Shown: one piece after another, positions 1-64,000 of the stretch
How positions within the stretch are numbered: position 1 is the stretch's first letter
How the letters are laid out: each line of letters opens with the position of its first letter
Source: Clostridia bacterium
Lineage (GTDB): Bacteria > Bacillota > Clostridia > Christensenellales > CAG-138
Assembly (NCBI GenBank): GCA_045603585.1
Contig: JAZUMK010000030.1
Location: forward strand, 6,607 to 70,606
Length of the DNA stretch: 64,000 nucleotides
Reading direction: 5' to 3'
The notes under the pieces: generated by a model
The model's input: only the letters and a program-made list of their open reading frames with translations
Databases searched by the model: none
Told to the model about the DNA's origin: nothing
Translations under genes and position numbers: made by a program

Positions 1-104
1 TGGATGCCTTTTACGAAATGGTCAAGGACAGTGCTGCGATCGATCGTCCTGCTAAGCAGGAAGGCCGCAATATGTTCATGATATTAACACCTAAAACCAA
101 TTAA
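1..104 (+). CDS. infC: Translation initiation factor IF-3, C-terminal end (partial, runs off the 5' edge)
   Basis: The frame starting at nt 3 reads ...DAFYEMVKDSAAIDRPAKQEGRNMFMILTPKTN*. This resembles an IF-3 C-terminus, and the position directly upstream of rpmI-rplT matches the conserved infC-rpmI-rplT operon. Confidence 0.7.
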   Translation, partial: DAFYEMVKDSAAIDRPAKQEGRNMFMILTPKTN

Positions 105-120
105 TACAGGAGGAAACCCC

Positions 121-318
121 ATGCCTAAAATCAAGACTCACAGGGGTGCGGCAAAGCGTTTCAGCCTCACCAAGTCTGGCAAGATTAAGAGAGCAAAGGC
201 TTACAAGAGCCACATCCTTACCAAGAAGACCACCAAGCGCGGCCGCAGACTGCGTCAGACCGGCTACATTGCCGAGTGCGAAGCCAAGAAGGTTCGCGAG
301 CTGATACCTTACAAGTAG
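121..318 (+). CDS. rpmI: 50S ribosomal protein L35
   Basis: The 65-aa basic protein begins [14 protein letters not shown], the typical L35 N-terminus. An AGGAGG RBS lies upstream. Confidence 0.97.
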
Positions 319-331
319 GAGGAAAATAATC

Positions 332-688
332 ATGGCAAGAATTAAGAGAGCAGTTAATGCCGTTAAAAAGCGCCGCAAGGTTTTCAAGCTTGCTAAGGGC
401 TACTATGGCGCAAAGAGCAAGCAGTATCGTTCCGCTTCCCAGCAGGTAATGCGCTCCATGGCTTACGCCTATGTTGGCCGTAAGCTGAAGAAGCGTGAAT
501 ACCGCAAGCTGTGGATCGCCCGTATCAACGCCGGCGCCCGCATCTGCGGCACCACCTACAGCCGCATGATCGACGGCCTCAAGAAGGCTGGCGTAGATGT
601 AAACCGCAAGGTTCTGGCCGACCTGGCAGTAAACGATATGGCCGCTTTCAAGAAGCTGGCTGATATCGCTGTTGAGGCCCGCGCATAA
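332..688 (+). CDS. rplT: 50S ribosomal protein L20
   Basis: The 118-aa protein begins [29 protein letters not shown], the typical L20 sequence. It follows rpmI by 13 nt. Confidence 0.97.
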
Positions 689-702
689 TCAAAAGCATTT
701 AA

Positions 703-745
703 GGCGCAGTCGCAATATCCGGCTGCGCTCTTTTCTTATTTTTTG
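703..745 (+). terminator. Putative intrinsic terminator or attenuating hairpin after rplT
   Basis: GCGCAG (704-709) pairs with CTGCGC (723-728) and is followed by TTTTCTTATTTTTTG. Confidence 0.5.
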
Positions 746-761
746 TTGGAGGGGTATACCT

Positions 762-1520
762 ATGCTTATCCAGAGCACCCAGAATGATACCGTAAAGCGC
801 ATGCGTTCCCTCGCTGCCAAAAAGGGCAGGCAGGAAACGGGACTGCATTTTATAGAGGGCGAAAGGCTGGTGCGGGAGGCCATAGCTTCCGGTGCGGATA
901 TTGCCGAGCTTTTTATTGAAGAAGGCAGGGAGGCGGAGGAGCTTTCATCCGCCGCCGCAAAGGTATATACCGTTACCCGCAGGGTGCTGGAAAGCATGAC
1001 GGATACCGGCACGCCCCAGTGGATATGTGCCGCAGTGCGTACGCCGGATATCCTTCCCCCGCAAAAGTATCCCGAAGGCCTTATCGTTGCGCTGGACAGG
1101 GTACAGGACCCCGGAAATCTTGGAACCATACTGCGTACCGCCGATGCCATGGGCGCTGTTGGCCTGCTGCTTGGCAGCGGCTGTGCCGATCCATTCGGTC
1201 CAAAGGTGCTTCGTTCCACTATGGGCAGCCTGTACCATATCCCTGTATGGCAGGGGGAACTTGCTGCGGAGCTTGCGCGGCTTAAGCAGTCCGGGTTTTC
1301 CCTTGTTTGCGGCCACCTGAATGGCGAAGAGGTTTTGCCGGCCGTTGGGGATAAATGCGTACTGATAATCGGCAACGAAGGAAACGGCGTATCTGACGAG
1401 GTTGCGGATATGTGTGAAAAATACCGCCTGCCGATGTACGGCCGCGCGGAGAGCCTCAATGCTTCTGTGGCGGCGGGAATACTTATGTATGAGATAGCCC
1501 ATGCCATGCGGGGTAAATAG
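762..1520 (+). CDS. TrmH/SpoU-family RNA 2'-O-methyltransferase
   Basis: The ORF-track protein contains the SpoU-type C-terminal motifs (LIIGNEGNGVS, ESLNASVAAGILMYE). I place the start at ATG 762 (MLIQSTQND...), because the upstream part of the ORF overlaps rplT and its terminator. Confidence 0.85.
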   Translation: MLIQSTQNDTVKRMRSLAAKKGRQETGLHFIEGERLVREAIASGADIAELFIEEGREAEELSSAAAKVYTVTRRVLESMTDTGTPQWICAAVRTPDILPPQKYPEGLIVALDRVQDPGNLGTILRTADAMGAVGLLLGSGCADPFGPKVLRSTMGSLYHIPVWQGELAAELARLKQSGFSLVCGHLNGEEVLPAVGDKCVLIIGNEGNGVSDEVADMCEKYRLPMYGRAESLNASVAAGILMYEIAHAMRGK

Positions 1521-1522
1521 CA

Positions 1523-2218
1523 ATGGAAAACAAAAATAACTGCCTTATCTGCGGCGAAGAATTGGAATATTATGATAAGCCCAGAGCCATGAAATGCATG
1601 CTGTGCGGCGGTGAGTTTTACTCCAATGTTGCCTGCAAGGCGGGACACTTTATATGCGACAGCTGCCATTCAAAGGATGCGGAAGGCATAGTACTTGAGG
1701 TGTGTGCCGGAACAGCTTCCCGAAATCCCATCGATATAATGCAGGGTCTTATGGAGCTGCCCGGGGTGCACATGCATGGTCCTGAGCATCACTTTATGGT
1801 GGGCGCTGCGCTGCTGGCGGCATATCATAACAGCGGCGGCGAGATAGAACTGCGTCCCGCACTTGACGAGATGCTGCGTCGGGGCAAACAGGTACCGGGC
1901 GGTGCCTGCGGGTTCTGGGGCTGCTGCGGTGCCGGAGTCAGCGCAGGCATATTTATAAGCATCATCACAGGAGCTACCCCCCTTAAAAAACAGGAATGGC
2001 GGTTAGCCAATCTTATGACATCCAGAGCCTTGGAGCGCATCGCAAACTGCGGCGGCCCCCGCTGCTGCAAGCGGGACAGCTTTCTGGCGATAATCGCCGC
2101 TGTGGAGTTTACGAGAGAAAACCTTGGCGTGGAGATGTGGCTGCCAGAGCATATCCAATGCGGATTTTCAGGATTGAATAATGAGTGCCTTGGAAAGGCT
2201 TGCCTGTTTAACCGCTAA
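1523..2218 (+). CDS. Uncharacterised Cys-rich protein with an N-terminal zinc-ribbon (CxxC-x15-CxxC)
   Basis: The 231-aa protein has CLICGEE...CMLCGG and CDSCH motifs plus further Cys clusters (GGACGFWGCCGAG, CGGPRCCKRD). I recognise no enzymatic motif. Confidence 0.6.
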   Translation: MENKNNCLICGEELEYYDKPRAMKCMLCGGEFYSNVACKAGHFICDSCHSKDAEGIVLEVCAGTASRNPIDIMQGLMELPGVHMHGPEHHFMVGAALLAAYHNSGGEIELRPALDEMLRRGKQVPGGACGFWGCCGAGVSAGIFISIITGATPLKKQEWRLANLMTSRALERIANCGGPRCCKRDSFLAIIAAVEFTRENLGVEMWLPEHIQCGFSGLNNECLGKACLFNR

Positions 2219-2245
2219 GAAAACTGACAAAAAGAGGAACAACGT

Positions 2246-3469
2246 ATGACTAAAGAAAAAAGCTTAGCCTCGAATTATAAAGTCCTTCGCTGGGGATACC
2301 TTGCGCTCTGTACCCTCCTGCTGCTGTTTCTGGGGCTTATTTACGCATGGTCTGTATTCCGTATACCCCTTGAAACAGAGTTCGGCTGGACGGCTTCTCA
2401 GGCCTCTCTGGTGTTCTCGGTAAGCATGATGCTGTTCTGCCTTGGCGGCCTTGCTTCCGGCATAATGCAGAGAAGGCTCAGCATCCGCATAACAGTGATC
2501 TGCAGCGCGGTGTGCATGCTGGCGGGCTTTTCCGCGGCCTCTATGGCAAAGGGACTGCTGGGCATCTGCTGTACATACAGCCTTCTCTGCGGCCTGGGCG
2601 TTGGTCTTGGCTACAATTCCTGCCTCAGCGTGGTAATGTCATGGTTCCCCGATAAAAAGGGACTGGTTTCCGGCATTGCCCTGATGGGATTTGGTTTTGG
2701 AGGCATGGTATTCGGCACATTGAGCGCAAACCTTATCGGCTCCATAGGCTGGCGCAAAACCTTCCTTATTTTTGGGTTTGTGTTCTTTGCTGTAATCCTC
2801 ATAGGCGCCTTTATCCTTAAGGTCGCTCCTGCCGAATTCGCCGCAAAAATGGCCGCAGGCAATAAGGCAAAGGCATCCCTCAGGGAGATGGATTGGAAGC
2901 AGATGATGAAATGCCGTCAGTTCTGGCTGTATTTTGCATGGGCCATAATTCTTTCCGCAGCAGGTCTTGCGGTAATGAACGAGGCCGCTTCCTTTGCCCA
3001 GTGCTTTGTTGGGGAGAATCTTGCAAGAGCTGCCGCTCTTGCAGGCATGGTATCCATTGCAAACGGCGTGGGCCGCATAATTTTCGGCCAGCTGTTTGAC
3101 AGGATAGGCTATCGCAAAACCATGCTGGGCGTTTGCACTATGTTCATCTGCGCATCCGGCGCGCTGCTTCTTGCAAACAGCACCATGAGCATACCTGTGC
3201 TGGCGGCAGGCTTCATTTTCCTTGGCCTTGCCTATGGCGGCGTTACCCCCACAAATTCCGCGTATGCTTCTTATTTCTTCGGCACTAAGAATTACGCATT
3301 CAACTTCAGCCTTGTAAATCTTAACCTTATCATAGCCTCTTATCTGGGGCCTGCCTGCGGCAGCCTTTCATATGCGGGCACGTTCCTTGTTATATTGGCC
3401 TTCGGCGCAATGGGCATTGCGATAACCTTTGGCATCAAGGAATACAAGGATTCTGAAATACAGGCATAA
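2246..3469 (+). CDS. MFS transporter (oxalate/formate antiporter-like subfamily)
   Basis: The 407-aa protein has about 12 predicted hydrophobic segments and a central loop, which is an MFS-like pattern. Confidence 0.85.
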   Translation: MTKEKSLASNYKVLRWGYLALCTLLLLFLGLIYAWSVFRIPLETEFGWTASQASLVFSVSMMLFCLGGLASGIMQRRLSIRITVICSAVCMLAGFSAASMAKGLLGICCTYSLLCGLGVGLGYNSCLSVVMSWFPDKKGLVSGIALMGFGFGGMVFGTLSANLIGSIGWRKTFLIFGFVFFAVILIGAFILKVAPAEFAAKMAAGNKAKASLREMDWKQMMKCRQFWLYFAWAIILSAAGLAVMNEAASFAQCFVGENLARAAALAGMVSIANGVGRIIFGQLFDRIGYRKTMLGVCTMFICASGALLLANSTMSIPVLAAGFIFLGLAYGGVTPTNSAYASYFFGTKNYAFNFSLVNLNLIIASYLGPACGSLSYAGTFLVILAFGAMGIAITFGIKEYKDSEIQA

Positions 3470-3475
3470 ATGCAA

Positions 3476-3510
3476 TTTAAAAGGCGCGACAGCATGTCGC
3501 GCCTTTTTGT
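3476..3510. terminator. Bidirectional intrinsic terminator between the convergent MFS and lyase genes
   Basis: GGCGCGAC-agcat-GTCGCGCC (3483-3503) is flanked by an A-run on the left and a T-run on the right. Confidence 0.8.
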
Positions 3511-3522
3511 GTATGCCTTGTA

Positions 3523-4968
3523 TTACAGGCTGTCGCCGAAGTCTCTGCGGAAGGCTTCTGCAAGCTGCTGCTGCCAGTCGCTGTCCGCTTCAAGCCTGCC
3601 GAAGAAGAAGCGGAGGGTATTGGGCTCTTCCACCCAGCGGAGGCCGCCGATAAGGTGGCGGTTGCGGAACAGCCAGTCAATGCGGTCTACGGCGTACATT
3701 ACCTGGGACAGGGTGAATACACGGCGGGGGAGGGCAAGGCGAACAAGCTCCATGGATGCGATGGGCTCTGTTCCGTCAGGCTCGCGCTGCTCGGAAAGGG
3801 TGCCGCGCTCCATTCCGCGAACGCCGCTTGCGATGTAAATAGCCGCCGCAAGGGCGCCTGCAGGGTACTGATGATCATCCAGATGGGGCAGGAACTCTCT
3901 GGCATTCAGATGGCAGCCAAGGCCGCCTGCGGGGGTCACAACGGGTATGCCCCGCTTGAGAAGCTCCTCCGTCATGAACTGAATGAACTGGGGGCCCTGG
4001 CTGATCACGTCTTCATCCATGGTCTCATCAAGGCCCACGGTGATGGCTTCCATTTCCCGCACGCTCATGCCGCCGTAGGTAAGGAAGCCTTCAAACATGG
4101 GGATAAGCTCCATCATGCGGTCGCGGAGGGCCTTATCCCTTACGCAGATACCGCCGCCCCGGGCAAAGCCCAGCTTGCGGGCGGAGAAGTATACGATGTC
4201 AAAGCAATCTGCAAGGGCGCGGGTGATTTCCCGGATGGACATATCCCTGCATTCTTCCTCGCGGGTTTTGATAAAGTGGAGATTATCCTGCAGCAGGCTT
4301 GCATCCAGCACCGTCATAATGCCGTTATCATGGGCAAGCCTGGTTGCGGCCTTGCAGTTTTCAAGGGAGAATGGCTGGCCGCCGATAAGGTTTGTGCCTG
4401 CTTCAAGGCGAAGGAAGGCCATATGCCCCCTGTTGCGGTCAATGCTGTCCTGAAGCTTATCAAGATCCATGTTGCCCTTGAAAAGGCAGCTGCTTGCGGT
4501 GTTGATACCTTCGTCGCTGACAAGCTCCTCCACGGTTCCGCCGCATTCGGTTATATGTGCCTTGGTGGTGGTAAAGTGGAAATTCATGGCAACCACGTCG
4601 CCGCTTTTTACGAAAGTTTTTGCGATGATATGTTCGGCAGCCCTGCCCTGATGGGTGGGCAGGAAGAATTCCATGCCGAATATCTCCCTGAGCTTTGCAT
4701 GGAGGCGGTTGAAGGTTTCGCTGCCTGCGTATGCGTCATCTGCCGCCATCATGGCAGCAAGCTGATTGTCGCTCATGGCATTTACGCCGCTGTCGGTCAG
4801 CATATCCATGAATACGTCGCGGGTCTGAAGCAGGAAGGTGTTGCAGCCGGCCTCCCGAATGGCCTCGAGGCGACGCTCTACCGGGGGCAGGTTCAGCTTC
4901 TGTACGATGCGCACCTTGTGCATTTCCAGAGGGATGTTTTCGCCGCTGAAGAATTTTACGTTGGACAT
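3523..4968 (-). CDS. tpl: Beta-eliminating PLP lyase of the tyrosine phenol-lyase type
   Basis: The 481-aa protein is collinear with the Tnase/TPL family (TDSGVNAMSD, PTHQGRAAE, SARK PLP-lysine region, LALPRRV). Both known specificity positions are TPL-like. NFHFTTTKAH carries Thr where tryptophanase has FFDTT Asp. LRFFFGRL carries Phe where tryptophanase has LRHF His. Confidence 0.85.
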   Translation of the reverse strand: MSNVKFFSGENIPLEMHKVRIVQKLNLPPVERRLEAIREAGCNTFLLQTRDVFMDMLTDSGVNAMSDNQLAAMMAADDAYAGSETFNRLHAKLREIFGMEFFLPTHQGRAAEHIIAKTFVKSGDVVAMNFHFTTTKAHITECGGTVEELVSDEGINTASSCLFKGNMDLDKLQDSIDRNRGHMAFLRLEAGTNLIGGQPFSLENCKAATRLAHDNGIMTVLDASLLQDNLHFIKTREEECRDMSIREITRALADCFDIVYFSARKLGFARGGGICVRDKALRDRMMELIPMFEGFLTYGGMSVREMEAITVGLDETMDEDVISQGPQFIQFMTEELLKRGIPVVTPAGGLGCHLNAREFLPHLDDHQYPAGALAAAIYIASGVRGMERGTLSEQREPDGTEPIASMELVRLALPRRVFTLSQVMYAVDRIDWLFRNRHLIGGLRWVEEPNTLRFFFGRLEADSDWQQQLAEAFRRDFGDSL

Positions 4969-5049
4969 TTTGAGTTTCCTCCTGAAAAAATAAAAGTTTG
5001 ATTTTTTCGGAGGTACCCTTTGGCGGCGATACCGGCCGATAAAATATCG

Positions 5050-5351
5050 GGAACAAAAAAGCCCGTCCCCTGACTTTGCAGAGGACGAGCGCCAAATCCC
5101 GTGTTACCACCTCAATTTATCCGGTTCTCACGATACCGGACCTTTTCGAGTACCCCAATGCGGCAGCTGCCGCCCCTATACTCTATCACTGTAACGGGTG
5201 AAGCCCGTCCCCGCCTACCGGTTGCCTTTCGGGGGGAGGCTGGTGGCGTGTATTCCCATGCGGCAGCCTGTTGACTTGCACCAACCGTCAACTCTCTGAA
5301 GGTCCCGTTCATGGTACTATTTCGCCGTCATGGCCTTTTCAATACCAATTG
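5050..5351 (-). promoter_or_regulatory. T-box leader (tRNA-sensing riboswitch) with probable Tyr (UAC) specifier and terminator/antiterminator
   Basis: On the minus strand I read, in order:
- A promoter: TTGACA (5386-5381), a 17-nt spacer, TATAAT (5363-5358).
- An AGAGAG bulge (5297-5292).
- A distal hairpin GTTGAC..GGTTGGTGCAA..GTCAAC.
- A specifier-loop context GGGAA-UAC-A (codon at 5252-5250).
- An F-box CCGTTA (5207-5202).
- A T-box core GAGGTGGTAACACGGG (5113-5098).
- A terminator GTCCTCTGCAAAGTCAGGGGAC followed by a U-run (5093-5053). Confidence 0.75.
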
Positions 5352-5425
5352 CGTTGAATTATATATTATCCATCCGGCTTTGTCAAGCGAATAAATATTT
5401 TATTTTTTATGGCATTGTAGATTAA

Positions 5426-6298
5426 TTATGCAGAGAGATTGTCCTTTGCGTTTTTGACTTTCAAATAGGGCAGGGCAATGCTGGACACTATCAGCACAAG
5501 GCCGATAATACTGAGAAGCCCCAGCTTTTCATGCAGTACCACAGCTCCAAGCAGTGTGGCGATAGCGGGATTTATGGCGCAGAAAAGGCCTGCTCTGTCT
5601 GCAGAAACCCGGCTCTGGGCCACCGGCTGCAGGGTAAAGCCAAATCCTGTGCACACTATGGCAAGTTCCAATATCATCAGTATGCTGCTGCCGTCCGAGG
5701 GAATGCGGGGCTGCTCAAAGATAAAGGATGCAATCAGAGCATAAACGGCAATGGAGCCAACTTGAGCTATGCCTATGCATAGAGAATCACAATCCCTGTG
5801 GGCTACCCGGTCGGTGATAAGTATTGCCGCGGCATAAAGCAGGGCGGACATGAGCCCCCAGAACATACCTATGGTAAAGCTGCCTATTTGAGCGCCAAGA
5901 CAGAATACGCCGGTAAGGGCCATAACGGCACTGCATATGGTCATGGGAGCGGGCAGCTTTTTAGCGAGTATTGCGCCGAAAAGGGGCACAAATATTATGG
6001 AGCAGTTTTCCAGCAGGGATACGGTGGTGGTATCTGCGGTATGGAGGGCGGTAAGCTCGCAGCTCATTACCAGAAAATACATCAGCCCAACGATGCATCC
6101 CGCAAGGAGATCCTGCTTTGTGATATGCGAAACCCGTTTTGGGAAAATTATAAGCAGCAAAATAAATGCTGAGAGGAATCTCAGAGCCAGCAGGTTGAAG
6201 GTGTCAAGGCTGGCCAAAGACATCTTGGTAAAAATAAATGATGTGGCGCGGGCTGCGATAACAGAGGCCAGCAGCAGCTCATACTTGCGGGAGGACAT
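5426..6298 (-). CDS. EamA/DMT-family transporter
   Basis: The 290-aa protein has about ten hydrophobic segments arranged as two EamA-like halves. Confidence 0.85.
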   Translation of the reverse strand: MSSRKYELLLASVIAARATSFIFTKMSLASLDTFNLLALRFLSAFILLLIIFPKRVSHITKQDLLAGCIVGLMYFLVMSCELTALHTADTTTVSLLENCSIIFVPLFGAILAKKLPAPMTICSAVMALTGVFCLGAQIGSFTIGMFWGLMSALLYAAAILITDRVAHRDCDSLCIGIAQVGSIAVYALIASFIFEQPRIPSDGSSILMILELAIVCTGFGFTLQPVAQSRVSADRAGLFCAINPAIATLLGAVVLHEKLGLLSIIGLVLIVSSIALPYLKVKNAKDNLSA

Positions 6299-6503
6299 AA
6301 CAGCTCACTCCTATAAAACGATGATGCATAAATAATACATCGGGGCAATCGGATTGTAAAGCCGCTGACAGGTGAAATGTTCTTGAGGGAACGCGTTGCC
6401 TGGGGTGCAAACAGGTGCTATAATATATAATATCTTCTGAGTACATCGAAAGAGCAAACTGTAATCTTCAGGAATTAATTATCTGCAAGAGGAGCTTATA
6501 TTT

Positions 6504-7679
6504 ATGAAAAACAATACCAATCTCGGCGCACCCTTCAGCTTTATCCTTCCCACCAGAATAGAATACGGCACAGGATGCCTTGCAAAGCTGCCGGGCATAC
6601 TCAAAGAAGCGGGAGTTGATCGTCCGCTGCTGGTAACGGACAAGGGCATAAAGGCCGCGGGCATTGTGGATAAGGTAACAGAGTGCCTTGATGCCGCAGG
6701 GGTTACATATCTCGTGTTTGATAATATCGAACCCAATCCCAAGGACTATAACGTGGAAGAGGGCGCAGCGGTGGCCCGCGAATTCGGCGCGGATTCCATA
6801 ATAGCCGTGGGAGGCGGCAGCCCAATAGACTGCAGTAAATCCATAGGTGTACTGCTGGCCCATGACGCCGATAAGATAAAGCCCTACGAAGGCAAAACAG
6901 GCGTAAAAAAGGCTATACCGCCCCTTTTCACCGTACCCACCACCTCCGGCACAGGCAGCGAGCTGACCTTCTCTTCCGTAATTACCGACACTGCCAATCA
7001 GTATAAAATGACGGTAAAGAGCCCCCTTATCGCTGCAAGCGTTGCCCTGTGCGATCCTGAGCTTACGGTATCCGTTCCCGCAAGCGTGACCGCCGCAACA
7101 GGCGTGGATGCCCTTACCCATGCGATCGAGGCATATACCGCAAACTGCTCCGAGCCTTTCAGCGATGCGGCGGCTCTGTATGCAATAGAGCTTATTTACA
7201 ACAACCTTGAAACCGCAGTAAAGGACGGCGCAAATATAAGCGCAAGGGAAGCCATGCTTATGGGCAGCATGCTGGCCGGCGTGGCCTTCAGCCATTCCGA
7301 TGTTGCTTCGGTTCACTGCATTGCGGAAACTCTGGGCGGCATGTATGACCTGCCCCACGGCCTGTGCAATGCTATTTTCCTTCCCCACATGATGGAATAC
7401 AATTCCTGCTGCTGCCAGGATAAGTATGCAAGGGTAGCAAGGGCGATGGGTCTGGAATTCAGCACCGAGGAAGAAGGCTGCGCGAAGGCAGTTGCCGCGG
7501 TGCAGAAGCTGTGCCTTGATGTTGGCCTGCCCCAATTCAGCTCGCTGAATGTTCCCGAGGAGAGCTTTGCGAAGATCGCCGAGATATCCGCAAGGAATAT
7601 CTCCACCGAAAGCAACCCCAGACCTATGGCTGTTGAGGACTATATCGCGGTATTGAACAACGCAAATAAAGCCAGGTAA
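6504..7679 (+). CDS. Iron-containing (group III) alcohol dehydrogenase
   Basis: The 391-aa protein has GGGSPIDCSK, and metal-binding His motifs in the DALTHAIEAY and HSDVASVHCIAETLGGMYDLPHG regions. Confidence 0.9.
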   Translation: MKNNTNLGAPFSFILPTRIEYGTGCLAKLPGILKEAGVDRPLLVTDKGIKAAGIVDKVTECLDAAGVTYLVFDNIEPNPKDYNVEEGAAVAREFGADSIIAVGGGSPIDCSKSIGVLLAHDADKIKPYEGKTGVKKAIPPLFTVPTTSGTGSELTFSSVITDTANQYKMTVKSPLIAASVALCDPELTVSVPASVTAATGVDALTHAIEAYTANCSEPFSDAAALYAIELIYNNLETAVKDGANISAREAMLMGSMLAGVAFSHSDVASVHCIAETLGGMYDLPHGLCNAIFLPHMMEYNSCCCQDKYARVARAMGLEFSTEEEGCAKAVAAVQKLCLDVGLPQFSSLNVPEESFAKIAEISARNISTESNPRPMAVEDYIAVLNNANKAR

Positions 7680-7700
7680 TAGTTTATAAGCATAACAAAG

Positions 7701-7736
7701 CAGGTGGTACACAAATCGTATACCACCTGTTTTTTA
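7701..7736. terminator. Intrinsic terminator after the alcohol dehydrogenase gene
   Basis: AGGTGGTA-cacaaatcg-TACCACCT (7702-7728) is followed by TGTTTTTTA. Confidence 0.7.
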
Positions 7737-7817
7737 TATCGTTTTTTCTTTCTCTTCTTGCTTCTTTTTCTGCTTTCTTTTTTCTTAAAAAGAAAGAGAA
7801 AAAGAAGAAATAAAGTA

Positions 7818-9026
7818 TTACTCAACCACCGGAGGAACGTCTATCACCACATCGCTGAGGGGGAAGGCGCAGCAGGGATGGATGTAGCCGTAGATAAGGT
7901 CTGCCTCACGGCGGCCGTCGACCGACTTGGGAGTATATACCTCACCGCTTACCAGCCGGGAATGGCACCAGCCGCATTCGCCGCTGCGGCAATGAGCGGG
8001 AGCGGCAATGCCTGCGTATTCCATGGTGCGGAGCAGTGACTGGTTTGCGGGGGCGGTAAGGGTATATTCCTTGCCTGCCATGCGAACCGTCAGCCTGAAC
8101 TCGGGGGCGATCTCAGCAGGATAATCTGCTTCCCTGGCAGGGTTGAAGTATTCGCCGAACATTTCGTGGCGTATGAACTTTCTGCGAAGGCCGAGGGTTG
8201 CGATCTCCTTATCCACAAAGTTGTACATGGCGGCGGGGCCGCAGATGAATATGGTGTAGTCTCCTTCGGGAGCGTACTTGCGGATAAGGTCTGCGGTGAT
8301 AAAGCCGTGCTCTTTGCCTTCAACAGGCTCGCCGCTGATAACATTCACATACTTGAAATTGGGGCAGGTGCGTGCAAGCTCTTCGAATTCATCGTTAAAC
8401 AGAGCTTCCTCGATGGAATCGCTGCCGTAGAGCAGTATCATGCTGGCGTCTTCATCGCCGTCTGCGATGGCCTTTGCCATGGAGCGGAAGGGAGTAACGC
8501 CGCCGCCGCCGGAAAGGCATACGATATTCTTTGCATCCCGCAGGGGCTCGTAGGTGAATACGCCCAAAGGCTCGGACGCGGTCACCTGAGTGCCTACTTC
8601 CCAGTTATCCAGTATGTATCCGGATGCAAGGCCGTCATCCACGCGGCGTATGGTCAGCATGTAGTAGCCCTTTTCCAGCGCCTCGCGGGGGGAGGAGGCG
8701 AGGGAGTAGGGGCGTGAGAGGCTCATGCTGCCTATCTTAAGCCTTATGGAAATATACTGGCCGGCATTGAACCATGCAAGGGCCTTTGTGCCCTTTTCCG
8801 CGTCCGCTTCAAGGTAGAAGGACTTGGTAAAGGCATCCTCCTCCACTATCTTTGCAACCTTGAGATACTGTACCTTGGGATGCAGGGCGTTGGCTATCTG
8901 ATTGGGATGGTAGGAATCCGCCTCGGGCAGCTTTTTTGCAGGGGCTGCTGCAATTTTTTCATTGCGGGCGGGGGTCATCTTGGTAAAGTCCATGGGGTTA
9001 AGCTTCCAAAGCTTGGGTTTTGCCAT
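7818..9026 (-). CDS. FNR-like flavin reductase with a C-terminal plant-type [2Fe-2S] ferredoxin domain (PDR/VanB-like)
   Basis: It has RPYSLASSP (the RxYS FAD motif), GGGGVTPFRSM (NAD(P)H motif) and CRSGECGWCHSRLVSGEV (Cx4Cx2C). I place the start at MAKPKLW (9026), which lies right at the stop of the upstream gene. Confidence 0.85.
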   Translation of the reverse strand: MAKPKLWKLNPMDFTKMTPARNEKIAAAPAKKLPEADSYHPNQIANALHPKVQYLKVAKIVEEDAFTKSFYLEADAEKGTKALAWFNAGQYISIRLKIGSMSLSRPYSLASSPREALEKGYYMLTIRRVDDGLASGYILDNWEVGTQVTASEPLGVFTYEPLRDAKNIVCLSGGGGVTPFRSMAKAIADGDEDASMILLYGSDSIEEALFNDEFEELARTCPNFKYVNVISGEPVEGKEHGFITADLIRKYAPEGDYTIFICGPAAMYNFVDKEIATLGLRRKFIRHEMFGEYFNPAREADYPAEIAPEFRLTVRMAGKEYTLTAPANQSLLRTMEYAGIAAPAHCRSGECGWCHSRLVSGEVYTPKSVDGRREADLIYGYIHPCCAFPLSDVVIDVPPVVE

Positions 9027-9027
9027 A

Positions 9028-10542
9028 TCAAGCACCTCCCTTGATTCTCTTTGCCACACGTTTGCCTATGGTATCGCCCATTATGTAGGCGCAGCTGTAA
9101 CCGTCGCCGCGGATGTAATGGCCGCCGCAGAAGCTGAGGCCGGGTATGGCGTAGTCTGTCTTTTCTCCTGCGGTACGGGCCATAAGGTTATCCCAGCCGG
9201 AGAGGCGATAGCCGTAAATGGTGCCTTCGGGTGTGCCGAGGTATCTGGCGAAGGTAACGGGGGTTGCCACGCTTATCTCTTCGATATGAGGCATTATGGA
9301 GATATTCAGCGCCTTTTCGGCATCCTCTATATACTTCCTGGCAAGGGCATTCTTCCATTTTTTGTAATCCTGGGGCTTAAGGTCCTTGGGAACGTCTCCG
9401 CCGTAAATGGGCATAGTGAAGAACAGGGTGCAGGTGCCCTCGGGGGAACTGTCGGGGATTACATTGTTCAAGCAGTTTACTATGTACAGGCCGTCCTCCA
9501 GACGGGTGTCGTTCTGTACGCGGGGATCCGGATGACCCTGAATGAATACCGTATAATCCTTAAGGCCAAGCTCCTCTGCGGTGCAGTCCAGACCAAGATA
9601 GATGGTGGCTACGGATATGCCGAAATCGCGGGCATTGGCAAGCTTGAGGTTCTGCTCCGGGATCACGCTCTGGTCGCTCATGTTGAATACGTTATTGGGA
9701 ATAACGTTGGAGATGACCTCTGTGGAGTAAAGCTCCTCGCCGTTTGCAACAACGCCTGCCACGCTGCCATCCTCATGATAAAGGAACTTGGTAACTTCGC
9801 TGTTGTAGCGTACTTCGCCGCCGTTTTTTACAATAACATCCACCAGCGCGAGGGACATTTCGTGGGAGCGATGGCGGGGCATTGCGGCGCCGTCCACAAC
9901 GTAGTCGTGTACCATATTGAGAAAGTGCATTGCGTTCAGTTCGTCTGTGGGTACGCCCAGATAACCCCAGTATGTGTTGATTATATCCTGAGCGGCCTTG
10001 GGTATGCCAAGGGCTGTCATGACCTGCTCTACGGAGTGGCCTGCCACACGCATAAAGTCGGTATGCTTAAGCAGCATGGTGAGGCCCTTGGGCTTGCCCT
10101 TCATTGCGTATATGTATGCGATCGCTGCGTCTATTTTAGGCTTGAGGGCAAGGAAGGCGCGTACGTTTTCCTTGCAGCCGGGAACGGCATCATCCACGCT
10201 CTGGCAGAAATCCTCTATGCCCGCTTTGAGCACCAGGTCGTAATTGCCGGCTTTGTTTATTACGCGGAAAATATCGTGCTCATATTCCCAGTTTATCTTG
10301 GTGCCCAGCTCATCCAGCACCTTGTAAACGGTATTGGGCTTTTCTTTGGTTCCTACGCTGCACAGCTCATGCAGAGACGGCTCAAACTCAAACCGCCCTC
10401 TGCGGAAGCTGGTGGCGCAGCCGCCGGGAAGGTTGTGCTTTTCAAGCAGCAGCGTTTTAAGGCCCGCTTTGGCAGTATTTGCCGCAGCAGCAAGGCCGCC
10501 GTTGCCTGCGCCAACCACTATGACATCGTATTTGTTGTCCAT
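9028..10542 (-). CDS. CrtI / phytoene-desaturase-family NAD(P)/FAD-dependent oxidoreductase
   Basis: The N-terminus is YDVIVVGAGNGGLAAAANTAKAGLKTLLLEKHNLPGGCATSF, a dinucleotide-binding fold. At 504 aa the length is typical of CrtI- or RetSat-like enzymes. Confidence 0.85.
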   Translation of the reverse strand: MDNKYDVIVVGAGNGGLAAAANTAKAGLKTLLLEKHNLPGGCATSFRRGRFEFEPSLHELCSVGTKEKPNTVYKVLDELGTKINWEYEHDIFRVINKAGNYDLVLKAGIEDFCQSVDDAVPGCKENVRAFLALKPKIDAAIAYIYAMKGKPKGLTMLLKHTDFMRVAGHSVEQVMTALGIPKAAQDIINTYWGYLGVPTDELNAMHFLNMVHDYVVDGAAMPRHRSHEMSLALVDVIVKNGGEVRYNSEVTKFLYHEDGSVAGVVANGEELYSTEVISNVIPNNVFNMSDQSVIPEQNLKLANARDFGISVATIYLGLDCTAEELGLKDYTVFIQGHPDPRVQNDTRLEDGLYIVNCLNNVIPDSSPEGTCTLFFTMPIYGGDVPKDLKPQDYKKWKNALARKYIEDAEKALNISIMPHIEEISVATPVTFARYLGTPEGTIYGYRLSGWDNLMARTAGEKTDYAIPGLSFCGGHYIRGDGYSCAYIMGDTIGKRVAKRIKGGA

Positions 10543-10755
10543 AATGCTCCTCCTTTGCCTGATATGATTAAATAAAGATATGTCTTGTTTTCAGCATAAC
10601 ACCATATATCTGCCGGTTCAAGGATAATATATAAAAAGAGCAAATAAACAATGTGCGATGAAAAAACATTGCGTGATGTTATCACGGAATGAATTATTTT
10701 ATGGAATTATAATGTCTGTATCACAAATGAAAATCCAACAATAAGGAGCGATAAT

Positions 10756-11076
10756 ATGGGTCTTTTTGATTTTTTAAAACAGCCGGATATCAATAACGGA
10801 ATAAAGGAATACAGCCAAACATCAGGCGCGGTGCTGCTGGATGTGAGAACCTATCAGGAATACAGGAGCGGCCACATACCCGGCAGCCAAAATGTTCCTT
10901 TGCAGGCCATTGACAGGGTAGAGGAGAGGTTGGAAAATAAAGATACCCCGCTGTATGTATACTGTCAATCCGGGGCACGAAGCCGGCAGGCAGCAAGGAT
11001 ACTGAAGCAGATGGGCTACAGTAATGTAAACAATATTGGCGGCATTGCCGCTTATTACGGAAAGGTGGAGCGATAA
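10756..11076 (+). CDS. Single-domain rhodanese (sulfurtransferase)
   Basis: The 106-aa protein has the active-site loop YCQSGARS. Confidence 0.85.
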   Translation: MGLFDFLKQPDINNGIKEYSQTSGAVLLDVRTYQEYRSGHIPGSQNVPLQAIDRVEERLENKDTPLYVYCQSGARSRQAARILKQMGYSNVNNIGGIAAYYGKVER

Positions 11077-11077
11077 T

Positions 11078-12769
11078 ATGAAGGTTGTTATTGTTGGCGG
11101 AGTGGCAGGCGGAGCAACCGCCGCAGCCCGTATCAGAAGGCTGGATGAGCAGGCGGAGATAGTGGTATTTGAGCGTTCGGGATATATTTCCTATGCAAAC
11201 TGCGGCCTGCCTTATTATATCGGCGATGTGATAACGGACCCGGAGGAGCTGACTCTTCAGACTCCTGAAAGCTTCTTTTCACGCTTTCGCGTAAATATGA
11301 AAGTACGGCATGAAGTGACTGCAATCCATCCCGACAGAAAAACGGTTTCCGTGAAGAACCTTATAACAGGTGAGGAGTTTGAGGAAAGCTACGATAAGCT
11401 GATACTTTCTCCCGGGGCAAGGCCTGCTCAGCCCAGGCTTCCCGGCGTAGGCATAGATAAGGTGTTTACCCTCCGCACCGTGGAAGATACCTTCCGCATA
11501 AAGAGGTATATCAATGAATATCAGCCAAAATCCGCGGTGCTGGCAGGCGGAGGCTTCATCAGCCTTGAGCTTGCGGAAAACCTCCGGGAGCTGGGAATGG
11601 ATGTTACCATTGTTCAGCGGCCCAGGCAGCTGATGAATCCCTTTGATCAGGATATGGCGGCCTTTATCCACGGCGAAATGCGCAAAAATGGCGTAAAGCT
11701 TGCTTTGGGCCATACCGTCGAGGGTTTTGAGGAAAAGGACGGCGGCGTGGATGTGCTTCTGAAGGATGAAGCTCCCCTTCACGGAGATATGGTGGTGCTT
11801 GCTATCGGCGTTGCACCTGATACTGCTCTTGCAAAAGAGGCGGGCATAGAGCTTGGTATAAAGGACAGCATACTTGTAAACGACAGGATGGAAACCTCTG
11901 TGCCTGACATATATGCCGCAGGCGACGCTGTGCAGGTGAAGCATTTTGTAACCGGTCAGGACGCGCTGATTTCCCTTGCGGGGCCTGCAAATAAGCAGGG
12001 GCGTATCATAGCGGATAACATCTGTGGCGGAGACAGCAGATATAAGGGCAGTCTGGGCAGCAGCGTTATCAAGGTGTTTGGGATTACCGCCGCCGCAACC
12101 GGCCTTAACGAAACCAATGCCCGAAAAGCCGGGCTGAATGTGGATACCGTGATACTTTCTCCCATGAGCCATGCGGGCTATTATCCAGGCGGAAGGGTGA
12201 TGACCATGAAGGTGGTATTTGAAAAGGAAACATACCGTCTGCTGGGCGCACAGATCGTGGGAGCGGAAGGCGTAGACAAGCGCATTGACGTGCTGGCCAC
12301 TGCCATCCATGCAGGGCTGAAGGCCACTCAGCTGAAGGATCTGGACCTTGCCTATGCGCCGCCGTATTCTTCCGCAAAGGACCCTGTAAATATGGCAGGC
12401 TTCATGATAGACAATATTGCCGGCGGTACACTTAAGCAGTGGCATTTTGCGGACGCAGAAAAACTGCCCCGGGATGGCAGTGTAACCTTGCTGGATACCC
12501 GTACCGTGGGAGAATACAGCCGGGGCCATATAGACGGCTTCAGCAATATCCCTGTGGATGAGCTTCGTGAGCGTCTTGATGAGATAGAAAAGGGAAAGCC
12601 CATATATGTTATCTGCCAGAGCGGTTTACGCAGCTATATCGCCTGCAGGATTCTTGAGGGCAATGGATATGAAGCATACAATTTCTCCGGCGGGTTCCGT
12701 TTCTACGATGCGGTTAAGAATGACCGGGCAATTATAGAAGCCGCATTTGACTGCGGAATGGATAAATAA
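11078..12769 (+). CDS. CoA-disulfide/persulfide reductase-like flavoprotein with a C-terminal rhodanese domain (CoADR-RHD)
   Basis: It has VVIVGGVAGGATAA, the redox Cys in SYANCGLPYY, and the C-terminal rhodanese loop ICQSGLRS. I place the start at ATG 11078 (MKVVIVGG), 2 nt after the rhodanese stop. Confidence 0.85.
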   Translation: MKVVIVGGVAGGATAAARIRRLDEQAEIVVFERSGYISYANCGLPYYIGDVITDPEELTLQTPESFFSRFRVNMKVRHEVTAIHPDRKTVSVKNLITGEEFEESYDKLILSPGARPAQPRLPGVGIDKVFTLRTVEDTFRIKRYINEYQPKSAVLAGGGFISLELAENLRELGMDVTIVQRPRQLMNPFDQDMAAFIHGEMRKNGVKLALGHTVEGFEEKDGGVDVLLKDEAPLHGDMVVLAIGVAPDTALAKEAGIELGIKDSILVNDRMETSVPDIYAAGDAVQVKHFVTGQDALISLAGPANKQGRIIADNICGGDSRYKGSLGSSVIKVFGITAAATGLNETNARKAGLNVDTVILSPMSHAGYYPGGRVMTMKVVFEKETYRLLGAQIVGAEGVDKRIDVLATAIHAGLKATQLKDLDLAYAPPYSSAKDPVNMAGFMIDNIAGGTLKQWHFADAEKLPRDGSVTLLDTRTVGEYSRGHIDGFSNIPVDELRERLDEIEKGKPIYVICQSGLRSYIACRILEGNGYEAYNFSGGFRFYDAVKNDRAIIEAAFDCGMDK

Positions 12770-12796
12770 AAAATTCAATTTGTACAATATGCCATA

Positions 12797-12824
12797 TAAA
12801 AAGCACCGCAAGGTGCTTTTTTTG
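12797..12824 (+). terminator. Intrinsic terminator
   Basis: AAAAAGCACCgcaaGGTGCTTTTTTT. Confidence 0.8.
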
Positions 12825-13016
12825 ATATAGGTGCTGTTTAATAAAAAATGGATTTTTGTATGGATTCCACAGATGCAGTATCAAAGGGAGGCTCGCAGGG
12901 GGTGGTTGCAAGGAGGAAAATCATATTCCTGCGGGCTGCTTCTGCAGCCTTTAAACTTTTGCCTTATTATGTTATTCTATATTGGAAAATAACATTTTCA
13001 CAGGAGATATTCCATT

Positions 13017-14309
13017 ATGGCAAAACAGACAAACACGGCTTTGCGTTCGGATGTTATCTATTCCATCTACATAAGAAACCATACTCCCGAAGGCACTTTC
13101 AGCGCCGTTATACCTGACCTTGACCGCATAAAGGCGTTGGGTACGGATATAATATGGTTTTTACCCATACATCCCATAGGCGTAAAAGGCAAAAAGGGAA
13201 GCCTGGGCTGCCCCTATGCAAATAAGGATTACCGTACTGTAAACCCCGAATACGGCACAATGGAAGATTTTCGCCGTCTGGTGGATGAAATTCATGCCCG
13301 TGGTATGAAGTGCATAATAGACGTGGTATATAATCACACTTCTCCCGATTCCACACTGACCGTGGAACATCCTGAGTTTTTCTATCGTAAGCAGGACGGT
13401 ACCATGGGTAATCACGTGGGTGATTGGACAGACGTTGTGGATCTGGACTATACCTGCAGGGAGCTTTGGGATTATCAGGTTGAATCCCTTGTTATGTGGG
13501 CAGGTATAGTCGATGGTTTCCGCTGCGATGTGGCAAGCTTTGTGCCGGTGGAGTTCTGGCTCAGAGCCAGAGAGGCGGTGGAAAAGGTGCGTCCCGGCTG
13601 CATATGGCTTGCAGAAACGGTACACGGCGGCTTTGGTCAGTTTGCCCGCAAGAGCGGCCTGTATTCCGCCAATGACTACGATATGTTTGCAGCCTTTGAT
13701 ATGGAATATGATTACGATATCCGTGAGGTATTTGACCGTTATCTTAAGGGCGAAGCAAATCTGTCAAATTACATAGATATGCTGAATTTTCAGGAGTGTG
13801 CCTATCCGGATAACCATATAAAAATGCGCTGTCTGGAAAATCATGACCAGCCCCGCATATGCTCCTTTATAAAGGATGACCGTTCCCTTGAAAACTTTAC
13901 CGCATTCCTTTACTTCCTCAAGGGGACGACCCTCATTTACGCAGGACAGGAATATAAGGAAGACCATGTACCCAGCCTTTTTGATAAGGATGTATTCCGC
14001 AGGGATGCAGGTAAGGATATAAGCCCGATGTTTGCAGAGCTGTACAGGCTCAAAAAGGACGTTCTTTCCCCTGAAGATTACTTCAAGGGCGGCGCAGATG
14101 ATGCAAATCATATCGCTATACTGGAGAGGGATGACAATATCAACAAAAAAGTTGGCATATTCAGCCTCAAGGGCATGAGCGCGGATGTGAAGGTAAATCT
14201 GCCTGATGGAAATTATATAAACCATCTTAACGGCAGTTCTGCTGCAGTAATTGATGGAACAATCAGATGCGGCGGAAGCCCGATAGTAATTTCAGCATCA
14301 TCAAATTAA
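13017..14309 (+). CDS. GH13 alpha-amylase-family glycoside hydrolase, cytoplasmic (no signal peptide)
   Basis: It has DVVYNHTS, GFRCDVA and AETV/ENHD regions corresponding to GH13 conserved regions I-IV. Confidence 0.85.
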   Translation: MAKQTNTALRSDVIYSIYIRNHTPEGTFSAVIPDLDRIKALGTDIIWFLPIHPIGVKGKKGSLGCPYANKDYRTVNPEYGTMEDFRRLVDEIHARGMKCIIDVVYNHTSPDSTLTVEHPEFFYRKQDGTMGNHVGDWTDVVDLDYTCRELWDYQVESLVMWAGIVDGFRCDVASFVPVEFWLRAREAVEKVRPGCIWLAETVHGGFGQFARKSGLYSANDYDMFAAFDMEYDYDIREVFDRYLKGEANLSNYIDMLNFQECAYPDNHIKMRCLENHDQPRICSFIKDDRSLENFTAFLYFLKGTTLIYAGQEYKEDHVPSLFDKDVFRRDAGKDISPMFAELYRLKKDVLSPEDYFKGGADDANHIAILERDDNINKKVGIFSLKGMSADVKVNLPDGNYINHLNGSSAAVIDGTIRCGGSPIVISASSN

Positions 14310-14316
14310 ACTTAAA

Positions 14317-14356
14317 CAGCATGCACCGCAAATACATAAATTTTGCGGTGCTGCTT
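14317..14356 (+). terminator. Intrinsic terminator
   Basis: CAGCATGCACCGCAAA...TTTTGCGGTGCTGC followed by TTTTAT. Confidence 0.7.
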
Positions 14357-14508
14357 TTATGTGATGATTTTTTTCAGCATATAATAAGAGGCGGAGCGAT
14401 TTTATTTGCTGTGCGGGTGGTTTTGGGATATACTATTAATGGATACAAATCTACTGTTATGTATAAAGCAGCATTGTCGGCCATATTTGGAAAGGCGGTA
14501 TAAGGCCT

Positions 14509-15006
14509 GTGTCAGAATCATCAAGAGAATATAAATCATATAAAAAAGGCGAGATAATATTTAAACAGGGAGACCCTGCGGATTGTATGTATGATATCCG
14601 CTGGGGCAGCGTTGGCATATACCTTAATTACGGTACATCCGGCGAAAAGATGCTGGCACAGCTCAGAGGAGATGATATCTTCGGTGAAATGGGCCTTGTG
14701 GATGAGGCGCCCCGCAGCGCCACGGCTGTTGCGCTGGAGAGGGAAACCAGGGTGGAGGTAATAAACCGCAATACCTTCAGCCGTTATCTCAAGGAGCGGC
14801 CGGAAAAGGTTATCGCAGTTATGCAGAGCATGGGCAAGCGCATACGCGACCTTACGGACGATTACATGGAGGCATGCCGCGCCATAAAGGAAGCCGTGGA
14901 GTCCCAGCAGGAGGGCAGGGAAAAGAGCGGCTGGTTTAAGGACAGGGCCGGACGGTTTGTGGAGGAGTATAAAGGAGCTTCACAAAACTATACAGATAAG
15001 GAGTGA
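14509..15006 (+). CDS. Stand-alone cyclic-nucleotide-binding (CNB) domain protein, no DNA-binding domain
   Basis: The 165-aa protein has the phosphate-binding cassette FGEMGLVDEAPRSATAVA and a roughly 50-aa helical C-terminal tail. It uses a GTG start. Confidence 0.85.
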   Translation: MSESSREYKSYKKGEIIFKQGDPADCMYDIRWGSVGIYLNYGTSGEKMLAQLRGDDIFGEMGLVDEAPRSATAVALERETRVEVINRNTFSRYLKERPEKVIAVMQSMGKRIRDLTDDYMEACRAIKEAVESQQEGREKSGWFKDRAGRFVEEYKGASQNYTDKE

Positions 15007-15014
15007 CATCAGGC

Positions 15015-15536
15015 ATGGAAGATATGCTCCGTTATTATAAAAAGGGCGATGTCATATTTGAAGAAGGCAGCTTTGAAATGTGGATGTATGTGCTCAATAA
15101 GGGCCGCGTAGGCATATTTGCAGGCTATGGCGGGCCGGATGAAAGGATGCTTACAGAGATAAGCGGAGGGCATGGCGCAACATTCGGCGAAATGGGCCTG
15201 ATCGATTCCAAGCGCCGCTCTGCAACAGCGGTGGCCCTTGAGGATATAGAGGTTTGCCTTATCAGCGGCGCAAACTTCGGCAGTTACTTTGGCGATGACC
15301 CGGACGTATTGCTGGATATGATGAAAAACATGAGCAGGCGTATACGGCTGCTGACCGCTGATTATATGGATGCCTGCAGGGTGGTAACCGAAATTATCGA
15401 AGGCGAAAAAGAAAAAAAGTCTGCCGGCAGCTGGTTTGTTGAAAAGGTAAGCAAATTTATCAGCGACTATGCCGAGGCCATAGCAAGCGTCAGCGACAGC
15501 GGAACAATATACAACATTCAGGACAGCAACAGGTAA
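15015..15536 (+). CDS. Second stand-alone CNB-domain protein (paralogue of the upstream gene)
   Basis: It has FGEMGLIDSKRRSATAVA. Its C-terminal tail shares the (D)DYM(E/D)ACR...SGWF motifs with the neighbour. ATG 15015 sits 9 nt after an AAGGAG. Confidence 0.85.
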   Translation: MEDMLRYYKKGDVIFEEGSFEMWMYVLNKGRVGIFAGYGGPDERMLTEISGGHGATFGEMGLIDSKRRSATAVALEDIEVCLISGANFGSYFGDDPDVLLDMMKNMSRRIRLLTADYMDACRVVTEIIEGEKEKKSAGSWFVEKVSKFISDYAEAIASVSDSGTIYNIQDSNR

Positions 15537-15542
15537 TTTATT

Positions 15543-16328
15543 ATGTCAGAATTCCTTTTTCAGATACAGCCAAGATATGCTGAGCGGGATAAGCTCTGCG
15601 AATTTGCATTGCAGGAAAATCTCTGTTACGAACCTATAGAAATGTACATGGCTCCTGCCATGATAAATGAATCTCTTTGCAGTGAGCTGAAGAATTGGCA
15701 CAAAAGCCTTGGCCGTACAAGGGCGATCCACGGTGCATTTATAGACGTAAATCCCGTCAGTGCATCTGCTGCTGTAAGGGAACATTCCAGAGCCTGCTGT
15801 GAGGACAGCTGCCTTTTTGCCAAAGAGCTGGGGGCAGAGCAGGTTGTGTTTCATTCAAGCTGCGCGCCTTTTTTGAGGGGAGCATATATTGATACATGGG
15901 CCAATGCGGCTGCAGGGTATTTTACAGAGCTTGCCGAAAAACACCATATTACCATCTGTTTGGAAAACAGCATGGATATCGACCCTGATCCGCTGGAAGC
16001 CGTAATGAAAAGGGTATCCGGCGACAGGGTAAAGGTGTGTCTGGATATAGGCCATGTGAATTATTCAAATGCCCCGATGGAAGCCTGGTTTGACAGGCTG
16101 GGAGATTATATCGGCTATCTGCATCTGTCGGACAATAATGGCAAATACGATGACCATCTGCCCCTTGGAGATGGCAGCGTGGATTGGGAAAAGGCGGATA
16201 AGCTGTGGCGGAGCCTTAACAGGGATGTTCCCATCACCCTTGAGGTAGGGGGCATGGATGGCGTGAAGAAATCATTGAACTATCTTAAGCGGCACGGTTG
16301 GTTTTGCGGCGGAAAGGATGCAGAATGA
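15543..16328 (+). CDS. Xylose-isomerase-like TIM-barrel protein (sugar phosphate isomerase/epimerase family)
   Basis: The 261-aa protein shows a pattern of metal-ligand-like residues (VVFHS, CLEN, LDIGH, LHLSDN, TLEV) typical of the AP-endonuclease-2/TIM-barrel family. Confidence 0.75.
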   Translation: MSEFLFQIQPRYAERDKLCEFALQENLCYEPIEMYMAPAMINESLCSELKNWHKSLGRTRAIHGAFIDVNPVSASAAVREHSRACCEDSCLFAKELGAEQVVFHSSCAPFLRGAYIDTWANAAAGYFTELAEKHHITICLENSMDIDPDPLEAVMKRVSGDRVKVCLDIGHVNYSNAPMEAWFDRLGDYIGYLHLSDNNGKYDDHLPLGDGSVDWEKADKLWRSLNRDVPITLEVGGMDGVKKSLNYLKRHGWFCGGKDAE

Positions 16329-17728
16329 GCACCACAAAGCTGACCTATGAAACCATAATGCGGGATATGGCGCAGGGTATAATCATCATCGATCTTGATG
16401 GTGCCATTACCTATGCCAATCCGGCTGCGGCCCGCATACTTGGACACAGTGAACAGGAATTGGTGGGGCAGAGCTTTGCCCGCTGTTCATTCTGCTTTGA
16501 GGGAAATGCATCCTTCAATCAGGCTATGCTGGATGCGGTATTCAGCGCTGCCCCTTCATACAGGGAAATAATCCCGTATTTTACCGGAGAAAGGTTCAAG
16601 CAGCTGTATGTTTCTACTTCCCACCTGAAAAACGATAACGGCGAAAAGGAAGGGATCATTGCGGCGCTGAGCGATGTGAGCGGCATTGTGGAGCTGGGAA
16701 ATACCGCAGAAGCGATAGAGTATATCCATGGCCTCAACAAAAAGCTGGAAATGCGCAACAACCTCCTCAGTGATACCTTTGGCCGCTTTCTTTCCGACGA
16801 GATAGTTCATCAGCTTCTGGAAACGCCGAACGGCCTTGAAATGGGCGGAAAGAAGCGCTTTCTTACCATTCTCATGAGCGATCTGCGGGGCTTTACCGCG
16901 TTGAGCGAAAGAATGGAGCCCCACGACCTGCTGGCAATGCTCAATCATTACTTTGGCGAGATGACCGAGATAATACAGCAAAGAAACGGCACCATTATAG
17001 AGTTCATGGGTGATGCCATAGTTGCCGTATTTGGCGCACCCCTTGCCTCTGACTGCCACGCCTCGGAGGCTGTGGCCGCAGCGGTGGAGATGCAGGCCAA
17101 GATGGAAGCGGTAAACCGGTGGAATCTTCAGCGGGGATATCCCAGGCTGGAAATGGGCATCGGCATCAATACCGGCGATGTTATCATCGGCAATATCGGC
17201 TCGGAAAAGCGTACAAAATACGGCGTAGTCGGCAAGAATGCCAATCTGTGCGGACGCATCGAAAGCTATACAGTGGGCGGGCAGATATTGATATCCCCCC
17301 AGACAAGGGAGCTTATCGGCGAGCCACTTGCGGTGGATAAGGAGCTGGTGGTATTTCCCAAAGGCATAGAGGCTCCTCTCGTGCTCACCAACGTTATGGG
17401 CATAGGCGGCAAATACGGCCTATCCTGTCAGCCTCAGGACGATGAAACCCTGATGCCTTTGGCCACCCCTTATAAGGTGGATTTTTACATCATCAAAGGC
17501 AAACACAGCGACCTTGAAGCGAACCGCGGCATAATCACCGCACTGTCTCCAAGGGAAGCAATACTGGAAACAAGCGCCGCCATAGAGGAATACGACAATC
17601 TGCATCTTGAGATAGGCGCAAAGCTGTTCTGCAAGGTAACGGCCGGGGAAGAGCGGGGCTGGAGGCTGCGCTTTACCGCAATACCTCCCGAGTTTGATGC
17701 ATGGTATAAAGATTGCATAAAATCCTGA
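16325..17728 (+). CDS. PAS-domain class III nucleotidyl cyclase
   Basis: The N-terminal PAS region reads GIIIIDLDGAITYANPAAARILG. The cyclase core has LTILMSDLRGFTAL, EFMGDAIVAVFGAP and GKNANLCGRIES. ATG 16325 overlaps the upstream stop by 4 nt. Confidence 0.85.
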   Translation: MSTTKLTYETIMRDMAQGIIIIDLDGAITYANPAAARILGHSEQELVGQSFARCSFCFEGNASFNQAMLDAVFSAAPSYREIIPYFTGERFKQLYVSTSHLKNDNGEKEGIIAALSDVSGIVELGNTAEAIEYIHGLNKKLEMRNNLLSDTFGRFLSDEIVHQLLETPNGLEMGGKKRFLTILMSDLRGFTALSERMEPHDLLAMLNHYFGEMTEIIQQRNGTIIEFMGDAIVAVFGAPLASDCHASEAVAAAVEMQAKMEAVNRWNLQRGYPRLEMGIGINTGDVIIGNIGSEKRTKYGVVGKNANLCGRIESYTVGGQILISPQTRELIGEPLAVDKELVVFPKGIEAPLVLTNVMGIGGKYGLSCQPQDDETLMPLATPYKVDFYIIKGKHSDLEANRGIITALSPREAILETSAAIEEYDNLHLEIGAKLFCKVTAGEERGWRLRFTAIPPEFDAWYKDCIKS

Positions 17729-17970
17729 AAAACGCCAAATGCTATGTATCGAGCGGTGGTTTAAGGCATTTATCCCGATATTGAACATAAAAATATGTCC
17801 GGTTTTTTAGGGATTTGTAAATAATGCCGAATTCCCTTGAAATTTCAGGGATAAACCACTAAAATGTACCATACACTCTTATGTGGGCTTTTATGGCTCG
17901 ATAGGTATGGCTGCGGATTATTTTAACTTATGTGATAATTTCAGTCAAAGGATGATTGGAGGGTATCGAG

Positions 17971-19860
17971 ATGAAACGTTTTATTGCTGTGCTGATTTGT
18001 GCGCTTATGCTTACAAGTCTGCTTCCGTCCGTTGCTTTTGCAGAGGAGGGCGGCGATCCCACTCAGCTGGAAGGGCAGCAGGAGGGCCAGAATCCTCCTG
18101 CAGTGGAGGACACGACTGAGGACAATTCCGATGAGGAGGAATCTGATGATTCTTCTGCGCCCGGGGAAAATAAGCGGCCTGATGAAAGCCTGAAGAAGGG
18201 ACTCGAGCTTACCAGCAGCGATCCTGCATCGACGACAGAGACCGTTACCATTAATGCAGGAGCTACTCCTTCTGCTGCAGGTTCTGTAACAGGCAGCGGC
18301 ACTTATGATAAGGGTACACAGGTGACTGTTACAGCTACTGCAAACGAAGGCTATGTTTTCGTTGCATGGAAGGAAAACGGCGGCGTTCTGACTACTGAGG
18401 CTACCTACACCTTCACTGCTGAAAAGGACAGGGAAATTTTTGCAAAGTTTGAACCTAAGCCCCAGGCAAACTGCGTTATTTCCGCATCTGCTACTCCCTC
18501 CGGAGCAGGCTCCGTAACCGGCGGCGGCACCTATGCCAACGGTGCAACGGTTACCCTTACTGCAACAGCAAATGCTGATTATGTGTTTGCAGCATGGACA
18601 GAGAACGGTGCAGAAGTAAGCTCTGATGCAACCTATTCATTTACTGCACAGACCAACCGTACCCTTTTTGCAAAGTTTGAGCCAAAGCCTCAGGATAACT
18701 GTGTCATCACTGCAACAGCAACACCCTCCGAAGCGGGTACTGTAACCGGTGGCGGAACCTACACCAACGGCAAAACCGTTACCCTTACTGCCACAGCAAA
18801 TGAATACTATGAGTTTGTTGCATGGACAGAGAACGGCGCAGAAGTAAGCACTGCGGACACCTATACTTTTACCGCAAAGACCAACCGCAGCCTTGTTGCA
18901 AGATTCAAGGCAAAGGAACAGGTTAACTGTGTTATTACTGCAACAGCAACACCCTCTGAAGCGGGTACTGTAAACGGTGCAGGTAACTATAATAATGGTG
19001 CAGAAGTTCAACTTACCGCTACTCCAAATACCGGCTATAAGTTTGTTGCGTGGACGGAAAATGGAGCAGTAGTAAGCAACAATGCTGCTTATACCTTTAC
19101 CGCATCGACCAACCGCAGCCTTGTGGCCAAGTTCGAGGAAGAAGCTGCCCCCACCAAGGCCAAAACCACCACCAACATCACTGCTTCCTGCAGCAAGGTG
19201 ACCCGCGGCTGCGCCGTTACGTTCAGTGTCACCGTAAAGGATGCAAGCGGCAAGAATGTTACCGACGGATATGTTCAGCTTTATGTAAACGGCGTGGCGG
19301 TCGGATCTGCCGTTAAGGCGGGCAAGGGCATCACATGGAAGCTCACCGCCGCCGAAAAGACCAAGTTCGTTCTGGGCGATAATGTTATCAAGGCCGTATA
19401 CGGCGGCACAGATACGCTGGCACCTTCCGAGGATGCCGCTGCTGTAAAGATGGTAAAGCCCTCCAAGCATTACAAGCCCTGCTGCAATATAGACCATCAT
19501 TCCGGCAAGTGCGTTAACGTATGCCCCGGCGAAGATGTAACCTTCAAGGTAAACCTGTCCTGCGGCGAAACCTGTCAGTGGTATGTTGACAAGGGAGACG
19601 GCTGCGGCTATGTAAGGATCAAGGGCGCAATCTGCCACAGCTATACCGTTAAGGATGTTACAAGCAGGATGGATGGATACAGGTATCGCTGCGTCATCAG
19701 GAATTCCTGCGGAATAGTGGAAACTCCCACATTCACCCTCAATATCGCCTGCGGTACACTGGCTACTCCCAAGACCGGCGATATGGGACTGCTGAGCCCC
19801 GCTGCCGCCATGGGTGCAGCAGCTGTATGCATGCTGAAGCGCCGCAGGGATGAGGAATAA
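17971..19860 (+). CDS. Cell-surface protein: signal peptide, acidic linker, four ~76-aa beta-rich repeats, Ig-like regions, C-terminal PKTGD sorting signal
   Basis: The signal peptide is MKRFIAVLICALMLTSLLPSVAFA. The repeats follow the pattern GxVTGxGxYxxGxxVxLTATANxGYxFxAWxENG. The C-terminus is TPKTGD followed by a hydrophobic segment and KRRRDEE. Confidence 0.8.
   Translation: MKRFIAVLICALMLTSLLPSVAFAEEGGDPTQLEGQQEGQNPPAVEDTTEDNSDEEESDDSSAPGENKRPDESLKKGLELTSSDPASTTETVTINAGATPSAAGSVTGSGTYDKGTQVTVTATANEGYVFVAWKENGGVLTTEATYTFTAEKDREIFAKFEPKPQANCVISASATPSGAGSVTGGGTYANGATVTLTATANADYVFAAWTENGAEVSSDATYSFTAQTNRTLFAKFEPKPQDNCVITATATPSEAGTVTGGGTYTNGKTVTLTATANEYYEFVAWTENGAEVSTADTYTFTAKTNRSLVARFKAKEQVNCVITATATPSEAGTVNGAGNYNNGAEVQLTATPNTGYKFVAWTENGAVVSNNAAYTFTASTNRSLVAKFEEEAAPTKAKTTTNITASCSKVTRGCAVTFSVTVKDASGKNVTDGYVQLYVNGVAVGSAVKAGKGITWKLTAAEKTKFVLGDNVIKAVYGGTDTLAPSEDAAAVKMVKPSKHYKPCCNIDHHSGKCVNVCPGEDVTFKVNLSCGETCQWYVDKGDGCGYVRIKGAICHSYTVKDVTSRMDGYRYRCVIRNSCGIVETPTFTLNIACGTLATPKTGDMGLLSPAAAMGAAAVCMLKRRRDEE
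18247..19144 (+). repeat. Four tandem 228-bp (76-aa) intragenic repeats
   Basis: Repeat units start at about 18247, 18475, 18703 and 18931. The period was verified at the codon level (VISASATPS / VITATATPS / VITATATPS). Confidence 0.9.
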
Positions 19861-19887
19861 ATGATTTTATAATCAGATAAGTTTCAT

Positions 19888-19922
19888 AAAAGTGCGAAGA
19901 AATAATTCTTCGCACTTTTTGT
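19888..19922 (+). terminator. Intrinsic terminator
   Basis: AGTGCGAAGAA-ataa-TTCTTCGCACT followed by TTTTTG. Confidence 0.85.
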
Positions 19923-20070
19923 ATGCTGCGAAAAATACATTCACATCAACTGAAATGTACTTATATATTTGTTTTCCCACAAAATCTGCTATAATTAATA
20001 ATATAAAGCATTAATTCGCCATGATGAGCGCATGTATCGGGCGATTTGATACAAAAGGGGTATTTGCGTA

Positions 20071-21843
20071 ATGGATATATCCAATACCATAGCATTGCTG
20101 GGCGGCCTGGCGTTCTTTCTCTTTGGCATGAGCCTGCTCGGAGAAGGATTAAAAAGGGTTGCGGGCAAAAAGCTGGAGATGATCTTAGGAAAACTCACAT
20201 CCACCACCCTGCGCGGGGTGATGCTGGGTACTCTGGTTACTGCGTTGATACAGTCATCTTCGGCAACTACCGTAATGGTGGTAGGCTTTGTCAATTCCGG
20301 CCTTATGAAGCTGACAAATGCCATAGGTATAATCATGGGCGCAAATATCGGTACAACTGCCACGGGCTGGATACTGGTACTGGCGGGCGTTGAGGGGAAT
20401 TCCGCATTTTCCTCTGCAACCGTGTTTGCCCTTATGGCTTTTATCGGCATAATACTTTATTTCTTCTGCAAAAAGACCACCCGCAAAAACGTGGGCATGA
20501 TACTGCTGGCCTTTTCCGTGCTTATGAACGGAATGCAGACCATGAGCGGCGCCATGGCTCCTCTTAAGGAGAGCGAGGCATTCCTTGGGTTTATCTCTGC
20601 GGTATCCAATCCGTTTGTGGCCATAGGCGTGGGCATCATAGTAACTGCCATAATACAGAGCTGCTCCGCATCCATAGGTATTCTGCAGGCAATGTCCGTT
20701 ACCGGCGTTATCGGCTATGAAATAGCCATACCAATGGTACTGGGCATGTGCATTGGCGCCTGTGCTCCGGTTCTGATCTCAGCAATAGGCGCAAATGTCA
20801 GCGGCAAGCGCGCGGCAGCAATATACCTGATATTTAATATTGCCGGCTCTGTTATGCTGATGGTTCCGTTCTATATTATCAATGCAGTTGCAGGCTTTGA
20901 TTTTATGGGTGCTCCTGCAACCAGCATGGGAATAGCCATTGTAAATACCATATACAAGGTAGTGGCCACCATGCTGCTCATACCCTTTGCAGGAGTGCTA
21001 GAAAAAACCGTATGCGCTATCGTAAAGGAAAAGAGCGGAGATGAAGATCTTATCCCCGAGGATGACCTTCTGGATGAGCGTTTTCTGGATTATCCCGCCC
21101 TTGCGCTGGAGCGCTGCGGACAGACCCTGCAAATGATGACGGAAACCGCCTTTAAGAACCTTCGCAAGGCCATAGAGCTGTTTGAAAACTACACGCCGGA
21201 GGGCTTCAATAAGGTTCAGCGACGTGAGGAAAAGGTGGACAGGTATGAGGACGCATTGGGCGCATATCTTGTTCAGCTGAATTCACGTGAGCTTTCCATG
21301 GAGGAAACGCGAACTGCGGCAATATATCTCAGCAGTTTGAGCAACCTTGAGCGCATATCGGATCACGCCGTCAATCTTTCCGAGTTGGCTCAGGAGCTGG
21401 CGGATAAGGGTATATCCTTCTCTGTACAGGCCATGAAGGAATTGCGAATCTGCGCCGATGCGGTGCTGGAAATACTGGATATTACCCAGCTGGCAATACA
21501 GAATAACGACCCTGAGCAGGCCGGCATGGTAGAGCCCCTTGAAGAGGTTATAGATGCCCTCAGGGACAGGGTAAAGGAGCGGCACATCAGCAGATTGCAG
21601 GCAGGCAAATGCACCCTTGAGCTGGGCTTCATATTCAACGACTGCATACATAACTTTGAGCGTACGGCGGATCACTGCTCCAATATTGCAGTATCGATAC
21701 TTGAGAACTTTGACGGCCAGATGCAGGCTCACAAATACCTGCGCACCTTCAAACAGGAAAACAGAGAGGAATACGGCATACGCCTTGCAGCCAACGTGAA
21801 AAAGTACTGCGATGTACTTGAGGCGTTGGATGTGATCGAATAA
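20071..21843 (+). CDS. Na/Pi cotransporter family protein with C-terminal PhoU-like domains
   Basis: The 590-aa protein has an N-terminal polytopic part with duplicated QSSSATT / QSCSASI motifs and a soluble helical C-terminal half. Confidence 0.88.
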   Translation: MDISNTIALLGGLAFFLFGMSLLGEGLKRVAGKKLEMILGKLTSTTLRGVMLGTLVTALIQSSSATTVMVVGFVNSGLMKLTNAIGIIMGANIGTTATGWILVLAGVEGNSAFSSATVFALMAFIGIILYFFCKKTTRKNVGMILLAFSVLMNGMQTMSGAMAPLKESEAFLGFISAVSNPFVAIGVGIIVTAIIQSCSASIGILQAMSVTGVIGYEIAIPMVLGMCIGACAPVLISAIGANVSGKRAAAIYLIFNIAGSVMLMVPFYIINAVAGFDFMGAPATSMGIAIVNTIYKVVATMLLIPFAGVLEKTVCAIVKEKSGDEDLIPEDDLLDERFLDYPALALERCGQTLQMMTETAFKNLRKAIELFENYTPEGFNKVQRREEKVDRYEDALGAYLVQLNSRELSMEETRTAAIYLSSLSNLERISDHAVNLSELAQELADKGISFSVQAMKELRICADAVLEILDITQLAIQNNDPEQAGMVEPLEEVIDALRDRVKERHISRLQAGKCTLELGFIFNDCIHNFERTADHCSNIAVSILENFDGQMQAHKYLRTFKQENREEYGIRLAANVKKYCDVLEALDVIE

Positions 21844-21946
21844 CCTATAAAACCAACAACAAGCAAAGCGGCTTTTCCGTTAACGGAAAAGCCTCTTTGA
21901 ATAGATATAATGCGAACCGCAGTTTTGGTATGGTTAAAAGTGAACT

Positions 21947-22867
21947 TTATACAGCCGCACAAACCAACTCTAAAATATGCATGCACAGGGGAATGGTTAT
22001 AAGGCAGCCAACGGTGGAGATCATGGCCATGGAAGCGCCGAGGCGGCAATCTTCTCCGATCATTTTGGGAAAAACGATGGTATTAAGTCCGCAGGGCATG
22101 GCATAGAGCAGTACGGCAACCATCAGGATTTCCTTGCTGATAAATGGGCTGAGTACGAGACACATGGCGATAGGGATAAGGAGCAGACGGAAAAGCACAA
22201 CGAAGTAGGCTGTTTTGTTTTTTATAAGCTCCCTGATGTTATAGTCTGAAATAGTGATGCCGGCCAGCAGCATACTGATTGGGCCCATGCAGCTGGAACC
22301 GCTGGAGGCTATTTTTGCAGCAACGGCAGGAAGCTCCAGTTCTGTAAGACCGAATACAGCGCCTATGGCCATACCCACAAGGGAGGGGCTGATGATTTTT
22401 CGCAAGGAAACAGAGTCTGCATTGGTGAGGGAGCGGTAACCTTCCGTGGATAAATAAATGGTCATTGGAATAGCAAATACCTGAGCATTGAGCAGCATGA
22501 TATCCCCATAGACACTTTGAACCAGCGGATAGCCCACATATCCAAAGTTAGGTACAGTCAGGGTATATTTGATGACATTCTGGCGGTATTTGCCGCTGAT
22601 AAACCTGGGAACCAGCAGATAGTTCAAAAGTATTAAAGCTAAAAGTATGCAGGCAGAGATAAGTATCAGCATATACCTTTCCCTGACATATTCTGCTGTA
22701 AAGTTCCTGGAAAAGCTGTTCAGCGAATTACATGGCAGAAAAACCCAAACCTCAAGAACAGAAAGAATTCTGAGATTCTGGGTGCTGAGGAGGTGACGGT
22801 TGCCCAAAAGCCATCCAATGAAGGAAAAAATCAAAAGAACCAGCACATTTTCAGCCAAAGCTTGCAT
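21947..22867 (-). CDS. AEC (auxin efflux carrier) family permease
   Basis: It is a polytopic membrane protein of about 306 aa. I prefer ATG 22867 (MQALAENV) because a GGAG lies 8 nt upstream. Confidence 0.8.
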   Translation of the reverse strand: MQALAENVLVLLIFSFIGWLLGNRHLLSTQNLRILSVLEVWVFLPCNSLNSFSRNFTAEYVRERYMLILISACILLALILLNYLLVPRFISGKYRQNVIKYTLTVPNFGYVGYPLVQSVYGDIMLLNAQVFAIPMTIYLSTEGYRSLTNADSVSLRKIISPSLVGMAIGAVFGLTELELPAVAAKIASSGSSCMGPISMLLAGITISDYNIRELIKNKTAYFVVLFRLLLIPIAMCLVLSPFISKEILMVAVLLYAMPCGLNTIVFPKMIGEDCRLGASMAMISTVGCLITIPLCMHILELVCAAV

Positions 22868-22939
22868 AAATATCACTCCTGAGATATTATACCGGATTTT
22901 TACGCTAAAGCACCGAAACCCAGCTCGGTGCTTTTAGTC

Positions 22940-23917
22940 TTAAGATAACGCTGTATAGGTGGGGCGCTGAGCGTCACCCACTCTTTGAATTTTGCCATTC
23001 ATGTAAAGATGCTGCAAATGTGACAGCGCTTCGCCGCAGGCAAACCATTTCTGCATCAGCGGGAAGTCAGCAAAGGTGTTGCGAATGGACCATGTCATTT
23101 GTGAAGCAACCTGGAAAGCGCTCAAGGGCTTGTCTGCTTTGCTCAGTATGTCAATAACCTCGTTCAAACGCACTTCATGGTGATCCATAAGCTGCTGAAT
23201 GCGCTGCTGCGGATCATCGGGCAGCTCGCGGTGTGCTGTAAAGAGGCGATTGATGGTATAGCTCTGCAGCTTTTTAAGGTTGGCAAGGTAAATGCCGAGA
23301 TAGTCATTTTCCATATCCCATGCCATGATATTCGGCGTGATGCGGCCAAGAACATGGTCGCCGCAGAACAGGTTGCCGTTTTCGGGATCATAAAGACCGA
23401 CCTGTCCCGGAGAGTGACCGCTCAAATCCAGCACTTCAAAATTAAAATCGCCTACGGATAATGTATCACCGGGGGCAACATATGTGAAATCTACAATAAA
23501 TTCGGGCTTATGCACATACGCAACATGGTTTTTACCCAGAAGGGATTCTTCCGGAGGGGTCCCTGCAATACGGTTGATTTCCGTAATGAAATCAAAGAAC
23601 TCCGCATTTTGGAAGCGATTGATCAAGGCTCCGTCGAGCCTGCTGGTATATATATGGTTATTGGAGGTTTTCAGCTTGGCGATCAAACCGCTGTGGTCAG
23701 CGTGCAGGTGTGTGACGAATACATCGGTTTTGTCGGGATCAAAATCCAATTCACGCATGCATTTCTGCATGATGTCCCAGCTTTCCTCGGTGTTAAAGGC
23801 AGTGTCGATGATGAGGTTTCTGGAATCGCCCTTGATAAAGTAGGAATTGATCCACTTCAACGGGCTGTTGACCAGCGGGATAGGGGCGGTAAAGACGTTT
23901 TTACATAATTCTTGCAT
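22940..23917 (-). CDS. MBL-fold metallo-hydrolase
   Basis: It has the metal-binding motif THLHADHSG, with further downstream His/Asp residues that may complete the site. Confidence 0.85.
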   Translation of the reverse strand: MQELCKNVFTAPIPLVNSPLKWINSYFIKGDSRNLIIDTAFNTEESWDIMQKCMRELDFDPDKTDVFVTHLHADHSGLIAKLKTSNNHIYTSRLDGALINRFQNAEFFDFITEINRIAGTPPEESLLGKNHVAYVHKPEFIVDFTYVAPGDTLSVGDFNFEVLDLSGHSPGQVGLYDPENGNLFCGDHVLGRITPNIMAWDMENDYLGIYLANLKKLQSYTINRLFTAHRELPDDPQQRIQQLMDHHEVRLNEVIDILSKADKPLSAFQVASQMTWSIRNTFADFPLMQKWFACGEALSHLQHLYMNGKIQRVGDAQRPTYTALS

Positions 23918-23939
23918 GTGCGTTATTCTCCGGAAATTT

Positions 23940-24515
23940 CTAGAGTTCGCTTAGTTTTGAGGCAAATTCTCTGGCGTGCGCTTCCTTTTCGGCGTCCATA
24001 AATACGCTTTTATAGCCAAGGTCGCGCTCTGCAAGCATGCCCACATATTCAAGAGCAGAATGCTTGCAATAGCGTATTACACCGGTCTCCCATGTATCAG
24101 CACCCTTTTCAGGGCGATAGCCGCATGTGGTTATAAGGGCCACCTTCTTGCCTGCCCATATAGAGGGCCCTTTTTCATCGCCGTAGTATTTGTTCATGCC
24201 ATATACCAATCTATCCAGTACAGCCTTCATGGGAGGCGTGCAGTACCAGGAGTATATGGGGGTTGCAAGTACCAGCATATCGCAGCTGAGCACGCTGTCA
24301 AATATTTCCTGCATATCATCCTTCTGGGGGCAGCCGAATATGCTCCAATCCCTTTGACAGGAGCGGCAGGCATGGCAAGGCTGCAGGTTTTTGTCGTATA
24401 GCCATATAAGCTCACAATCACAACCTTTTTTCTGCATTTCATCCATAAAGGGACGCAGAAGCTGAATGGTATTGCCTTCTTTACGAGGACTGCCCATCAA
24501 AATACATACGCGCAT
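23940..24515 (-). CDS. Flavodoxin-like NAD(P)H-dependent FMN reductase / iron-sulfur flavoprotein-like
   Basis: The N-terminus is MRVCILMGSPRKEGNT, a flavodoxin-like fold, and there is a Cys cluster CHACRSC. Confidence 0.75.
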   Translation of the reverse strand: MRVCILMGSPRKEGNTIQLLRPFMDEMQKKGCDCELIWLYDKNLQPCHACRSCQRDWSIFGCPQKDDMQEIFDSVLSCDMLVLATPIYSWYCTPPMKAVLDRLVYGMNKYYGDEKGPSIWAGKKVALITTCGYRPEKGADTWETGVIRYCKHSALEYVGMLAERDLGYKSVFMDAEKEAHAREFASKLSEL

Positions 24516-24588
24516 AATATTTTCCTTTCTGCAAAGCTGCTTGTCAAACATGCTCTTTTATTTGAAGTAATCCATATTCCCTAATAAG

Positions 24589-24625
24589 GAATGACCCGGA
24601 TAAGATGGGGATATCCGGGTCATTA
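24589..24625 (-). terminator. Strong hairpin ending the 12-gene acyl-CoA operon
   Basis: The 13-bp perfect stem AATGACCCGGATA...TATCCGGGTCATT lies about 45 nt downstream of the etfA stop. The U-run is weak. Confidence 0.55.
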
Positions 24626-24667
24626 TTTACCGACAGGAGATCGGTCTCAACGATAACTTGTGTCTGT

Positions 24668-25774
24668 CTATTTGCCGGCCTTTGCTGCCTTAACGGCTTC
24701 GGTCAGCATGGGGGCGACCTTGAACAGGTCACCTACGATGCCGTAGGATGCAACCTCAAAGATGGGTGCATCGGCATTCTTGTTCACGGCGATGATGCAC
24801 TCGGAATCCTGCATACCTGCGCGATGCTGAATGGCGCCGGAAATGCCCAGAGCAACATAGATGCGGGGATGTACGGTCTTGCCGGTCTGACCAACCTGGT
24901 GATCGGCGCTTATCCAGCCGGAGTCAACGCAGGCACGGGAAGAACCAACTACGCCGCCCAGAGCATCTGCCAGTTCCTGTGCAAGGGCGATGCCCTTTTC
25001 GGGATCCTTGCTGATGCCGCGGCCTACGGAAACGATAACATCGGCACCGATAAGGTCTACCAGTTTCTTGGCAACCTTCTGCACTTCGAGAACTTCAACA
25101 TGAATATCGGAAGCGCTGAGCTGTACGTCCACGTTTTCGATCACGGTCTTTGCTGCGCCTGCCTCATCGTAGGGCTGGGTCTGCATAACGCCGGGGCGAA
25201 CGGTGGACATCTGGGGACGGAAACGGGGGCAGATAATGGTAGCCATCAGGTGACCGCCGAATGCGGGACGGGTCATCTTCAGGTTGGTGTTCTGCTCAAA
25301 TTCGGTGTTGTCCACATCAATGGTGGAGGTGGTCTTAAGGAAGTCCTTGTACTTATCCACGTCTACATCCAGATGGGTGCAGTCTGCGGTAAGGCCGGTG
25401 TGCAGCCTTGCTGCGCAGCGGGGGCCAAGGTCACGGCCCAGATTAGTTGCGCCGATGAGGAATATCTCAGGCAGTTTATCCTGAATAAGGTCGCAAATTA
25501 CCTTGGTATAGCCGTCGGTGGTATAGTCCTTAAGCAGGGGGCTGTTGCAGTAGTAAACCTTATCTGCACCATAGCCGCCGAGGGACTTTATCTGAGCTTC
25601 TTCTATATCGGAGCCGAGAAGTACACCGCACAGTTCAACGCCCAGGTCATTGGCCAGCTTGCGTCCTTCGGAGAGCAGCTGGTGGCTAATGGACATTATA
25701 ACGCCGTCGCGCTGTTCGCAGAAAACCCATACGCCCTTGAAGGCAGCGGTATCATAGGATTTGAATTCAGCCAT
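24668..25774 (-). CDS. etfA: Electron transfer flavoprotein alpha subunit
   Basis: The 368-aa protein has a C-terminal FAD-binding region (IYVALGISGAIQHRAGM) and an EtfB partner immediately upstream. Confidence 0.9.
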   Translation of the reverse strand: MAEFKSYDTAAFKGVWVFCEQRDGVIMSISHQLLSEGRKLANDLGVELCGVLLGSDIEEAQIKSLGGYGADKVYYCNSPLLKDYTTDGYTKVICDLIQDKLPEIFLIGATNLGRDLGPRCAARLHTGLTADCTHLDVDVDKYKDFLKTTSTIDVDNTEFEQNTNLKMTRPAFGGHLMATIICPRFRPQMSTVRPGVMQTQPYDEAGAAKTVIENVDVQLSASDIHVEVLEVQKVAKKLVDLIGADVIVSVGRGISKDPEKGIALAQELADALGGVVGSSRACVDSGWISADHQVGQTGKTVHPRIYVALGISGAIQHRAGMQDSECIIAVNKNADAPIFEVASYGIVGDLFKVAPMLTEAVKAAKAGK

Positions 25775-25791
25775 TGTTCCAGTCTCCTCTC

Positions 25792-26592
25792 TTAGATAAG
25801 ATGTTTGCTGTCCAGGATGCCGATCAGCTGATCCACAGTGGACTTGTCAGCGCCTTCCAGCATCATGCCGGCTCCCTTGACCGGGGGAGAAAAGGACTTA
25901 TATACATTGGTGGGAGATCCCTTAAGACCGATGGTGGTGGCATCGATGAGGGGATCATCCTTCAGGGTGTTGTAATCGAATACATTCAGAGGCTTATTGT
26001 AGCATTCCATAATGCCGCGAACGGTCATATAGCGGGGCTTGTTCAGCTCCTTGACGCAGGTAATGAGGCAGGGAGTATTGGCCTTGAGCATCATGTAGCC
26101 ATCCTCGAGAAGGCGCTTTACAACAACGGACTTGCCTTCCAGCTTGATATCGGCGGCGTAGCTGATCTGGGGCAGATTCAGCTTTTCAGCGATCTGGGGA
26201 CCAACCTGAGCGGTATCGCCGTCGATTGCCTGACGGCCGCAGAATACGATATCGTCGGCTTCTACGCCGATCTTGTTGATAGCGGCAGCCAGGATCTGGG
26301 AAGTGGCATAGGTATCGGAACCGCCGAACTCACGGGCAGATACCAGAACAGCGCGGTCAGCACCCATTGCGAGCACTTCGCGGAGCATTCCTTCTGCGGG
26401 AGCGGGGCCCATGGAAACTGCTATAACTTCGCAGCCGGTTTCGTCCTTCAGCTGCAGGGCGGCTTCAACGGCAGCAAGGTCATCGTGGTTGGTTATCGCA
26501 GCCATCTTGCTGCGGTCCATAGTGCCGTCTTCCTTAACAGCAACTACGCCGGTGGTATCCGGAACCTGCTTTACGCATACAATACACTTCAT
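25792..26592 (-). CDS. etfB: Electron transfer flavoprotein beta subunit
   Basis: The 266-aa protein begins MKCIVCVKQVPDT, the typical EtfB N-terminus. Confidence 0.9.
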   Translation of the reverse strand: MKCIVCVKQVPDTTGVVAVKEDGTMDRSKMAAITNHDDLAAVEAALQLKDETGCEVIAVSMGPAPAEGMLREVLAMGADRAVLVSAREFGGSDTYATSQILAAAINKIGVEADDIVFCGRQAIDGDTAQVGPQIAEKLNLPQISYAADIKLEGKSVVVKRLLEDGYMMLKANTPCLITCVKELNKPRYMTVRGIMECYNKPLNVFDYNTLKDDPLIDATTIGLKGSPTNVYKSFSPPVKGAGMMLEGADKSTVDQLIGILDSKHLI

Positions 26593-26612
26593 ATTTATTT
26601 ATTCCTCCCCAA

Positions 26613-27755
26613 TCACTTCAAAAGCTCTTTGGCGATAACGATCTTCTGAACCTCGCTGGTGCCCTCGTAAATGGTGAGGATGCGAGCATCACGATAGATA
26701 CGCTCAATGGCGTAATCCTTCATATAACCATAACCGCCGTGGATCTGCAGCGCCTTTGCGGCAATCTCGTTTGCAACTTCAGCAGCATAGAACTTGGCCA
26801 TAGAAGAGTTCATGGCGGTAGGTTCGCCTCTGTCCTTCATGGCGGCGGCCTTAAGGTTCAGCAGCTTTGCAGCTTCCAGCTTGGTGGCCATTTCGGCCAG
26901 ATACCACTGGATACCCTGCTTGGTGGCGATGGGCTTGCCGAACTGGGAGCGCTGCTTTACATATTCAAGAGCAGTGTCAAAGGCAGCCTGTGCTTCGCCG
27001 CAGGCCTGTGCTGCAACGCCGATACGGCCGCTTTCAAGGCCGCTCATGGCTACGTTGAAGCCCTTGCCGACCTGACCCAGAACCTGAGACTTGTGAACTC
27101 GGCAATCCTCCAGAATCAGCTCGGAAACGGCTGCGGCGCGGATGCCCATCTTATCTTCGAGCTTACCTATAATGAAGCCGGGAGTGTCGCGATCCACGAT
27201 GAAAGCGGTCATGCCGCCGTGGCTTCTCTTTTTCTTATCGGTAACTGCGAAAACCAGAGCGTATGCGCCCTCATTGGGACCCAGGTTGCTTATGAAGCAC
27301 TTGGAACCGTTAAGTACCCAATAATCGCCATCCTGAACAGCAGTGGTCTGAAGGCTGCCTGCGTCAGAACCTGCACCGGGTTCGGTAAGACCGAATGCAC
27401 CCAGCTTGCCTTCGACGCAGGACATGCGCAGATACTTCTGCTTCTGCTCTTCGTTGGCATTCTTTACCAGTATGCCGTTTACCAGAAGCTGAACTACGAA
27501 CATCTCGGAAGTGCTGGAGCAGGCACGGGCAATTTCCATGGAAACCAGGGCCTTTTCAACTTCGCCCAGACCGGATCCGCCGTACTCTACGGGAACATTT
27601 ACACCCAGAAGGCCCAGCTTTGCCAGCTTGGTAACTGCTTCGGCGGGGAATCTACTGGTGCGATCCCATTCATCCGCATAAGGAGCGATCTCGTTATCGC
27701 AGAATTCACGGGTCATTTTTACGAGCATTTTTTGCTCTTTTGTCAGTTCGAACAA
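26613..27755 (-). CDS. Acyl-CoA dehydrogenase, short-chain (Bcd-like); substrate not assignable
   Basis: The 380-aa protein is collinear by eye with clostridial butyryl-CoA dehydrogenase. The catalytic Glu lies in IYEGTSEVQ. Confidence 0.9.
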   Translation of the reverse strand: MFELTKEQKMLVKMTREFCDNEIAPYADEWDRTSRFPAEAVTKLAKLGLLGVNVPVEYGGSGLGEVEKALVSMEIARACSSTSEMFVVQLLVNGILVKNANEEQKQKYLRMSCVEGKLGAFGLTEPGAGSDAGSLQTTAVQDGDYWVLNGSKCFISNLGPNEGAYALVFAVTDKKKRSHGGMTAFIVDRDTPGFIIGKLEDKMGIRAAAVSELILEDCRVHKSQVLGQVGKGFNVAMSGLESGRIGVAAQACGEAQAAFDTALEYVKQRSQFGKPIATKQGIQWYLAEMATKLEAAKLLNLKAAAMKDRGEPTAMNSSMAKFYAAEVANEIAAKALQIHGGYGYMKDYAIERIYRDARILTIYEGTSEVQKIVIAKELLK

Positions 27756-27775
27756 TGTAATCCCTCCTAAAATAA

Positions 27776-29080
27776 TTAGATTAATATACCGAGTTGTTTT
27801 GCAGCACTTGTAAGTTCATCGCGGAAATTGGGGTGTGCTATAGAGATAAGCGCCTTTGTCCTCTGGGACAGAGTCTTTCCTCTGAGCTTGGCCACGCCGT
27901 ATTCTGTTACGATGTAATCCACGTCATTTTTGCTGGTTGTAACAAGCGCGCCCTTGGAAAGTGTAGGGGCTATTCTGCTGACAGTTCCGCCTTTGGCAGT
28001 GGAGGGGAAGGCGATGAAGCTCTTACCGCCCTTGGACTGCACTGCTCCGCGCACATAATCAGCCTGTCCACCTGAACCGGACATGTGCTTTGTTCCCATG
28101 GATTCGGCACATACCTGACCGTAGAAGTCCACCTCAAGGGCAGCATTTACGGAGATAAAGTTGGGGTGCTGTGCAATAACGTTGGGGTCGTTTACGTAAT
28201 CCACCGGAAGCATTAAAAATGCGGGATTGTCATTTATAAAGTCATATGTGCGCTTGGTGCCAAGAACCAGTGTAGCAACGCTTTTGCCCTTGTGTATGGG
28301 CTTGAGTTGGTTGGTAACCACGCCGCTTTCGATCATGTCCACCATGCTTTCGGTAAAAAGCTCGGTGTGGATGCCCATGTCGTGCTTATTCTGTCTCAGG
28401 GCAAGGCCAACAGCCTCGGGGACTGCACCGATACCAAGCTGCAGGGTTGCTCCGTTGGGGATTTCCTCAGCTATCATTCCGCCTATAACGTGGCTTATCT
28501 CATCAATGGCAGTGGCGGGCAGCGCAGGCAGAGGGGTGTCGCTTTCGCAAAGAGCTGCAACCTGAGAAATATGAATCATGGGGGAACCGAATGTTCTTGG
28601 CATATTCGGATTTACTTCCAAATAAATGCGCTTTGCCTTGTTGTACAGTACCTCACTGTATGAGCCTACCGCTCCGCTGGAAAACCATCCGTGGCTGTCC
28701 ATCGGGGAAACAGTGGCAAAGAAGGCATCGGTGTCCACATAATCCCTGTGAAGGGAAGGAATATCACGATAATGGCATGACATAATGTCCGCGCGGCCTT
28801 CATTGACAGCCTTGCGCAAACCGCCGCCGGAAAACCAGGATACAGGGGTAATACCCTGGGAGGCCTCAGGACTTAAAGCGGAAAGGGGCATAACATCCAG
28901 TACGGAATGCAGCTTTACATCCTTGATGTCGCCGGCTTTGGCTCTTTCACCTATCTCGTTTATAATGTTTGTGGGTATAGCTGCGGCAATATCCATAGTA
29001 CAGTTCCAACCGGATTGTACCTGATCGGCTATCTGCTTTGCCGAGCACAGCTTTGATTTGTATTGTTCGCTAAATTCCAT
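27776..29080 (-). CDS. Acetyl-CoA hydrolase/transferase-family CoA-transferase (4-hydroxybutyrate/butyryl-CoA:acetate type)
   Basis: It is collinear with the Cat2/AbfT family (LQLGIGAVPEAV, GSGGQADYVRGA, VTEYGVAKLRGK). I place the start at MEFSEQYKSKL because AAGGAGAG lies upstream. Confidence 0.85.
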   Translation of the reverse strand: MEFSEQYKSKLCSAKQIADQVQSGWNCTMDIAAAIPTNIINEIGERAKAGDIKDVKLHSVLDVMPLSALSPEASQGITPVSWFSGGGLRKAVNEGRADIMSCHYRDIPSLHRDYVDTDAFFATVSPMDSHGWFSSGAVGSYSEVLYNKAKRIYLEVNPNMPRTFGSPMIHISQVAALCESDTPLPALPATAIDEISHVIGGMIAEEIPNGATLQLGIGAVPEAVGLALRQNKHDMGIHTELFTESMVDMIESGVVTNQLKPIHKGKSVATLVLGTKRTYDFINDNPAFLMLPVDYVNDPNVIAQHPNFISVNAALEVDFYGQVCAESMGTKHMSGSGGQADYVRGAVQSKGGKSFIAFPSTAKGGTVSRIAPTLSKGALVTTSKNDVDYIVTEYGVAKLRGKTLSQRTKALISIAHPNFRDELTSAAKQLGILI

Positions 29081-29160
29081 AAGCATCTCTCCTTTGGGGC
29101 AGAGCAAGTACGATAAGTAATGTACTTGCAAATACCCTGAAACAGATGAAAGATTAATTA

Positions 29161-29592
29161 TTAACCGATAACAACCAGAACATCGCCGGAGTTAACAGTA
29201 GCGCCCTTAGCGGTATTTACGGCAGTAACGGTGCCGTTTACTCCTGCGAAGATTTCATTTTCCATCTTCATGGCTTCAAGAATGACAACAACACTGTCTG
29301 TGGAGACGGTATCGCCAACCTTTACCTTAACATCAAGTACATTGCCGGGCATGGGAGCGGTTATGCTGGTTGCATCAGCAGCAGGAGCAACGGGGACAAC
29401 GGGAGCTGCAACGGGAGCAGGAGCTGCAACGGGAGCAGGAGCTGCTGCGGGGGCTGCGCCGGCGGGGACCCTGGTGAGGGGAGTTCTGGAAAGGGAAGTT
29501 CTGGAAAGAGAACGGGCGGGGGAAACTGCACCGACTTCTTCTACTTCAACTTCATAAGAGTTATTGCCTACATTTACGATAAATTTACGCAT
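29161..29592 (-). CDS. gcdC: Biotin carboxyl carrier protein with an Ala/Pro linker (GcdC / decarboxylase gamma-like)
   Basis: It has the biotinylation motif EAMKMENEI and the linker AAPAAAPAPVAAPAPVAAPVVPVAPAA. Confidence 0.85.
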   Translation of the reverse strand: MRKFIVNVGNNSYEVEVEEVGAVSPARSLSRTSLSRTPLTRVPAGAAPAAAPAPVAAPAPVAAPVVPVAPAADATSITAPMPGNVLDVKVKVGDTVSTDSVVVILEAMKMENEIFAGVNGTVTAVNTAKGATVNSGDVLVVIG

Positions 29593-29634
29593 ATATACTT
29601 ACTATCCTCCCAAGTTTAATTGTGAAAATTGCTT

Positions 29635-30006
29635 TTATGCTTCGGTCATAATTGCCATTACGGCACCTATGACAGCTATCAGTTCATTCTGATCGGCAGA
29701 GCCACTGCTGATTTTTCTTATGGAACGAATGCGCATTCCTTCCATATTACCATCACAGTAGGAGGCGATTGATGCGGCGATAACGGCATCAAAGAGCTTC
29801 CTGTCAGTATGCATCAGGTCGTTTTCGGCAGGCTGAGAAACAGCGGCTGTCTGGGGCTGACCGCTTGCGGAAGCAGCGGTCTGCTGGGGCTGGGATTTAT
29901 CCTTGAGAATGGCGCTCATCAGCTTTGTTAAACAGATGAGGCAAATTAACCCAAAGAATACGGTTCCCATGCCTAAAAACAAAACAAACAAAGCATTAAC
30001 TTCCAA
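29635..30006 (-). CDS. OadG-family small membrane protein (decarboxylase anchor subunit, GcdD-like)
   Basis: It has a single N-terminal TM segment (ALFVLFLGMGTVFFGLICLICL) followed by a Gln/Ala-rich soluble tail. I propose a TTG start at 30006, 7 nt after an AAGGAGA. The longer ORF-track N-terminus has no RBS. Confidence 0.55.
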   Translation of the reverse strand: MEVNALFVLFLGMGTVFFGLICLICLTKLMSAILKDKSQPQQTAASASGQPQTAAVSQPAENDLMHTDRKLFDAVIAASIASYCDGNMEGMRIRSIRKISSGSADQNELIAVIGAVMAIMTEA

Positions 30007-30147
30007 AATAGTATCTCCTTTGTGTTTGATATTCCATTGGCAACGGGTAAAGCTTAGATCGACCGGCTGCAGTGTGTTCGCAATACACAAGCGTGTGCAG
30101 CAAAGCAGTATTTGCGAATGGCGGAGCAGCACATGCAGCAAATATGG

Positions 30148-30918
30148 TTAATCAGTAAAAGCCGGAGGCCGCTTTTCAAGAAAAGCGCTGATACCCTCGG
30201 TGTGATCGGCAGTGGTAAAGGCTTCTTTGAAGCATTCTGCCTCAGCCATGAGGGAAGAATGAAGCTGGTTTTCTATACCGATGTACATTGCCCTTTTGGC
30301 TAACGCAACGGCGCTTTTACTATTCTTGGCGATAGAAGCAGCGAGAGCCAGACAGTCATCCATAAGGTTTTCAGGTTCGCTCAGCTCATCTGCCAGACCC
30401 AGTTCCTCTGCATCGGCAGCGGCAATGATTTTTGCGGTGCTGATGAGCTGAAAGGCCTTTGAAAAGCCAACGACCCGGGAAAGACGCTGGGTGCCGCCAA
30501 AGCCGGGAATAAGTCCCAGAGTTACTTCGGGGAGACCGAGCTTTGCCTTGGAAGAAACAATGCGCATATCGCAGGCCAGAGCAAGCTCCAATCCGCCGCC
30601 CAATGCATAACCGTTTACTGCGGCTATAACAGGCTGGGGCAGCTCGGCAATGCCATTAAGCACTCTGTGACCCAGATGGGCAAAGTCCTTGGCTTCTTCT
30701 GCGGAGAACTTTGACATGGAAGCTATATCGCCGCCTGATGCAAAGGATTTACCTGTGCCGGTAAGAATTATTACCTTAACATCCTTCTGCTGGGAAGCTT
30801 CATGAAGGGCGTTTTCCAGGTCGAGCAGCAGGGATTTATCTATTGCGTTTAAGGTTTCGGGCCTGTTTAGTGTTATGATCGCTGTATTATTCAGCTTTTC
30901 AACTGTTACGCTTGACAT
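30148..30918 (-). CDS. Enoyl-CoA hydratase (crotonase family)
   Basis: Both catalytic Glu contexts are present (GGGLELALACD and LGLPEVTLGLIPG). Confidence 0.9.
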   Translation of the reverse strand: MSSVTVEKLNNTAIITLNRPETLNAIDKSLLLDLENALHEASQQKDVKVIILTGTGKSFASGGDIASMSKFSAEEAKDFAHLGHRVLNGIAELPQPVIAAVNGYALGGGLELALACDMRIVSSKAKLGLPEVTLGLIPGFGGTQRLSRVVGFSKAFQLISTAKIIAAADAEELGLADELSEPENLMDDCLALAASIAKNSKSAVALAKRAMYIGIENQLHSSLMAEAECFKEAFTTADHTEGISAFLEKRPPAFTD

Positions 30919-30927
30919 GCCGGACCT

Positions 30928-31770
30928 CTATTGATAGGTATAGAAGCCGCGGCCGGACTTTTTACCGTATCTGCCCGCTTCAACATACTGACGAAGCAGG
31001 GGGCAGGGACGATACTTGGGATCGCCATAGCCTTTGTACATGATCTCCAGTACAGAGAGGATGGTATCAAGGCCGATGAAGTCAGCAAGCTGAAGGGGAC
31101 CCATGGGGTGAGCCATACCCAGCTTCATGATTTCGTCAATGCCTTCGGGAGTGGCAACGCCTTCGTATACGCAGTAGATCGCCTCGTTAATCATAACCTG
31201 TAGAACCCTATTGGAAACAAAACCGGGAACATCACGTACTTCAATGGCAACCTTACCCATTTCCTCGCTGGTTTTGCAAACAAAATCGGTGGTTTCCTGA
31301 TCGGTTTCAAGGCCGCGGATAACTTCTACCAGGGTCTTTACAGGAACGGGATTCATAAAGTGCATGCCAATAACCTTCTCGGGACGCTTGGTAACGGCTG
31401 CAATGCTGGTGATAGGGAGGGAGGAGGTATTGGTGGCAAAGATGGTCTCAGGCTTGCAGATCTCATCCAGCTGCTTGAAAACGCTGCTCTTGATCTCCAT
31501 GTTTTCGATGATGGCTTCAATTACCAGATCGCAGTCAGCAGCATCCTGCAGGGAGGAAGAGGTGGTCAGCTTGCTGAGAACTTCTTCTTTTCTTTCTGCG
31601 GGGATCTTGCCCTTGTCCACATTCCTCTGCAGATTGCCGGCAATATAGGCCATACCCTTTTCAAGGGCTGCGGCTGCAGTGTCGGAGAGGATGGTATCAT
31701 AGCCTGCCTGTGCACAGCACTGTGCAATACCGCTGCCCATCTGGCCAGCGCCTAATACAAAAACTTTCAT
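30928..31770 (-). CDS. hbd: 3-hydroxybutyryl-CoA dehydrogenase
   Basis: It has MKVFVLGAGQMGSGIAQ (Rossmann fold) and the typical 280-aa Hbd layout. Confidence 0.9.
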   Translation of the reverse strand: MKVFVLGAGQMGSGIAQCCAQAGYDTILSDTAAAALEKGMAYIAGNLQRNVDKGKIPAERKEEVLSKLTTSSSLQDAADCDLVIEAIIENMEIKSSVFKQLDEICKPETIFATNTSSLPITSIAAVTKRPEKVIGMHFMNPVPVKTLVEVIRGLETDQETTDFVCKTSEEMGKVAIEVRDVPGFVSNRVLQVMINEAIYCVYEGVATPEGIDEIMKLGMAHPMGPLQLADFIGLDTILSVLEIMYKGYGDPKYRPCPLLRQYVEAGRYGKKSGRGFYTYQ

Positions 31771-31802
31771 GTGTTACTCCTTAAAGGTATTGTTTATCTT
31801 GG

Positions 31803-32996
31803 TTAATCGTCTATAGTTACATAAACAGCGTCGCCCTGAGCCATTGCGGAGCATATTGCGCATATGCCGCTCTTCTTGCCGGAACGCCTGAGCTCGTAAA
31901 TAAGGGTCATAAGGATTCGTGCGCCGGTTGCGCCGATGGGATGTCCTACGGCTACTGCACCGCCGTTTACATTTACCCTTTCATTGCGGGTTTCGTCGTC
32001 CATGCCGATGACCTTGCAGCTTACCAAGGGAACGGCGGCAAAGGCTTCGTTTATCTCATACAGATCCACGTCCTTGTAGCTCAAATTGTTCTTCTTGAGC
32101 AGCTTGGAGGTTGCAAGCCCGGGGACTGTGGAAATCAGATGGGACTGCTGGGCAGCCTGTGAATAATCGCGTATGGTGGCCAGTATGGGAGCGCCAAGCT
32201 CTTCGGCCTTTTCTCTTGACATAATTACTATTGCAGAAGCGCCGTCATTGGTGCCGGGAGCATTGCCGGCGGTAACAGTGCCGTCAGGAATGAATACCGG
32301 CTTAAGGGCGGCCAGACCTTCAAGCGTGGAATCGGGTCTGGGAGATTCGTCCTTATCCATTACCATGGTGCCTTTGCGGGTTTTAATGGTAACAGGGAAG
32401 CGCTCATCATCGAATTTATGGGCGGCTTCACCTGCGGCCCACAGTTTCTGGGAACGGAGAGCCCATTCATCCTGCATTTCTCTGGTTACGCCGTATTCTA
32501 CGGCAACTTTGCCGCCTATAACGGCCATGTGAACTTTATTTTCGGGGCAGGTAAGGCCGTCGTAAAGCATGGAGTCTTCCAGAGCAACGGAACCCATACG
32601 GGTGCCCCAACGGGTTCCAAGGGAAAGATAGGGGAGATTGCTCATGCTTTCCATGCCGCCTGCAACGATGATATCGGCATCGCCTGCTTTTATCATCTGT
32701 GCGCCCAAAACAACGGCTTTGAGAGCAGAGCCGCAAGCCTTGTTGATTGTCAGCGCGGGTACGTCGTGAGGAATACCGCCCAAAATAGATGCCTGTCGTC
32801 CGGGGACCTGACCTGCGCCATCGGGCACTACGATACCCATGATGGTCTCATCCACCATGCTGCCTTCAATGCCTGCACGGGCAAGTGCCTCACGTATAGC
32901 CATGCCGCCAAGTTCTGCTACGCTGATGTCCTTGAGCATACCGCCGAACTTGCCGAATGGGGTTCGTGCTGCGCTTACAACTACAACTTCCTTCAT
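31803..32996 (-). CDS. Acetyl-CoA C-acetyltransferase (biosynthetic-type thiolase)
   Basis: It has the active-site Cys in NKACGSALKAV, the C-terminal NVNGGAVAVGHPIGATGARI, and CSAMAQG. Confidence 0.92.
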   Translation of the reverse strand: MKEVVVVSAARTPFGKFGGMLKDISVAELGGMAIREALARAGIEGSMVDETIMGIVVPDGAGQVPGRQASILGGIPHDVPALTINKACGSALKAVVLGAQMIKAGDADIIVAGGMESMSNLPYLSLGTRWGTRMGSVALEDSMLYDGLTCPENKVHMAVIGGKVAVEYGVTREMQDEWALRSQKLWAAGEAAHKFDDERFPVTIKTRKGTMVMDKDESPRPDSTLEGLAALKPVFIPDGTVTAGNAPGTNDGASAIVIMSREKAEELGAPILATIRDYSQAAQQSHLISTVPGLATSKLLKKNNLSYKDVDLYEINEAFAAVPLVSCKVIGMDDETRNERVNVNGGAVAVGHPIGATGARILMTLIYELRRSGKKSGICAICSAMAQGDAVYVTIDD

Positions 32997-33020
32997 ATGA
33001 ATGTAAATACTCCTTTAATG

Positions 33021-33233
33021 TTACCCCCAGATATTGAAGCCATCGTCATCCATGTTGATTTCCTTCAGCAGGCAACGACTTCCGCCGGGGCAATCCGTTT
33101 TCTTATTGCAGTCTACGGGCTGTTCAAATGCATCTATCTGACAGCCCCCGCCATTATTGGCCGAAACCAGGATGGTGAGGGTGACCTCACCACCGATTTC
33201 GCACCTTTTTGTCATTTTGTATTCAAATTCCAT
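33021..33233 (-). CDS. Hypothetical 70-aa Cys-rich protein
   Basis: The ORF fills the gap between the two thiolase genes (7 nt and 24 nt spacers) and uses codons like its neighbours. It has five Cys, no recognisable family and a weak RBS. Confidence 0.45.
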   Translation of the reverse strand: MEFEYKMTKRCEIGGEVTLTILVSANNGGGCQIDAFEQPVDCNKKTDCPGGSRCLLKEINMDDDGFNIWG

Positions 33234-33240
33234 TGGCTGC

Positions 33241-34419
33241 TTAGCCTAAGTCCATACCGCAGATGGTTATACCGGCTACGCAGCAGTAGGGACGGCCGCC
33301 CATGTTATGGGTCATGCCCAGACGTACGTTTTCTCTCTGACGCTTGCCGGCCTTGCCGTGGAACTGGAGCCACATTTCGTAGATCATCCTCAGGCCGCTG
33401 GCGCCGATGGGGTGACCGAAAGACTTGAGGCCACCGTCAATATTGATGGGCAGCTTGCCGTCTCTGTCATACTTGCCGTCCATGAAGTCCTTCCAGCCCT
33501 GACCGCGTTCACTGAAACCGAGGTCTTCGCTGATGAGCAGCTCGGTGATGGTGAAGCAGTCGTGCACTTCGGCAAGGCTGATCTGCTCCTTGGGGTTGGT
33601 TACACCGGCTTCCTTATAGGCGGCCTGTGCGGCATTGATGGTTTCGGAAACGTAGGTAAAGTCGTACTTGGAGCTCTTCTTGTTAAAGCCGTTGCCGGAG
33701 GCGATCTGCAGAGCCTTTACATACATGGGATCCTTGCGGTAGTTCTTTGCAAGGCTGGCTCTGGTAACGATGGCGCAGGAGCAGCCGTCGGATACGCCGG
33801 AGCAGTCCATTACGGTGAGGGGATATGCTATGTAAGGCATATTCAGTATCTTTTCCATGGGAACTTCCTTACGGTACATTGCCTTGGGGGTAAGTGCGCC
33901 GTTGGAATGGTTCTTGAAGGAAATATGAGCAAGTGCCTCGTGAAGCTGCTCGCCGCTGATGCCGTACTTATGGGCATAGGCAGAAGCGCACAGGGAGAAG
34001 GCAGCGGGAGTGGACATGAAGGGTTCGGTCATGTCGGACTCAACGTGGGGTACAACCAATCCGCTGTAACCGCCGTCCTTAAGCTTTTCAGCGCCGATGG
34101 CCATGGCAACATCGCAGGCGCCGGAAGCTACTGCGTAGCATGCGTTGCGGAAGGCATCGGTGCCGGAGCAGCACTTGTTTTCCAGGCGGGTTACGGGCTT
34201 GTATTCGCTCATCAGTCTGGTGGATAGAGCATCGCCTGCAAGGCCGGATTCAAAAGTGCCGAACCAGAATGCGTCAATATCCTTAAGCTCGATACCGGCA
34301 TCCTTCAGGGCCTCCTGAGATGCTTCTACGATAAGATCTTCAAGGCTGGCATCAAAGCGCTCTCCAAAATAGCTGCAGCCCATGCCGATAACGGCACATT
34401 GATCGCGTATACTTGCCAT
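33241..34419 (-). CDS. SCPx/archaeal-type thiolase-like protein
   Basis: It has the active-site region LENKCCSGTDAF and the C-terminal DGGLKSFGHPIGASG. ATG 34419 (MASIRDQ) lies 8 nt after an AAGGAGG and just downstream of the upstream gene's stop codon. Confidence 0.85.
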   Translation of the reverse strand: MASIRDQCAVIGMGCSYFGERFDASLEDLIVEASQEALKDAGIELKDIDAFWFGTFESGLAGDALSTRLMSEYKPVTRLENKCCSGTDAFRNACYAVASGACDVAMAIGAEKLKDGGYSGLVVPHVESDMTEPFMSTPAAFSLCASAYAHKYGISGEQLHEALAHISFKNHSNGALTPKAMYRKEVPMEKILNMPYIAYPLTVMDCSGVSDGCSCAIVTRASLAKNYRKDPMYVKALQIASGNGFNKKSSKYDFTYVSETINAAQAAYKEAGVTNPKEQISLAEVHDCFTITELLISEDLGFSERGQGWKDFMDGKYDRDGKLPINIDGGLKSFGHPIGASGLRMIYEMWLQFHGKAGKRQRENVRLGMTHNMGGRPYCCVAGITICGMDLG

Positions 34420-34420
34420 A

Positions 34421-35839
34421 TTAGTTGCCTCCTTTTTCACGCTTCAAAACGGATTTCCAGTAATATGTGCGAATTCCGTCTACATTCTGCAGACAGCGGA
34501 AGGACATATCGACTTCCTTGCCGATGGCGATTTCCTCGGGCTCACAGTCCACGATGTTGGTGAAGATGCGGCCGCCGCCTTCGTAGTCAATAACGGCGAT
34601 CATGCTTGGGGGATCTTCGGAAACGGTGATCTTATCTACGGTATAGGTGGCGATGGTACCCTTCCTGCCAAGGAAGCGGTAGGGCTCATTCTGGTCTACG
34701 CTGTAGCACTCAAGGCAGGTACGTGCACCGGGATATTGAACGGCTCCGCAAACCTTGCAGCGAGTGCCGTAAAGGGCAAAATTCTTGCCGGGAACACGGT
34801 AGTATTCAGGCAGAGACATACGCCTGAGGGGAGGGCGGCGCTGGGGCTCAGTGGTGAGAAGTCTGCGCCAGCGGAGGTACTTTTCATAGGGCATGGAGGT
34901 ACGCTTATGCTCGATGCTGTACTTTACTCTCTTGGGAATAGAGGCAACTGCATCGGTGGTTTCAAATACCATAGCATCCACGCCTTCGCCGTAGCCCAGG
35001 AAAAGGATCTTGTCGCCGGGGTTGCTGTTTTCCAGTGCGGAGCACAGCATCAGAGGAGCTGCGGCACAGCCGGTGTTGCCAACCATATCGTACATATTTT
35101 CCTGAACCTGTTCAGGAGTGAAGCCCAGAGCCTTGGCCATGTCGCCCTGATAACGGGCGGTATGGGCATATATAACGGCTTTGGTGATATCCTTGGTTTC
35201 AAGGCCGCACTTTTCAAGAACCTTCTGAGCGGCTTCCTTCATCAGGGGCATGTACTGCTGAGTGATGGCAAAGCGCTCTTCCCAGCTCTTTACGAAGGGC
35301 TCGCCTTCGGATCTCCACAGATCAAAGAAGTCTCTGGAAATGGAAACGCTGCCCTTCAGCTCTGCAATAAGATCGCTGCTGCCGATTACGAATGCAGCTG
35401 CGCCATCGCCGAAAAGAAGTTCATTTGCGCCGTCGGCAAATGCGGTTCTGCAGTCAGCAGCGGCAACCAGAACGTCGTCGCCCTTTTCTGCATCGGCAAA
35501 GGCAGACAGCATAGCAGTGGAACCGCAGCGAAGAGAGCTGGCAAAGTCAGCGGTCTTAACATCGGTACCCATGTCCAGTGCAGCAGCCACAACTGTGGAG
35601 CACTGTTTTTCTTTGTAGGGAAGGGTGGTGGAGGCCAAGTAGATGCCGTTTACAGAGGGGGATTCCTCCAGTCCGCAGCAGTCAACCGCAGCGGCAACAG
35701 CCATAGTGATGCTGTCTTCGTCATAGCTGGCAACTGCCTTTTCACCGCGCTCTCCCTTTTTGGAATAAGCGTCGCAGATGCGTTTGCGTTCCAATCTGTT
35801 GAAAGGAATGTAAACACCGCAGGATTTAATACCTGTCAC
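34421..35839 (-). CDS. HMG-CoA-synthase-like condensing enzyme fused to a C-terminal DUF35 (zinc-ribbon + OB-fold) domain
   Basis: The N-terminal ~340 aa carry HMGCS-like Glu (SYDEDSITMA), Cys (SLRCGSTAM) and His (YAHTARY) contexts. The C-terminal ~130 aa carry CKVCGAVQYPGARTCLEC followed by an OB-like segment. It uses a GTG start 9 nt after an AAGGAGG. Confidence 0.8.
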   Translation of the reverse strand: MTGIKSCGVYIPFNRLERKRICDAYSKKGERGEKAVASYDEDSITMAVAAAVDCCGLEESPSVNGIYLASTTLPYKEKQCSTVVAAALDMGTDVKTADFASSLRCGSTAMLSAFADAEKGDDVLVAAADCRTAFADGANELLFGDGAAAFVIGSSDLIAELKGSVSISRDFFDLWRSEGEPFVKSWEERFAITQQYMPLMKEAAQKVLEKCGLETKDITKAVIYAHTARYQGDMAKALGFTPEQVQENMYDMVGNTGCAAAPLMLCSALENSNPGDKILFLGYGEGVDAMVFETTDAVASIPKRVKYSIEHKRTSMPYEKYLRWRRLLTTEPQRRPPLRRMSLPEYYRVPGKNFALYGTRCKVCGAVQYPGARTCLECYSVDQNEPYRFLGRKGTIATYTVDKITVSEDPPSMIAVIDYEGGGRIFTNIVDCEPEEIAIGKEVDMSFRCLQNVDGIRTYYWKSVLKREKGGN

Positions 35840-35918
35840 TCTAATTTTCCTCCTTTATATTTTTAAAATAATTTCTTCTGACCAGAAGAAGATGACGGCA
35901 AATTTATTTTACATAAAA

Positions 35919-36020
35919 AGTGTAGCATTGGCGGATTTTAAAGTCAAGAAAAATCATTGACAAATATAAAAATACGAGATATAATTATAATTTTAGTATT
36001 CACTTAAGGTTTCATTGAAA
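35919..36020. promoter_or_regulatory. Bidirectional promoter/operator module, copy 1 (operon side and tetR side)
   Basis: Core sequence: AAAGTCAAGAAAAATCATTGACAA (35940-35963).
- Minus strand: TTGACT, 17-nt spacer, TACACT (35924-35919), pointing to the 12-gene operon.
- Plus strand: TTGACA, 17-nt spacer, TATAAT (35980-35985), pointing to tetR.
- Palindrome TTTCATTGAAA at 36010-36020. Confidence 0.55.
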
Positions 36021-36172
36021 AAGCCAACGAGTTCAACACTTGCACATATTCTCAAAATGATGTATTATCTTGTTACATTCGGCGGAGAAATGGCGCAATA
36101 ATGTGAGATTGTCTCATTTTTTAGAGTTGCCGCCCGGGTAAATACCATAAGTTAGGAGGAGTTGCATTCAGC

Positions 36173-36775
36173 ATGGAACACACCCCAATTAAAAAACGTA
36201 AACAGCAAGCAATTGAAACAAAGGAGCGTATCTATAATGCCACCATCAGCCTGATCAGGGAGCGTGGATTCAGCAATGTCCTGATGGAGGATATTACAAA
36301 GGCGGCGGGCGTATCTGCAGGATTGTTTTATAACTATTTTGCCAATAAGGCAGATGTTATTACCGAGGCATTCTGCTATCGCAGCTGTAAGTATTACGAT
36401 GCTATGGAGCAGGAGCTGCAGGATATAGAGGGCATAGCAAAGCTTCGAATGATAATAAAGCATATGGCCACTCTGCGTCAGGAAATATACGATAAAGAAG
36501 AGCTGAGATATCACCATGTAAACATTCTTGAGACACATAAGCGCCTTGAGGATGTTAGGGAAAACAGCAGCAAACTTCATAAAATGATAATGGAATCTCT
36601 TACGGAGGCGAAGGCCGCCGGTGAGATCCCTGCAGCAATGGACATAGATAATATGTGCAATGTTGTAATGCTGGTGCTCAGAGGGGCCACATGGGAGTAT
36701 CTGGCTGCTACAGGAGAATATCCATTTGAAGAGCGGACCTGGGACATAATTTCAGGCTATATTAAGGGAATATAA
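36173..36775 (+). CDS. TetR/AcrR-family transcriptional regulator
   Basis: The 200-aa protein has an N-terminal HTH (RIYNATISLIRERGFSNVLMEDITKAAGVSAGLFYNYF). Confidence 0.9.
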   Translation: MEHTPIKKRKQQAIETKERIYNATISLIRERGFSNVLMEDITKAAGVSAGLFYNYFANKADVITEAFCYRSCKYYDAMEQELQDIEGIAKLRMIIKHMATLRQEIYDKEELRYHHVNILETHKRLEDVRENSSKLHKMIMESLTEAKAAGEIPAAMDIDNMCNVVMLVLRGATWEYLAATGEYPFEERTWDIISGYIKGI

Positions 36776-36789
36776 TTGAAATATAACAT

Positions 36790-36816
36790 AAAAGCGGCAT
36801 AAAGCCGCTTTTTGCA
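36790..36816. terminator. Bidirectional hairpin terminator after tetR
   Basis: AAAAGCGGCataaAGCCGCTTTTTG. Confidence 0.7.
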
Positions 36817-36829
36817 TGTTCGCTGATTA

Positions 36830-36930
36830 TTTCAATGAAACCTTAATTGAAATAAAACCTTTAATTATACTCTATAATTTTATGCTTGTCAATAATGATT
36901 CTTGACTTTGCCTATACCCAATGTTATACT
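36830..36930. promoter_or_regulatory. Bidirectional promoter/operator module, copy 2 (inverted relative to copy 1)
   Basis: Core sequence: TTGTCAATAATGATTCTTGACTTT (36886-36909).
- Plus strand: TTGACT (36902-36907), 17-nt spacer, TATACT (36925-36930), pointing to the gcdA-like gene.
- Minus strand: TTGACA, 17-nt spacer, TATAAT, pointing back toward tetR.
- Palindrome TTTCAATGAAA at 36830-36840. Confidence 0.55.
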
Positions 36931-36995
36931 TCTACTGTGTAAAGCTGTTTCTATATAACACATATAAAATATTACTGTGAAACAGGGAGGTTTCC

Positions 36996-38762
36996 ATGGA
37001 TACAGAATATGTAATGCACCGTTATTTTCAGGGGATGCCCCAGATAGGTACTCCGCTTGCCTCTCGGGATACTGCAAATGAGCAGCAGCTCAGGCAGATA
37101 GAAGAGGAACTGGATGAAGCTTTGAGAGTTTTGCTGGAGGCAGGCGTAAGTGACGATTCTCTCAATAAGAGAGGTCAGCTCACTGCTCTTCAGAGGCTTG
37201 GTGTCCTTATTGACGAGGGTACCTGGCGTCCCATTAACAGCCTGTTCAATCCCGAATTCAATGAAGATGACGGATGCAGCGTTCTTACCGGTATGGCAAA
37301 GGTGGAAGGTAAGTGGACTGTTATCATCGCCTTCGATAATAAGAAAACCGCAGGCGCATGGGTTCCCGGTCAGGGCCGTAAGATCGTCCGTGCTACCGAG
37401 ATCGCCGAATCCCTGCGTGTTCCCCTTATATATGTACTTAACTGCAGCGGTATGAACCTGCTTCTGCAGGAAAAGCTGTTCAGCGGCCGTCTGTGCAGCG
37501 GCACTCCCTTTTATCGTCATTCCAGACTGCAGCAGGAAGGCATGCCTGTTCTTATCGGCATCTATCAGACCAATCCTGCCGGCGGCGGATACCATGCAAT
37601 CAGTCCTTCTCTGCTTATCGCCAAGGATGATGCCAACTTTGCAGTAGGCGGCTCCGGTATACTGGGCGGTATGAGCTCCAAGGGCTTCTATACTGCTGAA
37701 AGCGCACGTACCCTTATAAATTCTGTGACCAGCTCAGAAACTCCTCCCGCACCCGGCCAGATGAATGTTCATTACTCTCAGACCGGATTTGTAAGAGAAG
37801 TTTACGGCGAAGAAGAAGAGGTGCTGCTGGCGCTGCGTAAGTATGTTGCCGCAATGCCGGCTTATGATCCTGAGTTCTTCAGAGTAGCTCCTCCCATGGA
37901 GCCCCTGTATCCCGGTGAGGATCTGTACACATTGGTTCCTTTCAACCAGCGCAGGCCCATCAATATGCCTGAAGTGGTTGCCCGTCTTGTGGATAACAGC
38001 GAATTTGACGAGTATAAACCGGATTACGGTCCCGAAATTTTCTGCGGTCTCTGCCGCTTGAGCGGTTATCTTGTAGGTATCGTTGGCAACCGTCAGGGTC
38101 TGCTGATGAATTACCCCGAATATCGCCAGAACAGCGTAGGCCTGGGCGGCAAGCTGTATCGTCAGGGTCTCATCAAGATGAATGAGTTCACCACAATGTG
38201 CGCTCGTGACCGCATACCTCTCATCTGGATACAGGATACCACCGGTATCGATGTTGGCGATGATGCTGAGGTTGCAGAAGTTCTGGCTCTGGGTCAGGCT
38301 CTGGTATACTCTGTGCAGTCTGCTGGTGTTCCTCAGATGGAGCTGACCATACGTAAGGCCAATGGCGCCGCGCACTTCCTTATGGGCGGTCCTCAGGGCA
38401 ACGACAGCTGCGTATTCAGCTTCTGCACTGCAGCCAGCGAATACAATCCCATCGTAGCGGAAACCGCTGCAGCTGCTGTATACTCCAGGCGTCTGGTAAG
38501 AGATGATGCTGCCGGCAAGGATATTCAGCCCACCATCGATCTTATGAATGCGCTTATCCAGCGTTATAAGGATACTTCCGAGAATCCCCGCTTTATCGTA
38601 AAGACCGGTCTTGCTGAGGAATGCCTGCCTATGCCTTGCATCAGAGATTACTTTGTTACATTTGCTGAGGCTGCATATCAGAATCCTGCAAGCACATGCC
38701 CCCCTCATCTGATGCTGACTCCCCGCGTGATTAAGGATTATAACGACCTTAAGAACAAGTAA
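36996..38762 (+). CDS. gcdA: Carboxyltransferase of the glutaconyl-CoA decarboxylase alpha-subunit type
   Basis: The 588-aa protein is collinear by eye with my recollection of Acidaminococcus GcdA. Shared segments include YFQGMPQIGTPL, NKRGQLTALQR, DNKKTAGAWVPGQ, GIYQTNPAGGGYH, LLMNYPEY, GGKLYRQGLIKMNEF, WIQDTTGIDVG and GGPQGND. Confidence 0.85.
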   Translation: MDTEYVMHRYFQGMPQIGTPLASRDTANEQQLRQIEEELDEALRVLLEAGVSDDSLNKRGQLTALQRLGVLIDEGTWRPINSLFNPEFNEDDGCSVLTGMAKVEGKWTVIIAFDNKKTAGAWVPGQGRKIVRATEIAESLRVPLIYVLNCSGMNLLLQEKLFSGRLCSGTPFYRHSRLQQEGMPVLIGIYQTNPAGGGYHAISPSLLIAKDDANFAVGGSGILGGMSSKGFYTAESARTLINSVTSSETPPAPGQMNVHYSQTGFVREVYGEEEEVLLALRKYVAAMPAYDPEFFRVAPPMEPLYPGEDLYTLVPFNQRRPINMPEVVARLVDNSEFDEYKPDYGPEIFCGLCRLSGYLVGIVGNRQGLLMNYPEYRQNSVGLGGKLYRQGLIKMNEFTTMCARDRIPLIWIQDTTGIDVGDDAEVAEVLALGQALVYSVQSAGVPQMELTIRKANGAAHFLMGGPQGNDSCVFSFCTAASEYNPIVAETAAAAVYSRRLVRDDAAGKDIQPTIDLMNALIQRYKDTSENPRFIVKTGLAEECLPMPCIRDYFVTFAEAAYQNPASTCPPHLMLTPRVIKDYNDLKNK

Positions 38763-38788
38763 TATAAAGTAATACGAGGGATAAGAAA

Positions 38789-39955
38789 ATGGCAGAACTT
38801 CCACTTAAAGGCATAAAAGTAGTTGAACTTACAACTTATGTAGCTGCTCCCATTTGCGGAAGAATGCTCTGCGATATGGGCGCCGAGGTAATAAAGATTG
38901 AGCCGCCCACAGGTGATGTGTGGAGACATCTGAGACGCAATGTGGCCACTGCTCCTTCCGGAGAGGTTGTAAACTCTATGTTCCAGATAACCAACGCCGG
39001 CAAAAAGAGCGTTGTTTTGAACCTCAGAGACCCTGCGGATATGGAAAACCTCCATAAACTCCTCGAAGATGCTGATGTATTCCTTACCAACAACCGTCTG
39101 TCCTCCCTGAAAAAGATGGGGCTGGATCACGATACTATCTGCAAGAAGTATCCTCACCTGATTTATGCTCTGCTTACCGGTTATGGTGAGGAAGGTCCCG
39201 ATGCAATGAAGCCCGGCTTTGACCTGGTGGCATTCTTCAGCATGTCCGGATATTTGCTGGATATGTCCTGTAAGGAAAATAAGTATCCTGCTTCCGCACC
39301 TACCGGCGCAGGCGATGTTACTTCCGGTATGGCACTGCTCAGCGGTATACTTGCCGCACTGTATAAGAAAAAGGAAACCGGCATGGGCGACTACGTTTCG
39401 GTATCCCTTTACAATACCGGCCTCTGGGTATACAGCACCCCCATTATGCGTGCCGGCGATCCTTACAATACCGAACGCCGTCTGAGCCGCAACGACATGT
39501 GTCCTCTGGCAACCATGTATCGCTGCGGAGATGATGAGTGGATACAGGTATCCATACTTAATGAGGTTGAGCAGGCTCCCGTGTTCTTCAGACTGCTGGG
39601 CGTACCCGAGCTTGCTGAGGACCCCAGATTTGCTACCGATAAGGCTCGCCTTAAGTACACTAAGGAACTGTTTGAGATCGTTGAACCCATATTCCTGACC
39701 AAGCCCAGCTATGAATGGCTGGAAATGCTTCAGAAGGAAGCTATCGTAAGCAGCCGCCTGGCACACTTCTCGGATGTTGCGTCCAGCGAGCAGGCGTGGG
39801 CAAACGGATATCTGGAAAACTTTACCTTCCCCAATGGGGAAACGGCGGTAATACCCTGTTCTCCCGTACGCCTTGAATCCATAGGCGTAGCTCCCTCCAA
39901 GAATGCGCCCGCACTGGGTGAAAACACTGAAGAGGTCCTCTCCAATCTGAAATAG
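38789..39955 (+). CDS. Family III (CaiB/BaiF) CoA-transferase
   Basis: The N-terminus is LKGIKVVELTTYVAAPICGRMLCDMGAEVIKIEPP, with a downstream Asp-containing PGFDLV region typical of the family. Confidence 0.88.
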   Translation: MAELPLKGIKVVELTTYVAAPICGRMLCDMGAEVIKIEPPTGDVWRHLRRNVATAPSGEVVNSMFQITNAGKKSVVLNLRDPADMENLHKLLEDADVFLTNNRLSSLKKMGLDHDTICKKYPHLIYALLTGYGEEGPDAMKPGFDLVAFFSMSGYLLDMSCKENKYPASAPTGAGDVTSGMALLSGILAALYKKKETGMGDYVSVSLYNTGLWVYSTPIMRAGDPYNTERRLSRNDMCPLATMYRCGDDEWIQVSILNEVEQAPVFFRLLGVPELAEDPRFATDKARLKYTKELFEIVEPIFLTKPSYEWLEMLQKEAIVSSRLAHFSDVASSEQAWANGYLENFTFPNGETAVIPCSPVRLESIGVAPSKNAPALGENTEEVLSNLK

Positions 39956-39979
39956 TCACGGCTGAAATCCTCATAGTGA

Positions 39980-40016
39980 AAAATGCTCCGGCGCTAAAAT
40001 GGCCGGAGCATTTTTC
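39980..40016 (+). terminator. Intrinsic terminator
   Basis: ATGCTCCGGC...GCCGGAGCAT followed by TTTTTCC. Confidence 0.8.
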
Positions 40017-40039
40017 CGTATATAAATAATCTGAACAAT

Positions 40040-40078
40040 ATAAAACAGGCTGTTGCGAATGAACAGCCTGTTTTGTTT
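40040..40078. terminator. Bidirectional terminator (serves the minus-strand ABC operon)
   Basis: ACAGGCTGTT-gcgaatg-AACAGCCTGT is flanked by A- and T-runs. Confidence 0.75.
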
Positions 40079-40095
40079 AGCCGAGTTCTTCCGGT

Positions 40096-41049
40096 TTAGG
40101 GAAGGGGATGGTGGCATGCTACGAAGTGGTTGGGCTCCAGCTCGGTGAGAGCAGGGTCGGAAGCGAAGCACTCTTCGGTAGCATAGGGGCAACGCTTTGC
40201 AAAACGGCAGGCGTTGGGCAGATTGATGGGGGAAGTGATCTCGCCCTTGAGCAGGATACGGTCCATCTTCTTGTCGATATCCGGTTCGGGGATAGCGGAC
40301 AACAGCGCCTGAGTATAGGGATGACGGGGATGCTCAAAGAGAGCGTCGGCAGCAGCTTTTTCTACCATCTGGCCCAGATACATGACCGCGATATCATCAG
40401 CAAAGTAATATACAACGGAAAGGTCATGGGTGATGAAAATGTAAGTAAGGCCAAGCTGCTCCTGCAGGTTCTTCAGCAGGTTAAGAATCTGCGCCTGAAT
40501 GGAAACGTCCAGGGCGGATACGGGCTCGTCGCAGATGATGAACTTGGGGTTCATGGCCAGTGCGCGGGCGATGCCGATACGCTGTCTTCTGCCGCCGTCC
40601 AGCTCGTGAGGATAGGAATTGAACAGACGTTCTGCAAGACCTACAGTGGACATAAGCTCAAGAACACGGTTGTCGATCTCTTCCTTGTCAGTCAGGATCT
40701 TATTGAGCACAATGGGCTCTCTGATCAGCTGGTTTACGGTGTAGCGAGGATCCAGGGAGGAGAAGGGATCCTGGAAGATGATCTGCATGTCCTTGCGCAG
40801 GGCGCGCATTTCATTTGCGGAACACTTGGTGATATCCTTGCCTTCAAACAGAACCTCGCCGGAGGTGGGCTCGATAAGGCGGAGAATGGCACGGCCGGTG
40901 GTAGACTTACCGCAGCCGGATTCGCCTACGATGCCAAGGGTTCTGCCGCGTTCGATAGAGAAGCTTACGCCGTCAACTGCATGGAGCATACCACGCTTGG
41001 TTTTAAAGTATTTCTTTAGGTTTTTGACTTCGAGAAGGGTATCGCTCAT
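40096..41049 (-). CDS. ABC transporter ATP-binding protein (OppF/DppF-type)
   Basis: It has Walker A GESGCGKST, signature ELDGGRRQR, Walker B FIICDEPVSALD and the C-terminal Opp-type extension. Confidence 0.9.
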   Translation of the reverse strand: MSDTLLEVKNLKKYFKTKRGMLHAVDGVSFSIERGRTLGIVGESGCGKSTTGRAILRLIEPTSGEVLFEGKDITKCSANEMRALRKDMQIIFQDPFSSLDPRYTVNQLIREPIVLNKILTDKEEIDNRVLELMSTVGLAERLFNSYPHELDGGRRQRIGIARALAMNPKFIICDEPVSALDVSIQAQILNLLKNLQEQLGLTYIFITHDLSVVYYFADDIAVMYLGQMVEKAAADALFEHPRHPYTQALLSAIPEPDIDKKMDRILLKGEITSPINLPNACRFAKRCPYATEECFASDPALTELEPNHFVACHHPLP

Positions 41050-41050
41050 G

Positions 41051-42094
41051 CTACTGCTTGCTCCTTTCTATGCGGAATTCGGGATCGTCATAAGCGCTGC
41101 AGGCTACCATGTGAGTGTCGGATACCCATCTTTCGGCGGGAATGCTTTCCTTGCACTTATCGGTAGCATAGGGACAGCGGTCATAGAATGCGCAACCCGT
41201 ATGCTTGATGGTGGGATCGGGAATAAGGCCGGCGATGGGGGTCAGCTTGGAGGTGCGGTCGCCGATCTTGGGCAGGGAGTTGAACAGACCCTCGGTGTAG
41301 GGATGCATGGTGGACTTAAAGAGGTCTTCAAGGGAACCACGCTCTACGATACGGCCGGCATACATAACGGCAACGTCATCGCAAATCTGAGCAACTATAC
41401 CAAGGTCATGAGTAATCATGATCATGGAGGTCTGATAATGATCCTTCAGGTTCTTCATCAGGTCAAGTACCTGAGCCTGAATGGTAACATCCAGAGCGGT
41501 GGTAGGTTCATCAGCAATAAGGATGTTGGGGTGGCAGGCAAGGGCGATAGCAATAACTACGCGCTGCTTCATACCGCCGGAGAACTGGTGAGGATATTCG
41601 GAAGCGCGCTCGCCGGGGATACCTACGGTTTCCAGCATCTGAACTGCACGGGCATAGCTTTCTTCCTTGGTTACGTTCTCATGAAGAAGTATGCTCTCTG
41701 CAATCTGATCGCCTACGGTGAAAACAGGGTTGAGGGAGGTCATGGGGTCCTGGAAAATCATGGAGATCTCCTTACCGCGCATAACTTCCAGTTCGGATTC
41801 GGACATTTCCATTACGTTGCGTCCGTTTACCTTGATGGTGCCGTTGGTAATAACTCCCGGAGGATCGGGAACCAGCTTGAGCAGGCTGAGCATGGTGGTG
41901 GTCTTGCCTGCGCCGGTCTCGCCTACGATGCCGAGAGTGCGGCTTTTCTTGAGGGCGAGGCTTACATCGTTAACGGCATATACGGTATCGTCTTCGGTAC
42001 GGAACTCGATGGAAAGGTTTTCTACTTCCAGAACGTTCTCGCCATCATAGGGCTGAACGTCATGGTTTTTTACAACGTTTGCGTTCTTTGTCAT
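41051..42094 (-). CDS. ABC transporter ATP-binding protein (OppD/DppD-type)
   Basis: It has Walker [10 protein letters not shown], signature FSGGMKQR and Walker [13 protein letters not shown]. Confidence 0.9.
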
Positions 42095-42108
42095 CTTGTG
42101 TTCCTCCG

Positions 42109-43020
42109 TTACCTCTTGAGCTTGGGATCCAGTGCGTCTCTCAGACCGTCACCGGCAAGGTTGATGGCCAGAACGGTGATGAAGATGAAAACGCCGGGCC
42201 ATATGGTCAAATAAGGATATTCTCTCATATACTGTCTGGAGTCGGAAAGCATGGTGCCCCACTCAGGCATGGGAGAAGGTACGCCCAGACCAAGGAAGCT
42301 GAAGCTGGAAGCCAGAATGATGTTACCGCCCATACGCATGGAAGCCTGAACAAGAATAGAGGAGAATGCGTTGGGGAATACATGCTTGAATATGATGGTA
42401 ATATCCCTTGCGCCGATAGCGCGGGCTGCCTCAACATACTCGTTATCGCGAACCGTCATAACAGCAGCGCGAGCGGTTCTGGAGAAGTGAGGTATGGTGG
42501 ATGCGCCGATGGCTACGATCAGGTTTATAAAGCTGGTGCCGGTAATGGCAACGAACATTATAACTACCAGAATATTGGGGATCATCAGGAAGATCTCCAT
42601 TATGCGCATGATGATAGCCTCGGTCTTGCCGCCAAAGTAACCGGCGATGCAGCCCAGAGTGGTACCAAAGAGCATGGAAACGATAACGGAGCACAGACCG
42701 ATGATGAGGGAATACTTAGCGCCGTAGCATATACGCATAAGTACGTCACGACCCATCTGGTCAGTACCGAAGGGATGAGCCAGATTGGGCTTTATAAGAC
42801 GATCCTGAGGGATCATCTGAATAACCTGAGTTTCGTAATTCAGCACAAAGGAGGAAGCTATGGCGACGAGAATGATAAGGCCAAATACTATAAGGCCTGC
42901 CACAGCGCCCTTGTTCTTTTTGAACTGACGCCATATCTGTTCACTGCGCTTCTGCTTTACATACTTGCTGTGGATGCTGGCAGTGTCGTTGTTTTTCTTT
43001 GCTTTTGCCATATCTCTCAC
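42109..43020 (-). CDS. ABC transporter permease (OppC/DppC-type)
   Basis: It is a polytopic protein with an EAA-like loop (EYVEAARAIGA). Confidence 0.9.
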   Translation of the reverse strand: MRDMAKAKKNNDTASIHSKYVKQKRSEQIWRQFKKNKGAVAGLIVFGLIILVAIASSFVLNYETQVIQMIPQDRLIKPNLAHPFGTDQMGRDVLMRICYGAKYSLIIGLCSVIVSMLFGTTLGCIAGYFGGKTEAIIMRIMEIFLMIPNILVVIMFVAITGTSFINLIVAIGASTIPHFSRTARAAVMTVRDNEYVEAARAIGARDITIIFKHVFPNAFSSILVQASMRMGGNIILASSFSFLGLGVPSPMPEWGTMLSDSRQYMREYPYLTIWPGVFIFITVLAINLAGDGLRDALDPKLKR

Positions 43021-43022
43021 CT

Positions 43023-43952
43023 CTACTTTGTGTACTTTGCTTTGATTCGAGGATCAACAAGCGCGTAGGAAACGTCTACCATAAGCAGAATGGCTGAAGT
43101 AAGAACCGTGGTCATTATTATGCAGCCGGTGGTCATGGTATAGTCATTGGTACGGATAGCCTGAACAACAAGCTGACCAATGCCGGGCCAAGCGAATACG
43201 GATTCTACAACAGCAGCACCGCCGATGAGGATGCTGAACTGACTGCCTGCGATGGTAATAATGGGGATAAGTGCATTCCTCAGAGCGTGAGACCATACCA
43301 GCTTGCGCTGGGATACGCCCTTTGCCTTAGCGGTACGCAGGTAGTCTGCGCGAATGCAGTCCAGCATGGAGGAACGGGTGGTTCTCATAACCAGAGCCAT
43401 GTTCTGGAGAGCAAGGGTAACGGTGGGGAGAACCAGGCTCTTCCAGCCCTGTTCGGCGCCTGTACTGGGCAGCCATCCCAGCTTTACGGAGAACAGCAGA
43501 ACCAGCAGAAGACCGAGCCAGAAGTTAGGTACAGACTGGCCGACGATGGAGAATACGGAAGCTCCGGTGTCCAGCCAGGAATTATGATGGGTAGCCGCCC
43601 ATATACCCATTGGTATGGCGACTATAAGTGTCAAAATCATGGAGCTTACAGCAAGCATAATGGTATAGGGAAGGCGAGCGGTAAACTCATCCCATACGTT
43701 AAGGGAGCTGTACATACTTATACCCAGATCCCCCTTGAGTACGTTTTTCATATACCTGACGTAGCGAACAGGCATGGGATCGTTATATCCCAGCTCTTCG
43801 CGCATCTGTTCACGCTGCTCTTCTGTAGCATCAGGGTACATGGTGAATATGGGATCGCCGGGGGCGAGCTCCATAGCGCCATATACTATGAAGGAAACTA
43901 TCAGAATCATAGGGATGAGCACGAAGAGGCGTTTTACGACATATTTCCACAT
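43023..43952 (-). CDS. ABC transporter permease (OppB/DppB-type)
   Basis: The N-terminus is MWKYVVKRLFVLIPMILIVSFIVY and the EAA-like loop is DYLRTAKAKG. Confidence 0.9.
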   Translation of the reverse strand: MWKYVVKRLFVLIPMILIVSFIVYGAMELAPGDPIFTMYPDATEEQREQMREELGYNDPMPVRYVRYMKNVLKGDLGISMYSSLNVWDEFTARLPYTIMLAVSSMILTLIVAIPMGIWAATHHNSWLDTGASVFSIVGQSVPNFWLGLLLVLLFSVKLGWLPSTGAEQGWKSLVLPTVTLALQNMALVMRTTRSSMLDCIRADYLRTAKAKGVSQRKLVWSHALRNALIPIITIAGSQFSILIGGAAVVESVFAWPGIGQLVVQAIRTNDYTMTTGCIIMTTVLTSAILLMVDVSYALVDPRIKAKYTK

Positions 43953-44079
43953 ATCGTTTATTTTCTCCTCCTGGGTGTGATTTAAAAATGATCTTACAAA
44001 AAAAGTTCCAAATTAAAAATATGGATTCCGCTCCGCCAGGGAGCGGAATCCATTGCGTTAGTTAAAGAAGGTTATTTCT

Positions 44080-45675
44080 TTAGCGCTTGGGGATGCGGAT
44101 GGTGCTGATATCGAACATGGAAGCGGTAACAGCGTTTACGAAGCCCTCTACATCGGAGCGGTAAGCAGCGATCTGGTTACCAACAACGGTGGGGAAGAGG
44201 ATGCACTCGTCAGCCAGCCACTGCTGCATCTCAGCGAAGCGAGCGTGCATGTCAGCGGTATCAACGCCTTCACGTACGTAGTTGGCCTTCTCGGTGTAAG
44301 CTACGCCGTCATAACCGTACTGGTTCTGAGCGCCGCCATCAGTGTGGTAACGGTCGATCTGGTACAGCAGAGCGCCGGTGTAAGGTACGTAGTTGATGAA
44401 GAGGTCGAAGTTGCCTTCGTTCAGCAGAGCGTTGAAGTTAGCGGACTCAACGATCTCGATTTCAACCTGAATACCGAGGTTCTGCATCAGGGAAGCCTGA
44501 ACGGCCTCAGCCTGGGCCTTACGTGCGGTGTAGGTCAAGATCTTGATGGTGCCGGGGAGACCGAGAGCTTCGTACTCAGCCTTTGCAGCAGCGGGATCAT
44601 AAGCGATGGGGGTAACGGCATCGGAGTAACCGATAGCAGCGGGAACAACCCAGTTGTCGCTCTTTACGCCGCCCAGACCGCCTTCAAAGGCGATGGCCAG
44701 CAGGGCATCCTTATCGATGGCCTTTGCTACAGCCTTACGGGCATCAGCATTGGTCCAAGTGTCACGACGCCAGTTGTAGCCTACGAAGAAGCCGGAGGCA
44801 CCAGCCTGGATGTCAACTACTACATCGGAGTTGGCCTGCAGAGTAGAAGCGGAAGCAGCTGCTACTTCGAGGTTTACGTCGATTTCGCCGGATTCAAGAG
44901 CGGTAGCACGGGTAGCTTCCTCGGTGATTACCTTGAATACGAAGGTCTTGGTGGGGAAGTTTTCTACGCCGCCATAGTAATCGTCAAAGCGCTCGATGGT
45001 CCAGGATACACCAGCCTCACGGCCTGCCCACTTGTAGGGGCCGCAGCCGATGGTACCGGCTTCCTCACGGGGAAGGGTATCAAAAGCTTCCTTGGAGTAG
45101 ATCTGAATCTGCAGATAGTCAGCAAAGTCAGCCATGGGAGCTACGAGGTGGAAGATAACGGTGTAGTCATCAACGATCTCAATGCTCTCTACCATCTTGT
45201 CAGCGTTGGGGATAGGAGCCTTTACGTACTCGCTTACGGTCTTAGCCTCGTTCCAGGTAAATACTACGTCTTCAGCAGTGAAGTCGGAGCCATCGTGGAA
45301 CTTAACGCCCTGGCGGAGGTGACCGGTCAGAGCGGTGTTGTCCTCATTGTACTCCCAGCTTTCCATCAGCACGCCGTCCAGCTGCTTGGTGGCATAGTTC
45401 CACCAGGTGAGGGTGCGGAAGGTGCAGTTGGTGGTCATCAGCTTTGCAGAAGAAGCAGAATAGTAGGGGTCTGCAGAGTTGATGTCGCCCATGTAGGAAA
45501 GATAAACGGTGTCTTCGTACTCAACAGCCTCGTCAACGGGGGCGGGAGTAGCAACAACGTCGCTTACCTCGGGGGCGGCCTCGGGAGCAGCTTCTTCAGC
45601 AGGTGCGCTGCTGCAGCCGACGAACATGGTCAGCACGAACAGAACGCTGAGAGCCAGAGCCAAAATTTTCTTCAT
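44080..45675 (-). CDS. Family-5 (peptide/nickel/opine-type) ABC substrate-binding lipoprotein
   Basis: The lipoprotein signal is MKKILALALSVLFVLTMFVGC. The size is about 530 aa. I place the start at ATG 45675 because an AGGAGG lies upstream. Confidence 0.88.
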   Translation of the reverse strand: MKKILALALSVLFVLTMFVGCSSAPAEEAAPEAAPEVSDVVATPAPVDEAVEYEDTVYLSYMGDINSADPYYSASSAKLMTTNCTFRTLTWWNYATKQLDGVLMESWEYNEDNTALTGHLRQGVKFHDGSDFTAEDVVFTWNEAKTVSEYVKAPIPNADKMVESIEIVDDYTVIFHLVAPMADFADYLQIQIYSKEAFDTLPREEAGTIGCGPYKWAGREAGVSWTIERFDDYYGGVENFPTKTFVFKVITEEATRATALESGEIDVNLEVAAASASTLQANSDVVVDIQAGASGFFVGYNWRRDTWTNADARKAVAKAIDKDALLAIAFEGGLGGVKSDNWVVPAAIGYSDAVTPIAYDPAAAKAEYEALGLPGTIKILTYTARKAQAEAVQASLMQNLGIQVEIEIVESANFNALLNEGNFDLFINYVPYTGALLYQIDRYHTDGGAQNQYGYDGVAYTEKANYVREGVDTADMHARFAEMQQWLADECILFPTVVGNQIAAYRSDVEGFVNAVTASMFDISTIRIPKR

Positions 45676-45790
45676 TTTGCGTTTCCTCCTGATTTTTTTG
45701 TTTTTTTGTAAGGTCATTGATAAGCAACTGGGGTTCAACAATTTCTTTTCATTGAATAACTTACTCGATTTGTACAACTCACTCGATGTT

Positions 45791-45892
45791 AGTATATAAG
45801 TCAGTCAAAAAAAAGTCAAGATAAATATTGACAAATACCATATAATAGAAATATAATATAAGTTTAAACATTCATTAACAAATTCAATGAAA
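45791..45892. promoter_or_regulatory. Bidirectional promoter/operator module, copy 3
   Basis: Core sequence: AAAGTCAAGATAAATATTGACAA (45812-45834).
- Minus strand: TTGACT, 17-nt spacer, TATACT (45796-45791), pointing to the ABC operon.
- Plus strand: TTGACA, 18-nt spacer, TATAAT (45852-45857).
- Palindrome-like ATTCAATGAAA at 45882-45892. Confidence 0.5.
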
Positions 45893-45966
45893 AAGTCAGC
45901 AAGCGATTTGCGGCGATTTTACATTGAGAAATTCACCGAAAGATTTAACAAAAAGCAAAACTTATT

Positions 45967-46035
45967 ATTATAAATAGATTTTTTTTGATTGTCAATCATG
46001 ATTTTCTTGACTTTGCGTGATTGCAGTGATATGGT
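45967..46035. promoter_or_regulatory. Bidirectional promoter/operator module, copy 4 (inverted relative to copy 3)
   Basis: Core sequence: TTGTCAATCATGATTTTCTTGACTTT (45989-46014).
- Plus strand: TTGACT (46007-46012), 17-nt spacer, TATGGT (46030-46035), pointing to the 3-hydroxyacyl-CoA dehydrogenase gene.
- Minus strand: TTGACA, 17-nt spacer, TATAAT (45972-45967). Confidence 0.5.
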
Positions 46036-46128
46036 AACAATTAGTCTTGATGATCAGCTATACAGTTTGTCTTGCTTGCTAACTCAACTTTACAACTCAC
46101 TCACAATTAACAGGAAAGGGATTCTTGT

Positions 46129-47001
46129 ATGGAACTGAATTCTATTAAGCATGTATGCGTGGCGGGCTGCGGCACTATGGGCAGACAGATCGCCATGAAC
46201 GCTGCCATTTACGGATACGATGTAAAGATTTACGATCTCAGCGAGGCTTCCAGAGAAAATTGCAGGAAGTGGAGCGAGGAGTATCTTCAGGGCCGTATCG
46301 ACAAGGGCCGCATGACCGTAGAACAGGTCGAGGATATCAAGAGCCGTTTCAATATACTTGATTCTTTGGAAGCTGCTGCTTCTGATGCGGATCTTGTAAT
46401 TGAGACCATTGTTGAGATTGAAGATGTTAAGAGGAGTTTCCTTAAGCAGGTAAGCGCAATTGTACGCGAGGATACTATCCTTGCCAGCAATTCCAGCTAT
46501 ATGCCTACTTCTCTTTTTGCCAATGATGTTGTAAACCCCGGCAGAATGGCAAACCTGCATTATTCCAATCCTGCCATCGTTATGAAAATGGCTGAAATCG
46601 CCTCCGGTGAACACACTGCGAAAGAAACCGTGGATACTCTTATGGAGTTTGCACGTTCAGTGGGCAAGGTGCCTGTTTGGATCCGTAAGGAGATAGATGG
46701 CTTTATCGGCAATAGAATTAAGCGCTGCGTAGACAGAGAAGCAAGATGGCTGGTTGAAAATGGCTATTGCACTCCTCAGGATGTTGATACTGTGCTTGAA
46801 ACCGGCTATGGCTATCCCAAGGGCCCCTTCAGGCTGTTGGATATGACCGGCGTTGATCTGGCTTTTGTTGTGCTTCGTGAGAAGTATCAGAAGACCGGTA
46901 TCAAGGATCCCGGCTACGATATGCTTGAAGAGATGTATAATGATGGCCGCTGGGGCGTAAAGACCGGCAAGGGCTTCTATGATTATACGGACAAGAAGTA
47001 A
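46129..47001 (+). CDS. 3-hydroxyacyl-CoA dehydrogenase family protein (second copy in the locus)
   Basis: It has the Rossmann motif VCVAGCGTMGRQIA. At 290 aa it has an Hbd-like architecture, but it is clearly divergent from the hbd at 30928-31770. Confidence 0.88.
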   Translation: MELNSIKHVCVAGCGTMGRQIAMNAAIYGYDVKIYDLSEASRENCRKWSEEYLQGRIDKGRMTVEQVEDIKSRFNILDSLEAAASDADLVIETIVEIEDVKRSFLKQVSAIVREDTILASNSSYMPTSLFANDVVNPGRMANLHYSNPAIVMKMAEIASGEHTAKETVDTLMEFARSVGKVPVWIRKEIDGFIGNRIKRCVDREARWLVENGYCTPQDVDTVLETGYGYPKGPFRLLDMTGVDLAFVVLREKYQKTGIKDPGYDMLEEMYNDGRWGVKTGKGFYDYTDKK

Positions 47002-47124
47002 TACGTAATTAATAAAATAGAAAGCAAAAACAAATGGGTTTGCCGTAAAACAAAAGTTTTACAGCAAACCCTATTAATTTTGAACCAATCATCTTAAACT
47101 GATCAGGCCGGGGCTGTGTTATAA

Positions 47125-47613
47125 TTACAGCCATGTTATGCTGTGCTGATCATTGCCGGTGCGAGGCGGCCGGTCATCCTTTACAAAAAAAGCGGCGGAC
47201 GCAGTACAGAATACCTGTTGGGTTTCCATATGATGAATATCCATGCTGGCATGTATAAGCTTGCGGCCCTCATTTGTCAAAGTGGCGCGTATTACTATCG
47301 GGTCATTACCGCAGATGCTTCGTACATAGTTGATATTTATATTGGTAGTAACGCATGCCTTGATATTCATGTATGACCTGCACAGTATACCGGCACAGGA
47401 ATCCAGCAGCCAGGCTATTGCACCACCGTGAAGATAATTGTAAATGTTCATTTCGCCCGGAGACATAATATGGGTAAGCTCTAATTGCCTCTGTTCTGCA
47501 TTACAGGCATAAAACTCAAGATTATGAGCGGGGATACCTGCATAGTGGGAGTTGTAATGGGATACATTTTGTTTCGCTCTTTCGGTAAGCTCCTGCTGAG
47601 TAGGTTTAATCAT
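47125..47613 (-). CDS. PaaI-family hotdog-fold thioesterase
   Basis: The 162-aa protein has NIYNYLHGGAIAWLLDS (the HGG motif). Confidence 0.78.
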   Translation of the reverse strand: MIKPTQQELTERAKQNVSHYNSHYAGIPAHNLEFYACNAEQRQLELTHIMSPGEMNIYNYLHGGAIAWLLDSCAGILCRSYMNIKACVTTNININYVRSICGNDPIVIRATLTNEGRKLIHASMDIHHMETQQVFCTASAAFFVKDDRPPRTGNDQHSITWL

Positions 47614-47780
47614 TGTATAAAAACTCCTGAAAATAAATGAGGATGGAACAAATCAAACCGGGGGATACCCGGTTTGATGGGATATGCATAAATTCCTGTT
47701 ATAAAATCGTGCGCAGCATGCGATAAAAACGACAAGCTTTCATGGAAAGCAGCCGATTTTATATAACTGATTATACGGGC

Positions 47781-48551
47781 CTAAACGGCAACTTCCGCAT
47801 TGGATGCCGCGGCCTTTTTATCCTTCAGATACCACGGCAGATATGCAAGGCCGAACATGAGGGTGATTACCGCCACTATGATGGCAACCCGCAGAGCGTA
47901 GTTGGGGGGCAGAATATCCAGCACGGAGGGGGCGCTTTCGGGGCGGGCCATGTAGAGGTAGTTTGCTCCGGGAATCATGATGTTTACCCATGTTGCAATG
48001 CCTGCCATTATCCACAGCGCACAGTAGGAGCGTATCATCGAGCGTATATTGGGCCTGAATCCATGGACGAAAATCATATAGAAAATCGCCACATAGCCCA
48101 GGGTATGCTCCAGCCAGAACTGATAATAGCGGAAGCGGGTGGGGCCGCAATAGGTGAGGGGAGTGGGGGTGAGCAGGGCAAACAGGGAGCCGGACAGCAG
48201 CCAGAAATAGGCGATGTCAAACAGCTTCTGGCTTTTGCCGATTATCATGAAGGAGCAGAAGATCACCGCCCAGCCGCATACGCCTATGGGAAGATTGGAT
48301 ATGGGGCCTTCGGAAAGCCAGGGGCAGGCCGCCAGACGCCAATAGAAGGACATATCGCATATGATAAGCATAAAGCCCAGTATATAGCGTATGTTGGTTT
48401 CATAGCGGGAGTTTCTCAGGGGCTCGCGATACCTGTGCAGCAAGAACAGCGCAATGAGCAGCAGCAGTATGGGGGCAAAATGGGCGGGGGTGAATATCGC
48501 AAACTCCGGCTCGGTTCCCACGCCGAAAAAATAGGTCAAAAATTCTTTCAT
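47781..48551 (-). CDS. Conserved integral membrane protein (YwaF/TIGR02206-like, from memory)
   Basis: It has about seven hydrophobic segments. I place the start at MKEFLTYFF. Confidence 0.65.
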   Translation of the reverse strand: MKEFLTYFFGVGTEPEFAIFTPAHFAPILLLLIALFLLHRYREPLRNSRYETNIRYILGFMLIICDMSFYWRLAACPWLSEGPISNLPIGVCGWAVIFCSFMIIGKSQKLFDIAYFWLLSGSLFALLTPTPLTYCGPTRFRYYQFWLEHTLGYVAIFYMIFVHGFRPNIRSMIRSYCALWIMAGIATWVNIMIPGANYLYMARPESAPSVLDILPPNYALRVAIIVAVITLMFGLAYLPWYLKDKKAAASNAEVAV

Positions 48552-48663
48552 AAGAGTTCTCCGCAAGTTTATTTATTTAATTGTACCATATCATATACCT
48601 CTGAGGTTATATATAAATACGGAGGTACAGTGAGGGCGTGCCCCGGAGAAGGGCGTTTTGCAT

Positions 48664-48692
48664 TAAAAAAGCACCGCAAGGTGCTTTTGTGC
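48664..48692. terminator. Bidirectional intrinsic terminator
   Basis: AAAAAAGCACCgcaaGGTGCTTTTG. Confidence 0.75.
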
Positions 48693-48707
48693 GTGATGCA
48701 ATATTCG

Positions 48708-49175
48708 CTATGTGCGCAAGGTGGCCCTGAGGCGGTCGGTTTTGATGAGCAGGTCAAGGGCATCCTCTATCGATGTAACCACCACGTCCGCATGGGACAG
48801 CAGAGCGCCGCAGCAGCCTTCCCTGCCTATAACGCATATGGAAAGGTCGCACACATCCGACATCTGAATGTCATTGAAGCCGTTGCCGATGCAGGCCACG
48901 CCTCCGGTAAGCTGGCGGGCTTCCTCTGCCTTGATTTCGCCGACACGGGTGGTGGGAAATGCCCTTACCTCAAGGGGAAGACTTCCGCAGTTTTTTGCTG
49001 CGGTGCCGTGGGTGTCGGCGGTGATAACGTAAATATCCAGATGTTTGCTGAGAATTTCCAGCTGAGGAATGATTTCGGGTATCACTTTGCCGTCAAGGGC
49101 GATGGTGCCGTTATAGTCCAGTATAAGATGGCTGATGGTGAATTCATCGCGGCCGGGAATACGTATGGTAAACAT
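48708..49175 (-). CDS. HAD-superfamily phosphatase-like protein (soluble P-type-ATPase-like)
   Basis: It has LILDYNGTIA (the DxxGT motif) and the C-terminal GNGFNDIQM (the GDGxND-like motif). Confidence 0.7.
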   Translation of the reverse strand: MFTIRIPGRDEFTISHLILDYNGTIALDGKVIPEIIPQLEILSKHLDIYVITADTHGTAAKNCGSLPLEVRAFPTTRVGEIKAEEARQLTGGVACIGNGFNDIQMSDVCDLSICVIGREGCCGALLSHADVVVTSIEDALDLLIKTDRLRATLRT

Positions 49176-49432
49176 GATTTTACCTCGTAACTTTAAATTG
49201 CGGGAGCTGCGTCATAAATTGACGTAACTCAATAAGCAGAGTAGCATTTTTAATGGAAGCATGTCAACCGGCTTCCTTTTATTTGAGCGGATATCCAGAT
49301 AAATATGTAAAACCATGGTATAATATTAACACCGAATAATCGGGGGGGGGCGCGCTGAACATGGCAGCAATTCGATATAAAGATTTGCGCTTCAGCTGCT
49401 GAACTGCACTGCAAAACCCTGAGGAGACCGAC

Positions 49433-50701
49433 GTGGGAAGACTTATCTTTCATGTTGATGTAAACAGCGCCTTTCTTTCATGGGAGGCGGCAAAGCGGGT
49501 AAAAGAGGGCGGCGAGGATATCCGCCTTATTCCCTCTGCAATAGGAGGGGACAGGGAAAAGCGCACAGGCGTAATACTTGCAAAGTCCATCCCCGCGAAA
49601 AAATTCGGAGTAAAGACCGGCGAGCCTGTGGGGAGCGCATTGCGCAAATGCCCCGACCTTTTCCTTGCAAAGCCGGATTTTCGCCTGTATGAGCAGAACT
49701 CCCGGGCGTTTATCGCCATATGCAAAGAGTATGCCCCTGTTGTGGAGCAGGTGTCCATAGACGAATGCTTTCTGGATATGAGCGGAACGGAGCGCATCTA
49801 TCCCGACCCATACCAAATAGCCCTTACCATAAAAAATACCATACGGGAAAGGCTGGGATTTACCGTAAACGTGGGCATCAGCGTCAATAAGCTGCTTGCA
49901 AAAATGGCCAGCGATTTTGAAAAGCCGGATAAAATACATACCCTGTTCCCCGAGGAAATATCCCAAAAGCTGTGGCCTCTCCCGGTGGGCGAGCTGTATA
50001 CCGTTGGAGCGGCTACCGCTGAAAAGCTGAACAGGGAGCGCATAATGACCATTGGCGACCTTGCCAATGCGGACGTAAACAGGATAAAGGCCATACTTGG
50101 CATCAAGCCCGGGCAGCACATACATGATTACGCCAACGGCACAGATGATTCTCCGGTGCTTTCAGAGCCTGAGGATGCCAAAGGATACAGCAATTCCACC
50201 ACCCTTTCCAAAGACGTGGTCACGGCCGAGGGGGCGTATAAGATACTGCTGGCATTGGCGGACAGCGTGGCGGCCCGCATGCGCATGGATGGCGCCAGGG
50301 CGCGCTGCGTATCCGTATCCATACGGGACAACACCTTCAAGACCCGCTCCCATCAGCGCAGCCTGAAGGATGCCACCGACGTTACAAATGAGATATACCA
50401 CCTGTGCAGGCAGCTTTTTGACGAGCTGTGGGATAAAAGAACACCCCTGCGCCTGCTTGGCGTGGCCCTTACGGATATAGACCGCACAGGCGGCAGTCAG
50501 CTGTCGTTTTTTACAGATGAACGCAGGGAAAAACAGCAAAAGCTGGACCGCGCGGCAGATGCCATCCGGGGCAGATTCGGCTCGGGGGCCATTGTCAGGG
50601 CATCCACGTTTGATCCGGATATAAATGTGGGCAGGAAGCATAAGGCTCAGGCGGATCTGAAAAATACCCAATCCGCACACACGGAGCCGCATAAAAAGTA
50701 A
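49433..50701 (+). CDS. dinB: DNA polymerase IV (Y-family)
   Basis: It has IFHVDVNSAFLSWE, SIDECFLDMSG and ISVNKLLAKMASD motifs. It uses a GTG start. Confidence 0.9.
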   Translation: MGRLIFHVDVNSAFLSWEAAKRVKEGGEDIRLIPSAIGGDREKRTGVILAKSIPAKKFGVKTGEPVGSALRKCPDLFLAKPDFRLYEQNSRAFIAICKEYAPVVEQVSIDECFLDMSGTERIYPDPYQIALTIKNTIRERLGFTVNVGISVNKLLAKMASDFEKPDKIHTLFPEEISQKLWPLPVGELYTVGAATAEKLNRERIMTIGDLANADVNRIKAILGIKPGQHIHDYANGTDDSPVLSEPEDAKGYSNSTTLSKDVVTAEGAYKILLALADSVAARMRMDGARARCVSVSIRDNTFKTRSHQRSLKDATDVTNEIYHLCRQLFDELWDKRTPLRLLGVALTDIDRTGGSQLSFFTDERREKQQKLDRAADAIRGRFGSGAIVRASTFDPDINVGRKHKAQADLKNTQSAHTEPHKK

Positions 50702-51020
50702 TACGTATAAAAAACTGATATAAAACTACAAAAATCTGCCAAAAAATTTCCGAAAAAAGTTGACAAATGTAATACGAAAATATACAATCAATATAACGTA
50801 TTATATGCGTATTATATTTGTGAAAGGAATTGACGGCGCTGTGTATGCCAATCATATGATTGTGGCAGATAAACAATGGGGCAGGCAGGAGAGCTTCTGC
50901 TCTGTTTGTGCTGTAATGGATTCCTGCACCCACATGATAACTATGCACTACGTTATATAATACATAATGTAGTGCATTTGTTATACAAAAATATTATTTA
51001 GGAAAGGATTCTCACTTGCA

Positions 51021-53477
51021 ATGAAAAAGTTCTTAACATTTGTTCTGGTGCTGGCGATGGTATTGTCAGTATCAAGTTTTGCAATGGCAGATGGCGAGGT
51101 TGCGCAGATTGGCGAAACTAAGTATGCAACGCTGCAGGAAGCCATTGATAATGCAGTAGATGGTGATACCATAACCCTGTTGGCCAATTGCACCGATAAT
51201 GTAACCGTAGTGCAGAAGGCAAACGTAAAGTTTACCATTGACGGCGCAGGCAAGACCATGACCGGTATGATTACCGTAGATGGTAAGAGCGCTACCATAC
51301 TTACCGCTGGTGTTACCATTAAGAATTTTAACTTTGATGGAACAAGTATTGGTGCTGATGCTTGCATTCGTATGGGAGACGGAACCAATGCGACTCGCTA
51401 CGTCTGCAATCTGACTGTGGAAAATTGTACCTTTACTGGTGGCGGTAAAGTTGCTATAAAATCTTATACTGGTGGAGATTATAATCTGAAAGTTATCGGC
51501 TGCACTGTTGATAATACAATGCACAGCCTCCTGCAGGTTGATAACGTAATAGGTGTGGTTGTTGATAATTGTACTGTCAATTCCAAGAACGGTATCAACC
51601 TGAACAGTTCTTCTGATGTTGAGATTAAGAATTCCAATATCGCTGTAAAGGGTTATGCGGTTCGTATCGGAGCCGGCAGCGGCGGCGCCAGTGGTGACGT
51701 GGAACTGACAAACAATACCCTTGCCACCGATAATTCCGAAGGTGATGCAGCTATCGTTCTGCGCGGCGCTGCTGTTACTCAGGTTGATCTGGATATGACC
51801 AATAACAGGGTTTCCGGCAATACCCACATCAGCGGCAATACTGATGAAACTACGATTTCCGCCGATGCCAACTACTGGGATGGCAAGGATGCCCCTGTAG
51901 CAAGCGGTACAGCGGTTCCTGTCAAGTCTTACTATTCTGATGCCGGGCTTACTAATCTGGTTGCCCCCGGTGCTGTAGCCAAGATTGGTACAGATACGTT
52001 TAAAACTCTGGAAGATGCTGTTGCAGCAGCTCAGAACGGCGACACCATCACTCTGATTGACAACATTGAACTTTCCGCAATCGTAAACATTCCCGCCGGA
52101 AAAACCATTACCCTTGATTTGGCCGGAAAGACCATTGCCGGAACTGACACTACAGATAAGAACTTCGGTTTGATTAATCTTGTATCTTCCGGTGCTAATC
52201 TTACCGTCAAGGATTCTGTTGGCGGCGGTAAGATTACTCTGAAGGCAACAATTAATAGCGGTTGGAACAGGTATTCTGCTGTTATCGCAAATAATCAGGG
52301 CACCCTTACTATTGAAGGCGGTACTATACAGCACCTTGGCGGTACCGATATGGCATATGGTATTGATAACTTGACCAATGGCGGTACTACCCCCGCTACT
52401 CTTAACGTCAAGGGCGGAACAATCAGCTCTACCTATCGTGCTATTCGTCAGTTTGCTAATGGTGATAGTGCACTCAATACACTTAATATTACCGGCGGTA
52501 CAATAAACGGAACGGTTTGGCTGCAGTCTCCCAACGCTAAGGAAAATATGGCTGAGTTAAGCATTACCGGCGGCACTATTAATGCAAATGAAGGCGCAAA
52601 TGCAGTTTATGTTTATTCTATGAACGGCGCAAGCTCCAAGCTTGATGTTGATATTTCTGGCGATGCAATGATTAATGGCCCCATTAAGAGTGCGGATTCA
52701 GAGAATACCAATCCGGTAAAGAACTTCATCTCCGGCGGCAGCTTCAGCGAGAAGCCCGCGGCTGAATTGGTAGCTGCCAATAAGGTTGCGCTGTTCGATG
52801 ATAACGTCGATAGGTTTGTTATCGGCGATAAGAAGTCCGGCGCTTCCATCCACATCGCCCCCAAGTCTCTGGACTTTGGCAGTGAAAAGTATGGTTATGA
52901 CGCAGTTGCAGCACAGAGTTTTGTTATAACCAATAACGGTAGCATATCCCTGACCGTGCCTGATCTTTATCATGCCAGCTATGAGTTGATTTTTATAGCA
53001 GCAGATGAAGAGCTTGATGTTGGCGAGTCTGAAACCTTCAGCGTTTTTCCCAAGGCCAATCTCAAGGTTGGTACATATAACGCAGATGTAGCTATAAAAG
53101 CTACTTACACTGAGAATGGAGCAACCGATAAAACTGAAATCTCTGAGACTGTTTCCCTGAAGTTTGAAGTAACCGCCAAGCCCCGCGACAGCATTAAAGT
53201 CAAGTACGAGGGCGGCAACAGCTTCTCCACCTCCAAGTCCGCTGTTCCCACCTCCGTTGAGATTGACGGCGTGCCCGTTCCCTTCACCGGCAACGGCAAG
53301 CTCTTCACCGTAGGCTGCATTGATCCCGATGCAGAGTGGGTAACCGTACGCTGGAACAGCACCTCTGTTACCGTAAACTTCAAGCCTGATGTGACTGTTT
53401 CCTGCCCTGTTATGTCCATCCCCAAGACCGGTGACATGCCTCTTTGGATGGCCGTAGCTGAATTTTTCGGCTTCTAA
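51021..53477 (+). CDS. Secreted right-handed beta-helix-like surface protein with a C-terminal PKTGD motif
   Basis: The signal peptide is MKKFLTFVLVLAMVLSVSSFAMA. It has duplicated (V)A(Q/K)IG..(Y/F).TL(Q/E).A(I/V)..A..GDTITL modules and many short G/N/T-rich beta-strand repeats. The C-terminus is IPKTGDMPLWMAVAEFFGF. Confidence 0.78.
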   Translation: MKKFLTFVLVLAMVLSVSSFAMADGEVAQIGETKYATLQEAIDNAVDGDTITLLANCTDNVTVVQKANVKFTIDGAGKTMTGMITVDGKSATILTAGVTIKNFNFDGTSIGADACIRMGDGTNATRYVCNLTVENCTFTGGGKVAIKSYTGGDYNLKVIGCTVDNTMHSLLQVDNVIGVVVDNCTVNSKNGINLNSSSDVEIKNSNIAVKGYAVRIGAGSGGASGDVELTNNTLATDNSEGDAAIVLRGAAVTQVDLDMTNNRVSGNTHISGNTDETTISADANYWDGKDAPVASGTAVPVKSYYSDAGLTNLVAPGAVAKIGTDTFKTLEDAVAAAQNGDTITLIDNIELSAIVNIPAGKTITLDLAGKTIAGTDTTDKNFGLINLVSSGANLTVKDSVGGGKITLKATINSGWNRYSAVIANNQGTLTIEGGTIQHLGGTDMAYGIDNLTNGGTTPATLNVKGGTISSTYRAIRQFANGDSALNTLNITGGTINGTVWLQSPNAKENMAELSITGGTINANEGANAVYVYSMNGASSKLDVDISGDAMINGPIKSADSENTNPVKNFISGGSFSEKPAAELVAANKVALFDDNVDRFVIGDKKSGASIHIAPKSLDFGSEKYGYDAVAAQSFVITNNGSISLTVPDLYHASYELIFIAADEELDVGESETFSVFPKANLKVGTYNADVAIKATYTENGATDKTEISETVSLKFEVTAKPRDSIKVKYEGGNSFSTSKSAVPTSVEIDGVPVPFTGNGKLFTVGCIDPDAEWVTVRWNSTSVTVNFKPDVTVSCPVMSIPKTGDMPLWMAVAEFFGF

Positions 53478-53505
53478 AAAATCTTTAGCAAAGGCGGCTT
53501 TAACC

Positions 53506-53682
53506 ATGTTTAAGATTAAATCCGGACAGGAGCTTGTTACCAAGTCTATCCGCATGCCGGAAAATCTGGCAACGGAATTGGACAATCTGGCAAGGGAATA
53601 CAATGTATCCTTCAGCTCATTGGTGCTGCAGTGCCTCGAGTATGCTCTGGACCATATGGACGAGGACGGAGAAAAAGCTTAG
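53506..53682 (+). CDS. Small ribbon-helix-helix (Arc/CopG-like) protein, 58 aa
   Basis: I translated it by hand because it falls below the ORF-track cutoff. The sequence is MFKIKSGQELVTKSIRMPENLATELDNLAREYNVSFSSLVLQCLEYALDHMDEDGEKA. The beta-strand (KSIRMP) followed by two helices is a typical RHH pattern. A terminator follows at about 53693-53733. Confidence 0.5.
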   Translation: MFKIKSGQELVTKSIRMPENLATELDNLAREYNVSFSSLVLQCLEYALDHMDEDGEKA

Positions 53683-53892
53683 CCCTGTAACCAAAATAAA
53701 AAGGCGGGAAATTGTTCCCGCCTTTTTTGCGTATACAGCTTTTTTGCGATGAAAAATGCGCCGGGTTATGCGGATTTTACATGCATATCAAAAAATATTT
53801 AGAATATCTCAAAATTTTTTTATTTTTTGCTTTGTACTGGGGCGAAAATGGTGTAGAATAGATTATATCATATATATTCGGGAGGAAGTAAC

Positions 53893-55788
53893 ATGTTCTC
53901 TGACAGTTATTTTGACAGGTTCATATTGCCTGATGATCTTAAAAGTGCCCTCCTTAAGTGCCGCTCAATAGCATATATTGAAAATCAGGATGAGCTGGAC
54001 GAATTGATATTCGGCCCTACCCATACCTCCAGGTATGATGTGGTATACAACATTCCGGGACGAGGAACCGTCAAAGAGGCGGAGGTCATTCGCTGCAAAA
54101 ATGGCGCCGTGGTCAATTTCATGGAAGATTATATGCGCCGCAGAGACCCCAATTCCATGGTGATAGGCGATGAGCTGCCCAGCGACAAGCCCCGCTTTAA
54201 GGATCGTTTCGGCTATGATTTTGCTTCGCTTCGCCGGGAAACCATGGACTGGTTCAGCGGACAGACGGTTATTCTGCTGCCCTTCAGGGCCGGCGATAAG
54301 ACCTACGGCTATGACAGCCTTATGATATGCCCTGCAAATGCTGCGTTCTTTGCGCTGGCCTTGGCCAATATGCAGGGATTTGTGGGCATCAATGACATTT
54401 CAAGAAACTATAAGCCACGGGCTATTATCTATGTTGCGCCGCCTTTCCGCCATACTCATTTCGAAGGCAGGCAGGTAGTCGTTCACAATCGCAGTAATGA
54501 GTGCCATGAAGTATTTGCCTATAATCTCTATCCCGGTCCTTCCGCAAAGAAGGGCGTGTATTCCGTATTGCTGGATATAGGCGAGCAGGAGGGGTGGATA
54601 TGCTGTCATGCCAGCGCAGCCTTGGTGGAGACCCCCTATGAAAATGAGACGGTATTCATGCACGAGGGCGCCAGCGGCGGCGGCAAAAGCGAAATGCTGG
54701 AGGACTTTACCCGCGAGGATGACGACAGGCTGCTTCTGGGCACCCACGTTGTCACCGGCGAGAAGTACTATCTGAACCTTAATGAAAGCTGCAACATATA
54801 TCCCATAGCCGACGATATGGCGTTATGTCATGCAGGCTATCAGGACCCGGACAGCGGCAGGCTGGTTATTACGGATGCGGAGGCAGGCTGGTTCCTCAGA
54901 ATGGACAGCATGCACGCATACGGCAACAACCCCATATACGAAAAGGTATCCATACATCCCCCCAGGCCGCTGCTTTTCTTCAACATGGACGGCGTGCCGG
55001 GCGCAACCTGCCTTATTTGGGAGCATATCCGCGATTCCAACGGTCAGCCCTGCCCCAATCCCAGGGTCATCATCCCCCGGGATATGATAGAAAACATCGC
55101 CCCAAGAGAGCCCCAGGAAGTAGGTGTTCGCAGCTTTGGCGTACGCATGCCTCCCTCTACGGCGGAGGATCCCAATTACGGCATCATGGGTATGCTGCAT
55201 ATCATACCGCCAGCATTGGCCTGGCTGTGGAGATTGGTTGCCCCCAGAGGCTTTAAGAATCCCAGCATCGTGGATGGCGGCGGTACCATGAAGAGCGAGG
55301 GCGTAGGCTCATATTGGCCCTTTGCCACCGGCAAAAAGGTCACTCAGGCAAACCTGCTGCTCAAGCAGATAATTTCCTGCCCCAATACCCTTAATGTGCT
55401 CATACCCAATCAGCATATAGGTGCATACAATATCGGCTTTATGTCCGAATGGGTATCCCGCGAATACCTTGCCAGACACAACGGCAACATCAAGGCAAAG
55501 CATCTTACGCCTGCACGCTGCCCGCTCTTCGGCTATGCGCTGCTGGATATGAAGCTGGATAATCAGTATGTCCGCCAGACCTTCCTCCGCCCCGAGACCC
55601 AGTCCAAGCTGGGTGAAGCGGGCTACGATGCCGGTGCCAAGATACTTACAGACTTCTTTAAGCAGGAGATTAAGCAGTTCCTTACAGAGGAGCTTGACCC
55701 CCTGGGCCGTCAGATAATCGAATGCTGCCTTAATGACGGCACGCTGGACGATTATCTCGCTCTCACCCCCATGAAGCTGGTGAAGTAA
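53893..55788 (+). CDS. Uncharacterised 631-aa protein with an HprK/PEPCK-like P-loop
   Basis: The Walker-A-like motif HEGASGGGKSEMLE lies at about nt 54661-54700. I recognise no other motif. The size is reminiscent of a ~630-aa DUF family, but that is from memory and unverified. Confidence 0.7.
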   Translation: MFSDSYFDRFILPDDLKSALLKCRSIAYIENQDELDELIFGPTHTSRYDVVYNIPGRGTVKEAEVIRCKNGAVVNFMEDYMRRRDPNSMVIGDELPSDKPRFKDRFGYDFASLRRETMDWFSGQTVILLPFRAGDKTYGYDSLMICPANAAFFALALANMQGFVGINDISRNYKPRAIIYVAPPFRHTHFEGRQVVVHNRSNECHEVFAYNLYPGPSAKKGVYSVLLDIGEQEGWICCHASAALVETPYENETVFMHEGASGGGKSEMLEDFTREDDDRLLLGTHVVTGEKYYLNLNESCNIYPIADDMALCHAGYQDPDSGRLVITDAEAGWFLRMDSMHAYGNNPIYEKVSIHPPRPLLFFNMDGVPGATCLIWEHIRDSNGQPCPNPRVIIPRDMIENIAPREPQEVGVRSFGVRMPPSTAEDPNYGIMGMLHIIPPALAWLWRLVAPRGFKNPSIVDGGGTMKSEGVGSYWPFATGKKVTQANLLLKQIISCPNTLNVLIPNQHIGAYNIGFMSEWVSREYLARHNGNIKAKHLTPARCPLFGYALLDMKLDNQYVRQTFLRPETQSKLGEAGYDAGAKILTDFFKQEIKQFLTEELDPLGRQIIECCLNDGTLDDYLALTPMKLVK

Positions 55789-56073
55789 AATCTGATATTC
55801 CCCCAAAACGCCAAAGGACGGAATTTTTCCGTCCTTTTTTGTATACAGAAAACCACGCGATAGTCGCGTGGTTCAGAAAAGCTTAAGCGGGGAAATTTAT
55901 ACAGGCGACAAAGCATTTGGAAAGAGTATATACGTCCTGTGCATGCTTGTCGTAAGCTGCCTAAAAAGCCGCATGGTTGAAAGCGATCAACAATGCGGCT
56001 TTTTATTGATGAATTTTTCAGGCGGATATGACGATAAAGTATTACTGTTTATAAATCGAAAATTTACGGCTCT

Positions 56074-56694
56074 TTATCTAACCCTGATCAAAAGCAGCCT
56101 GCCCTCCTTGACGGACACTGCGGCTTTTTGGCCGGGCAGTACTTCGTTGCTTATGCCGTACTGATATTCGCAGGATATTTCAGCATCTGTCAGGGGATAC
56201 TTTGCCCCGGTGATGGTGATGCCTTTGGCGAGGCCTGTGATATTCAGAAGAGAAAAGAAGGGGTATTCATCATGGATGTAAACCGGCTGATGGGATACTA
56301 TTTCCATTTCGGAATAATCGTCTATGATACGGCCCTTCTTACCCAGCGAATCCAGATACAGCAGAATGGACACATTGCCCAATGTGTGGTCAAGCCTTGC
56401 ACCAATAACGCCTATTAAAAGAAAATCATCAAAGCCCCTTTTAACGGCCTCTTTTACCGCATACACGGTATCAGTGTCATCCTTTTCCCGGGGAAGGACG
56501 ATGGTTTCCACATCCATATTTGGGTTTTCGTGGGAATCAAAATCGCCTACGATCAAGCCGGGTGCTGCCTGAAGGTGCTCCAGGTGTTTCAGGCCGCTGT
56601 CGCAGAAGATCACATAGTCATCCTCGCGAAGCAGAGTACGGATATATTCATAGTTGTTTATGTCGGCACCGCCAACTATTACACAGCGTCTCAT
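56074..56694 (-). CDS. thiN: Thiamine pyrophosphokinase
   Basis: It has VIVGGADIN...IFCDSGLKH...GDFDS motifs. The start ATG forms an ATGA overlap with the thiD stop. Confidence 0.85.
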   Translation of the reverse strand: MRRCVIVGGADINNYEYIRTLLREDDYVIFCDSGLKHLEHLQAAPGLIVGDFDSHENPNMDVETIVLPREKDDTDTVYAVKEAVKRGFDDFLLIGVIGARLDHTLGNVSILLYLDSLGKKGRIIDDYSEMEIVSHQPVYIHDEYPFFSLLNITGLAKGITITGAKYPLTDAEISCEYQYGISNEVLPGQKAAVSVKEGRLLLIRVR

Positions 56695-57497
56695 CGTTTG
56701 TTTACCGTCCATTCTTCTTTAATGTCAAATGCGTGATCCATAGGCCCTGACCCACTGCCCAGATCGAGCATTGCAGACAGGGCGCCGCAGATATAGTCTT
56801 TTGCCCTTTGCACGGACTCTGCAAGGGTAAATCCCTTGGCAAGGTTGGCGGCAATGGCGCTGGACAGGGTGCAGCCCGTACCGTGGGTGTTGGGATTGTC
56901 TATGCGCCTGCCCTTAAACCAAATCATGCTGCCATTTTCATAAAGCAGATCATTTGCATCGTTGATGCTGTGGCCGCCTTTGAGCAGGACAGCACAATGA
57001 TAGCTGTCGCCTATCTGCTTTGCTGCTGCCATCATATCATCCTTGGAGCTTATTGTCAGGCCGGAGAGGACCTGCGCTTCAGGGATGTTGGGCGTCACAA
57101 GGGCAGAGAGGGGGAACAGCTCTTCTATAAGGGTTTGCACCGCATCGGTTTTCATCAATGCGGAGCCGGAGGTTGCCACCATTACAGGGTCAACCACTAT
57201 ATTCCTTGCATTATAATATCTCAGCCTGTCTGCAATTACACGGATAAGCTCGCAGGATGCCACCATGCCTATCTTTACGGCATCCGGATAAATGTCTTCA
57301 AATACGGCATCCAGCTGCTGCTGTAAAAATTCCGGTGTGGATTCCTGAATTGCCCTCACGCCGGTTGTGTTTTGCGCCGTCAGCGCCGTAATTGCGCTCA
57401 TGGCGTAAACGCCGTTCATGGTCATGGTTTTGATATCGGCCTGAATACCGGCGCCTCCGCTGCAGTCGCTGCCTGCAATGGTCAATGCTGTTTTCAT
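56691..57497 (-). CDS. thiD: Hydroxymethylpyrimidine/phosphomethylpyrimidine kinase
   Basis: It has ALTIAGSDCSGGAGIQADIKT and GTGCTLSSAIAA. Confidence 0.9.
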   Translation of the reverse strand: MKTALTIAGSDCSGGAGIQADIKTMTMNGVYAMSAITALTAQNTTGVRAIQESTPEFLQQQLDAVFEDIYPDAVKIGMVASCELIRVIADRLRYYNARNIVVDPVMVATSGSALMKTDAVQTLIEELFPLSALVTPNIPEAQVLSGLTISSKDDMMAAAKQIGDSYHCAVLLKGGHSINDANDLLYENGSMIWFKGRRIDNPNTHGTGCTLSSAIAANLAKGFTLAESVQRAKDYICGALSAMLDLGSGSGPMDHAFDIKEEWTVNKR

Positions 57498-57507
57498 GGC
57501 GAACTCC

Positions 57508-57804
57508 TTACCTGTACTTGCCGGTTTTCTGCTCAATGGTGAGGATATCGCCCTCGGGACGGTAAACGGCCTTTATATAGGCGGATACCTTGGGTGCGCC
57601 GGAGCGGACGGCTACCTTAAGGCATTCTTTGGCAATATCCATAAGCTCATCATAGCTTTCTCCCTCAATGGTGGTTTCAAAGGCCGCCACCTGATAGGTG
57701 AGACCGGTGCTTTGGATGTAGGCGATCACCTCATCCACAATGCGGCATACTTCCGCATCCGTGTCAACATTAGGCAAAACCTGAATGGCAATGCTTGCGC
57801 TCAT
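57508..57804 (-). CDS. MTH1187/YkoF-like small thiamine-binding protein
   Basis: The 98-aa protein has an ACT-like ferredoxin fold pattern (IAIQVLP...). Its position inside a thi operon supports the call. Confidence 0.7.
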   Translation of the reverse strand: MSASIAIQVLPNVDTDAEVCRIVDEVIAYIQSTGLTYQVAAFETTIEGESYDELMDIAKECLKVAVRSGAPKVSAYIKAVYRPEGDILTIEQKTGKYR

Positions 57805-57852
57805 ATGATCTCCTCCTGATTCATATTGATTTTATCTGCGGTTATTTCAGCC

Positions 57853-58512
57853 CTATTTATGAGCCACCATCTCTTTTGCAAGCTCTAAAAGCTGCGCTGT
57901 TGCCTTGCCGGGATCATCCGTCGCAAATATGGCGGATACCACCGCAACGCCATCCACACCGCTGTCTGACAGCTCCATAAGGTTATTTGCATTGATGCCG
58001 CCTATGGCAACCACTGGTATGGACACGGCACGGCAGATTTCTTTCAGCCGTTCCATCGTCATATTGCGGGCGTTTTTCTTGGTATCGGTTCCAAACACGG
58101 CGCCTGCGCCGATGTAATCCGCACCTGCGGCCTCAGCGTTAATGGCTTCCTCCACAGTACCTGCGGATATGCCGAGTATCTTGTCCGCTCCTATGATGCT
58201 TCTGATATCTCTGCCCTTTATATCCGACTGACCAACGTGAACTCCGTCCGCCTGAATTGCAAGGGCGATCTCCACGCTGTCGTTGACCACATAGGGCACA
58301 TTGCAGCGGGCACAAAGTTCTTTAAGCTTTGCTGCTTCCACTTCAAATGAAGCTGCATCCAAATCCTTTTCCCGTATCTGAAGAAAGGTCGCACCGTTTG
58401 AAAGTACTTCCTCGCATACGCTGAGGAGAGTATGGCCTTGCTTCAGCCGGCTTTGATCCGTCACCGCATAGAGAAGCATGGCGTTGCGTATATCATCTTT
58501 TGAAAACTTCAT
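57853..58512 (-). CDS. thiE: Thiamine-phosphate synthase
   Basis: It has LYAVTD, FLQIREKDL, ADGVHVGQSD and VAIGGI motifs. Confidence 0.9.
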   Translation of the reverse strand: MKFSKDDIRNAMLLYAVTDQSRLKQGHTLLSVCEEVLSNGATFLQIREKDLDAASFEVEAAKLKELCARCNVPYVVNDSVEIALAIQADGVHVGQSDIKGRDIRSIIGADKILGISAGTVEEAINAEAAGADYIGAGAVFGTDTKKNARNMTMERLKEICRAVSIPVVAIGGINANNLMELSDSGVDGVAVVSAIFATDDPGKATAQLLELAKEMVAHK

Positions 58513-59317
58513 ATTTTGCTCCTTTTATAAGCTGCTGTTCTGTAAGGTTGAATACCGCGTCTATCAAATCATTTCGGAAGGTGGCGTTGCCTGTGCCGTT
58601 ATGCAGACGTTTTTCTTCGGCTGTTTCGCCGCATATGCCCATGGCCGCCATGGCGGAGCAGGCTGCAAGATAGTGATCCTTATAAGCTCCGCAAAATGCA
58701 CCGATAAGAGAGGTAAGCATGCAGCCGCTTCCGGTGATGCGTGCCATGGTGGGGCAGCCGTTATACAGCACACAGGTCTTATTTCCGTTGGAGATCACAT
58801 CGATTTTCCCTGAGATGGCGATAACTGTTCCAAGCTTCTTGGAAAGCTCTGCCGCCATTGTAATTGCAGATTGGAGGTTATCCTCGGTGATCTCATCCGC
58901 ACAGCTTACATCCACGCCGCTGCCGGCGGCCTGCTGTCCCGCAAGATAACGGATTTCGGATGCGTTTCCCCGGATCACGGCAAAATGTATCAGGTCAAGC
59001 AGCCGCTTTACCGCATCCCGCCTGAGCTGAGTTCCTCCGCAGCCCACAGGGTCAAGTATTACGGGCCTGCCCAGCCTGTTGGCTTGCTTTCCGGCCAGTA
59101 TCATGGCGTCTACGTTGTCTATTGCACCCATGTTGCACACCAGCGCCTGAGCGTCACTTACCGCTTCTTCCACTTCCATAGGGTGGGAGGCCATGGTGGG
59201 GCTGCCGCCGGATGCAAGTATGATATTGGCGCAGTCATTGACCGTTACAAAGTTTGTGATGCACTGCACCAGCGGCCTGCTGCTTCGAACAGCAGATAAT
59301 ACTTTTTCAATATCCAT
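58493..59317 (-). CDS. thiM: Hydroxyethylthiazole kinase
   Basis: It has VQCITNFVTVNDCANIILASGGSPTMA. I place the start at MDIEKVL, by frame arithmetic from the ORF track, immediately after the thiW stop. Confidence 0.88.
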   Translation of the reverse strand: MDIEKVLSAVRSSRPLVQCITNFVTVNDCANIILASGGSPTMASHPMEVEEAVSDAQALVCNMGAIDNVDAMILAGKQANRLGRPVILDPVGCGGTQLRRDAVKRLLDLIHFAVIRGNASEIRYLAGQQAAGSGVDVSCADEITEDNLQSAITMAAELSKKLGTVIAISGKIDVISNGNKTCVLYNGCPTMARITGSGCMLTSLIGAFCGAYKDHYLAACSAMAAMGICGETAEEKRLHNGTGNATFRNDLIDAVFNLTEQQLIKGAKYEVFKR

Positions 59318-59319
59318 AC

Positions 59320-59820
59320 CTACTGCTCCATTTCTGACATAAAGCGGCTCATGGCCTTTGAACGCTTCAGTATTATCAGCACCATTACGCCCATGATGCC
59401 GCCCACAACGGCAGAGGGGGTATAGAAGGGGACATAGTACAGGAAGTTTTGAGCATCCAGTCCGTAGAACCACTTCATAAGGGGATAGGAGGCCAATGCT
59501 CCCAGCAATCCGGTTCCGATGATCTCACCTGCGCAGACAAGATAGATGTTTTTTGTTTTTCTCCACAGAAGACCGCCCAATATGGGGCCAAACACAGCCC
59601 CGGTGACGGCCTGGATGGTCCTGCCCGACATCATCCTCATGATGCCGCACAGCAATGCGCTGAGGCAGGCCCACCATGGCCCCAGAAATACGGCGGCAAC
59701 CACGTCCACAAAATGCTGAAAGGGGGCCATGGCGGGGAAGTATACGAAGGAATTTAAAACAAAAGCAAGGCTTGCGAAAAGGGCGCACAGCATCATTTTT
59801 CGGATATTCGAATTTCTCAT
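59320..59820 (-). CDS. thiW: ThiW-like ECF-type S component (thiazole precursor transporter)
   Basis: It is a 166-aa polytopic membrane protein and is the first gene after the TPP riboswitches. Confidence 0.75.
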   Translation of the reverse strand: MRNSNIRKMMLCALFASLAFVLNSFVYFPAMAPFQHFVDVVAAVFLGPWWACLSALLCGIMRMMSGRTIQAVTGAVFGPILGGLLWRKTKNIYLVCAGEIIGTGLLGALASYPLMKWFYGLDAQNFLYYVPFYTPSAVVGGIMGVMVLIILKRSKAMSRFMSEMEQ

Positions 59821-59877
59821 ATGTACTCCTTTGTAAAATCGGGAAACGGGCTGTATTCAGCGACGCTTCCAAAATTG

Positions 59878-59995
59878 GGCGCGGTTATTCACGAAATAAC
59901 CGCCTGGAAGTTCGGTCGATGCTTGCTGGCATCCTCTCACGCCGGAACACGGCTTCCCATCGCTGAAATACAAGACTCAGGGCGCTCCCCCTCAG
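59878..59995 (-). promoter_or_regulatory. Degenerate TPP-like half-aptamer plus hairpin (uncertain)
   Basis: On the minus strand I read GGGGGAGC...GTGAGAG-hairpin(GATGC..GCATC)-GACC. This parallels the GGGGAGC...CTGAGAG-hairpin-GACCC half of the two upstream aptamers. The ACCTGAT..GGATAATGCC..CGTAGG half is absent. It ends in the hairpin GCGGTTATT..AATAACCGC followed by a U-run. Confidence 0.3.
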
Positions 59996-60021
59996 TCCGT
60001 TTCCTCCTTTCCTCAAAGGAT

Positions 60022-60160
60022 AAAAAAGCAAGAGGATACCTTTTGCGGTATCCTCCCGGAACAGAGCTGAAGCATTTCCTACGGCGGCATTATCCACATC
60101 AGGTATAAGGGTCGAAGGTAAAGCCTTCCTCTCAGCCTGTCAATACAAGCTCCCCCTTGC
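60022..60160 (-). promoter_or_regulatory. TPP riboswitch (proximal copy) with terminator
   Basis: On the minus strand I read GGGGAGCttgtattgacaggCTGAGAGgaaggctttaccttcGACCCttatACCTGATgtGGATAATGCCgcCGTAGG. The terminator GAGGATACCgcaaaaGGTATCCTC plus a U-run follows at 60055-60022. Confidence 0.85.
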
Positions 60161-60176
60161 ATTTTCGGTTGTAAAG

Positions 60177-60322
60177 CAAAATAAAACAGGAGACCATCCG
60201 CCTTGGATGCCTCCTGTAAAAATCATCGTGTATGACTTCCTACGGCGGCATTATCCGCATCAGGTTATAGGGTCGAAGGTGATCCCTTCCTCTCAGCCTG
60301 TCAGCACAAGCTCCCCTGTATT
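60177..60322 (-). promoter_or_regulatory. TPP riboswitch (distal copy) with its own terminator
   Basis: This is a second near-identical aptamer (GGGGAGCttgtgctgacaggCTGAGAGgaagggatcaccttcGACCCtataACCTGATgcGGATAATGCCgcCGTAGG). The hairpin ACAGGAGGCATCC..GGATGGTCTCCTGT plus UUUUAUUUU follows. Confidence 0.85.
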
Positions 60323-60574
60323 TATTTGTATACATTATACATCTTCCGTATGGATTACTCAAGATGCAATTATGCTGAAAGTGATTATTTATGGTCGGTA
60401 CTGTGATTTTATGATATGTGTGGGCGCAGCATGTAAATATAAATATTACAAGCACTGACGGCTTGCGCCGCTGCCCTTTTTTCTGTATTTGCGGAGTTTG
60501 CTGGCAATACACACCATCACGCCGCTTTATACATGCCGTTTACGTCGATTGCGACTTGCATTGCATGTCGTCAG

Positions 60575-61000
60575 TTATGAATTAAGCATAGGCAAATTCC
60601 GCTCAAACAGCAGTTCGTTTACCTGCTGGAGGTTCATGCCCTTGCGGCAGGCGTAAAGTATAACGCAATCCCGCCTGTCCCGGGGATAAAGGGCGGCCTT
60701 TCTTGCGTGGGCCAGAAGCTGCTGCATTTCTTCGTCGTTCAGCTTCAGGCCAAAGCCCAGCTGCAGCACGGATTCACGGGAAGGACTGCGTTCGCCTGAG
60801 AAAACCTGATAGCCGTATGCGCTGGATAGCTCTGTTGCTGCAATTACTTCCGCACGGGTCATACCCTTTTCAGCAAGGAGCCGTGAAAGATAATCGGGGA
60901 GAGACAGCATGTCCACCACATCGTTGTTAGATTCCAGAAATGCATCCAGATTCTTTGCTTTTTTCAGTTCCTTGAGAAGCTTGTCGGTAGTGGTGTCCAT
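60575..61000 (-). CDS. XRE-like helix-turn-helix protein
   Basis: The 141-aa protein has LAEKGMTRAEVIAATELSSAYGYQVFSGERSPSRESVLQLGFGL, an HTH_XRE-like segment. Confidence 0.7.
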   Translation of the reverse strand: MDTTTDKLLKELKKAKNLDAFLESNNDVVDMLSLPDYLSRLLAEKGMTRAEVIAATELSSAYGYQVFSGERSPSRESVLQLGFGLKLNDEEMQQLLAHARKAALYPRDRRDCVILYACRKGMNLQQVNELLFERNLPMLNS

Positions 61001-61093
61001 TGCTTTTTCTCCCGGTCCAATCTATAATTATGTACTATAACTCGCAGGCGTGTCGAAGGTATATCTATTGTATCCTTTTTTGCATAAATTTTC

Positions 61094-61110
61094 TTCTGCT
61101 GTCAGCAGAA
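61094..61110. promoter_or_regulatory. Palindrome TTCTGCTGtCAGCAGAA upstream of the kinase gene (candidate operator)
   Basis: It is a perfect 8+8 palindrome about 40 nt upstream of ATG 61150. A related copy lies at 62976-62990. Confidence 0.4.
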
Positions 61111-61149
61111 TTTATGGTATCAGTATAGCATAGCGACAGGAGTTTTAGT

Positions 61150-62973
61150 ATGTTTGAACAGTATGATGCTGTAAAAGCGCTTAAGGAGCCCGACCTTTAT
61201 CTGATAAAAGATTGTTCATCAGGCATGCTTGCGGTGCGTAAACGTACCCGGGCAGAGCTTTTTAGCGTTTATAGTCAGCTTTCGGATATTGATATCAATG
61301 GCGTACCGCAAATTTTCTCCATTGAACAGGACGGCCCATATCTCAGCGTTATAAGGGAATACATACCGGGCATGACCCTTGCCGAGGTGCTGAGGGAAGG
61401 GGGGCGCTTCAGTGAAAAACAGGCGGAGGAATTGATAGGAAAGCTATGCGATATACTGTCCGCAATTCACAGCCTTACTCCGCCCATAGTTCACAGGGAC
61501 ATCAAACCATCCAATATTATCCTGAAAGAGGACGGCGGTATATGCCTTATAGACTTTGATGCTGCGCGGCAATACAAAGGCGATGGCGGGGGAGATACAC
61601 AGCACATAGGCACCCACGGCTATGCCGCCCCGGAGCAATACGGCTTTGGAGAGACGGATGCAAGGGCAGATATATATGCCGTTGGCATATTGCTGAAAGA
61701 ACTGCTGGGCGATAGCATTTCTCCCCATTTCAATGAAATAATCTCCGCCTGTACCCGTATGGACCCGGCCCACCGCTATCAAAGTGCGGCTGCGCTGAAA
61801 AAGGCTCTTTCCGCCAAGAAACTTCCTATTAAAAAAACAATCTTCGGAGCAGCGGCTGCTTTAACTTTGGCAGCAGCGATTTTCGCTTTTTCCCACGACA
61901 CCTCAGATATGCCTGCTGATGCCGATATCCCTGCTGCAGCCACCGTTACTCCTGTGCCCACGCCCGAACAGACGCCGGAGCCCACTCCGGTTCCCACGCC
62001 CAACCCCTGGCTGGACATCATATGGCCGGCAGAAAATCCTTACAGGACCGAATACCCGGTTTCTGATTATGCCGCCCTTAAGGAAATGCTGAATCATATC
62101 CTGGAAAACCCAAATCAGCTTTATATGGTTATCATCTCCGGCGACATTACAGCAACGGAAGATATAACCATTCCAACAAATACCCAGCTGTATATAAATC
62201 CCACATCTGCGCTGCGCATGGCTCCGGGCACCATGCTTGTAAACAACGGTGCAATTCAGGTTGCCAGAGGCGGAGACAACTACGGCATGCTGCAGCTTAT
62301 GGATAACAGTACGCTGTACTGCATGAGCAGAAAAACCCAAGGCTACAGAGAAATGACAGTGGACGGCATACTTGACTGCGGCAGTAATGTCACTATTTCA
62401 AGAGAAACGCATATTGGTCAGGACGGCCAATATCCCCTCATTCACCTGCAGCCCAGGAGCATACTGCGCTGTGCAGATGAAAGCACGCTCCGCATATCCG
62501 GCTACAGATATGTATTTATTGATTCCAGAGCAGAGTTCCCTACTGCACCATTTATTGACGAAGAAGGCAAAGTTGGCTCTGCGGACATTCGCATAACGGA
62601 CATCAATACGATTGATGAGCTGAAGTCTGCTGTTGATGCAGCGAAAAATCAATATCCGCAGTTTACATGTGCCATTGATATTGCAAAAAGCATGACCATC
62701 AGCGAGAATATCGCCATTCCCGACAATGCTTCCCTCAAGCTGTTTTCCGAAGGACTTACCCTGACCGTTGCAGACGGCGGCAAGCTCACTATCGGCGAAA
62801 CAAACGCCCAGCTGGAAGATGATACTTCCATACGCGTGCTCAAAGGCGGAACCCTGCATTACAAGTGCGACAATATTTCTTTGGCAGGCGGTTCGCGCGT
62901 ATATGCTGACAATGGCGGTTCAATAATTTGTGACCACAAAGGGGTTGCAGAAAAAATACATTTAAACGGCTAA
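61150..62973 (+). CDS. Membrane Ser/Thr protein kinase with a Pro/Thr linker and a ~320-aa extracellular domain of unknown type
   Basis: It has the catalytic loop HRDIKPSNIIL, DFDAAR (in the DFG position) and GTHGYAAPEQ. A TM segment (IFGAAAALTLAAAIFAF) is followed by TPVPTPEQTPEPTPVPTPNP. Confidence 0.85.
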   Translation: MFEQYDAVKALKEPDLYLIKDCSSGMLAVRKRTRAELFSVYSQLSDIDINGVPQIFSIEQDGPYLSVIREYIPGMTLAEVLREGGRFSEKQAEELIGKLCDILSAIHSLTPPIVHRDIKPSNIILKEDGGICLIDFDAARQYKGDGGGDTQHIGTHGYAAPEQYGFGETDARADIYAVGILLKELLGDSISPHFNEIISACTRMDPAHRYQSAAALKKALSAKKLPIKKTIFGAAAALTLAAAIFAFSHDTSDMPADADIPAAATVTPVPTPEQTPEPTPVPTPNPWLDIIWPAENPYRTEYPVSDYAALKEMLNHILENPNQLYMVIISGDITATEDITIPTNTQLYINPTSALRMAPGTMLVNNGAIQVARGGDNYGMLQLMDNSTLYCMSRKTQGYREMTVDGILDCGSNVTISRETHIGQDGQYPLIHLQPRSILRCADESTLRISGYRYVFIDSRAEFPTAPFIDEEGKVGSADIRITDINTIDELKSAVDAAKNQYPQFTCAIDIAKSMTISENIAIPDNASLKLFSEGLTLTVADGGKLTIGETNAQLEDDTSIRVLKGGTLHYKCDNISLAGGSRVYADNGGSIICDHKGVAEKIHLNG

Positions 62974-62975
62974 AC

Positions 62976-62990
62976 TCTGCTGACAGCAGA
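62976..62990. promoter_or_regulatory. Second copy of the palindrome TCTGCTGaCAGCAGA
   Basis: It begins 3 nt after the kinase stop codon and about 60 nt upstream of the next gene. No U-run follows, so it is not a convincing terminator. Confidence 0.4.
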
Positions 62991-63048
62991 CGAAAAACAT
63001 AAGCGGCGGTGATATAATTACCTTTGAATAAATATGATGGAGGCAATT

Positions 63049-64000
63049 ATGACCCGTCGTTCCTTTTTATTTCTTGCGCTGATATTCGCGCTGATACTGT
63101 CCGTAAGTTCGGTAGCGTTTGCGGATGCAAGCATTACAGTTGATAACAGCATTGGCGAAACACCTGCTACGGTTACCGCAACGCTTACCGGTGGAGATAC
63201 CCTTTCTGCCCCAAAGGTAGATAGCTTCTATCATACAGGCGATAATGCATTGGCCTTTGAAATAGTTAAGCCAATGGAATACTCGGACTGGAAGTATGAT
63301 TCAGAGCATAATGTAAATTATTTGGAGTATGAAGTTTTTACTAAAATTTTAGATGGCTCCTATTGGTACAAACTTAATATCGGAAACTGGACTTCTGATT
63401 TTAAAACAACAAGAGATTCCGCTGGTAATTTGTATGGACAAGCTGGCGATGGCTACCGTATAGATGAGCCACACTTTTCAAATGGCTCCATTCGGAGGGA
63501 ATACACTTATACATGGTACGATAACGACAAGTCTACGGTTCTTGGAACCACTTCTTTCAAAGTGGTTGTAAACTATCGCGCTCTTCCTTATGCAGCTGAT
63601 AGAGACCGTATTACTGCAGCTGAAGGGGGCAGCGTTTCTCACGGTGCAGTAAGCTACACCGCATCTGACACACCTGTTAATACCATTGTTGCAGTTCCTC
63701 ATGCTGATGTAGTAAAATGCTCCATCAACGGGGGCAGCATTACTGACGTTGTAGGGGGTGCAATAACTCTTTCAACTGCTGAAAATGAGCGCTATGAAAT
63801 CATGTGGTATGATCAGGACAATAACCTTTGGTCAGCAGAGTATGTGGACATTTCGTTTATATCCCCTGCAAATGATTTTACCTGGATAGACTGGAGTTGT
63901 TTTGCGCCTTCCACCGTAAACGGTATTTTGGGCAATAAACCGGTGATCAGCAACGGTACAAACCGGCAGGGCATATCCGTAACCTACCTGACTTATAATC
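63049..64000 (+). CDS. Secreted protein of unknown function (partial, runs off the 3' edge)
   Basis: I translated it by hand. ATG 63049 follows GATGGAGG. The signal peptide is MTRRSFLFLALIFALILSVSSVAFA. The frame stays open for all 317 codons to the window end. Confidence 0.6.
   Translation, partial: MTRRSFLFLALIFALILSVSSVAFADASITVDNSIGETPATVTATLTGGDTLSAPKVDSFYHTGDNALAFEIVKPMEYSDWKYDSEHNVNYLEYEVFTKILDGSYWYKLNIGNWTSDFKTTRDSAGNLYGQAGDGYRIDEPHFSNGSIRREYTYTWYDNDKSTVLGTTSFKVVVNYRALPYAADRDRITAAEGGSVSHGAVSYTASDTPVNTIVAVPHADVVKCSINGGSITDVVGGAITLSTAENERYEIMWYDQDNNLWSAEYVDISFISPANDFTWIDWSCFAPSTVNGILGNKPVISNGTNRQGISVTYLTYN

Follow-up and report, generated by a model that had tools for sequence, protein, structure and literature searches.

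T-boxes are codon specific, and the genes under their control overwhelmingly concern the cognate amino acid. The leader of Bacillus subtilis tyrS, with a UAC specifier, was the founding T-box, and established structural work has shown that the AG bulge and distal loop of T-boxes form the platform that docks the tRNA elbow. The tyrosine regulon compiled in RegPrecise consists of tyrS, tyrT, tyrA, aro, and phhA (PMC3766115 supplement). The last of these encodes phenylalanine-4-hydroxylase, a tyrosine-forming "catabolic" enzyme that is under T-box control in the B. cereus group (PMC2494555). Its place under a T-box is explained by its product, tyrosine, and the same idea is proposed here for a gene resembling that of tyrosine phenol-lyase (TPL).

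In the enterobacterial literature, canonical tpl is induced by tyrosine via TyrR. TPL catalysis is reversible, and the enzyme is in routine use for the production of tyrosines from phenols (PMC9262865, PMC13174591); with canonical TPL, breakdown is favored at equilibrium, and synthesis is normally carried out at 1 to 10 mM substrates (PMC13174591). In TPL, T124 and R381 hydrogen bond to the substrate hydroxyl, F448 and F449 close on the ring, and Y71 protonates C-gamma (PMC9262865). Known phenol producers, even those in the Clostridia and Fusobacteria, have TPLs at least 70% identical to the Citrobacter freundii enzyme (PMC6424909). In the literature that we searched, which did not extend to the surveys of Vitreschak 2008 and Gutierrez-Preciado 2009, no published description of a Tyr T-box paired with a TPL-like lyase was found.

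The whole stretch of DNA analyzed here (the window) is 64 kb long. A sequence-only reading of it had proposed that a complete tyrosine-specific T-box on the minus strand controls a TPL-like gene, wiring a nominally catabolic enzyme to tyrosine starvation, and had suggested use of the reversible reaction in the synthetic direction. The features of this unit, in the direction of transcription, are as follows.

5386..5358, minus strand: sigma-70 type promoter (TTGACA at 5386..5381, 17-nt spacer, TATAAT at 5363..5358; 12 of 12 consensus bases)
5340..5078, minus strand: T-box leader RNA, RF00230 (Stem I, Stem II region, F-box, Stem III, antiterminator)
5297..5292, minus strand: AG bulge AGAGAG of distal Stem I, aligned to the RF00230 consensus cAGAGAg
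5286..5275, minus strand: distal loop GGUUGGUGCAAG, aligned to the RF00230 consensus GgUUGGUGaaAg
5255..5249, minus strand: 3' strand of the specifier loop, GAA-UAC-A, with the Tyr codon UAC at 5252..5250 and the conserved purine A5249
5197..5192, minus strand: F-box CCGUUA, from the RF00230 alignment (C150-A154 invariant in leader alignment A1)
5111..5099, minus strand: T-box core GGUGGUAACACGG in the antiterminator bulge, with UGGU at 5109..5106
5090..5055, minus strand: intrinsic terminator (stem 5090..5061, 12 pairs of which 8 are G-C, then UUUUUU)
4983..4977, minus strand: ribosome-binding site AGGAGGA of the lyase-like gene
4968..3523, minus strand: gene for a 481-aa protein of the PLP-dependent beta-eliminating-lyase fold (PF01212), member of a distinct TPL-like clade
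3503..3479, minus strand: hairpin GGCGCGAC-n5-GUCGCGCC followed by UUUU, 20 nt past the stop codon of the lyase-like gene, read by eye

The RNA encoded at 5340..5078 on the minus strand is a full-length T-box leader. The Rfam covariance model RF00230 aligned to it over its entire length (1-219) with a score of 104.1 bits (E = 6.5e-22), above the curated gathering threshold of 93 bits, and the AG bulge, distal loop, F-box, core, and terminator/antiterminator were all located where the sequence-only reading had placed them. The promoter is located upstream of the match, at a distance of 18 nt from its first base. The AG bulge and the distal loop are together predicted to form the platform for docking of the tRNA elbow. 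The specifier internal loop consists of a 5' AGUA S-turn strand, AAAUAGUA, opposite GAA-UAC-A, and is closed by helices on both sides. The 5' arm of the terminator, GCUCGUCCUCUG, overlaps the 3' arm of the antiterminator, making these two structures mutually exclusive, and the minimum free energy fold of the free leader includes the terminator hairpin. No tRNA genes were found within the window. At the other end of the unit, the hairpin at 3503..3479 is a probable terminator that makes the lyase-like unit monocistronic; it was absent from a consensus terminator scan because it is followed by only four U residues. The next gene, at 2246..3469, is convergent.

The leader and its link to the gene were conserved among orthologues. 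A T-box was present upstream of the orthologous gene in 11 of the 30 testable genome loci and in 20 of approximately 72 testable metagenome loci, the latter retrieved with a Stem I model (R1) that was derived from an automatic structure and kept only 5 pairs. The pairing was found in approximately 35 loci in total, from several orders, spanning Clostridia, Tissierellia, Peptococcales, Tepidanaerobacteraceae, and Lactobacillales. In the helices of the orthologous leaders, 35 of 53 pairs covaried. Stem I showed compensatory changes at 14 of 17 pairs, a level of covariation that none of 500 shuffles matched, and the two helices flanking the specifier loop showed them at 3 of 4 and 5 of 5 pairs. 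The terminator also covaried (pairs 271-282 with 291-302), and the AGA of the AG bulge and the GGUG-type positions of the distal loop were invariant. Approximately two-thirds of the sampled clade members had the same active-site signature without an upstream T-box or any other Rfam element, which indicates that the T-box wiring is lineage specific. A permissive Rfam scan upstream of T-box-less orthologues from Savagea, Lachnospiraceae, Epulonipiscium, Pseudoflavonifractor, and a Clostridia MAG returned nothing; the Savagea and Pseudoflavonifractor members are isolates, and the cultured isolates that carry an orthologue are Savagea faecisuis (CCUG 63563), S. serpentis, and a Pseudoflavonifractor sp. 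(HCP28S3_F10). The T-box-linked gene is present in, among other MAGs and genomes, JAZNUG01, JAFYOP01, JAEDIC01, CALDNN01, JAYFPE01, JBMNGG01, CAJFSP01, CAYRYO01, CAZMBD01, and JBHWOX01. The T-box-linked members come from digesters and fermentations as well as from many kinds of animal gut, and the gut niche originally suggested for this system is therefore too narrow.

The leader sequences fully support the assignment of this RNA as a Tyr-specific T-box. GAA-UAC-R was invariant in all 12 aligned orthologous leaders, whose proteins are 65 to 95% identical, and was also present in three others (L034, L038, and L039). In 17 of 20 further metagenome leaders the specifier was UAC, and in the remaining 3 UAC occupied one of two possible frames; the leaders of L080, L086, and L088 are weak matches below the Rfam gathering score with specifiers that can be framed as UAC or UUA. 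The UGGU core (GGTGGTA) was invariant across the 12 aligned leaders, and the last U of UGGU would match a tRNA whose discriminator is A73, as that of bacterial tRNA-Tyr is. The competing possibility was a Trp-specific leader driving a tryptophanase, with UGG at 5258..5256, just 5' of the GAA, as the specifier. Most source names of clade members are indeed tryptophanase, and the protein passed the broad subfamily model PRK13238 "tryptophanase" (554 versus 285 bits), the only model passed and the reason for the database name. However, this UGG is part of the upper Stem I helix, in which CAUGG pairs with CCAUG, and that strand varies across orthologues (CUUGG, CCCGG, UUUCC, AUUCU, and others) with compensating changes in its partners, whereas UAC is fixed. 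We reject the Trp reading of the specifier on these grounds. In addition, the tRNA end is faced by UGGU rather than UGGC, and the protein failed the tryptophanase (TnaA) equivalog models (TIGR02617, 313 versus 825.8 bits; NF053783, 354 versus 750 bits). The two residue contrasts cited in the sequence-only reading also held, with Thr in FTTT at TPL position 124 where Escherichia coli TnaA has Asp and Phe448 in LRFF where it has His, and a third discriminator, Arg381 of MERG in place of the Ile of TnaA, agrees with them. A Trp leader with a tryptophanase is thus refuted at the sequence level, and we give it practically no chance of being correct.

By profile and residue comparisons, the enzyme is TPL-like but lies outside the canonical TPL equivalog family, in a compact and widespread separate clade. 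Its best solved relatives are TPLs (E = 7e-106, approximately 39% identity), and its predicted structure has the same fold as TPL structures (TM 0.84-0.89), at a pLDDT of 76 that supports the fold and secondary structure only and not side-chain geometry. The score against the TPL equivalog TIGR02618 was 411.1 bits, compared to a cutoff of 720.7. The Tyr-type pocket residues cited in the sequence-only reading are fully supported, but a protein with this score and approximately 39% identity is no nominal TPL under new control. A protein search with C. freundii TPL returned only Citrobacter sequences among the 120 matches listed, and our literature search found no biochemical characterization of any clade member. 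A second ORF of similar length in the window (482 aa, 47742..49190), considered as a possible paralogue, is unrelated.

Seventeen active-site positions, Y71, T124, R381, F448, and F449 among them, were identical in 109 of 119 clade sequences, and the PLP lysine, Tyr71, Arg404, Asp214, and Asn185 were invariant in all 119. The TPL residues kept by the clade include Y71, K257, R404, T124, R381, F448, and F449; the phenol-recognizing set Thr124, Arg381, Phe448, Phe449, and Met379 is present in the protein encoded here, and the residues of the pocket specific for a 4-hydroxyphenyl group were invariant in all T-box-linked members. Exceptions at M379 were a Lachnospiraceae subclade with M379T, which has no T-box and also carries F36H, and one locus with M379K. 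On these patterns, the clade retains the phenol-binding pocket of TPL and probably all of its C-beta/C-gamma chemistry. The clade signature combines D69, L217, R256, R262, and F288 with the TPL-type T124, M379, R381, R404, F448, and F449, and thus five changes relative to TPL (E69D, R217L, K256R, N262R, and M288F) are fixed throughout. In TPL, Arg217 and Lys256 lie near PLP, and Glu69 and Asn262 belong to the monovalent-cation site; in the clade, Arg217, Lys256, Glu69, and Asn262 are replaced by Leu, Arg, Asp, and Arg. Given these fixed substitutions, C. freundii TPL is no safe guide to the catalytic preferences of the enzyme. R217L, K256R, and N262R may point to another substrate or another reaction, and N262R and E69D would predict an activity that does not depend on K+ or NH4+. 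The clade also has approximately 25 extra C-terminal residues compared to TPL, which form a clade-specific helix (465-477).

Several of these features would fit an enzyme that makes or breaks down some other phenolic or aromatic amino acid, or one that catalyzes another PLP reaction, with tyrosine limitation serving only as a proxy signal: the protein failed both equivalog models, the non-canonical residues at the PLP and cation-site positions are invariant, the C-terminal helix is clade specific, and the F36H and M379T changes of the Lachnospiraceae subclade show that the pocket can drift. T-box targets are, however, overwhelmingly cognate to the specifier amino acid, and no drift is seen in the 4-hydroxyphenyl-specific residues of any T-box-linked member, so we consider a different substrate unlikely.

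Most loci were monocistronic and had no informative neighbor, and clustering of the ORFs from 121 loci revealed no conserved Firmicute neighbors beyond close relatives, apart from DUF554, tyrS (one locus), and trpBA (one locus). In the Atopococcus locus (L017), a Tyr T-box is followed by the lyase-like gene and then by tyrS, the two genes being 23 nt apart and tyrS having its own ribosome-binding site. The Tyr-T-box unit of L090 adjoins a separate T-box-like leader (AAA-UGG-A) that drives trpB-trpA. In seven WOR-3 or unclassified loci, the lyase-like gene is part of a tight cluster of TrpB2, HisC-type aminotransferase, lyase-like, and Ptb genes, an arrangement reminiscent of trpBA-hisC-tyrA in the aromatic supraoperon of B. 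subtilis. The phosphate butyryltransferase of this cluster fits fermentation as well as salvage. The T-box unit in L096 runs on into a gene for a DUF554 membrane protein, on which a literature search turned up nothing useful. The tRNA genes near the lyase-like gene in L111, L005, and L031 are for Lys, Asn, and Arg, none for Tyr, and a second T-box in L009 is unrelated, being a Met (AUG) leader upstream of a met operon. The tyrS operon, the trpBA neighbor, and the TrpB2-HisC cluster point to a role in amino acid supply.

Two further explanations were considered. In the first, the lyase removes a tyrosine antimetabolite (m-tyrosine, halogenated or nitrated tyrosine, or DOPA) that blocks tyrosyl-tRNA synthetase and thereby opens the T-box. 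A switch of this kind would respond to any lowering of tRNA-Tyr charging, cotranscription with tyrS in L017 fits this role and salvage equally, TPL-type enzymes accept ring-substituted tyrosines (PMC9262865), and M288F, R217L, K256R, and N262R leave room for an altered substrate preference. However, the para-hydroxyl and the ring are contacted by the same residues as in true TPL, so that tyrosine itself should be accepted and destroyed too; the association with TrpB2, trpBA, and HisC is left unexplained, and no particular analogue is known to be widespread across anaerobic habitats as varied as these. Detoxification is quite improbable on this evidence.

The second is an ordinary catabolic TPL, converting tyrosine to phenol, pyruvate, and ammonium, for which the T-box would have an indirect rationale such as scavenging of pyruvate and nitrogen during general amino acid starvation. 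Tyrosine/TyrR induction of canonical tpl follows the opposite logic, and induction by uncharged tRNA-Tyr would make the shortage worse; the pairing has nevertheless been kept in approximately 35 loci of several orders. The conserved catalytic and phenol-pocket residues, the TPLs as best solved relatives, the use of the name tyrosine phenol-lyase by some sources, and a canonical equilibrium that favors cleavage (PMC13174591) are all what a catabolic enzyme would show, but an identity of approximately 39% to solved TPLs is far from the 70% or more of known phenol producers, and the equivalog cutoff was failed. We hold breakdown to be a doubtful explanation at best. For an enzyme that destroys tyrosine, induction by tyrosine starvation would be maladaptive, and the wide retention of the T-box link favors synthesis.

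The best explanation, to which we assign a probability of roughly 60%, is a T-box switch induced by tyrosine starvation that controls an enzyme most likely forming tyrosine from phenol. A constitutive promoter would drive a transcription-attenuating leader whose default fold is the terminator, keeping the lyase gene off. Under tyrosine scarcity, uncharged tRNA-Tyr (anticodon GUA) would pair with the UAC specifier in Stem I, and its free ACCA 3' end would pair with UGGU at 5109..5106 and stabilize the antiterminator, allowing RNA polymerase to read into the single downstream gene. Since the gene would be on only when tyrosine is limiting, the likely job of the enzyme is net formation of L-tyrosine from environmental phenol, a proposed one-step salvage of tyrosine analogous to indole salvage by TrpB. 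One possible route is the reverse lyase reaction with phenol, pyruvate, and ammonium, which may be unfavorable at natural phenol levels because the canonical equilibrium favors breakdown and synthesis is normally carried out at 1 to 10 mM substrates. The other is beta-replacement, joining phenol to serine, cysteine, or another beta-substituted alanine, which would be thermodynamically easier. Support for the synthetic direction is circumstantial and comes from the tyrS operon, the trpBA and TrpB2-HisC neighbors, and the T-box link in approximately 35 loci. Evenly balanced, in our judgment, is the broader proposal that the clade represents a tyrosine synthase of natural origin, dependent on phenol and built on a TPL scaffold, induced by uncharged tRNA-Tyr and using scavenged phenol with serine (or pyruvate and ammonium), which would give anaerobes a one-enzyme route to tyrosine and act as a phenol sink in part of the gut and digester community.

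A Tyr T-box controlling a TPL-like lyase would add a new class of target genes to T-box regulons, and the analysis delimits a large enzyme clade with sharp boundaries, whose members are named tryptophanase or TPL by annotation pipelines. Its genes are currently counted under these names in metagenomic surveys of uremic-toxin potential, and estimates of indole and phenol production that rely on the labels would be inflated. Phenol is the precursor of phenyl sulfate and hence of clinical relevance (PMC13230720). If the enzyme runs toward tyrosine, part of the gut and digester community would be a sink for phenol rather than a source, with phenol producers cross-feeding tyrosine-limited anaerobes. 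For biocatalysis, a natural enzyme of the TPL fold selected for synthesis at low phenol would correspond to a current engineering goal (PMC13174591).

Compared to known systems, the leader resembles that of B. subtilis tyrS in its match to RF00230, its UAC-purine specifier in a GAA context, its UGGN bulge, and its terminator/antiterminator switch. The Atopococcus leader likewise drives tyrS, but as the second gene, and the first and usually only gene under these leaders encodes a TPL-like PLP lyase, where a synthetase, biosynthetic operon, or transporter would be usual. The enzyme shares with the TPLs of C. freundii and Erwinia herbicola (EC 4.1.99.2) the fold, the catalytic Y71, R100, N185, D214, K257, and R404, and, in the clade, the phenol pocket of F36, T124, M379, R381, F448, and F449; unlike canonical tpl, which is activated by tyrosine via TyrR, the T-box-linked gene would be regulated by tyrosine shortage. 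As with phhA, an enzyme usually filed under catabolism has been placed under T-box control, although phhA encodes an unrelated enzyme with a different chemistry, the aerobic hydroxylation of phenylalanine, and is restricted to one group of aerobes, whereas the lyase-like clade occurs mostly in anaerobes. Indole salvage is known for TrpB, TrpBA, and TrpB2, in the form of stand-alone TrpB2 and of chlamydial trpBA that uses indole from the microbiota. The proposed role would resemble it as a one-step, PLP-dependent condensation of a scavenged ring with a three-carbon amino acid unit, induced by shortage of the product, and TrpB2 or trpBA genes adjoin the lyase-like gene in L023-L028, L032, and L090; TrpB, however, belongs to PLP fold type II and the lyase-like enzyme to fold type I. 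A natural demonstration of a tyrosine counterpart of indole salvage was not found in our literature search. An engineered "tyrosine synthase" has been evolved from Thermotoga TrpB (Almhjell et al. 2024, cited in PMC13174591), and the clade would carry out the same net reaction if it uses serine and phenol. According to the citing article, the engineered enzyme is a laboratory product on a TrpB scaffold without lyase activity, whereas the clade described here is natural and built on the scaffold of TPL.

The lyase-like gene of the window lies on the minus strand behind the following T-box unit.

5386..5358, minus strand: perfect sigma-70 promoter, TTGACA-17-TATAAT (sequence scan)
5340..5078, minus strand: T-box leader, full-length Rfam match (model 1-219, 104.1 bits; gathering score, 93)
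5297..5292, minus strand: AGAGAG of the AG bulge
5286..5275, minus strand: distal loop
5255..5249, minus strand: 3' strand of the specifier loop, GAA-UAC-A (Rfam alignment)
5197..5192, minus strand: F-box, CCGUUA
5111..5099, minus strand: T-box core, GGUGGUAACACGG
5090..5061, minus strand: terminator stem, 12 bp, with a U6 tract
4983..4977, minus strand: ribosome-binding site, AGGAGGA
4968..3523, minus strand: lyase-like open reading frame, 481 codons

The AGAGAG, distal loop, F-box, and T-box core named in the sequence-only reading were all found where it had placed them, and the Rfam covariance model against which it had proposed to check the leader matched over its whole length. The terminator hairpin was present in the minimum-energy fold of the leader alone, the expected default-off state of such a predicted switch. 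Since a GC-rich hairpin and UUUU lie about 20 nt past the lyase stop codon, with a convergent major facilitator superfamily (MFS) transporter gene beyond, the unit appears to be monocistronic. This transporter (2246-3469, plus strand) is of the lactate/oxalate-formate type and was also found in the close relatives L001 to L003 and, without a T-box, in the distant locus L069. A DUF5714 protein (1523-2218, plus strand) and an EamA-family transporter (5426-6298, minus strand) lie to either side of the unit. The end of the EamA gene is 40 nt upstream of the T-box promoter, and this gene is conserved in the closest relatives only.

In the Rfam alignment of the window leader, GGCG/CGCC closes the specifier loop on its lower side and CCAUG/CAUGG on its upper side. 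When this leader was aligned with the 11 T-boxes from the fetched genome loci, GAAUACA and GGUGGUA were invariant in all 12 sequences, the mean column identity was 69%, and 35 of 53 pairs showed compensatory changes by RNAalifold. Pairs were also counted in Stem I, with its four helices written out explicitly. Pairing was seen in 86.7% of the Stem I cells, compared to 64% in shuffles and 31 to 50% with the partner slid; double changes occurred in 14 of 17 Stem I pairs, and none of 500 shuffles reached the observed score. Because the helices on both sides of the specifier loop covary, the register of the specifier is fixed. The UGG (Trp) codon that had been offered as the alternative to UAC lies inside the upper helix, which reads CUUGG, CCCGG, UUUCC, AUUCU, and others in other leaders, each with a compensating partner, and UGG is therefore excluded as the specifier. 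The rival in which a Trp T-box governs a tryptophanase is refuted at the sequence level and is vanishingly improbable. The discriminator base is A in bacterial tRNA-Tyr and G in tRNA-Trp, and the fourth base of UGGU would fit the former, not the latter. Taken together, these results bear out the claim of a Tyr codon within a complete transcription-attenuating T-box architecture, and a Tyr-responsive T-box almost certainly controls the window lyase gene.

Among the 33 fetched genome loci, which were those encoding relatives of the window protein, 11 had an Rfam T-box match immediately upstream of the orthologue. The same leader was present in three long contigs with a 72%-identical protein (L034 to L036) and, with the specifier GAAUACG, in two contigs as large as complete genomes (L038 and L039). 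A metagenome scan with an alignment of the clade formed by the window lyase and its relatives yielded 80 additional loci (57 to 73% identity), and a Stem I covariance model found 20 leaders among them, all upstream of the gene on the coding strand. Twelve metagenome loci, 11 of them Stem I matches, were re-scanned with Rfam, and 8 of the 11 exceeded the gathering score. The metagenome leaders carried (G/A)AA, 0 to 2 extra bases, and UAC-purine in 17 of 20 cases; three (L080, L086, and L088) read CAAUUAC(C/G), which gives UAC when the codon is placed next to the helix and UUA in the alternative frame. A T-box core was still visible in two more loci with incomplete upstream sequence. The total is about 35 independent loci, whose named sources include Clostridia metagenome-assembled genomes from the guts of human, buffalo, chicken, and hare, Tepidanaerobacteraceae, Tissierellaceae, Peptococcales, Clostridiaceae, and Atopococcus (Lactobacillales). 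A T-box was absent from about two thirds of the clade members, a count that varies with the amount of upstream sequence per contig, and six of these loci gave no RNA element in a permissive Rfam scan. As judged from these comparisons, the pairing of a Tyr T-box with this lyase family is conserved.

Other RNA elements were seen in the window and in related loci. A tandem pair of TPP riboswitch aptamers (67.3 and 63.8 bits; window 60059-60327, minus strand) precedes a thiamine salvage operon (56074-59872, minus strand) of a small open reading frame, hydroxyethylthiazole kinase, TMP synthase, phosphomethylpyrimidine kinase, and thiamin pyrophosphokinase. Genome locus L009 has a second T-box (11572-11824, minus strand) with an AUG (Met) specifier, controlling a met operon (Cys/Met PLP enzyme, homoserine O-acyltransferase, homoserine dehydrogenase, and aspartokinase) that converges on the lyase gene. 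SAM riboswitches in the flanks of L004 and L005 (4309-4423, minus strand), a THF riboswitch in that of L014 (503-598, minus strand), and RNase P RNA in that of L002 (1867-2220, plus strand) are unrelated to the T-box and lyase finding.

The window protein has a beta-eliminating-lyase fold (PF01212 match). Its best solved relatives were tyrosine phenol-lyases (TPLs; E values of 7e-106 to 1e-101, about 39% identity), with tryptophan indole-lyases next, and its AlphaFold model (pLDDT 76) superposed best on TPL (TM 0.84-0.89). When scored with NCBIfam models, it fell below the cut-offs of the TPL equivalog TIGR02618 (411 versus 720.7 bits) and the tryptophanase equivalogs TIGR02617 (313 versus 825.8 bits) and NF053783 (354 versus 750 bits). 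Because only the broad subfamily PRK13238, "tryptophanase," was passed (554 versus 285 bits), clade members are mostly named tryptophanase in the sources. In a quick neighbour-joining distance tree, the clade was monophyletic, on the TPL side of the family and separate from tryptophanase (TnaA)-type sequences. A library clustered at 50% identity held just two full-length representatives inside the clade (62% and 48% identity), and its remaining full-length matches were all at most 42% identical. Since known phenol-producing gut bacteria, even those of different phyla, have TPLs that share 70% or more identity with the Citrobacter enzyme (PMC6424909), the clade is, by these identities, a paralogous family and not a divergent orthologue of TPL. 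The closest representatives also included many proteins of 850 to 930 amino acids (P0242 to P0256 and P0262), each with two beta-eliminating-lyase stretches at 33 to 37% identity, which look like tandem-fused double lyases.

One 17-site signature (C. freundii TPL numbering) was common to 109 of 119 clade sequences. It keeps the TPL residues F36, Y71, R100, T124, N185, D214, K257, M379, R381, R404, F448, and F449 and has the fixed changes E69D, R217L, K256R, N262R, and M288F. In TPL, the changed positions are in contact with PLP and with the site of the monovalent cation, and we speculate that Arg262 with Asp69 could stand in for the cation. At the C terminus, clade members have some 25 additional residues, predicted to form a helix, in which W465, L469, F473, and F477 are invariant. 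In TPL, Thr124 and Arg381 hydrogen bond to the hydroxyl of the substrate, Phe448 and Phe449 close down on its ring, and Tyr71 protonates C-gamma (PMC9262865). The residues kept indicate that the enzyme retains this chemistry and a pocket for a 4-hydroxyphenyl side chain. That it acts on another phenolic substrate or catalyzes another PLP reaction, for which the fixed changes and against which the kept pocket can be cited, is unlikely. A Lachnospiraceae subclade (L018, L019, L020, and L030), never found with a T-box, differs in the ring pocket by F36H and M379T and may use another substrate.

The T-box-linked lyase genes mostly stand alone, with an opposite-strand gene downstream. In L017 (Atopococcus), one operon behind a Tyr T-box holds the lyase-like gene and, after 23 nt with AGGAGG, tyrS (PF00579 and a TyrRS C-terminal domain). 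In L090, a second unit (2380-4728) lies directly downstream of the Tyr T-box lyase unit. It has its own promoter and a T-box-like leader with AGAGAG, AAA-UGG-A (Trp specifier), GGUGGCACCACG, and a terminator; this leader scored below the Rfam gathering score and drives trpB (TIGR00263, 633 bits) and a trpA-like open reading frame, with no further trp genes found in the 6.3 kb covered. Seven WOR-3 or unclassified loci have a tight cluster (gaps of 9 to 40 nt) of TrpB2 (TIGR01415, 570 bits), a HisC-type aminotransferase, the lyase-like gene, and phosphate butyryltransferase. Because TrpB2 and TrpBA are indole-condensing last-step enzymes and HisC doubles as an aromatic aminotransferase in Bacillus, these neighbours suggest the last step of aromatic amino acid supply, although phosphate butyryltransferase suits fermentation equally. 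A DUF554 membrane protein (about 230 amino acids) adjoins the lyase gene on either side in about eight loci (L096, 1917-2741; also L058, L060, L084, L105, L106, and L112), and in L096, behind a Tyr T-box, the DUF554 start and the lyase stop codon overlap. No literature was found on DUF554 function; transport of phenol or tyrosine is a possible role. The free passage of phenol through membranes may be why a transporter is usually absent beside the lyase gene.

Uncharged tRNA-Tyr would open the switch, and the lyase-like enzyme would be made when tyrosine is short. Tyrosine cleavage would then be counter-productive, and an ordinary catabolic TPL under paradoxical control, despite its shared pocket, is quite improbable. 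Another reading, compatible with the same wiring but likewise improbable, is that the enzyme clears a tyrosine antimetabolite by which TyrRS is inhibited. The conserved T-box wiring argues instead that the enzyme supplies tyrosine, and we put the probability that its physiological role is tyrosine formation from phenol at about 0.6. Tyrosine could be made by reversal of the lyase reaction, from phenol, pyruvate, and NH4+, or by beta-replacement, with phenol displacing the beta-substituent of serine, cysteine, or similar donors; TPL chemistry, as is generally known, permits both (PMC9262865, PMC13174591). Since canonical TPL synthesis from pyruvate and NH4+ is thermodynamically uphill and needs millimolar substrates (PMC13174591), beta-replacement would be at least as likely for the clade.

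In full-text literature searches, T-box and tyrosine phenol-lyase co-occurred only incidentally, nothing linked a T-box (riboswitch or specifier) with tryptophanase, and tyrosine phenol-lyase and riboswitch appeared together only in unrelated biotechnology work. The pairing is not mentioned by Wels et al. 2008 (PMC2494555), and the Tyr entries of the RegPrecise T-box regulons are tyrS, tyrT, tyrA, aro genes, and phhA, with no tpl or tnaA (PMC3766115 supplements); automated T-box databases may include these leaders without comment. A precedent for such regulatory logic is the T-box control of phenylalanine-4-hydroxylase in bacteria of the B. cereus group (PMC2494555). As an RNA, the leader is ordinary for the T-box family, and what is new is the target gene family and the physiological interpretation that it implies.

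Follow-up and report, generated by a model that had tools for sequence, protein, structure and literature searches.

A putative TetR-controlled regulon for organic acid fermentation via CoA thioesters, with a pseudo-HMG-CoA-synthase thiolase complex

The acyl-CoA locus in the 64-kb window (the whole stretch of DNA analysed here) is best read, with a probability of about one half, as a TetR-controlled regulon that ferments an imported organic acid via CoA thioesters, the route converging on crotonyl-CoA. Evidence comes from profile searches of every protein and from comparison with related loci on metagenome and MAG contigs (L-numbered below).

Gene content and conservation of the locus

Family assignments of all locus genes were confirmed, and the gene inventory made earlier from the sequence alone holds in every call. 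The minus-strand operon (35839 to 24668) is given first, in the order of its genes, followed by the genes beyond it.

34421..35839, minus: pseudo-HMG-CoA-synthase (HMGCS-like)::DUF35 fusion; Pfam ACP_syn_III_C and OB_ChsH2_C; Zn ribbon C361/C364/C375/C378 and OB fold
33241..34440, minus: SCP2-type thiolase; NCBIfam PRK06157, 591 bits (cutoff 403)
33021..33233, minus: 70-aa Cys-rich protein, conserved small ORF
31803..32996, minus: acetoacetyl-CoA-type thiolase (Thl); Thiolase_N/C; PRK08235, 519 bits (cutoff 526)
30928..31770, minus: 3-hydroxybutyryl-CoA dehydrogenase (Hbd1); PRK05808, 433 bits (cutoff 408)
30148..30918, minus: crotonase/short-chain enoyl-CoA hydratase (Crt); ECH_1, 226 bits; PRK05809, 287 bits (cutoff 394)
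29635..30141, minus: OadG/GcdD-like membrane anchor; OAD_gamma, 57 bits
29161..29592, minus: biotin carboxyl carrier (BCCP, GcdC-like); Biotin_lipoyl; biotinylation motif EAMKME
27776..29131, minus: Cat2/4-hydroxybutyrate-type (family I-like) CoA-transferase; AcetylCoA_hydro/_C; TIGR03948, 352 bits (cutoff 675)
26613..27755, minus: short-chain acyl-CoA dehydrogenase/enoyl-CoA reductase (ACAD); top PDB match C. difficile Bcd 5OL2_C, 376 bits
25792..26592, minus: EtfB, bifurcating-type; AcrB equivalog, 498 bits (cutoff 475)
24668..25774, minus: EtfA, 368 aa; ETF and ETF_alpha; AcrA equivalog, 659 bits (cutoff 600)
21947..24551, minus: possible 3' extension of the operon (Pfam): FMN reductase 23940-24551, MBL-fold hydrolase 22940-23917, AEC-family transporter 21947-22876
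36173..36775, plus: TetR-family regulator; TetR_N
36996..38762, plus: GcdA-like carboxyltransferase, divergent subfamily; 747 bits to GcdA 1PIX
38789..39955, plus: family III CoA-transferase (CaiB), putative activating enzyme; CoA_transf_3, 304 bits
40096..45777, minus: five-gene Opp/Dpp/Nik-type ABC importer (Pfam): OppF 40096-41049, OppD 41051-42094, OppC 42109-43020, OppB 43023-43952, family-5 binding protein 44080-45777
46129..47001, plus: second 3-hydroxyacyl-CoA dehydrogenase (Hbd2); 3HCDH_N/C; top PDB match E. coli PaaH 3MOG, 161 bits

A PaaI-type hotdog thioesterase gene completes the set. As the sequence-only reading had stated, it has no copy of the promoter module described below, and it is also absent from the relatives' loci. 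The OadG-like ORF, 168 aa long from a TTG start, has its 5' end called too far upstream; the homologue in L081 is called with 124 aa. The true start of the SCP2-type thiolase is probably near 34419.

The twelve genes earlier assigned to the operon stand as its content, but it may extend further. Since the minus strand 3' of etfA carries no terminator-like site stronger than a 7-pair stem until 21893-21870, the operon may continue through the FMN reductase, MBL-fold hydrolase and AEC transporter genes. An FMN_red homologue (64% identity) follows Hbd2 in L125, and in L126 and L085 an MBL-fold gene (33% identity) comes after EtfA and Hbd2, respectively.

Contigs of independent samples show the gene set kept together in five further arrangements, with shuffled order and, in three of them, with ACAD/ETF of a different lineage. 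L081 has the gene order of the window. L083, L084 and L125 retain the thiolase complex, small ORF, ACAD, Cat2, ETF, TetR, GcdA, CaiB and Opp, having lost Thl-Hbd1-Crt-OadG-BCCP; Hbd2 and FMN reductase are present where the contig extends that far (L125). L126 keeps GcdA, Cat2, ACAD-ETF-MBL, Hbd2-CaiB and the thiolase complex in a different order. Related Thl copies (69-89% identity) occur in L001, L004, L085 and L087. Variation in content, e.g. the loss of the Thl-to-BCCP block in L083/L125 or an L085 in which neither GcdA nor Opp is visible, is what could be expected if unrelated acyl-CoA genes had met by accident. This is, however, highly unlikely: the same families are found together again in shuffled L126 and where ACAD/ETF has been exchanged for non-orthologous copies, and the units are tied by four copies of one promoter module, itself conserved in relatives. 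The adjacency is therefore functional, as had been supposed.

The pseudo-HMG-CoA-synthase and its thiolase

Top PDB matches of the HMGCS-like::DUF35 protein are PhlA and archaeal HMGCS. At the catalytic sites of its HMGCS-like domain, Glu is replaced by Thr, Cys by Leu and His by Tyr, and these sites are substituted in 111-115 of 116 family members. Judged by these residues, the HMGCS-like half has lost catalysis and serves a degradative SCP2-thiolase complex as scaffold. The SCP2-type thiolase, predicted to be the catalytic subunit of that complex, aligns to archaeal thiolase 6ESQ_A and retains the nucleophile Cys (NKCCSG) and the HDCF and GHP motifs. The label "archaeal-type", given to this module before, is correct for its architecture and no further. 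A complex of the same type, known biochemically, is the Pseudomonas fused HMGS-DUF35/ACAT complex, likewise lacking the catalytic tetrad, which cleaves acetoacetyl-CoA and does not produce HMG-CoA (PMC12960953).

Directly 3' of the SCP2-thiolase gene, without exception in the Bacillota subclade, lies the 70-aa ORF. Its product has no Pfam or NCBIfam match, and C11, C31, Q32, C42, C48, C54, L55 and L56 are invariant while overall identity falls to 25%. It may be an additional subunit of the thiolase complex.

Since the HMGCS-like domain is predicted to be dead, the locus would not be an HMG-CoA pathway. The sequence-only reading had offered a route through HMG-CoA and 3-methylglutaconyl-CoA to or from isovalerate, with HMG-CoA made by the thiolase/HMGCS module; this fails at its first step, and de novo HMG-CoA synthesis by the locus is refuted at the level of residues. 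In a variant, the SUGCT-like transferase would turn free 3-hydroxy-3-methylglutarate into its CoA ester, which would then lose water, undergo decarboxylation by the GcdA-like enzyme and end as isovaleryl-CoA after reduction. The formal name of SUGCT, to which CaiB is distantly related, is succinate-hydroxymethylglutarate CoA-transferase, a 3-methyl group could fit the divergent GcdA, and crotonase, ACAD/ETF and Cat2 could take the later steps. Nevertheless, the pairing of CaiB with Hbd2 implies oxidation of a secondary alcohol, impossible with HMG-CoA; the thiolases would be left without function; and crotonase is absent from the locus in L083/L125/L126. We consider any such route very improbable.

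Dehydrogenase, carboxyltransferase and CoA-transferases

The ACAD scores 376 bits against Bcd and only 258 bits against glutaryl-CoA dehydrogenase 3MPI; the AcrC model gives 498 bits (cutoff 640), and the GDH_Des model gives 317 and 248 bits for the two ACAD lineages of these loci (cutoff 470). EtfB matches CarD 6FAH_B (266 bits) and C. difficile EtfB (238 bits), non-bifurcating ETFs reaching 92-108 bits, so that the ETF of the window is closest to bifurcating CarD and Bcd-Etf. These matches place ACAD/ETF with the electron-bifurcating Bcd/Car type and set it apart from glutaryl-CoA dehydrogenases. Its counterparts in L083/L125/L126 are only 41-48% identical, whereas distant L090, with no GcdA nearby, has copies 73-79% identical to those of the window; the cassette has therefore been replaced, not lost. 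Comparison of the loci shows that ACAD, bifurcating-type ETF and Cat2-type CoA-transferase have been recruited to such loci repeatedly. The Cat2-type protein matches 4-hydroxybutyrate CoA-transferase 3EH7 (373 bits) and is likely the terminal acyl-CoA:acetate transferase.

Members of the GcdA-like clade are 75-98% identical to one another and at most 60% identical to proteins outside it. They deviate at 37-45 of the 244 positions that are at least 95% conserved in canonical GcdA (canonical median 7.5). L126, which is rearranged, is the only relative seen in which the gene does not adjoin caiB, and the two are predicted to be co-transcribed. The "Gcd parts" named earlier are indeed present as GcdA-like protein, biotin carrier and OadG-like protein; the membrane beta subunit GcdB is found nowhere in the 64 kb. 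This counts against our preferred reading, since decarboxylation as proposed requires GcdB, and so does the fact that the locus holds no recognised source of glutaconyl-CoA (neither 2-hydroxyglutaryl-CoA dehydratase nor a GDH-type ACAD). L085, where the core lacks GcdA in the visible stretch, speaks against it as well, although an OAD_beta fragment stands at the contig end.

CaiB scores about 135-142 bits against Rv3272, formyl-CoA transferase and SUGCT; its top NCBIfam match, succinate-glutarate CoA-transferase, gives 170 bits, far under the cutoff of 750. Hbd1 and Hbd2 are paralogues with 33-35% identity. Outside the clade the CaiB-Hbd2 pairing recurs in L085, L091 and L093: CaiB orthologues (61% identity) adjoin Hbd2 orthologues in L085, as in L126, and homologues (47-48%) stand beside the Hbd2 homologue in L091 and near it in L093. 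CaiB and Hbd2 thus form a conserved pair, always accompanied by thiolases, and Hbd2 is taken as the functional partner of CaiB.

The other route proposed earlier, dicarboxylate beta-oxidation, is unlikely in the specific form with an odd-chain substrate (glutarate, pimelate or 3-hydroxypimelate). CaiB would activate the acid, ACAD/ETF would dehydrogenate glutaryl-CoA (and pimeloyl-CoA) without decarboxylation, Hbd2 and the SCP2-thiolase complex would turn 3-oxopimeloyl-CoA into glutaryl-CoA and acetyl-CoA, and Gcd would lead to crotonyl-CoA and on to butyrate and acetate. Such a scheme uses every gene and accounts for GcdA beside a family III transferase. CaiB with its SUGCT-type matches, Hbd2, whose closest solved relative PaaH is a 3-hydroxyadipyl-CoA dehydrogenase, the thiolase complex (carboxylated 3-oxoacyl-CoAs are known substrates of DUF35-associated SCP2 thiolases, e.g. 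BbsAB) and GcdA all fit it, and exactly these "specific" steps are retained in L083/L125. Its key step is unsupported because ACAD/ETF is of the bifurcating, reductive Bcd/Car type and the window lacks GcdB. Neither ACAD lineage is GDH-like, the best relatives being Bcd, Car and Acr; the window-type cassette occurs in L090 away from any GcdA; and a GcdA atypical at so many conserved positions is needless for plain glutaconyl-CoA.

It is also doubtful that the locus carries out butyrate fermentation of the ordinary kind, fed by Gcd, only the packaging being new. The thiolase complex, Thl, both Hbd proteins, Crt, ACAD/ETF and Cat2 would then be limited to acetoacetyl-, 3-hydroxybutyryl-, crotonyl- and butyryl-CoA, GcdA would decarboxylate glutaconyl-CoA from elsewhere (e.g. 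glutamate or 2-hydroxyglutarate fermentation), and CaiB would activate 3-hydroxybutyrate, acetoacetate or glutaconate. A complex of this kind, in the one case characterised, cleaves acetoacetyl-CoA (PMC12960953), Hbd1 exceeds its model cutoff and Thl almost does, ACAD/ETF is Bcd/Car-like, and the trio of thiolase, CaiB and 3HCDH in L085, L091 and L093 is exactly what 3-hydroxybutyrate use needs; GcdA genes are common in butyrate- and caproate-forming Oscillospiraceae. C4 chemistry alone, however, makes two thiolases, two Hbd paralogues and two CoA-transferases redundant, the GcdA next to CaiB belongs to a distinct subfamily, and with TetR, an importer of its own and operators in four modules the locus resembles inducible catabolism, not central fermentation.

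Regulation, import and proposed pathway

The promoter module that had been recognised in the sequence is present in four bidirectional copies of about 100 nt each, ahead of operon/tetR, gcdA-caiB, opp and hbd2.

35890..36035: module M1; weak TTGACT-17-TACACT toward the operon, perfect promoter and TTTCATTGAAAAAGCCAACGA box toward tetR
36815..36960: module M2 (inverted); TTGACT-17-TATACT toward gcdA, perfect promoter back toward the tetR terminator
45765..45905: module M3; TTGACT-17-TATACT toward opp, perfect promoter toward M4
45900..46060: module M4 (inverted); TTGACT-17-TATGGT toward hbd2, perfect promoter toward M3

The copies align with 67% mean column identity over about 150 nt, each has a perfect 12/12 sigma-70 consensus, and the core motif occurs twice against 0.06 expected by chance. 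Wherever the contig reaches, relatives have a copy between operon and tetR, one ahead of gcdA (L081/L082, L083, L087, L125) and one ahead of hbd2 (L125); module and TTTCATTGAAAAAGYCAACGA box stand at equivalent sites in L081, L083, L085, L087 and L125. A divergent arrangement of tetR and the thiolase-complex genes is seen in relatives (91% to 57% identity), as well as in distant L001, L004 and L090. The idea of one regulon is supported by these copies in the window and at matching sites in relatives, and the units would form a single repressor-type (TetR) regulon. Against our preferred reading, the perfect-consensus promoters of M2-M4 are directed away from the catabolic genes.

The importer is retained at 75-98% identity in L081, L083, L087 (partial) and L125. 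No NCBIfam model reached its cutoff for it (permease 334 against 350 for Opp2B), and the nearest solved relatives of the binding protein score just about 100 bits. These weak matches give no sign of a dicarboxylate ligand, and dicarboxylate binding is not known for family-5 binding proteins, a further point against the glutarate/pimelate scheme. That binding protein and CaiB have only distant characterised relatives also counts against the fermentation that we favour.

For this TetR-controlled fermentation we infer reaction directions and flux as follows. The substrate would be taken up by the ABC importer and converted to its CoA ester by the family III transferase. Hbd2 would oxidise a 3-hydroxyacyl-CoA to the 3-oxo form, from which first the SCP2-thiolase complex and next the ordinary thiolase would release acetyl-CoA units. 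Together with a beta subunit whose gene would lie elsewhere, the GcdA-like protein, biotin carrier and OadG would convert a carboxylated glutaconyl-type intermediate to crotonyl-CoA or an analogue. HMG-CoA would have no role, as product or substrate. Crotonyl-CoA or its analogue would then be dismutated, part going to acetyl-CoA through Crt, Hbd1 and Thl and the rest to a saturated acyl-CoA through ACAD/ETF. The Cat2-type transferase would pass the CoA of the latter to acetate or fresh substrate, and the end products of the fermentation would be short-chain fatty acids.

Gene content and promoter modules

ORF calling and profile searches bore out, almost line by line, the gene list that the sequence-only reading had drawn up for this acyl-CoA locus, including a complete butyrate-type core (thiolase, Hbd, crotonase, acyl-CoA dehydrogenase, EtfB, EtfA and a terminal-type CoA-transferase) in one unit. 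The remaining genes of the window are unrelated to the locus. Its parts are of known kinds, and the thiolase module is of a type first reported in 2026. Three features are new: the conserved combination of units under one repeated promoter module, a divergent subfamily of GcdA that goes with a family III CoA-transferase, and a conserved small Cys-rich ORF.

Genes of the locus, with the basis of each assignment in brackets
First gene of the operon running from 35839 to 24668, minus: HMGCS-like::DUF35 fusion (ORF calling and profile searches)
Operon, after the fusion gene, minus: SCP2-type thiolase (profile searches)
33021-33233, operon, after the SCP2 thiolase, minus: 70-aa Cys-rich ORF (ORF calling)
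Operon, after the 70-aa ORF, minus: acetoacetyl-CoA-type thiolase, Thl (7 bits under model cutoff)
Operon, after Thl, minus: Hbd1 (passes NCBIfam cutoff)
Operon, after Hbd1, minus: crotonase, Crt (family match, below specific cutoff)
Operon, after crotonase, minus: OadG-like protein (OAD_gamma)
Operon, after the OadG-like gene, minus: biotin carrier (Biotin_lipoyl, AMKM motif)
Operon, after the biotin carrier, minus: Cat2/4-hydroxybutyrate-type CoA-transferase (373 bits to 3EH7, below specific cutoff)
Operon end, to 24668, minus: acyl-CoA dehydrogenase (ACAD), EtfB, EtfA (family matches, ACAD below specific cutoff)
Right of the operon, first of the right-hand units: tetR (profile search)
36996-38762, right of tetR: GcdA-like carboxyltransferase (747 bits to Acidaminococcus fermentans GcdA, 1PIX)
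27 nt behind the gcdA-like gene: family III CoA-transferase, CaiB (profile search)
Right of CaiB, minus: five-gene Opp/Dpp/Nik-type ABC importer (profile searches)
Right of the importer: second 3-hydroxyacyl-CoA dehydrogenase, Hbd2 (profile search)
Right of Hbd2: PaaI-type thioesterase (profile search)

Four copies of a module of about 100-150 nt, with a mean column identity of 67% when aligned, are found at the gap between operon and tetR (M1), at gcdA (M2), at opp (M3) and at hbd2 (M4). The core AAAGTCAAGA-N6-ATTGACAA occurs exactly twice, against 0.06 occurrences expected, and the other two copies deviate from it by a 1-2-nt indel. Every module contains two -35 boxes back to back; one side carries a perfect TTGACA-17/18-TATAAT promoter followed by the TTTCATTGAA palindrome, the other a weaker TTGACT-17-TAnnnT promoter. 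The weaker promoter is directed at the operon, gcdA, opp and hbd2, the perfect one at tetR in M1 only. At equivalent positions in five related loci on metagenome or MAG contigs (L081, L083, L085, L087 and L125) the module is kept with an almost invariant 21-bp TTTCATTGAAAAAGYCAACGA box, so that phylogenetic footprinting favours a common control element. The proposal of a single regulon is thus upheld as regards the cis module, which the TetR-linked units share, control by TetR itself being putative. The PaaI gene indeed lacks the module, as had been noted, and is not conserved beside the locus either.

The perfect 12/12 sigma-70 promoters of M2-M4, together with their TTTCATTGAA boxes, are directed away from the catabolic genes:
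36864-36892, minus: perfect promoter of M2, antisense toward the tetR terminator at 36790-36812
45828-45857, plus: perfect promoter of M3, converging with the M4 promoter
45967-45995, minus: perfect promoter of M4, converging with the M3 promoter

The latter two converge into a gap of about 100 nt (45860-45960). These outward promoters may give short RNAs, serve as repressor sinks, or be duplication relics of the tetR promoter and 5' leader. A perfect TTTCATTGAAA palindrome, with the same core as the box of the modules, is also present far from the locus, at 61728-61738 in a protein-kinase-domain ORF (61150-62973); it is probably there by chance, but could be an extra operator.

On the strand of etfA, the genes 3' of it (21947-24551, minus) encode an FMN reductase, an MBL-fold hydrolase (Strvi_7410-like, with a score far under the model cutoff) and an AEC-family transporter, and no strong terminator was found after etfA before 21893-21870 (minus). 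In L125 an FMN reductase gene (64% identity) lies 3' of Hbd2, and MBL-fold genes (33% identity) lie 3' of EtfA in the related locus L126 and 3' of Hbd2 in L085. The three genes may be part of the pathway, for example in a lactonase or thioesterase step. Within opp, a strong hairpin (14-bp stem with 8 GC; 44021-44053, minus) separates the binding-protein gene from the first permease gene; a hairpin in this place is the usual way to obtain more binding protein than membrane components. Right of the locus, a full-length DUF4914 protein (1018 bits; 53893-55788) and two long ORFs without Pfam family (47742-49190, 482 aa; 51021-53477, 818 aa) appear unrelated to it.

Conservation of the neighbourhood

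Adjacency of the units, on which the sequence-only reading had staked its case, is conserved in related loci. Protein searches and look-ups of the contigs that carry the nearest homologues brought five further arrangements to light, from independent samples; a GTDB scan with HMGCS::DUF35, which returned relatives of at most 58%, served family definition and not synteny. L081 (94%) has the same gene order as the window. L083, L084 and L125 (84-85%) retain Opp, CaiB, GcdA, TetR, the thiolase complex, the small ORF, ACAD, Cat2 and EtfBA, and on the L125 contig, which extends further, Hbd2 and FMN reductase are seen as well. These three loci are devoid of Thl-Hbd1-Crt-OadG-BCCP, and their ACAD/ETF proteins are only 41-48% identical to those of the window. 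L087 (78%) reads OppF...CaiB-GcdA-TetR, then complex-small ORF-Thl-Hbd1-Crt. In L126 (77%) the order is shuffled (GcdA; Cat2; ACAD-EtfBA-MBL; Hbd2-CaiB-small ORF-SCP2 thiolase-pseudoHMGS), and L085 (75%) has only TetR and complex-small ORF-Thl-CaiB-Hbd2, then an MBL-fold gene. In the distant L090 (56%), ACAD, EtfB, EtfA and Cat2 are 69-79% identical to those of the window and lie beside a thiolase complex of their own. Such re-association, both after shuffling and after non-orthologous replacement, points to functional coupling and not to chance, and we regard an accidental adjacency as very unlikely.

The oldest core consists of TetR, the thiolase complex, a family III CoA-transferase, a 3-hydroxyacyl-CoA dehydrogenase (of 3HCDH or SDR type) and Thl. 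In L001, L004, L088 and L089 it is accompanied by TRAP or sugar-type transporters, and the trio CaiB-Hbd2-thiolase recurs, at 47-51% identity, in L091 and L093.

At the contig end of L085 (17370-17453), beside the MBL gene, there is a fragment 79% identical to the OAD_beta C-terminus, so that a decarboxylase may be linked to the core even where no GcdA shows. L093 contains at 13825-17200 homologues of CaiB (48%) and Hbd2 (51%), a thiolase, an SDR, a class III aminotransferase, an MlrC-type peptidase and a family-5 binding protein. This cluster adjoins a decarboxylase operon of OadG, a 146-aa ORF without Pfam match, OadB and an OadA-type protein. L093 is a second, independent case in which the CaiB-Hbd2 cassette stands beside a biotin-dependent Na+ decarboxylase.

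The thiolase complex and the small Cys-rich ORF

The sequence-only reading had recognised in the first genes of the operon an archaeal-type thiolase/HMGCS/DUF35 module. Its three-part architecture holds, the catalytic Glu, Cys and His of HMGCS do not. Among solved structures, the fusion protein is closest to the archaeal HMGCS of 6ESQ and to PhlA, which in the Pseudomonas acetyltransferase PhlACB is the subunit without catalytic function. In the alignment, Glu, Cys and His are replaced by Thr, Leu and Tyr, and the same residues prevail among 116 full-length homologues aligned with MAFFT (Thr in 111, Leu in 115, Tyr in 112). Of the E-C-H-N tetrad the Asn is kept, and a nearby Cys, at +2, is not conserved in the 116 homologues. 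The SCP2 thiolase, aligned to 6ESQ_A, retains the nucleophile Cys (NKCCSG), HDCF and GHP, and the DUF35 part comprises a CxxC...CxxC zinc ribbon (residues 361-378) and OB_ChsH2_C (residues 388-448). Scores to the 6ESQ chains are 193 bits for the thiolase, 110 for the HMGS-like half and 53 for DUF35 (6ESQ_E). Compared with the HMG-CoA-forming archaeal complex, thiolase motifs and DUF35 are therefore present and the HMGCS catalytic residues absent. The archaeal HMGS is active and draws acetyl-CoA condensation toward mevalonate, whereas the window half is predicted to be dead, so that the window complex would not perform channelled HMG-CoA synthesis.

A fused HMGS-DUF35/ACAT complex of P. fluorescens, devoid of the E-C-H-N tetrad and equipped with Cys/HDxF/GHx, forms neither HMG-CoA nor acetoacetyl-CoA from acetyl-CoA and cleaves acetoacetyl-CoA thiolytically; its authors count about 1,000 loci of this type (Nat Commun 2026, PMC12960953). 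The window complex resembles it in the one-protein fusion, the inactive HMGS half beside an intact SCP2 thiolase, and the absence of PKS/NRPS neighbours. It differs in keeping the tetrad Asn, in the conserved 62-74-aa Cys-rich ORF after the thiolase gene, and in heading a large TetR-linked fermentation operon. These residue patterns argue that the HMGCS-like half is a dead scaffold and the complex a degradative SCP2 thiolase. Our literature search returned nothing on the fused thiolase module in syntrophs.

The earlier suggestion of a route through HMG-CoA and 3-methylglutaconyl-CoA to isovalerate fails here, and we give it hardly any credence. It starts with HMG-CoA synthesis by a module whose HMGCS half is predicted to be dead, and the P. 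fluorescens homologue gives no HMG-CoA. A variant starting from free HMG would leave the CaiB-Hbd2 pair and both thiolases without role.

Because the best PDB matches were PhlA and PhlC, a phloroglucinol/triacetate route was considered as the ancestral function of CaiB, Hbd2 and thiolase. The clostridial phloroglucinol pathway employs PGR, DPGC and a BKACE-family lyase (PMC10470551). PGR and DPGC are absent from the locus and GcdA would have no place, which leaves this route only distantly conceivable.

The 70-aa ORF lies immediately 3' of the gene for the SCP2 thiolase in the window clade, in L001, L002 and L004, and in Syntrophomonas loci, altogether in 17 of 84 loci, every named one of Bacillota. 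Overall identity is 25-65%, with C11, V17, C31, Q32, C42, C48, C54, L55 and L56 invariant. The protein matches no Pfam or NCBIfam family; a single-sequence search of 1.8 billion representatives gave three small homologues only, besides repetitive false positives, and the AlphaFold model (pLDDT 61) is too poor to justify a fold search. The ORF is a genuine gene, and its product is a candidate for an unrecognised metal-binding subunit of the thiolase complex.

Decarboxylase parts and possible pathways

Homologues of the GcdA-like protein form a tight clade (75-98% identity), after which identity drops to at most 60% for canonical GcdAs (Oscillibacter, Caproiciproducens, Treponema and others). 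All clade members with readable neighbours come from this type of locus. Mean identity is about 70% among 112 canonical GcdAs, a set made up of the best matches to the window protein, and about 56% between that protein and the set. At the 244 columns at least 95% conserved in the canonical set, clade members deviate at 37-45 and canonical GcdAs at a median of 7.5 (maximum 25), as counted on the alignment. The changes include K154N, G168S, G191Q, H210K and N472C; G191Q directly precedes the conserved TNPAGGGYH, and the glycine-rich stretches are retained. Such divergence would fit a change of substrate or of partner. An exact-sequence look-up of the window GcdA gave no record, a metagenome scan with GcdA found only carboxyltransferases at 26-32% identity, and the literature search returned nothing on GcdA paired with a family III transferase.

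GcdC- and GcdD-like parts are present as the biotin carrier and the OadG-like protein. The membrane beta subunit of Na+-translocating glutaconyl-CoA decarboxylase, OAD_beta/GcdB, which removes CO2 from carboxybiotin, is absent among the 40 window ORFs scanned: the sole match to the model, 30.1 bits (cutoff 31.6), falls within the OadG-like ORF, and tblastn with an OAD_beta protein gave no match in the window. GcdB may be encoded elsewhere in the genome. As in the GcdABCD systems of A. fermentans and Clostridium symbiosum, a GcdA-type protein, biotin carrier and OadG-type anchor occur near Hbd, Crt, Thl and Bcd-Etf genes, and the logic of glutamate fermentation, decarboxylation to crotonyl-CoA followed by acetate and butyrate branches, would be shared. 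Unlike these systems, the locus has no GcdB, GctAB or 2-hydroxyglutaryl-CoA dehydratase, its GcdA is divergent, and the partner CoA-transferase is of family III instead of family I.

The characterised relatives of CaiB (Rv3272, formyl-CoA transferase, SUGCT) stand at about the 30% level only; one of its 40-50% homologues is named HadA-like by JGI. An AMACR-like racemase was rejected as its identity, the top relatives being transferases. Hbd2 is no Hbd orthologue (197 bits, cutoff 408), its best solved relative being PaaH, and the binding protein scores only about 100 bits to its matches, which are binders of peptides, opines, nickel and haem. Comparison of binding protein, CoA-transferase and Hbd2 with solved structures gave no clue to specificity.

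We propose, with a probability of about one half, that an imported acid would be converted to its CoA ester, CaiB and Hbd2 being the putative activating and oxidising pair. A 3-hydroxy intermediate would then be oxidised and cleaved thiolytically. A carboxylated ester of glutaconyl type would be decarboxylated to the crotonyl-CoA level by the predicted GcdA-type carboxyltransferase with its carrier and anchor. Through the full Thl-Hbd-Crt-ACAD/ETF set, the crotonyl-level ester would be dismutated to acetyl-CoA and a saturated acyl-CoA, whose CoA the Cat2-type enzyme would recycle.

Within or beside this model stands the specific dicarboxylate version, beta-oxidation of glutarate or pimelate, put forward from the sequence. 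In the lower benzoyl-CoA/pimelate pathway, 3-oxopimeloyl-CoA is converted through glutaryl-CoA and glutaconyl-CoA to crotonyl-CoA, and BbsAB, the benzoylsuccinyl-CoA thiolase, is a DUF35-assisted SCP2 thiolase acting on a carboxylated 3-oxoacyl-CoA. The locus would share with these systems family III activation, a DUF35-assisted SCP2 thiolase and Gcd-type decarboxylation. It differs in that the BbsA and BbsB models score far under their cutoffs and that a GDH-type dehydrogenase, needed for glutarate, and ring-cleavage genes are missing. Among solved structures, ACAD is closest to C. difficile Bcd (376 bits); 3MPI, a glutaryl-CoA dehydrogenase of the non-decarboxylating type, is 29th among the PDB matches (258 bits), and on the GDH_Des model (cutoff 470) the window ACAD reaches 317 bits and the replacement ACAD of L083 248 bits. 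EtfB scores 266 bits to bifurcating CarD, 238 to Bcd-EtfB and 92-108 to non-bifurcating ETFs, and both ETF subunits pass NCBIfam models derived from the C. propionicum acryloyl-CoA reductase ETF. A Bcd-like ACAD with a bifurcating-type ETF suggests an enoyl-CoA reductase role over glutaryl-CoA oxidation. This takes away the specific support for the key step, and we consider the glutarate/pimelate version rather unlikely.

A large part of the locus encodes standard butyrate chemistry. Another reading, which we also hold to be rather unlikely, is ordinary C4 chemistry with a Gcd feed-in. Of the clostridial butyrate operon (thl-hbd-crt-bcd-etfBA with a butyryl-CoA:acetate CoA-transferase), all six functions are present here in a single operon, and the ETF is of bifurcating type. 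Unlike that operon, ours has OadG and BCCP genes inserted and the thiolase complex at its head, its TetR-linked module is common to the importer, the second Hbd and the GcdA/CaiB pair, and EtfAB pass the acryloyl-CoA-reductase ETF models, not a Bcd-specific one.

A bolder and equally unlikely reading is that a hydroxy- or oxo-dicarboxylic acid is fermented in an energy-conserving way not described before. CaiB and Hbd2 would then produce a 3-oxo-dicarboxyl-CoA, such as 3-oxoglutaryl-CoA (3-hydroxyglutaconyl-CoA in its enol form), or else a glutaconyl-CoA bearing a substituent. This ester, and not plain glutaconyl-CoA, would be the substrate of the divergent GcdA, a biotin-dependent decarboxylase of new specificity, and the small five-Cys protein would be an unrecognised fourth component of the SCP2-thiolase complex.

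Returning to the general model of import, activation, thiolysis, decarboxylation and dismutation, a genuine and testable catabolic pathway without prior assignment is probably present in the locus. Genes for the fusion protein are routinely annotated as HMG-CoA synthase, as source names show, and genes of this kind are widespread in anaerobes (3,697 relatives with E <= 1e-50). A mevalonate/HMG annotation mis-predicts metabolism; here such a gene marks a putative breakdown thiolase. The repeated operator-bearing module and its TetR regulator offer a direct experimental handle. The locus, whose relatives include gut and cecum MAGs, represents, for uncultured Bacillota, a conserved, self-contained and putatively repressor-linked way of forming short-chain fatty acids. 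To know its substrate would enlarge the set of butyrate-forming pathways by one carbon source and possibly by a new specificity among biotin-dependent decarboxylases.

Follow-up and report, generated by a model that had tools for sequence, protein, structure and literature searches.

A probable scattered, modular glutaconyl-CoA decarboxylase in a Clostridia bacterium, with its beta subunit predicted to be supplied in trans

A biotin-dependent Na+ pump is commonly regarded as a fixed enzyme of four subunits whose genes lie together. Division of the gcd genes between operons has a precedent in Acidaminococcus fermentans, where gcdA belongs to the hydroxyglutarate operon and gcdDCB is located about 15 kb from it (PMC3035267). 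Here we describe a locus from a gut Clostridia bacterium, contained in a stretch of 64,000 nucleotides (the window) of the 90-kb contig C30, in which three of the four parts lie on a lineage-specific island and the beta subunit is encoded twice elsewhere, on contigs C13 and C23; a beta encoded alongside the other Gcd subunits is thus not a feature of this genome. This distribution leads us to view the locus as most likely a scattered, modular version of the known Na+-pumping glutaconyl-CoA decarboxylase. The island is as follows.

21900-47700, lineage-specific region of ≈26 kb comprising the whole gcd/butyrate/Opp/second-3HCDH locus

Two divergent operons around one regulator

An earlier note on this DNA, made from the sequence alone, described a biotin carrier with EAMKMENEI and an Ala/Pro linker, an OadG-like anchor in the same operon, and a GcdA-like carboxyltransferase on the other strand beside a family III CoA-transferase. 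Profile searches bear out all four assignments.

29161-29592, minus strand, gcdC, biotin carboxyl carrier of 143 aa (PF00364, 67.9 bits)
29635-30006, minus strand, gcdD, OadG-family single-helix membrane anchor of 123 aa (PF04277, 56.9 bits)
36996-38762, plus strand, gcdA, 12S-type carboxyltransferase (alpha subunit) of 588 aa (PF01039, 307 bits)
38789-39955, plus strand, family III (CaiB/BaiF-type) CoA-transferase directly following gcdA (PF02515, 304 bits)

GcdA is the sole PF01039 protein of the genome and matches A. fermentans GcdA (1PIX, 747 bits) and Clostridium symbiosum GcdA (3GF3, 735 bits) over the full length, with about 60% identity to these two biochemically proven enzymes. GcdC consists of an N-terminal anchor, MRKFIVNVGNNSYEVEVEE, a 22-aa Ser/Arg/Thr-rich insert, an AP-rich linker and a biotinyl domain with EAMKM, the biotinylation motif reading LEAMKMENEI. 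GcdD exceeds the TIGR01195 cut-off of 36.05 with 39.1 bits; its gene starts with a TTG at 30006, 8 nt past the ribosome-binding site AAAGGAG, and the same start is called in homologues of 84-85% identity, which occupy the matching gene order in three further loci (L110-L112). Comparison with the resident oxaloacetate decarboxylase (Oad) parts encoded on C13 reveals that GcdD and the resident OadG have almost the same transmembrane helix in the alignment (about 50% identity overall), and that GcdC is 78% identical to the resident carrier over the aligned columns, with the N-terminal anchor and biotinyl domain also close. GcdC is 40-47% identical to the GcdCs of canonical clusters, and BLAST of GcdD against canonical GcdD returns no match. 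Judged by these sequences, GcdC and GcdD appear to derive from duplication of the resident Oad carrier and anchor, and not to be orthologues of canonical-cluster GcdC and GcdD.

The genes gcdD and gcdC sit inside a 12-gene butyrate-type operon, from which the tetR-gcdA-CoA-transferase operon runs divergently, and the two operons are separated by nothing but tetR and a promoter/operator module present in two copies. The view that the parts are split over two strands is correct as to strand, but gcdA is not really scattered, since the operons that carry them are divergent and separated only by this regulatory segment.

36820-36909, promoter/operator module copy 2, inverted, upstream of gcdA (inverted repeats I1/I2)
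36173-36775, plus strand, TetR-family regulator between the two operons (PF00440)
35940-36030, promoter/operator module copy 1, back-to-back sigma-70-like promoters and the palindrome TTTCATTGAAA (inverted repeats I1/I2)
34421-35839, minus strand, HMGS-like::DUF35 fusion, among the first genes of the 12-gene operon
33241-34440, minus strand, SCPx-type thiolase, among the first genes of the operon
33021-33233, minus strand, 70-aa Cys-rich ORF, among the first genes of the operon
31803-32996, minus strand, thl (Pfam and NCBIfam)
30928-31770, minus strand, hbd (Pfam and NCBIfam)
30148-30918, minus strand, crt (Pfam and NCBIfam); crt/hbd/thl lie directly upstream of gcdD
27776-29131, minus strand, butyryl-CoA:acetate-type CoA-transferase, true start probably near 29080 (Pfam and NCBIfam)
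26613-27755, minus strand, Bcd-type acyl-CoA dehydrogenase, closest to Clostridioides difficile Bcd (5OL2, 376 bits)
25792-26592, minus strand, etfB (Pfam and NCBIfam)
24668-25774, minus strand, etfA (Pfam and NCBIfam)

In module copy 1 the promoters match the consensus at 12 of 12 positions on the plus strand (35957-35985) and at 10 of 12 on the minus strand (35963-35935); from its sequence, this copy would serve tetR in one direction and the 12-gene operon in the other. Copy 2 has a plus-strand promoter at 36902-36930 (10 of 12, with TG) and its palindrome at 36830. The 11-mer palindrome occurs three times in the 2.04-Mb genome, each time inside the window, and the same genome-wide search places no copy of this operator near the C13 or the C23 beta gene. 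An Rfam scan of 21-50 kb of the window gives no matches. The position of tetR is kept in nine other loci (L101-L103 and L105-L110), and some clusters without gcdDC exist (e.g., L101).

Resident beta subunits and the favoured reading

The earlier note had found no beta subunit in the window, and a PF03977 search of the whole genome likewise gives nothing above threshold on C30, where the sole hit, a sub-threshold one of 28 bits, falls within the gcdD ORF itself. Of the explanations put forward at that time, a beta encoded elsewhere is borne out by two intact PF03977 genes outside C30, both full-length, with scores of 551 and 496 bits. The C13 beta is part of a complete oadG-carrier-oadB-oadA(5S) operon; the C23 beta is free-standing and directly followed by a conserved 48-aa single-helix ORF. 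In the alignment both betas retain the equivalents of OadB D203, Y229, N373, G377, S382, R389 and N412, which we take to be the key residues from mutagenesis and structure work, with positions checked on chain 6IVA_A. The genome search proposed earlier, for OadB/GcdB/MmdB-family genes and other biotin enzymes, thus yields two betas, two OadG-type genes, two carriers, one 12S-type carboxyltransferase (GcdA) and one 5S-type (OadA on C13); biotin carboxylase (PF02785) is absent from the genome, while the same profile matches 13 of 14 reference genomes as a control, and pyruvate carboxylase is absent as well. With neither a biotin carboxylase nor any other PF01039 carboxyltransferase, a beta encoded elsewhere is the supported reading. 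The further suggestion that a single canonical gcdB elsewhere would make this a standard, scattered Na+ pump holds in part: a beta does lie elsewhere, but there are two, neither linked to gcd genes nor specific to GcdA-bearing genomes.

We favour, with a probability of about 0.6, a reading in which the GcdA head was acquired, has an anchor and a carrier of its own, and relies on a beta already resident in the genome and supplied in trans. The window would then provide the soluble head and the linking subunits of a glutaconyl-CoA-type decarboxylase that is biotin-dependent and membrane-bound. In this enzyme GcdA would move the carboxyl group of the acyl-CoA onto biotin, the biotin would be carried on the flexible Ala/Pro arm of GcdC, and GcdD would serve as the OadG-family single-helix anchor of the complex. 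The three genes would form one regulatory unit, as divergent operons flanking tetR under the same operator-bearing promoter module, and the crotonyl-CoA formed would feed directly into the reactions of crt/hbd/thl and Bcd-EtfAB-CoA-transferase, which the same operon encodes. The polytopic beta, from outside the ≈26-kb region, would be supplied by a resident gene, decarboxylate carboxybiotin and pump Na+. Assembly of the parts, the choice of beta, Na+ pumping and glutaconyl-CoA as the actual substrate are inferred.

As the partner we lean somewhat towards the C13 OadB-type beta over the C23 beta. The closeness of the GcdD helix and of GcdC to the resident Oad parts counts for the C13 beta, as does its 70% and 62% identity to the GcdBs of two canonical hgdCAB-gcdA-gcdD-gcdC-gcdB clusters (Oscillibacter and Caproiciproducens), compared with 45-47% for the C23 beta. 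Against a resident partner of either kind stands the lack of linkage between the gcd genes and both betas. The operon of the C13 beta already has its own alpha, gamma and carrier, so that sharing would need competition between heads or surplus beta, and the helix-only, OadG-like partner of the C23 beta may occupy the anchor site.

If instead the C23 beta and its 48-aa partner were a dedicated GcdB, the genome would hold two complete pumps, Oad on C13 and a Gcd split over C30 and C23. Such an arrangement makes a neat tally of two alphas, two betas, two anchors and two carriers, and the C23 beta is intact with every one of the residues named above. In 78 of 80 orthologous loci no alpha or carrier is encoded within 8 kb on either side, and a C23-type beta without its own alpha or carrier nearby must work with partners encoded elsewhere; in the loci L050 and L053 a second beta and a carrier lie 3-4 kb away. 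No neighbour of at least 80 aa within 3.5 kb is common to more than 10 of the 80 loci, the sole conserved neighbour being the short downstream ORF. We nevertheless consider a dedicated GcdB on C23 unlikely. This beta type is ancestral and widespread, being present in 136 of the 301 genomes compared from the order; all of these 136 but the present one lack GcdA. GcdA itself is confined to 1 of the 301, and neither the eight other genomes of the genus nor 12 genomes with the nearest beta orthologues have it. Assignment of the free-standing beta as gcdB by co-occurrence thus fails, and the existence of the C23 beta is not explained by Gcd. Its low identity to canonical GcdBs, its own conserved mini-anchor and the lack of a locus operator copy likewise speak against a dedicated role.

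Substrate, direction and origin of the locus

GcdA belongs to a subclade with 75-98% internal identity that falls to at most 60% relative to other GcdAs. In 112 other GcdA-family homologues, 219 alignment columns reach at least 97% conservation; 37 of these columns are not kept across the subclade, and 18 of the 37 show one fixed replacement, including S113F, G168S, G191Q and L358Y; these 18 replacements are the reason to think that the substrate may differ. The genomic setting is equally distinctive. Subclade gcdA genes always occur with a family III CoA-transferase, directly 3' of gcdA in every locus but L104 (≈7 kb away), and with the thiolase/inactive-HMGS/DUF35 pair; the trio of HMGS-like::DUF35, SCPx-type thiolase and Cys-rich ORF adjoins tetR-gcdA in all subclade loci, and hgdCAB, gctAB and gcdB never adjoin them. 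The best named relatives of the CoA-transferase are succinate-glutarate and succinate-hydroxymethylglutarate CoA-transferases, all well under the family cut-offs. A canonical hydroxyglutarate route is rejected for this genome: tblastn with HgdA, HgdB, GctA and GctB of two canonical clusters (L114 and L116) finds only a pair of HGD-D proteins on contig C11, 20-24% identical to HgdA/HgdB, and GctAB is missing. The match to the HgdAB activator is 43-44% identical to the canonical protein. The sole acyl-CoA dehydrogenase of the locus is Bcd-like, not glutaryl-CoA-dehydrogenase-like; this and the lack of canonical HgdAB and GctAB count against the favoured reading, which needs a source of glutaconyl-CoA.

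These features would suit the same machinery acting on another vinylogous carboxy-acyl-CoA, e.g., a substituted glutaconyl-CoA like 3-methylglutaconyl-CoA, which the family III CoA-transferase would provide as part of a dicarboxylate pathway not yet described. We regard this as distinctly unlikely. GcdA shares about 60% identity over its full length with two proven GcdAs, and the neighbouring genes are ordinary C4 butyrate genes. Furthermore, the catalytic Glu, Cys and His are not aligned in the HMGS-like module, which makes it unlikely that HMG-CoA, and hence 3-methylglutaconyl-CoA, is made at the locus, and so weakens a route from the one to the other.

Two further readings concern the fate of the carboxyl group. 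In the first, one resident motor would serve two heads, with the acquired GcdA, along with its duplicated Oad-type anchor and carrier, docking on the Oad beta and the nearly identical carriers visiting both heads, giving Na+ pumping or a direct, membrane-bound transfer of CO2 from a glutaconyl-type CoA ester to pyruvate; we hold this to be improbable, but if true it could explain oxaloacetate synthesis in an organism without biotin carboxylase. The second, a transcarboxylase, was among the explanations raised in the earlier note: GcdA would load CO2 onto biotin and the 5S-type OadA of C13 would pass it to pyruvate to form oxaloacetate, with little or no decarboxylation at a beta. The presence of exactly one 12S-type and one 5S-type carboxyltransferase, with neither biotin carboxylase nor pyruvate carboxylase, is compatible with such an enzyme, and the biotinyl domains of the two carriers are about 85% identical (counted by eye from the alignment), so that each could plausibly visit both heads. 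We disfavour it as slightly the more improbable of the two. Each carrier gene, on C30 and on C13, adjoins a membrane-anchor gene, which argues for a membrane complex; gcdC is accordingly paired with an anchor whose helix is close to that of the resident OadG and not with a soluble scaffold. Beta genes are available to both heads, the 12S and 5S genes are unlinked rather than fused or adjacent as in Propionibacterium, and no observation requires a transcarboxylase.

The carboxyl transfer step of this decarboxylase family is reversible in principle, yet the carboxylating direction with an unlinked partner that the earlier note also entertained, here crotonyl-CoA carboxylated to glutaconyl-CoA with energy from a Na+ gradient or from an ATP-dependent biotin carboxylase encoded elsewhere, is very improbable, given that the genome has no biotin carboxylase and no PF01039 carboxyltransferase other than GcdA, that the operon has a butyrate-forming layout with a CoA-transferase and Bcd-EtfAB downstream of crotonyl-CoA, and that no glutaconyl-CoA consumer is found. 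We give just as little credence to an artefact of assembly or binning, in which the gcd contig and the beta contigs would derive from different organisms, even though the assembly is a metagenome-assembled genome of 63 contigs (90.7% complete, 3% estimated contamination) and GcdA occurs in it alone among the nine genus members and 12 additional close relatives compared. The tetranucleotide composition of C30 is typical of the genome (r = 0.974, rank 32 of 46), and each flank of the locus (4001-21830 and 49433-60000) runs collinear with its counterpart in the close relative G337, with nucleotide identities of 79-92%; on these grounds we reject mis-binning of C30. In G337 the flanking points are just 3.5 kb apart, and close relatives lack the ≈26-kb region. 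The neighbourhood of the C23 beta is syntenic with the same close relatives as the C30 flanks, and a second metagenome contig (L110) repeats the gcd arrangement, likewise with no beta in the 13 kb examined.

Modularity and comparison with known systems

The locus suggests that biotin-dependent Na+ pumps can be modular in evolution. Its layout suggests that the carboxyltransferase head arrived on a lineage-specific region, and that the anchor and carrier were recruited by duplication of host oxaloacetate decarboxylase parts, while a substrate-blind beta pump appears to have been borrowed in trans. If this is confirmed, pathway predictions that demand a linked gcdB would miss such systems, e.g., in scoring gut metagenomes for "glutarate/glutamate to butyrate". 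The analysis also exposes a GcdA subclade, as yet uncharacterised, that is tied to a family III CoA-transferase and to a thiolase/inactive-HMGS/DUF35 complex rather than to the hydroxyglutarate pathway, and a widespread, likewise uncharacterised two-gene membrane module of a beta and a helix-only mini-anchor, with no head found within 8 kb in nearly all of its loci.

Among described enzymes, the Propionibacterium transcarboxylase (12S, 5S and 1.3S subunits) resembles the present set in having one 12S-type and one 5S-type head, small carriers and no biotin carboxylase, but here both heads occur with membrane anchors and beta genes, and neither a soluble scaffold nor 12S-5S linkage is found. The oxaloacetate decarboxylase Na+ pump (OadA/B/G; 6IVA and 6IWW), together with the resident C13 operon, includes the closest relatives of GcdD and GcdC, namely the C13 OadG (≈50% identical) and the C13 carrier (78%), and D203, Y229, N373, G377, S382 and R389 are kept in both betas. 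It differs in that the head here is a 12S-type acyl-CoA carboxyltransferase rather than a 5S-type oxaloacetate carboxyltransferase, in the extra C-terminal tail of GcdD, and in the 22-aa Ser/Arg/Thr-rich insert of GcdC, which the Oad carrier lacks.

The compact hgd-gcd clusters of Oscillibacter and Caproiciproducens (L114 and L116) share the same four subunit types and a GcdA-family alpha of 55-59% identity, but their gcdD-gcdC-gcdB genes lie beside gcdA, hgdCAB and genes for a 2-hydroxyacid dehydrogenase and a family I CoA-transferase, and the window pair (GcdC 40-47% identical, GcdD without a BLAST match) are paralogues of resident Oad parts. The Gcd of A. fermentans, like the present locus, combines a full-length homologue of this GcdA (747 bits), a carrier with MKM and an Ala/Pro linker and a small single-helix anchor, and its genes fall into two transcription units, one with gcdA and the other with the remaining subunits (PMC3035267). 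In A. fermentans, gcdB shares an operon with gcdC and gcdD, whereas the beta here is unlinked and on other contigs; gcdA there accompanies gctAB and hgdCAB, whereas gcdA here accompanies tetR and a family III CoA-transferase; and gcdD and gcdC here are embedded in a thl-hbd-crt...bcd-etf operon, with canonical hgdAB and gctAB absent. As A. fermentans already separates gcdA from gcdDCB, a linked beta may best be regarded as typical of the Gcd family rather than strictly defining for it.

Gene content and proposed control of the gcd locus

ORF listing combined with Pfam/NCBIfam scans reveals a minus-strand operon of 12 genes running from 35839 down to 24668, with three genes divergent from it.

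Genes of the gcd locus, in window coordinates (Pfam/NCBIfam unless noted)
34421-35839, minus, 1st operon gene: HMGS-like::DUF35 fusion
33241-34440, minus, 2nd: SCPx-type thiolase
33021-33233, minus, 3rd: Cys-rich ORF, 70 aa, between the two thiolase genes (ORF listing)
31803-32996, minus, 4th: thl
30928-31770, minus, 5th: hbd
30148-30918, minus, 6th: crt
29635-30006, minus, 7th: gcdD, anchor (PF04277, 56.9 bits)
29161-29592, minus, 8th: gcdC, biotin carrier (PF00364)
27776-29131, minus, 9th: butyryl-CoA:acetate-type CoA-transferase
26613-27755, minus, 10th: Bcd-type acyl-CoA dehydrogenase
ending at 24668, minus, last two: etfB, then etfA
36173-36775, divergent from the operon: tetR
36996-38762, divergent: gcdA, carboxyltransferase
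38789-39955, divergent: family III CoA-transferase

GcdC (PF00364) carries the motif LEAMKMENEI and an Ala/Pro linker, gcdD (PF04277) starts with TTG at 30006 behind AAAGGAG, and GcdA matches the A. fermentans (1PIX, 747 bits) and C. symbiosum (3GF3, 735 bits) enzymes over its full length; the parts thus lie on two strands, as an earlier note claimed. They are not truly scattered, however, as promoter modules around tetR link gcdA with the gcdD-gcdC operon. Two inverted copies of a ~90-nt module flank tetR (35940-36030 and 36820-36909), each with back-to-back sigma-70-like promoters, two 12/12 consensus matches among them, and the palindrome TTTCAWTGAAA, an 11-mer present in three copies in the 2.04-Mb assembly, every one inside the window. 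Because the modules share promoters and this rare palindrome, we infer a single TetR-controlled regulon that takes in both gcdA and gcdD-gcdC.

The third palindrome copy (TTTCAATGAAA) lies at 61728, the other two marking the tetR-flanking modules, and shorter variants at 45748 and 45883 flank the Opp/second-3HCDH intergenic region. On the minus strand, a promoter with a perfect 12/12 sigma-70 consensus (36892-36864) is directed into the tetR 3' end, and a strong hairpin terminator (36812-36790) comes almost directly after it; the promoter may act as an insulated antisense one, or may merely come with the inverted module. The Cys-rich ORF has no Pfam match and is probably a real small protein, since each of the related clusters read (L101-L105, L107-L110, L112) has an ORF of 65-70 aa called at the equivalent position.

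Candidate beta subunits for GcdA

Searching the assembly that contains the window (63 contigs, 90.7% complete) with PF03977 yields no beta on contig C30, which bears out the reported absence from the window, and two full-length beta genes on other contigs:
C13:77171-78340, oadB beta, 390 aa (PF03977)
C23:32261-33373, free-standing beta, 371 aa, between a two-component system and spoVT

The proposal that beta is encoded elsewhere is therefore supported, although not as one dedicated gcdB, and GcdA, GcdC and GcdD most likely work with a resident beta in trans. Both betas retain equivalents of OadB D203, Y229, N373, G377, S382, R389 and N412, which we take to be the key residues and whose positions were verified on chain 6IVA_A. 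Within the gcdD ORF region (29800-30039), a PF03977 match of 28-30 bits, below the 31.6 cut-off and confined to profile positions 237-324, probably reflects compositional likeness of helix and linker, not a beta remnant.

The C13 operon is complete, with oadG (101 aa), carrier (127 aa), oadB (390 aa) and a 5S-type oadA (482 aa, HMGL-like plus PYC_OADA). Two GcdBs from canonical clusters share 70% and 62% identity with its beta, and an OadB (L113) shares 79%; with the C23 beta, all three share 45-47%. Operon-encoded betas thus group together whatever the head type, in keeping with the accepted idea that carboxybiotin is all that beta sees. A 48-aa single-helix ORF (C23:33390-33536) starts 14 nt past the C23 beta stop codon, and its equivalent (41-78 aa) follows the beta stop by 13-22 nt in 77/80 orthologous loci; over the helix it is weakly OadG-like (PF04277 E = 6e-4, for one member; hhalign E = 1.3e-4, 54% probability). 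These 80 loci reveal no other conserved neighbour, and in 78 of them neither an alpha nor a carrier gene turns up in the 8 kb to each side; the exceptions, L050 and L053, hold a carrier plus a second beta at a distance of 3-4 kb. By gene context, the "orphan" C23-type beta is in fact a two-gene module with a putative mini-anchor (G000:C23:32261-33536, equal to L007:9950-11225; L012-L091). The C13 beta is favoured as the candidate GcdA partner, at about 60:40, because the GcdD helix and GcdC domains are near-identical to C13 parts, because its sequence is close to two GcdBs from canonical gcd clusters, and because the C23 beta comes with a mini-anchor of its own.

The genome holds two carriers, two OadG-type genes, two betas, one 12S-type carboxyltransferase (GcdA, the sole PF01039 match) and one of 5S type. 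Transcarboxylation, in which the carboxyl group would pass to pyruvate through this 5S head, we regard as unlikely. Operation in the carboxylating direction loses its required ATP-dependent partner, as biotin carboxylase (PF02785) was not found in the genome by a search whose control was positive in 13/14 reference genomes. With no PF02785 found and GcdA the only PF01039 carboxyltransferase, the organism appears to be without acetyl-CoA carboxylase, and hence without malonyl-CoA synthesis for fatty acids, unless the genes lie in the missing ~9%.

Origin of the locus and its subunits

GcdC is 78% identical to the resident C13 carrier over aligned columns (~80-85% over the N-terminal anchor and biotinyl domain, counted from the alignment) but its identity to canonical GcdCs is no more than 40-47%. 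In GcdD, the transmembrane helix (FVLxLGMGTVFFGLxCLIxLTKLMS) and the DRKxFDAxIAAxIA motif hardly differ from those of the resident OadG family; GcdD gives no BLAST match to canonical GcdDs, and beyond its 84-85% orthologues the closest non-self relatives are OadG genes in oad operons syntenic with C13. Given this closer kinship, anchor and carrier seem to have arisen by duplication of the clade's own Oad parts. Between its N-terminal anchor and Ala/Pro linker, GcdC has an insert of 22 aa rich in Ser/Arg/Thr/Leu (SPARSLSRTSLSRTPLTRVP, residues 22-43, window 29460-29530), kept in L110 and L111 and missing from the resident Oad carrier; in canonical GcdCs a shorter, unrelated segment takes its place. 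GcdD has an extra C-terminal tail compared with the resident anchor. We speculate that insert and tail adapt carrier and anchor to a 12S-type head.

GcdA orthologues occur in 1/301 genomes sampled from the order, 1/9 of the genus and 0/12 among those with the nearest C23-beta orthologues (87-99% amino-acid identity); the butyryl-CoA:acetate-type CoA-transferase was likewise not found in the same-genus genome. The C23-type beta is common (136/301 genomes of the order at >=58% identity, a threshold with a clear gap from the ~50% paralogue class). The close relative G337 matches window 4001-21830 and 49433-60000 in collinear order (79-92% nucleotide identity), and in it the two points flanking the gcd locus are only 3.5 kb apart. 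By synteny, the gcd/butyrate/Opp locus is placed within a lineage-specific region of ~26 kb (roughly 21.9-47.7 kb); the C13 and C23 betas are resident, older genes. Mis-binning of C30 is ruled out by its typical composition (tetranucleotide correlation with the genome, 0.974) and the collinearity of both flanks with G337.

The GcdA subclade, its substrate and known systems

The subclade into which the window GcdA falls is small (P0001-P0008, 75-98% identity); no GcdA outside it exceeds 60% identity. Its core, tetR-gcdA-CoA-transferase III divergent from HMGS-like::DUF35, thiolase and the 65-70-aa ORF, is present on every readable contig but L104, where tetR was not seen and the CoA-transferase is ~7 kb off, and is accompanied by Bcd, EtfAB, CoA-transferase, Opp, a second 3HCDH and an FMN reductase; thl-hbd-crt-gcdD-gcdC lies alongside only in the window and L110-L112. 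No beta is nearby in any subclade contig read. Genes for metallo-beta-lactamase-fold, FMN-reductase/flavodoxin-like and second 3-hydroxyacyl-CoA dehydrogenase proteins (22940-24551, 46129-47613) recur in L101, L102, L104 and L111; a 4HBT thioesterase (47125-47613) was seen in the window only.

Subclade GcdAs share 18 fixed replacements, including S113F, G168S, G191Q and L358Y, at sites where conservation among 112 other GcdA-family homologues is >=97%, so that a different vinylogous carboxy-acyl-CoA is a possible substrate. Canonical HgdAB and GctAB are absent from the genome. The locus dehydrogenase is Bcd-like (nearest solved structure C. difficile Bcd, 5OL2; 376 bits to Bcd versus 258 to the non-decarboxylating glutaryl-CoA dehydrogenase 3MPI), and the family III CoA-transferase is distant kin of succinate-glutarate and succinate-hydroxymethylglutarate CoA-transferases. 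The catalytic Glu, Cys and His are not aligned in the HMGS-like module, which weakens the idea of a 3-methylglutaconyl substrate. On contig C11 (23500-27209; L011:8492-12282), a BcrAD/BadFG-type activator and two proteins of the HGD-D family (424 and 386 aa) adjoin a LysR regulator; the HGD-D proteins share only 20-24% identity with canonical HgdA and HgdB, and the set, with no CoA-transferase or dehydrogenase beside it, is an uncharacterised 2-hydroxyacyl-CoA-dehydratase-like system.

In the proposed mechanism, GcdA would move the carboxyl group onto GcdC-borne biotin, GcdD would tether the head to the membrane, and a resident beta would decarboxylate carboxybiotin in trans and pump Na+, with crotonyl-CoA converted to butyrate and acetate by enzymes of the gcdD-gcdC operon. 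The locus is of value for such evolution of a Na+-pump head in modular, plug-in fashion, and for two modules so far uncharacterised, the beta with its mini-anchor and the GcdA subclade with CoA-transferase III and thiolase/HMGS-like::DUF35. We found no literature precedent for an unlinked, probably shared beta or for Oad-derived anchor and carrier subunits; for split gcd operons there is one in A. fermentans, with gcdA ~15 kb from gcdDCB (PMC3035267). The canonical GcdAs of Oscillibacter and Caproiciproducens, 55-59% identical to the window GcdA, are encoded in compact clusters with hgdCAB, 2-hydroxyacid dehydrogenase and family I CoA-transferase genes and gcdD-gcdC-gcdB, whereas the subclade gcdA (window 33021-39955; L101-L110) is never found with hgdCAB, gctAB or gcdB; its tetR-gcdA-CoA-transferase III arrangement points to a pathway, not yet described, in which a Gcd-type carboxyltransferase would serve.
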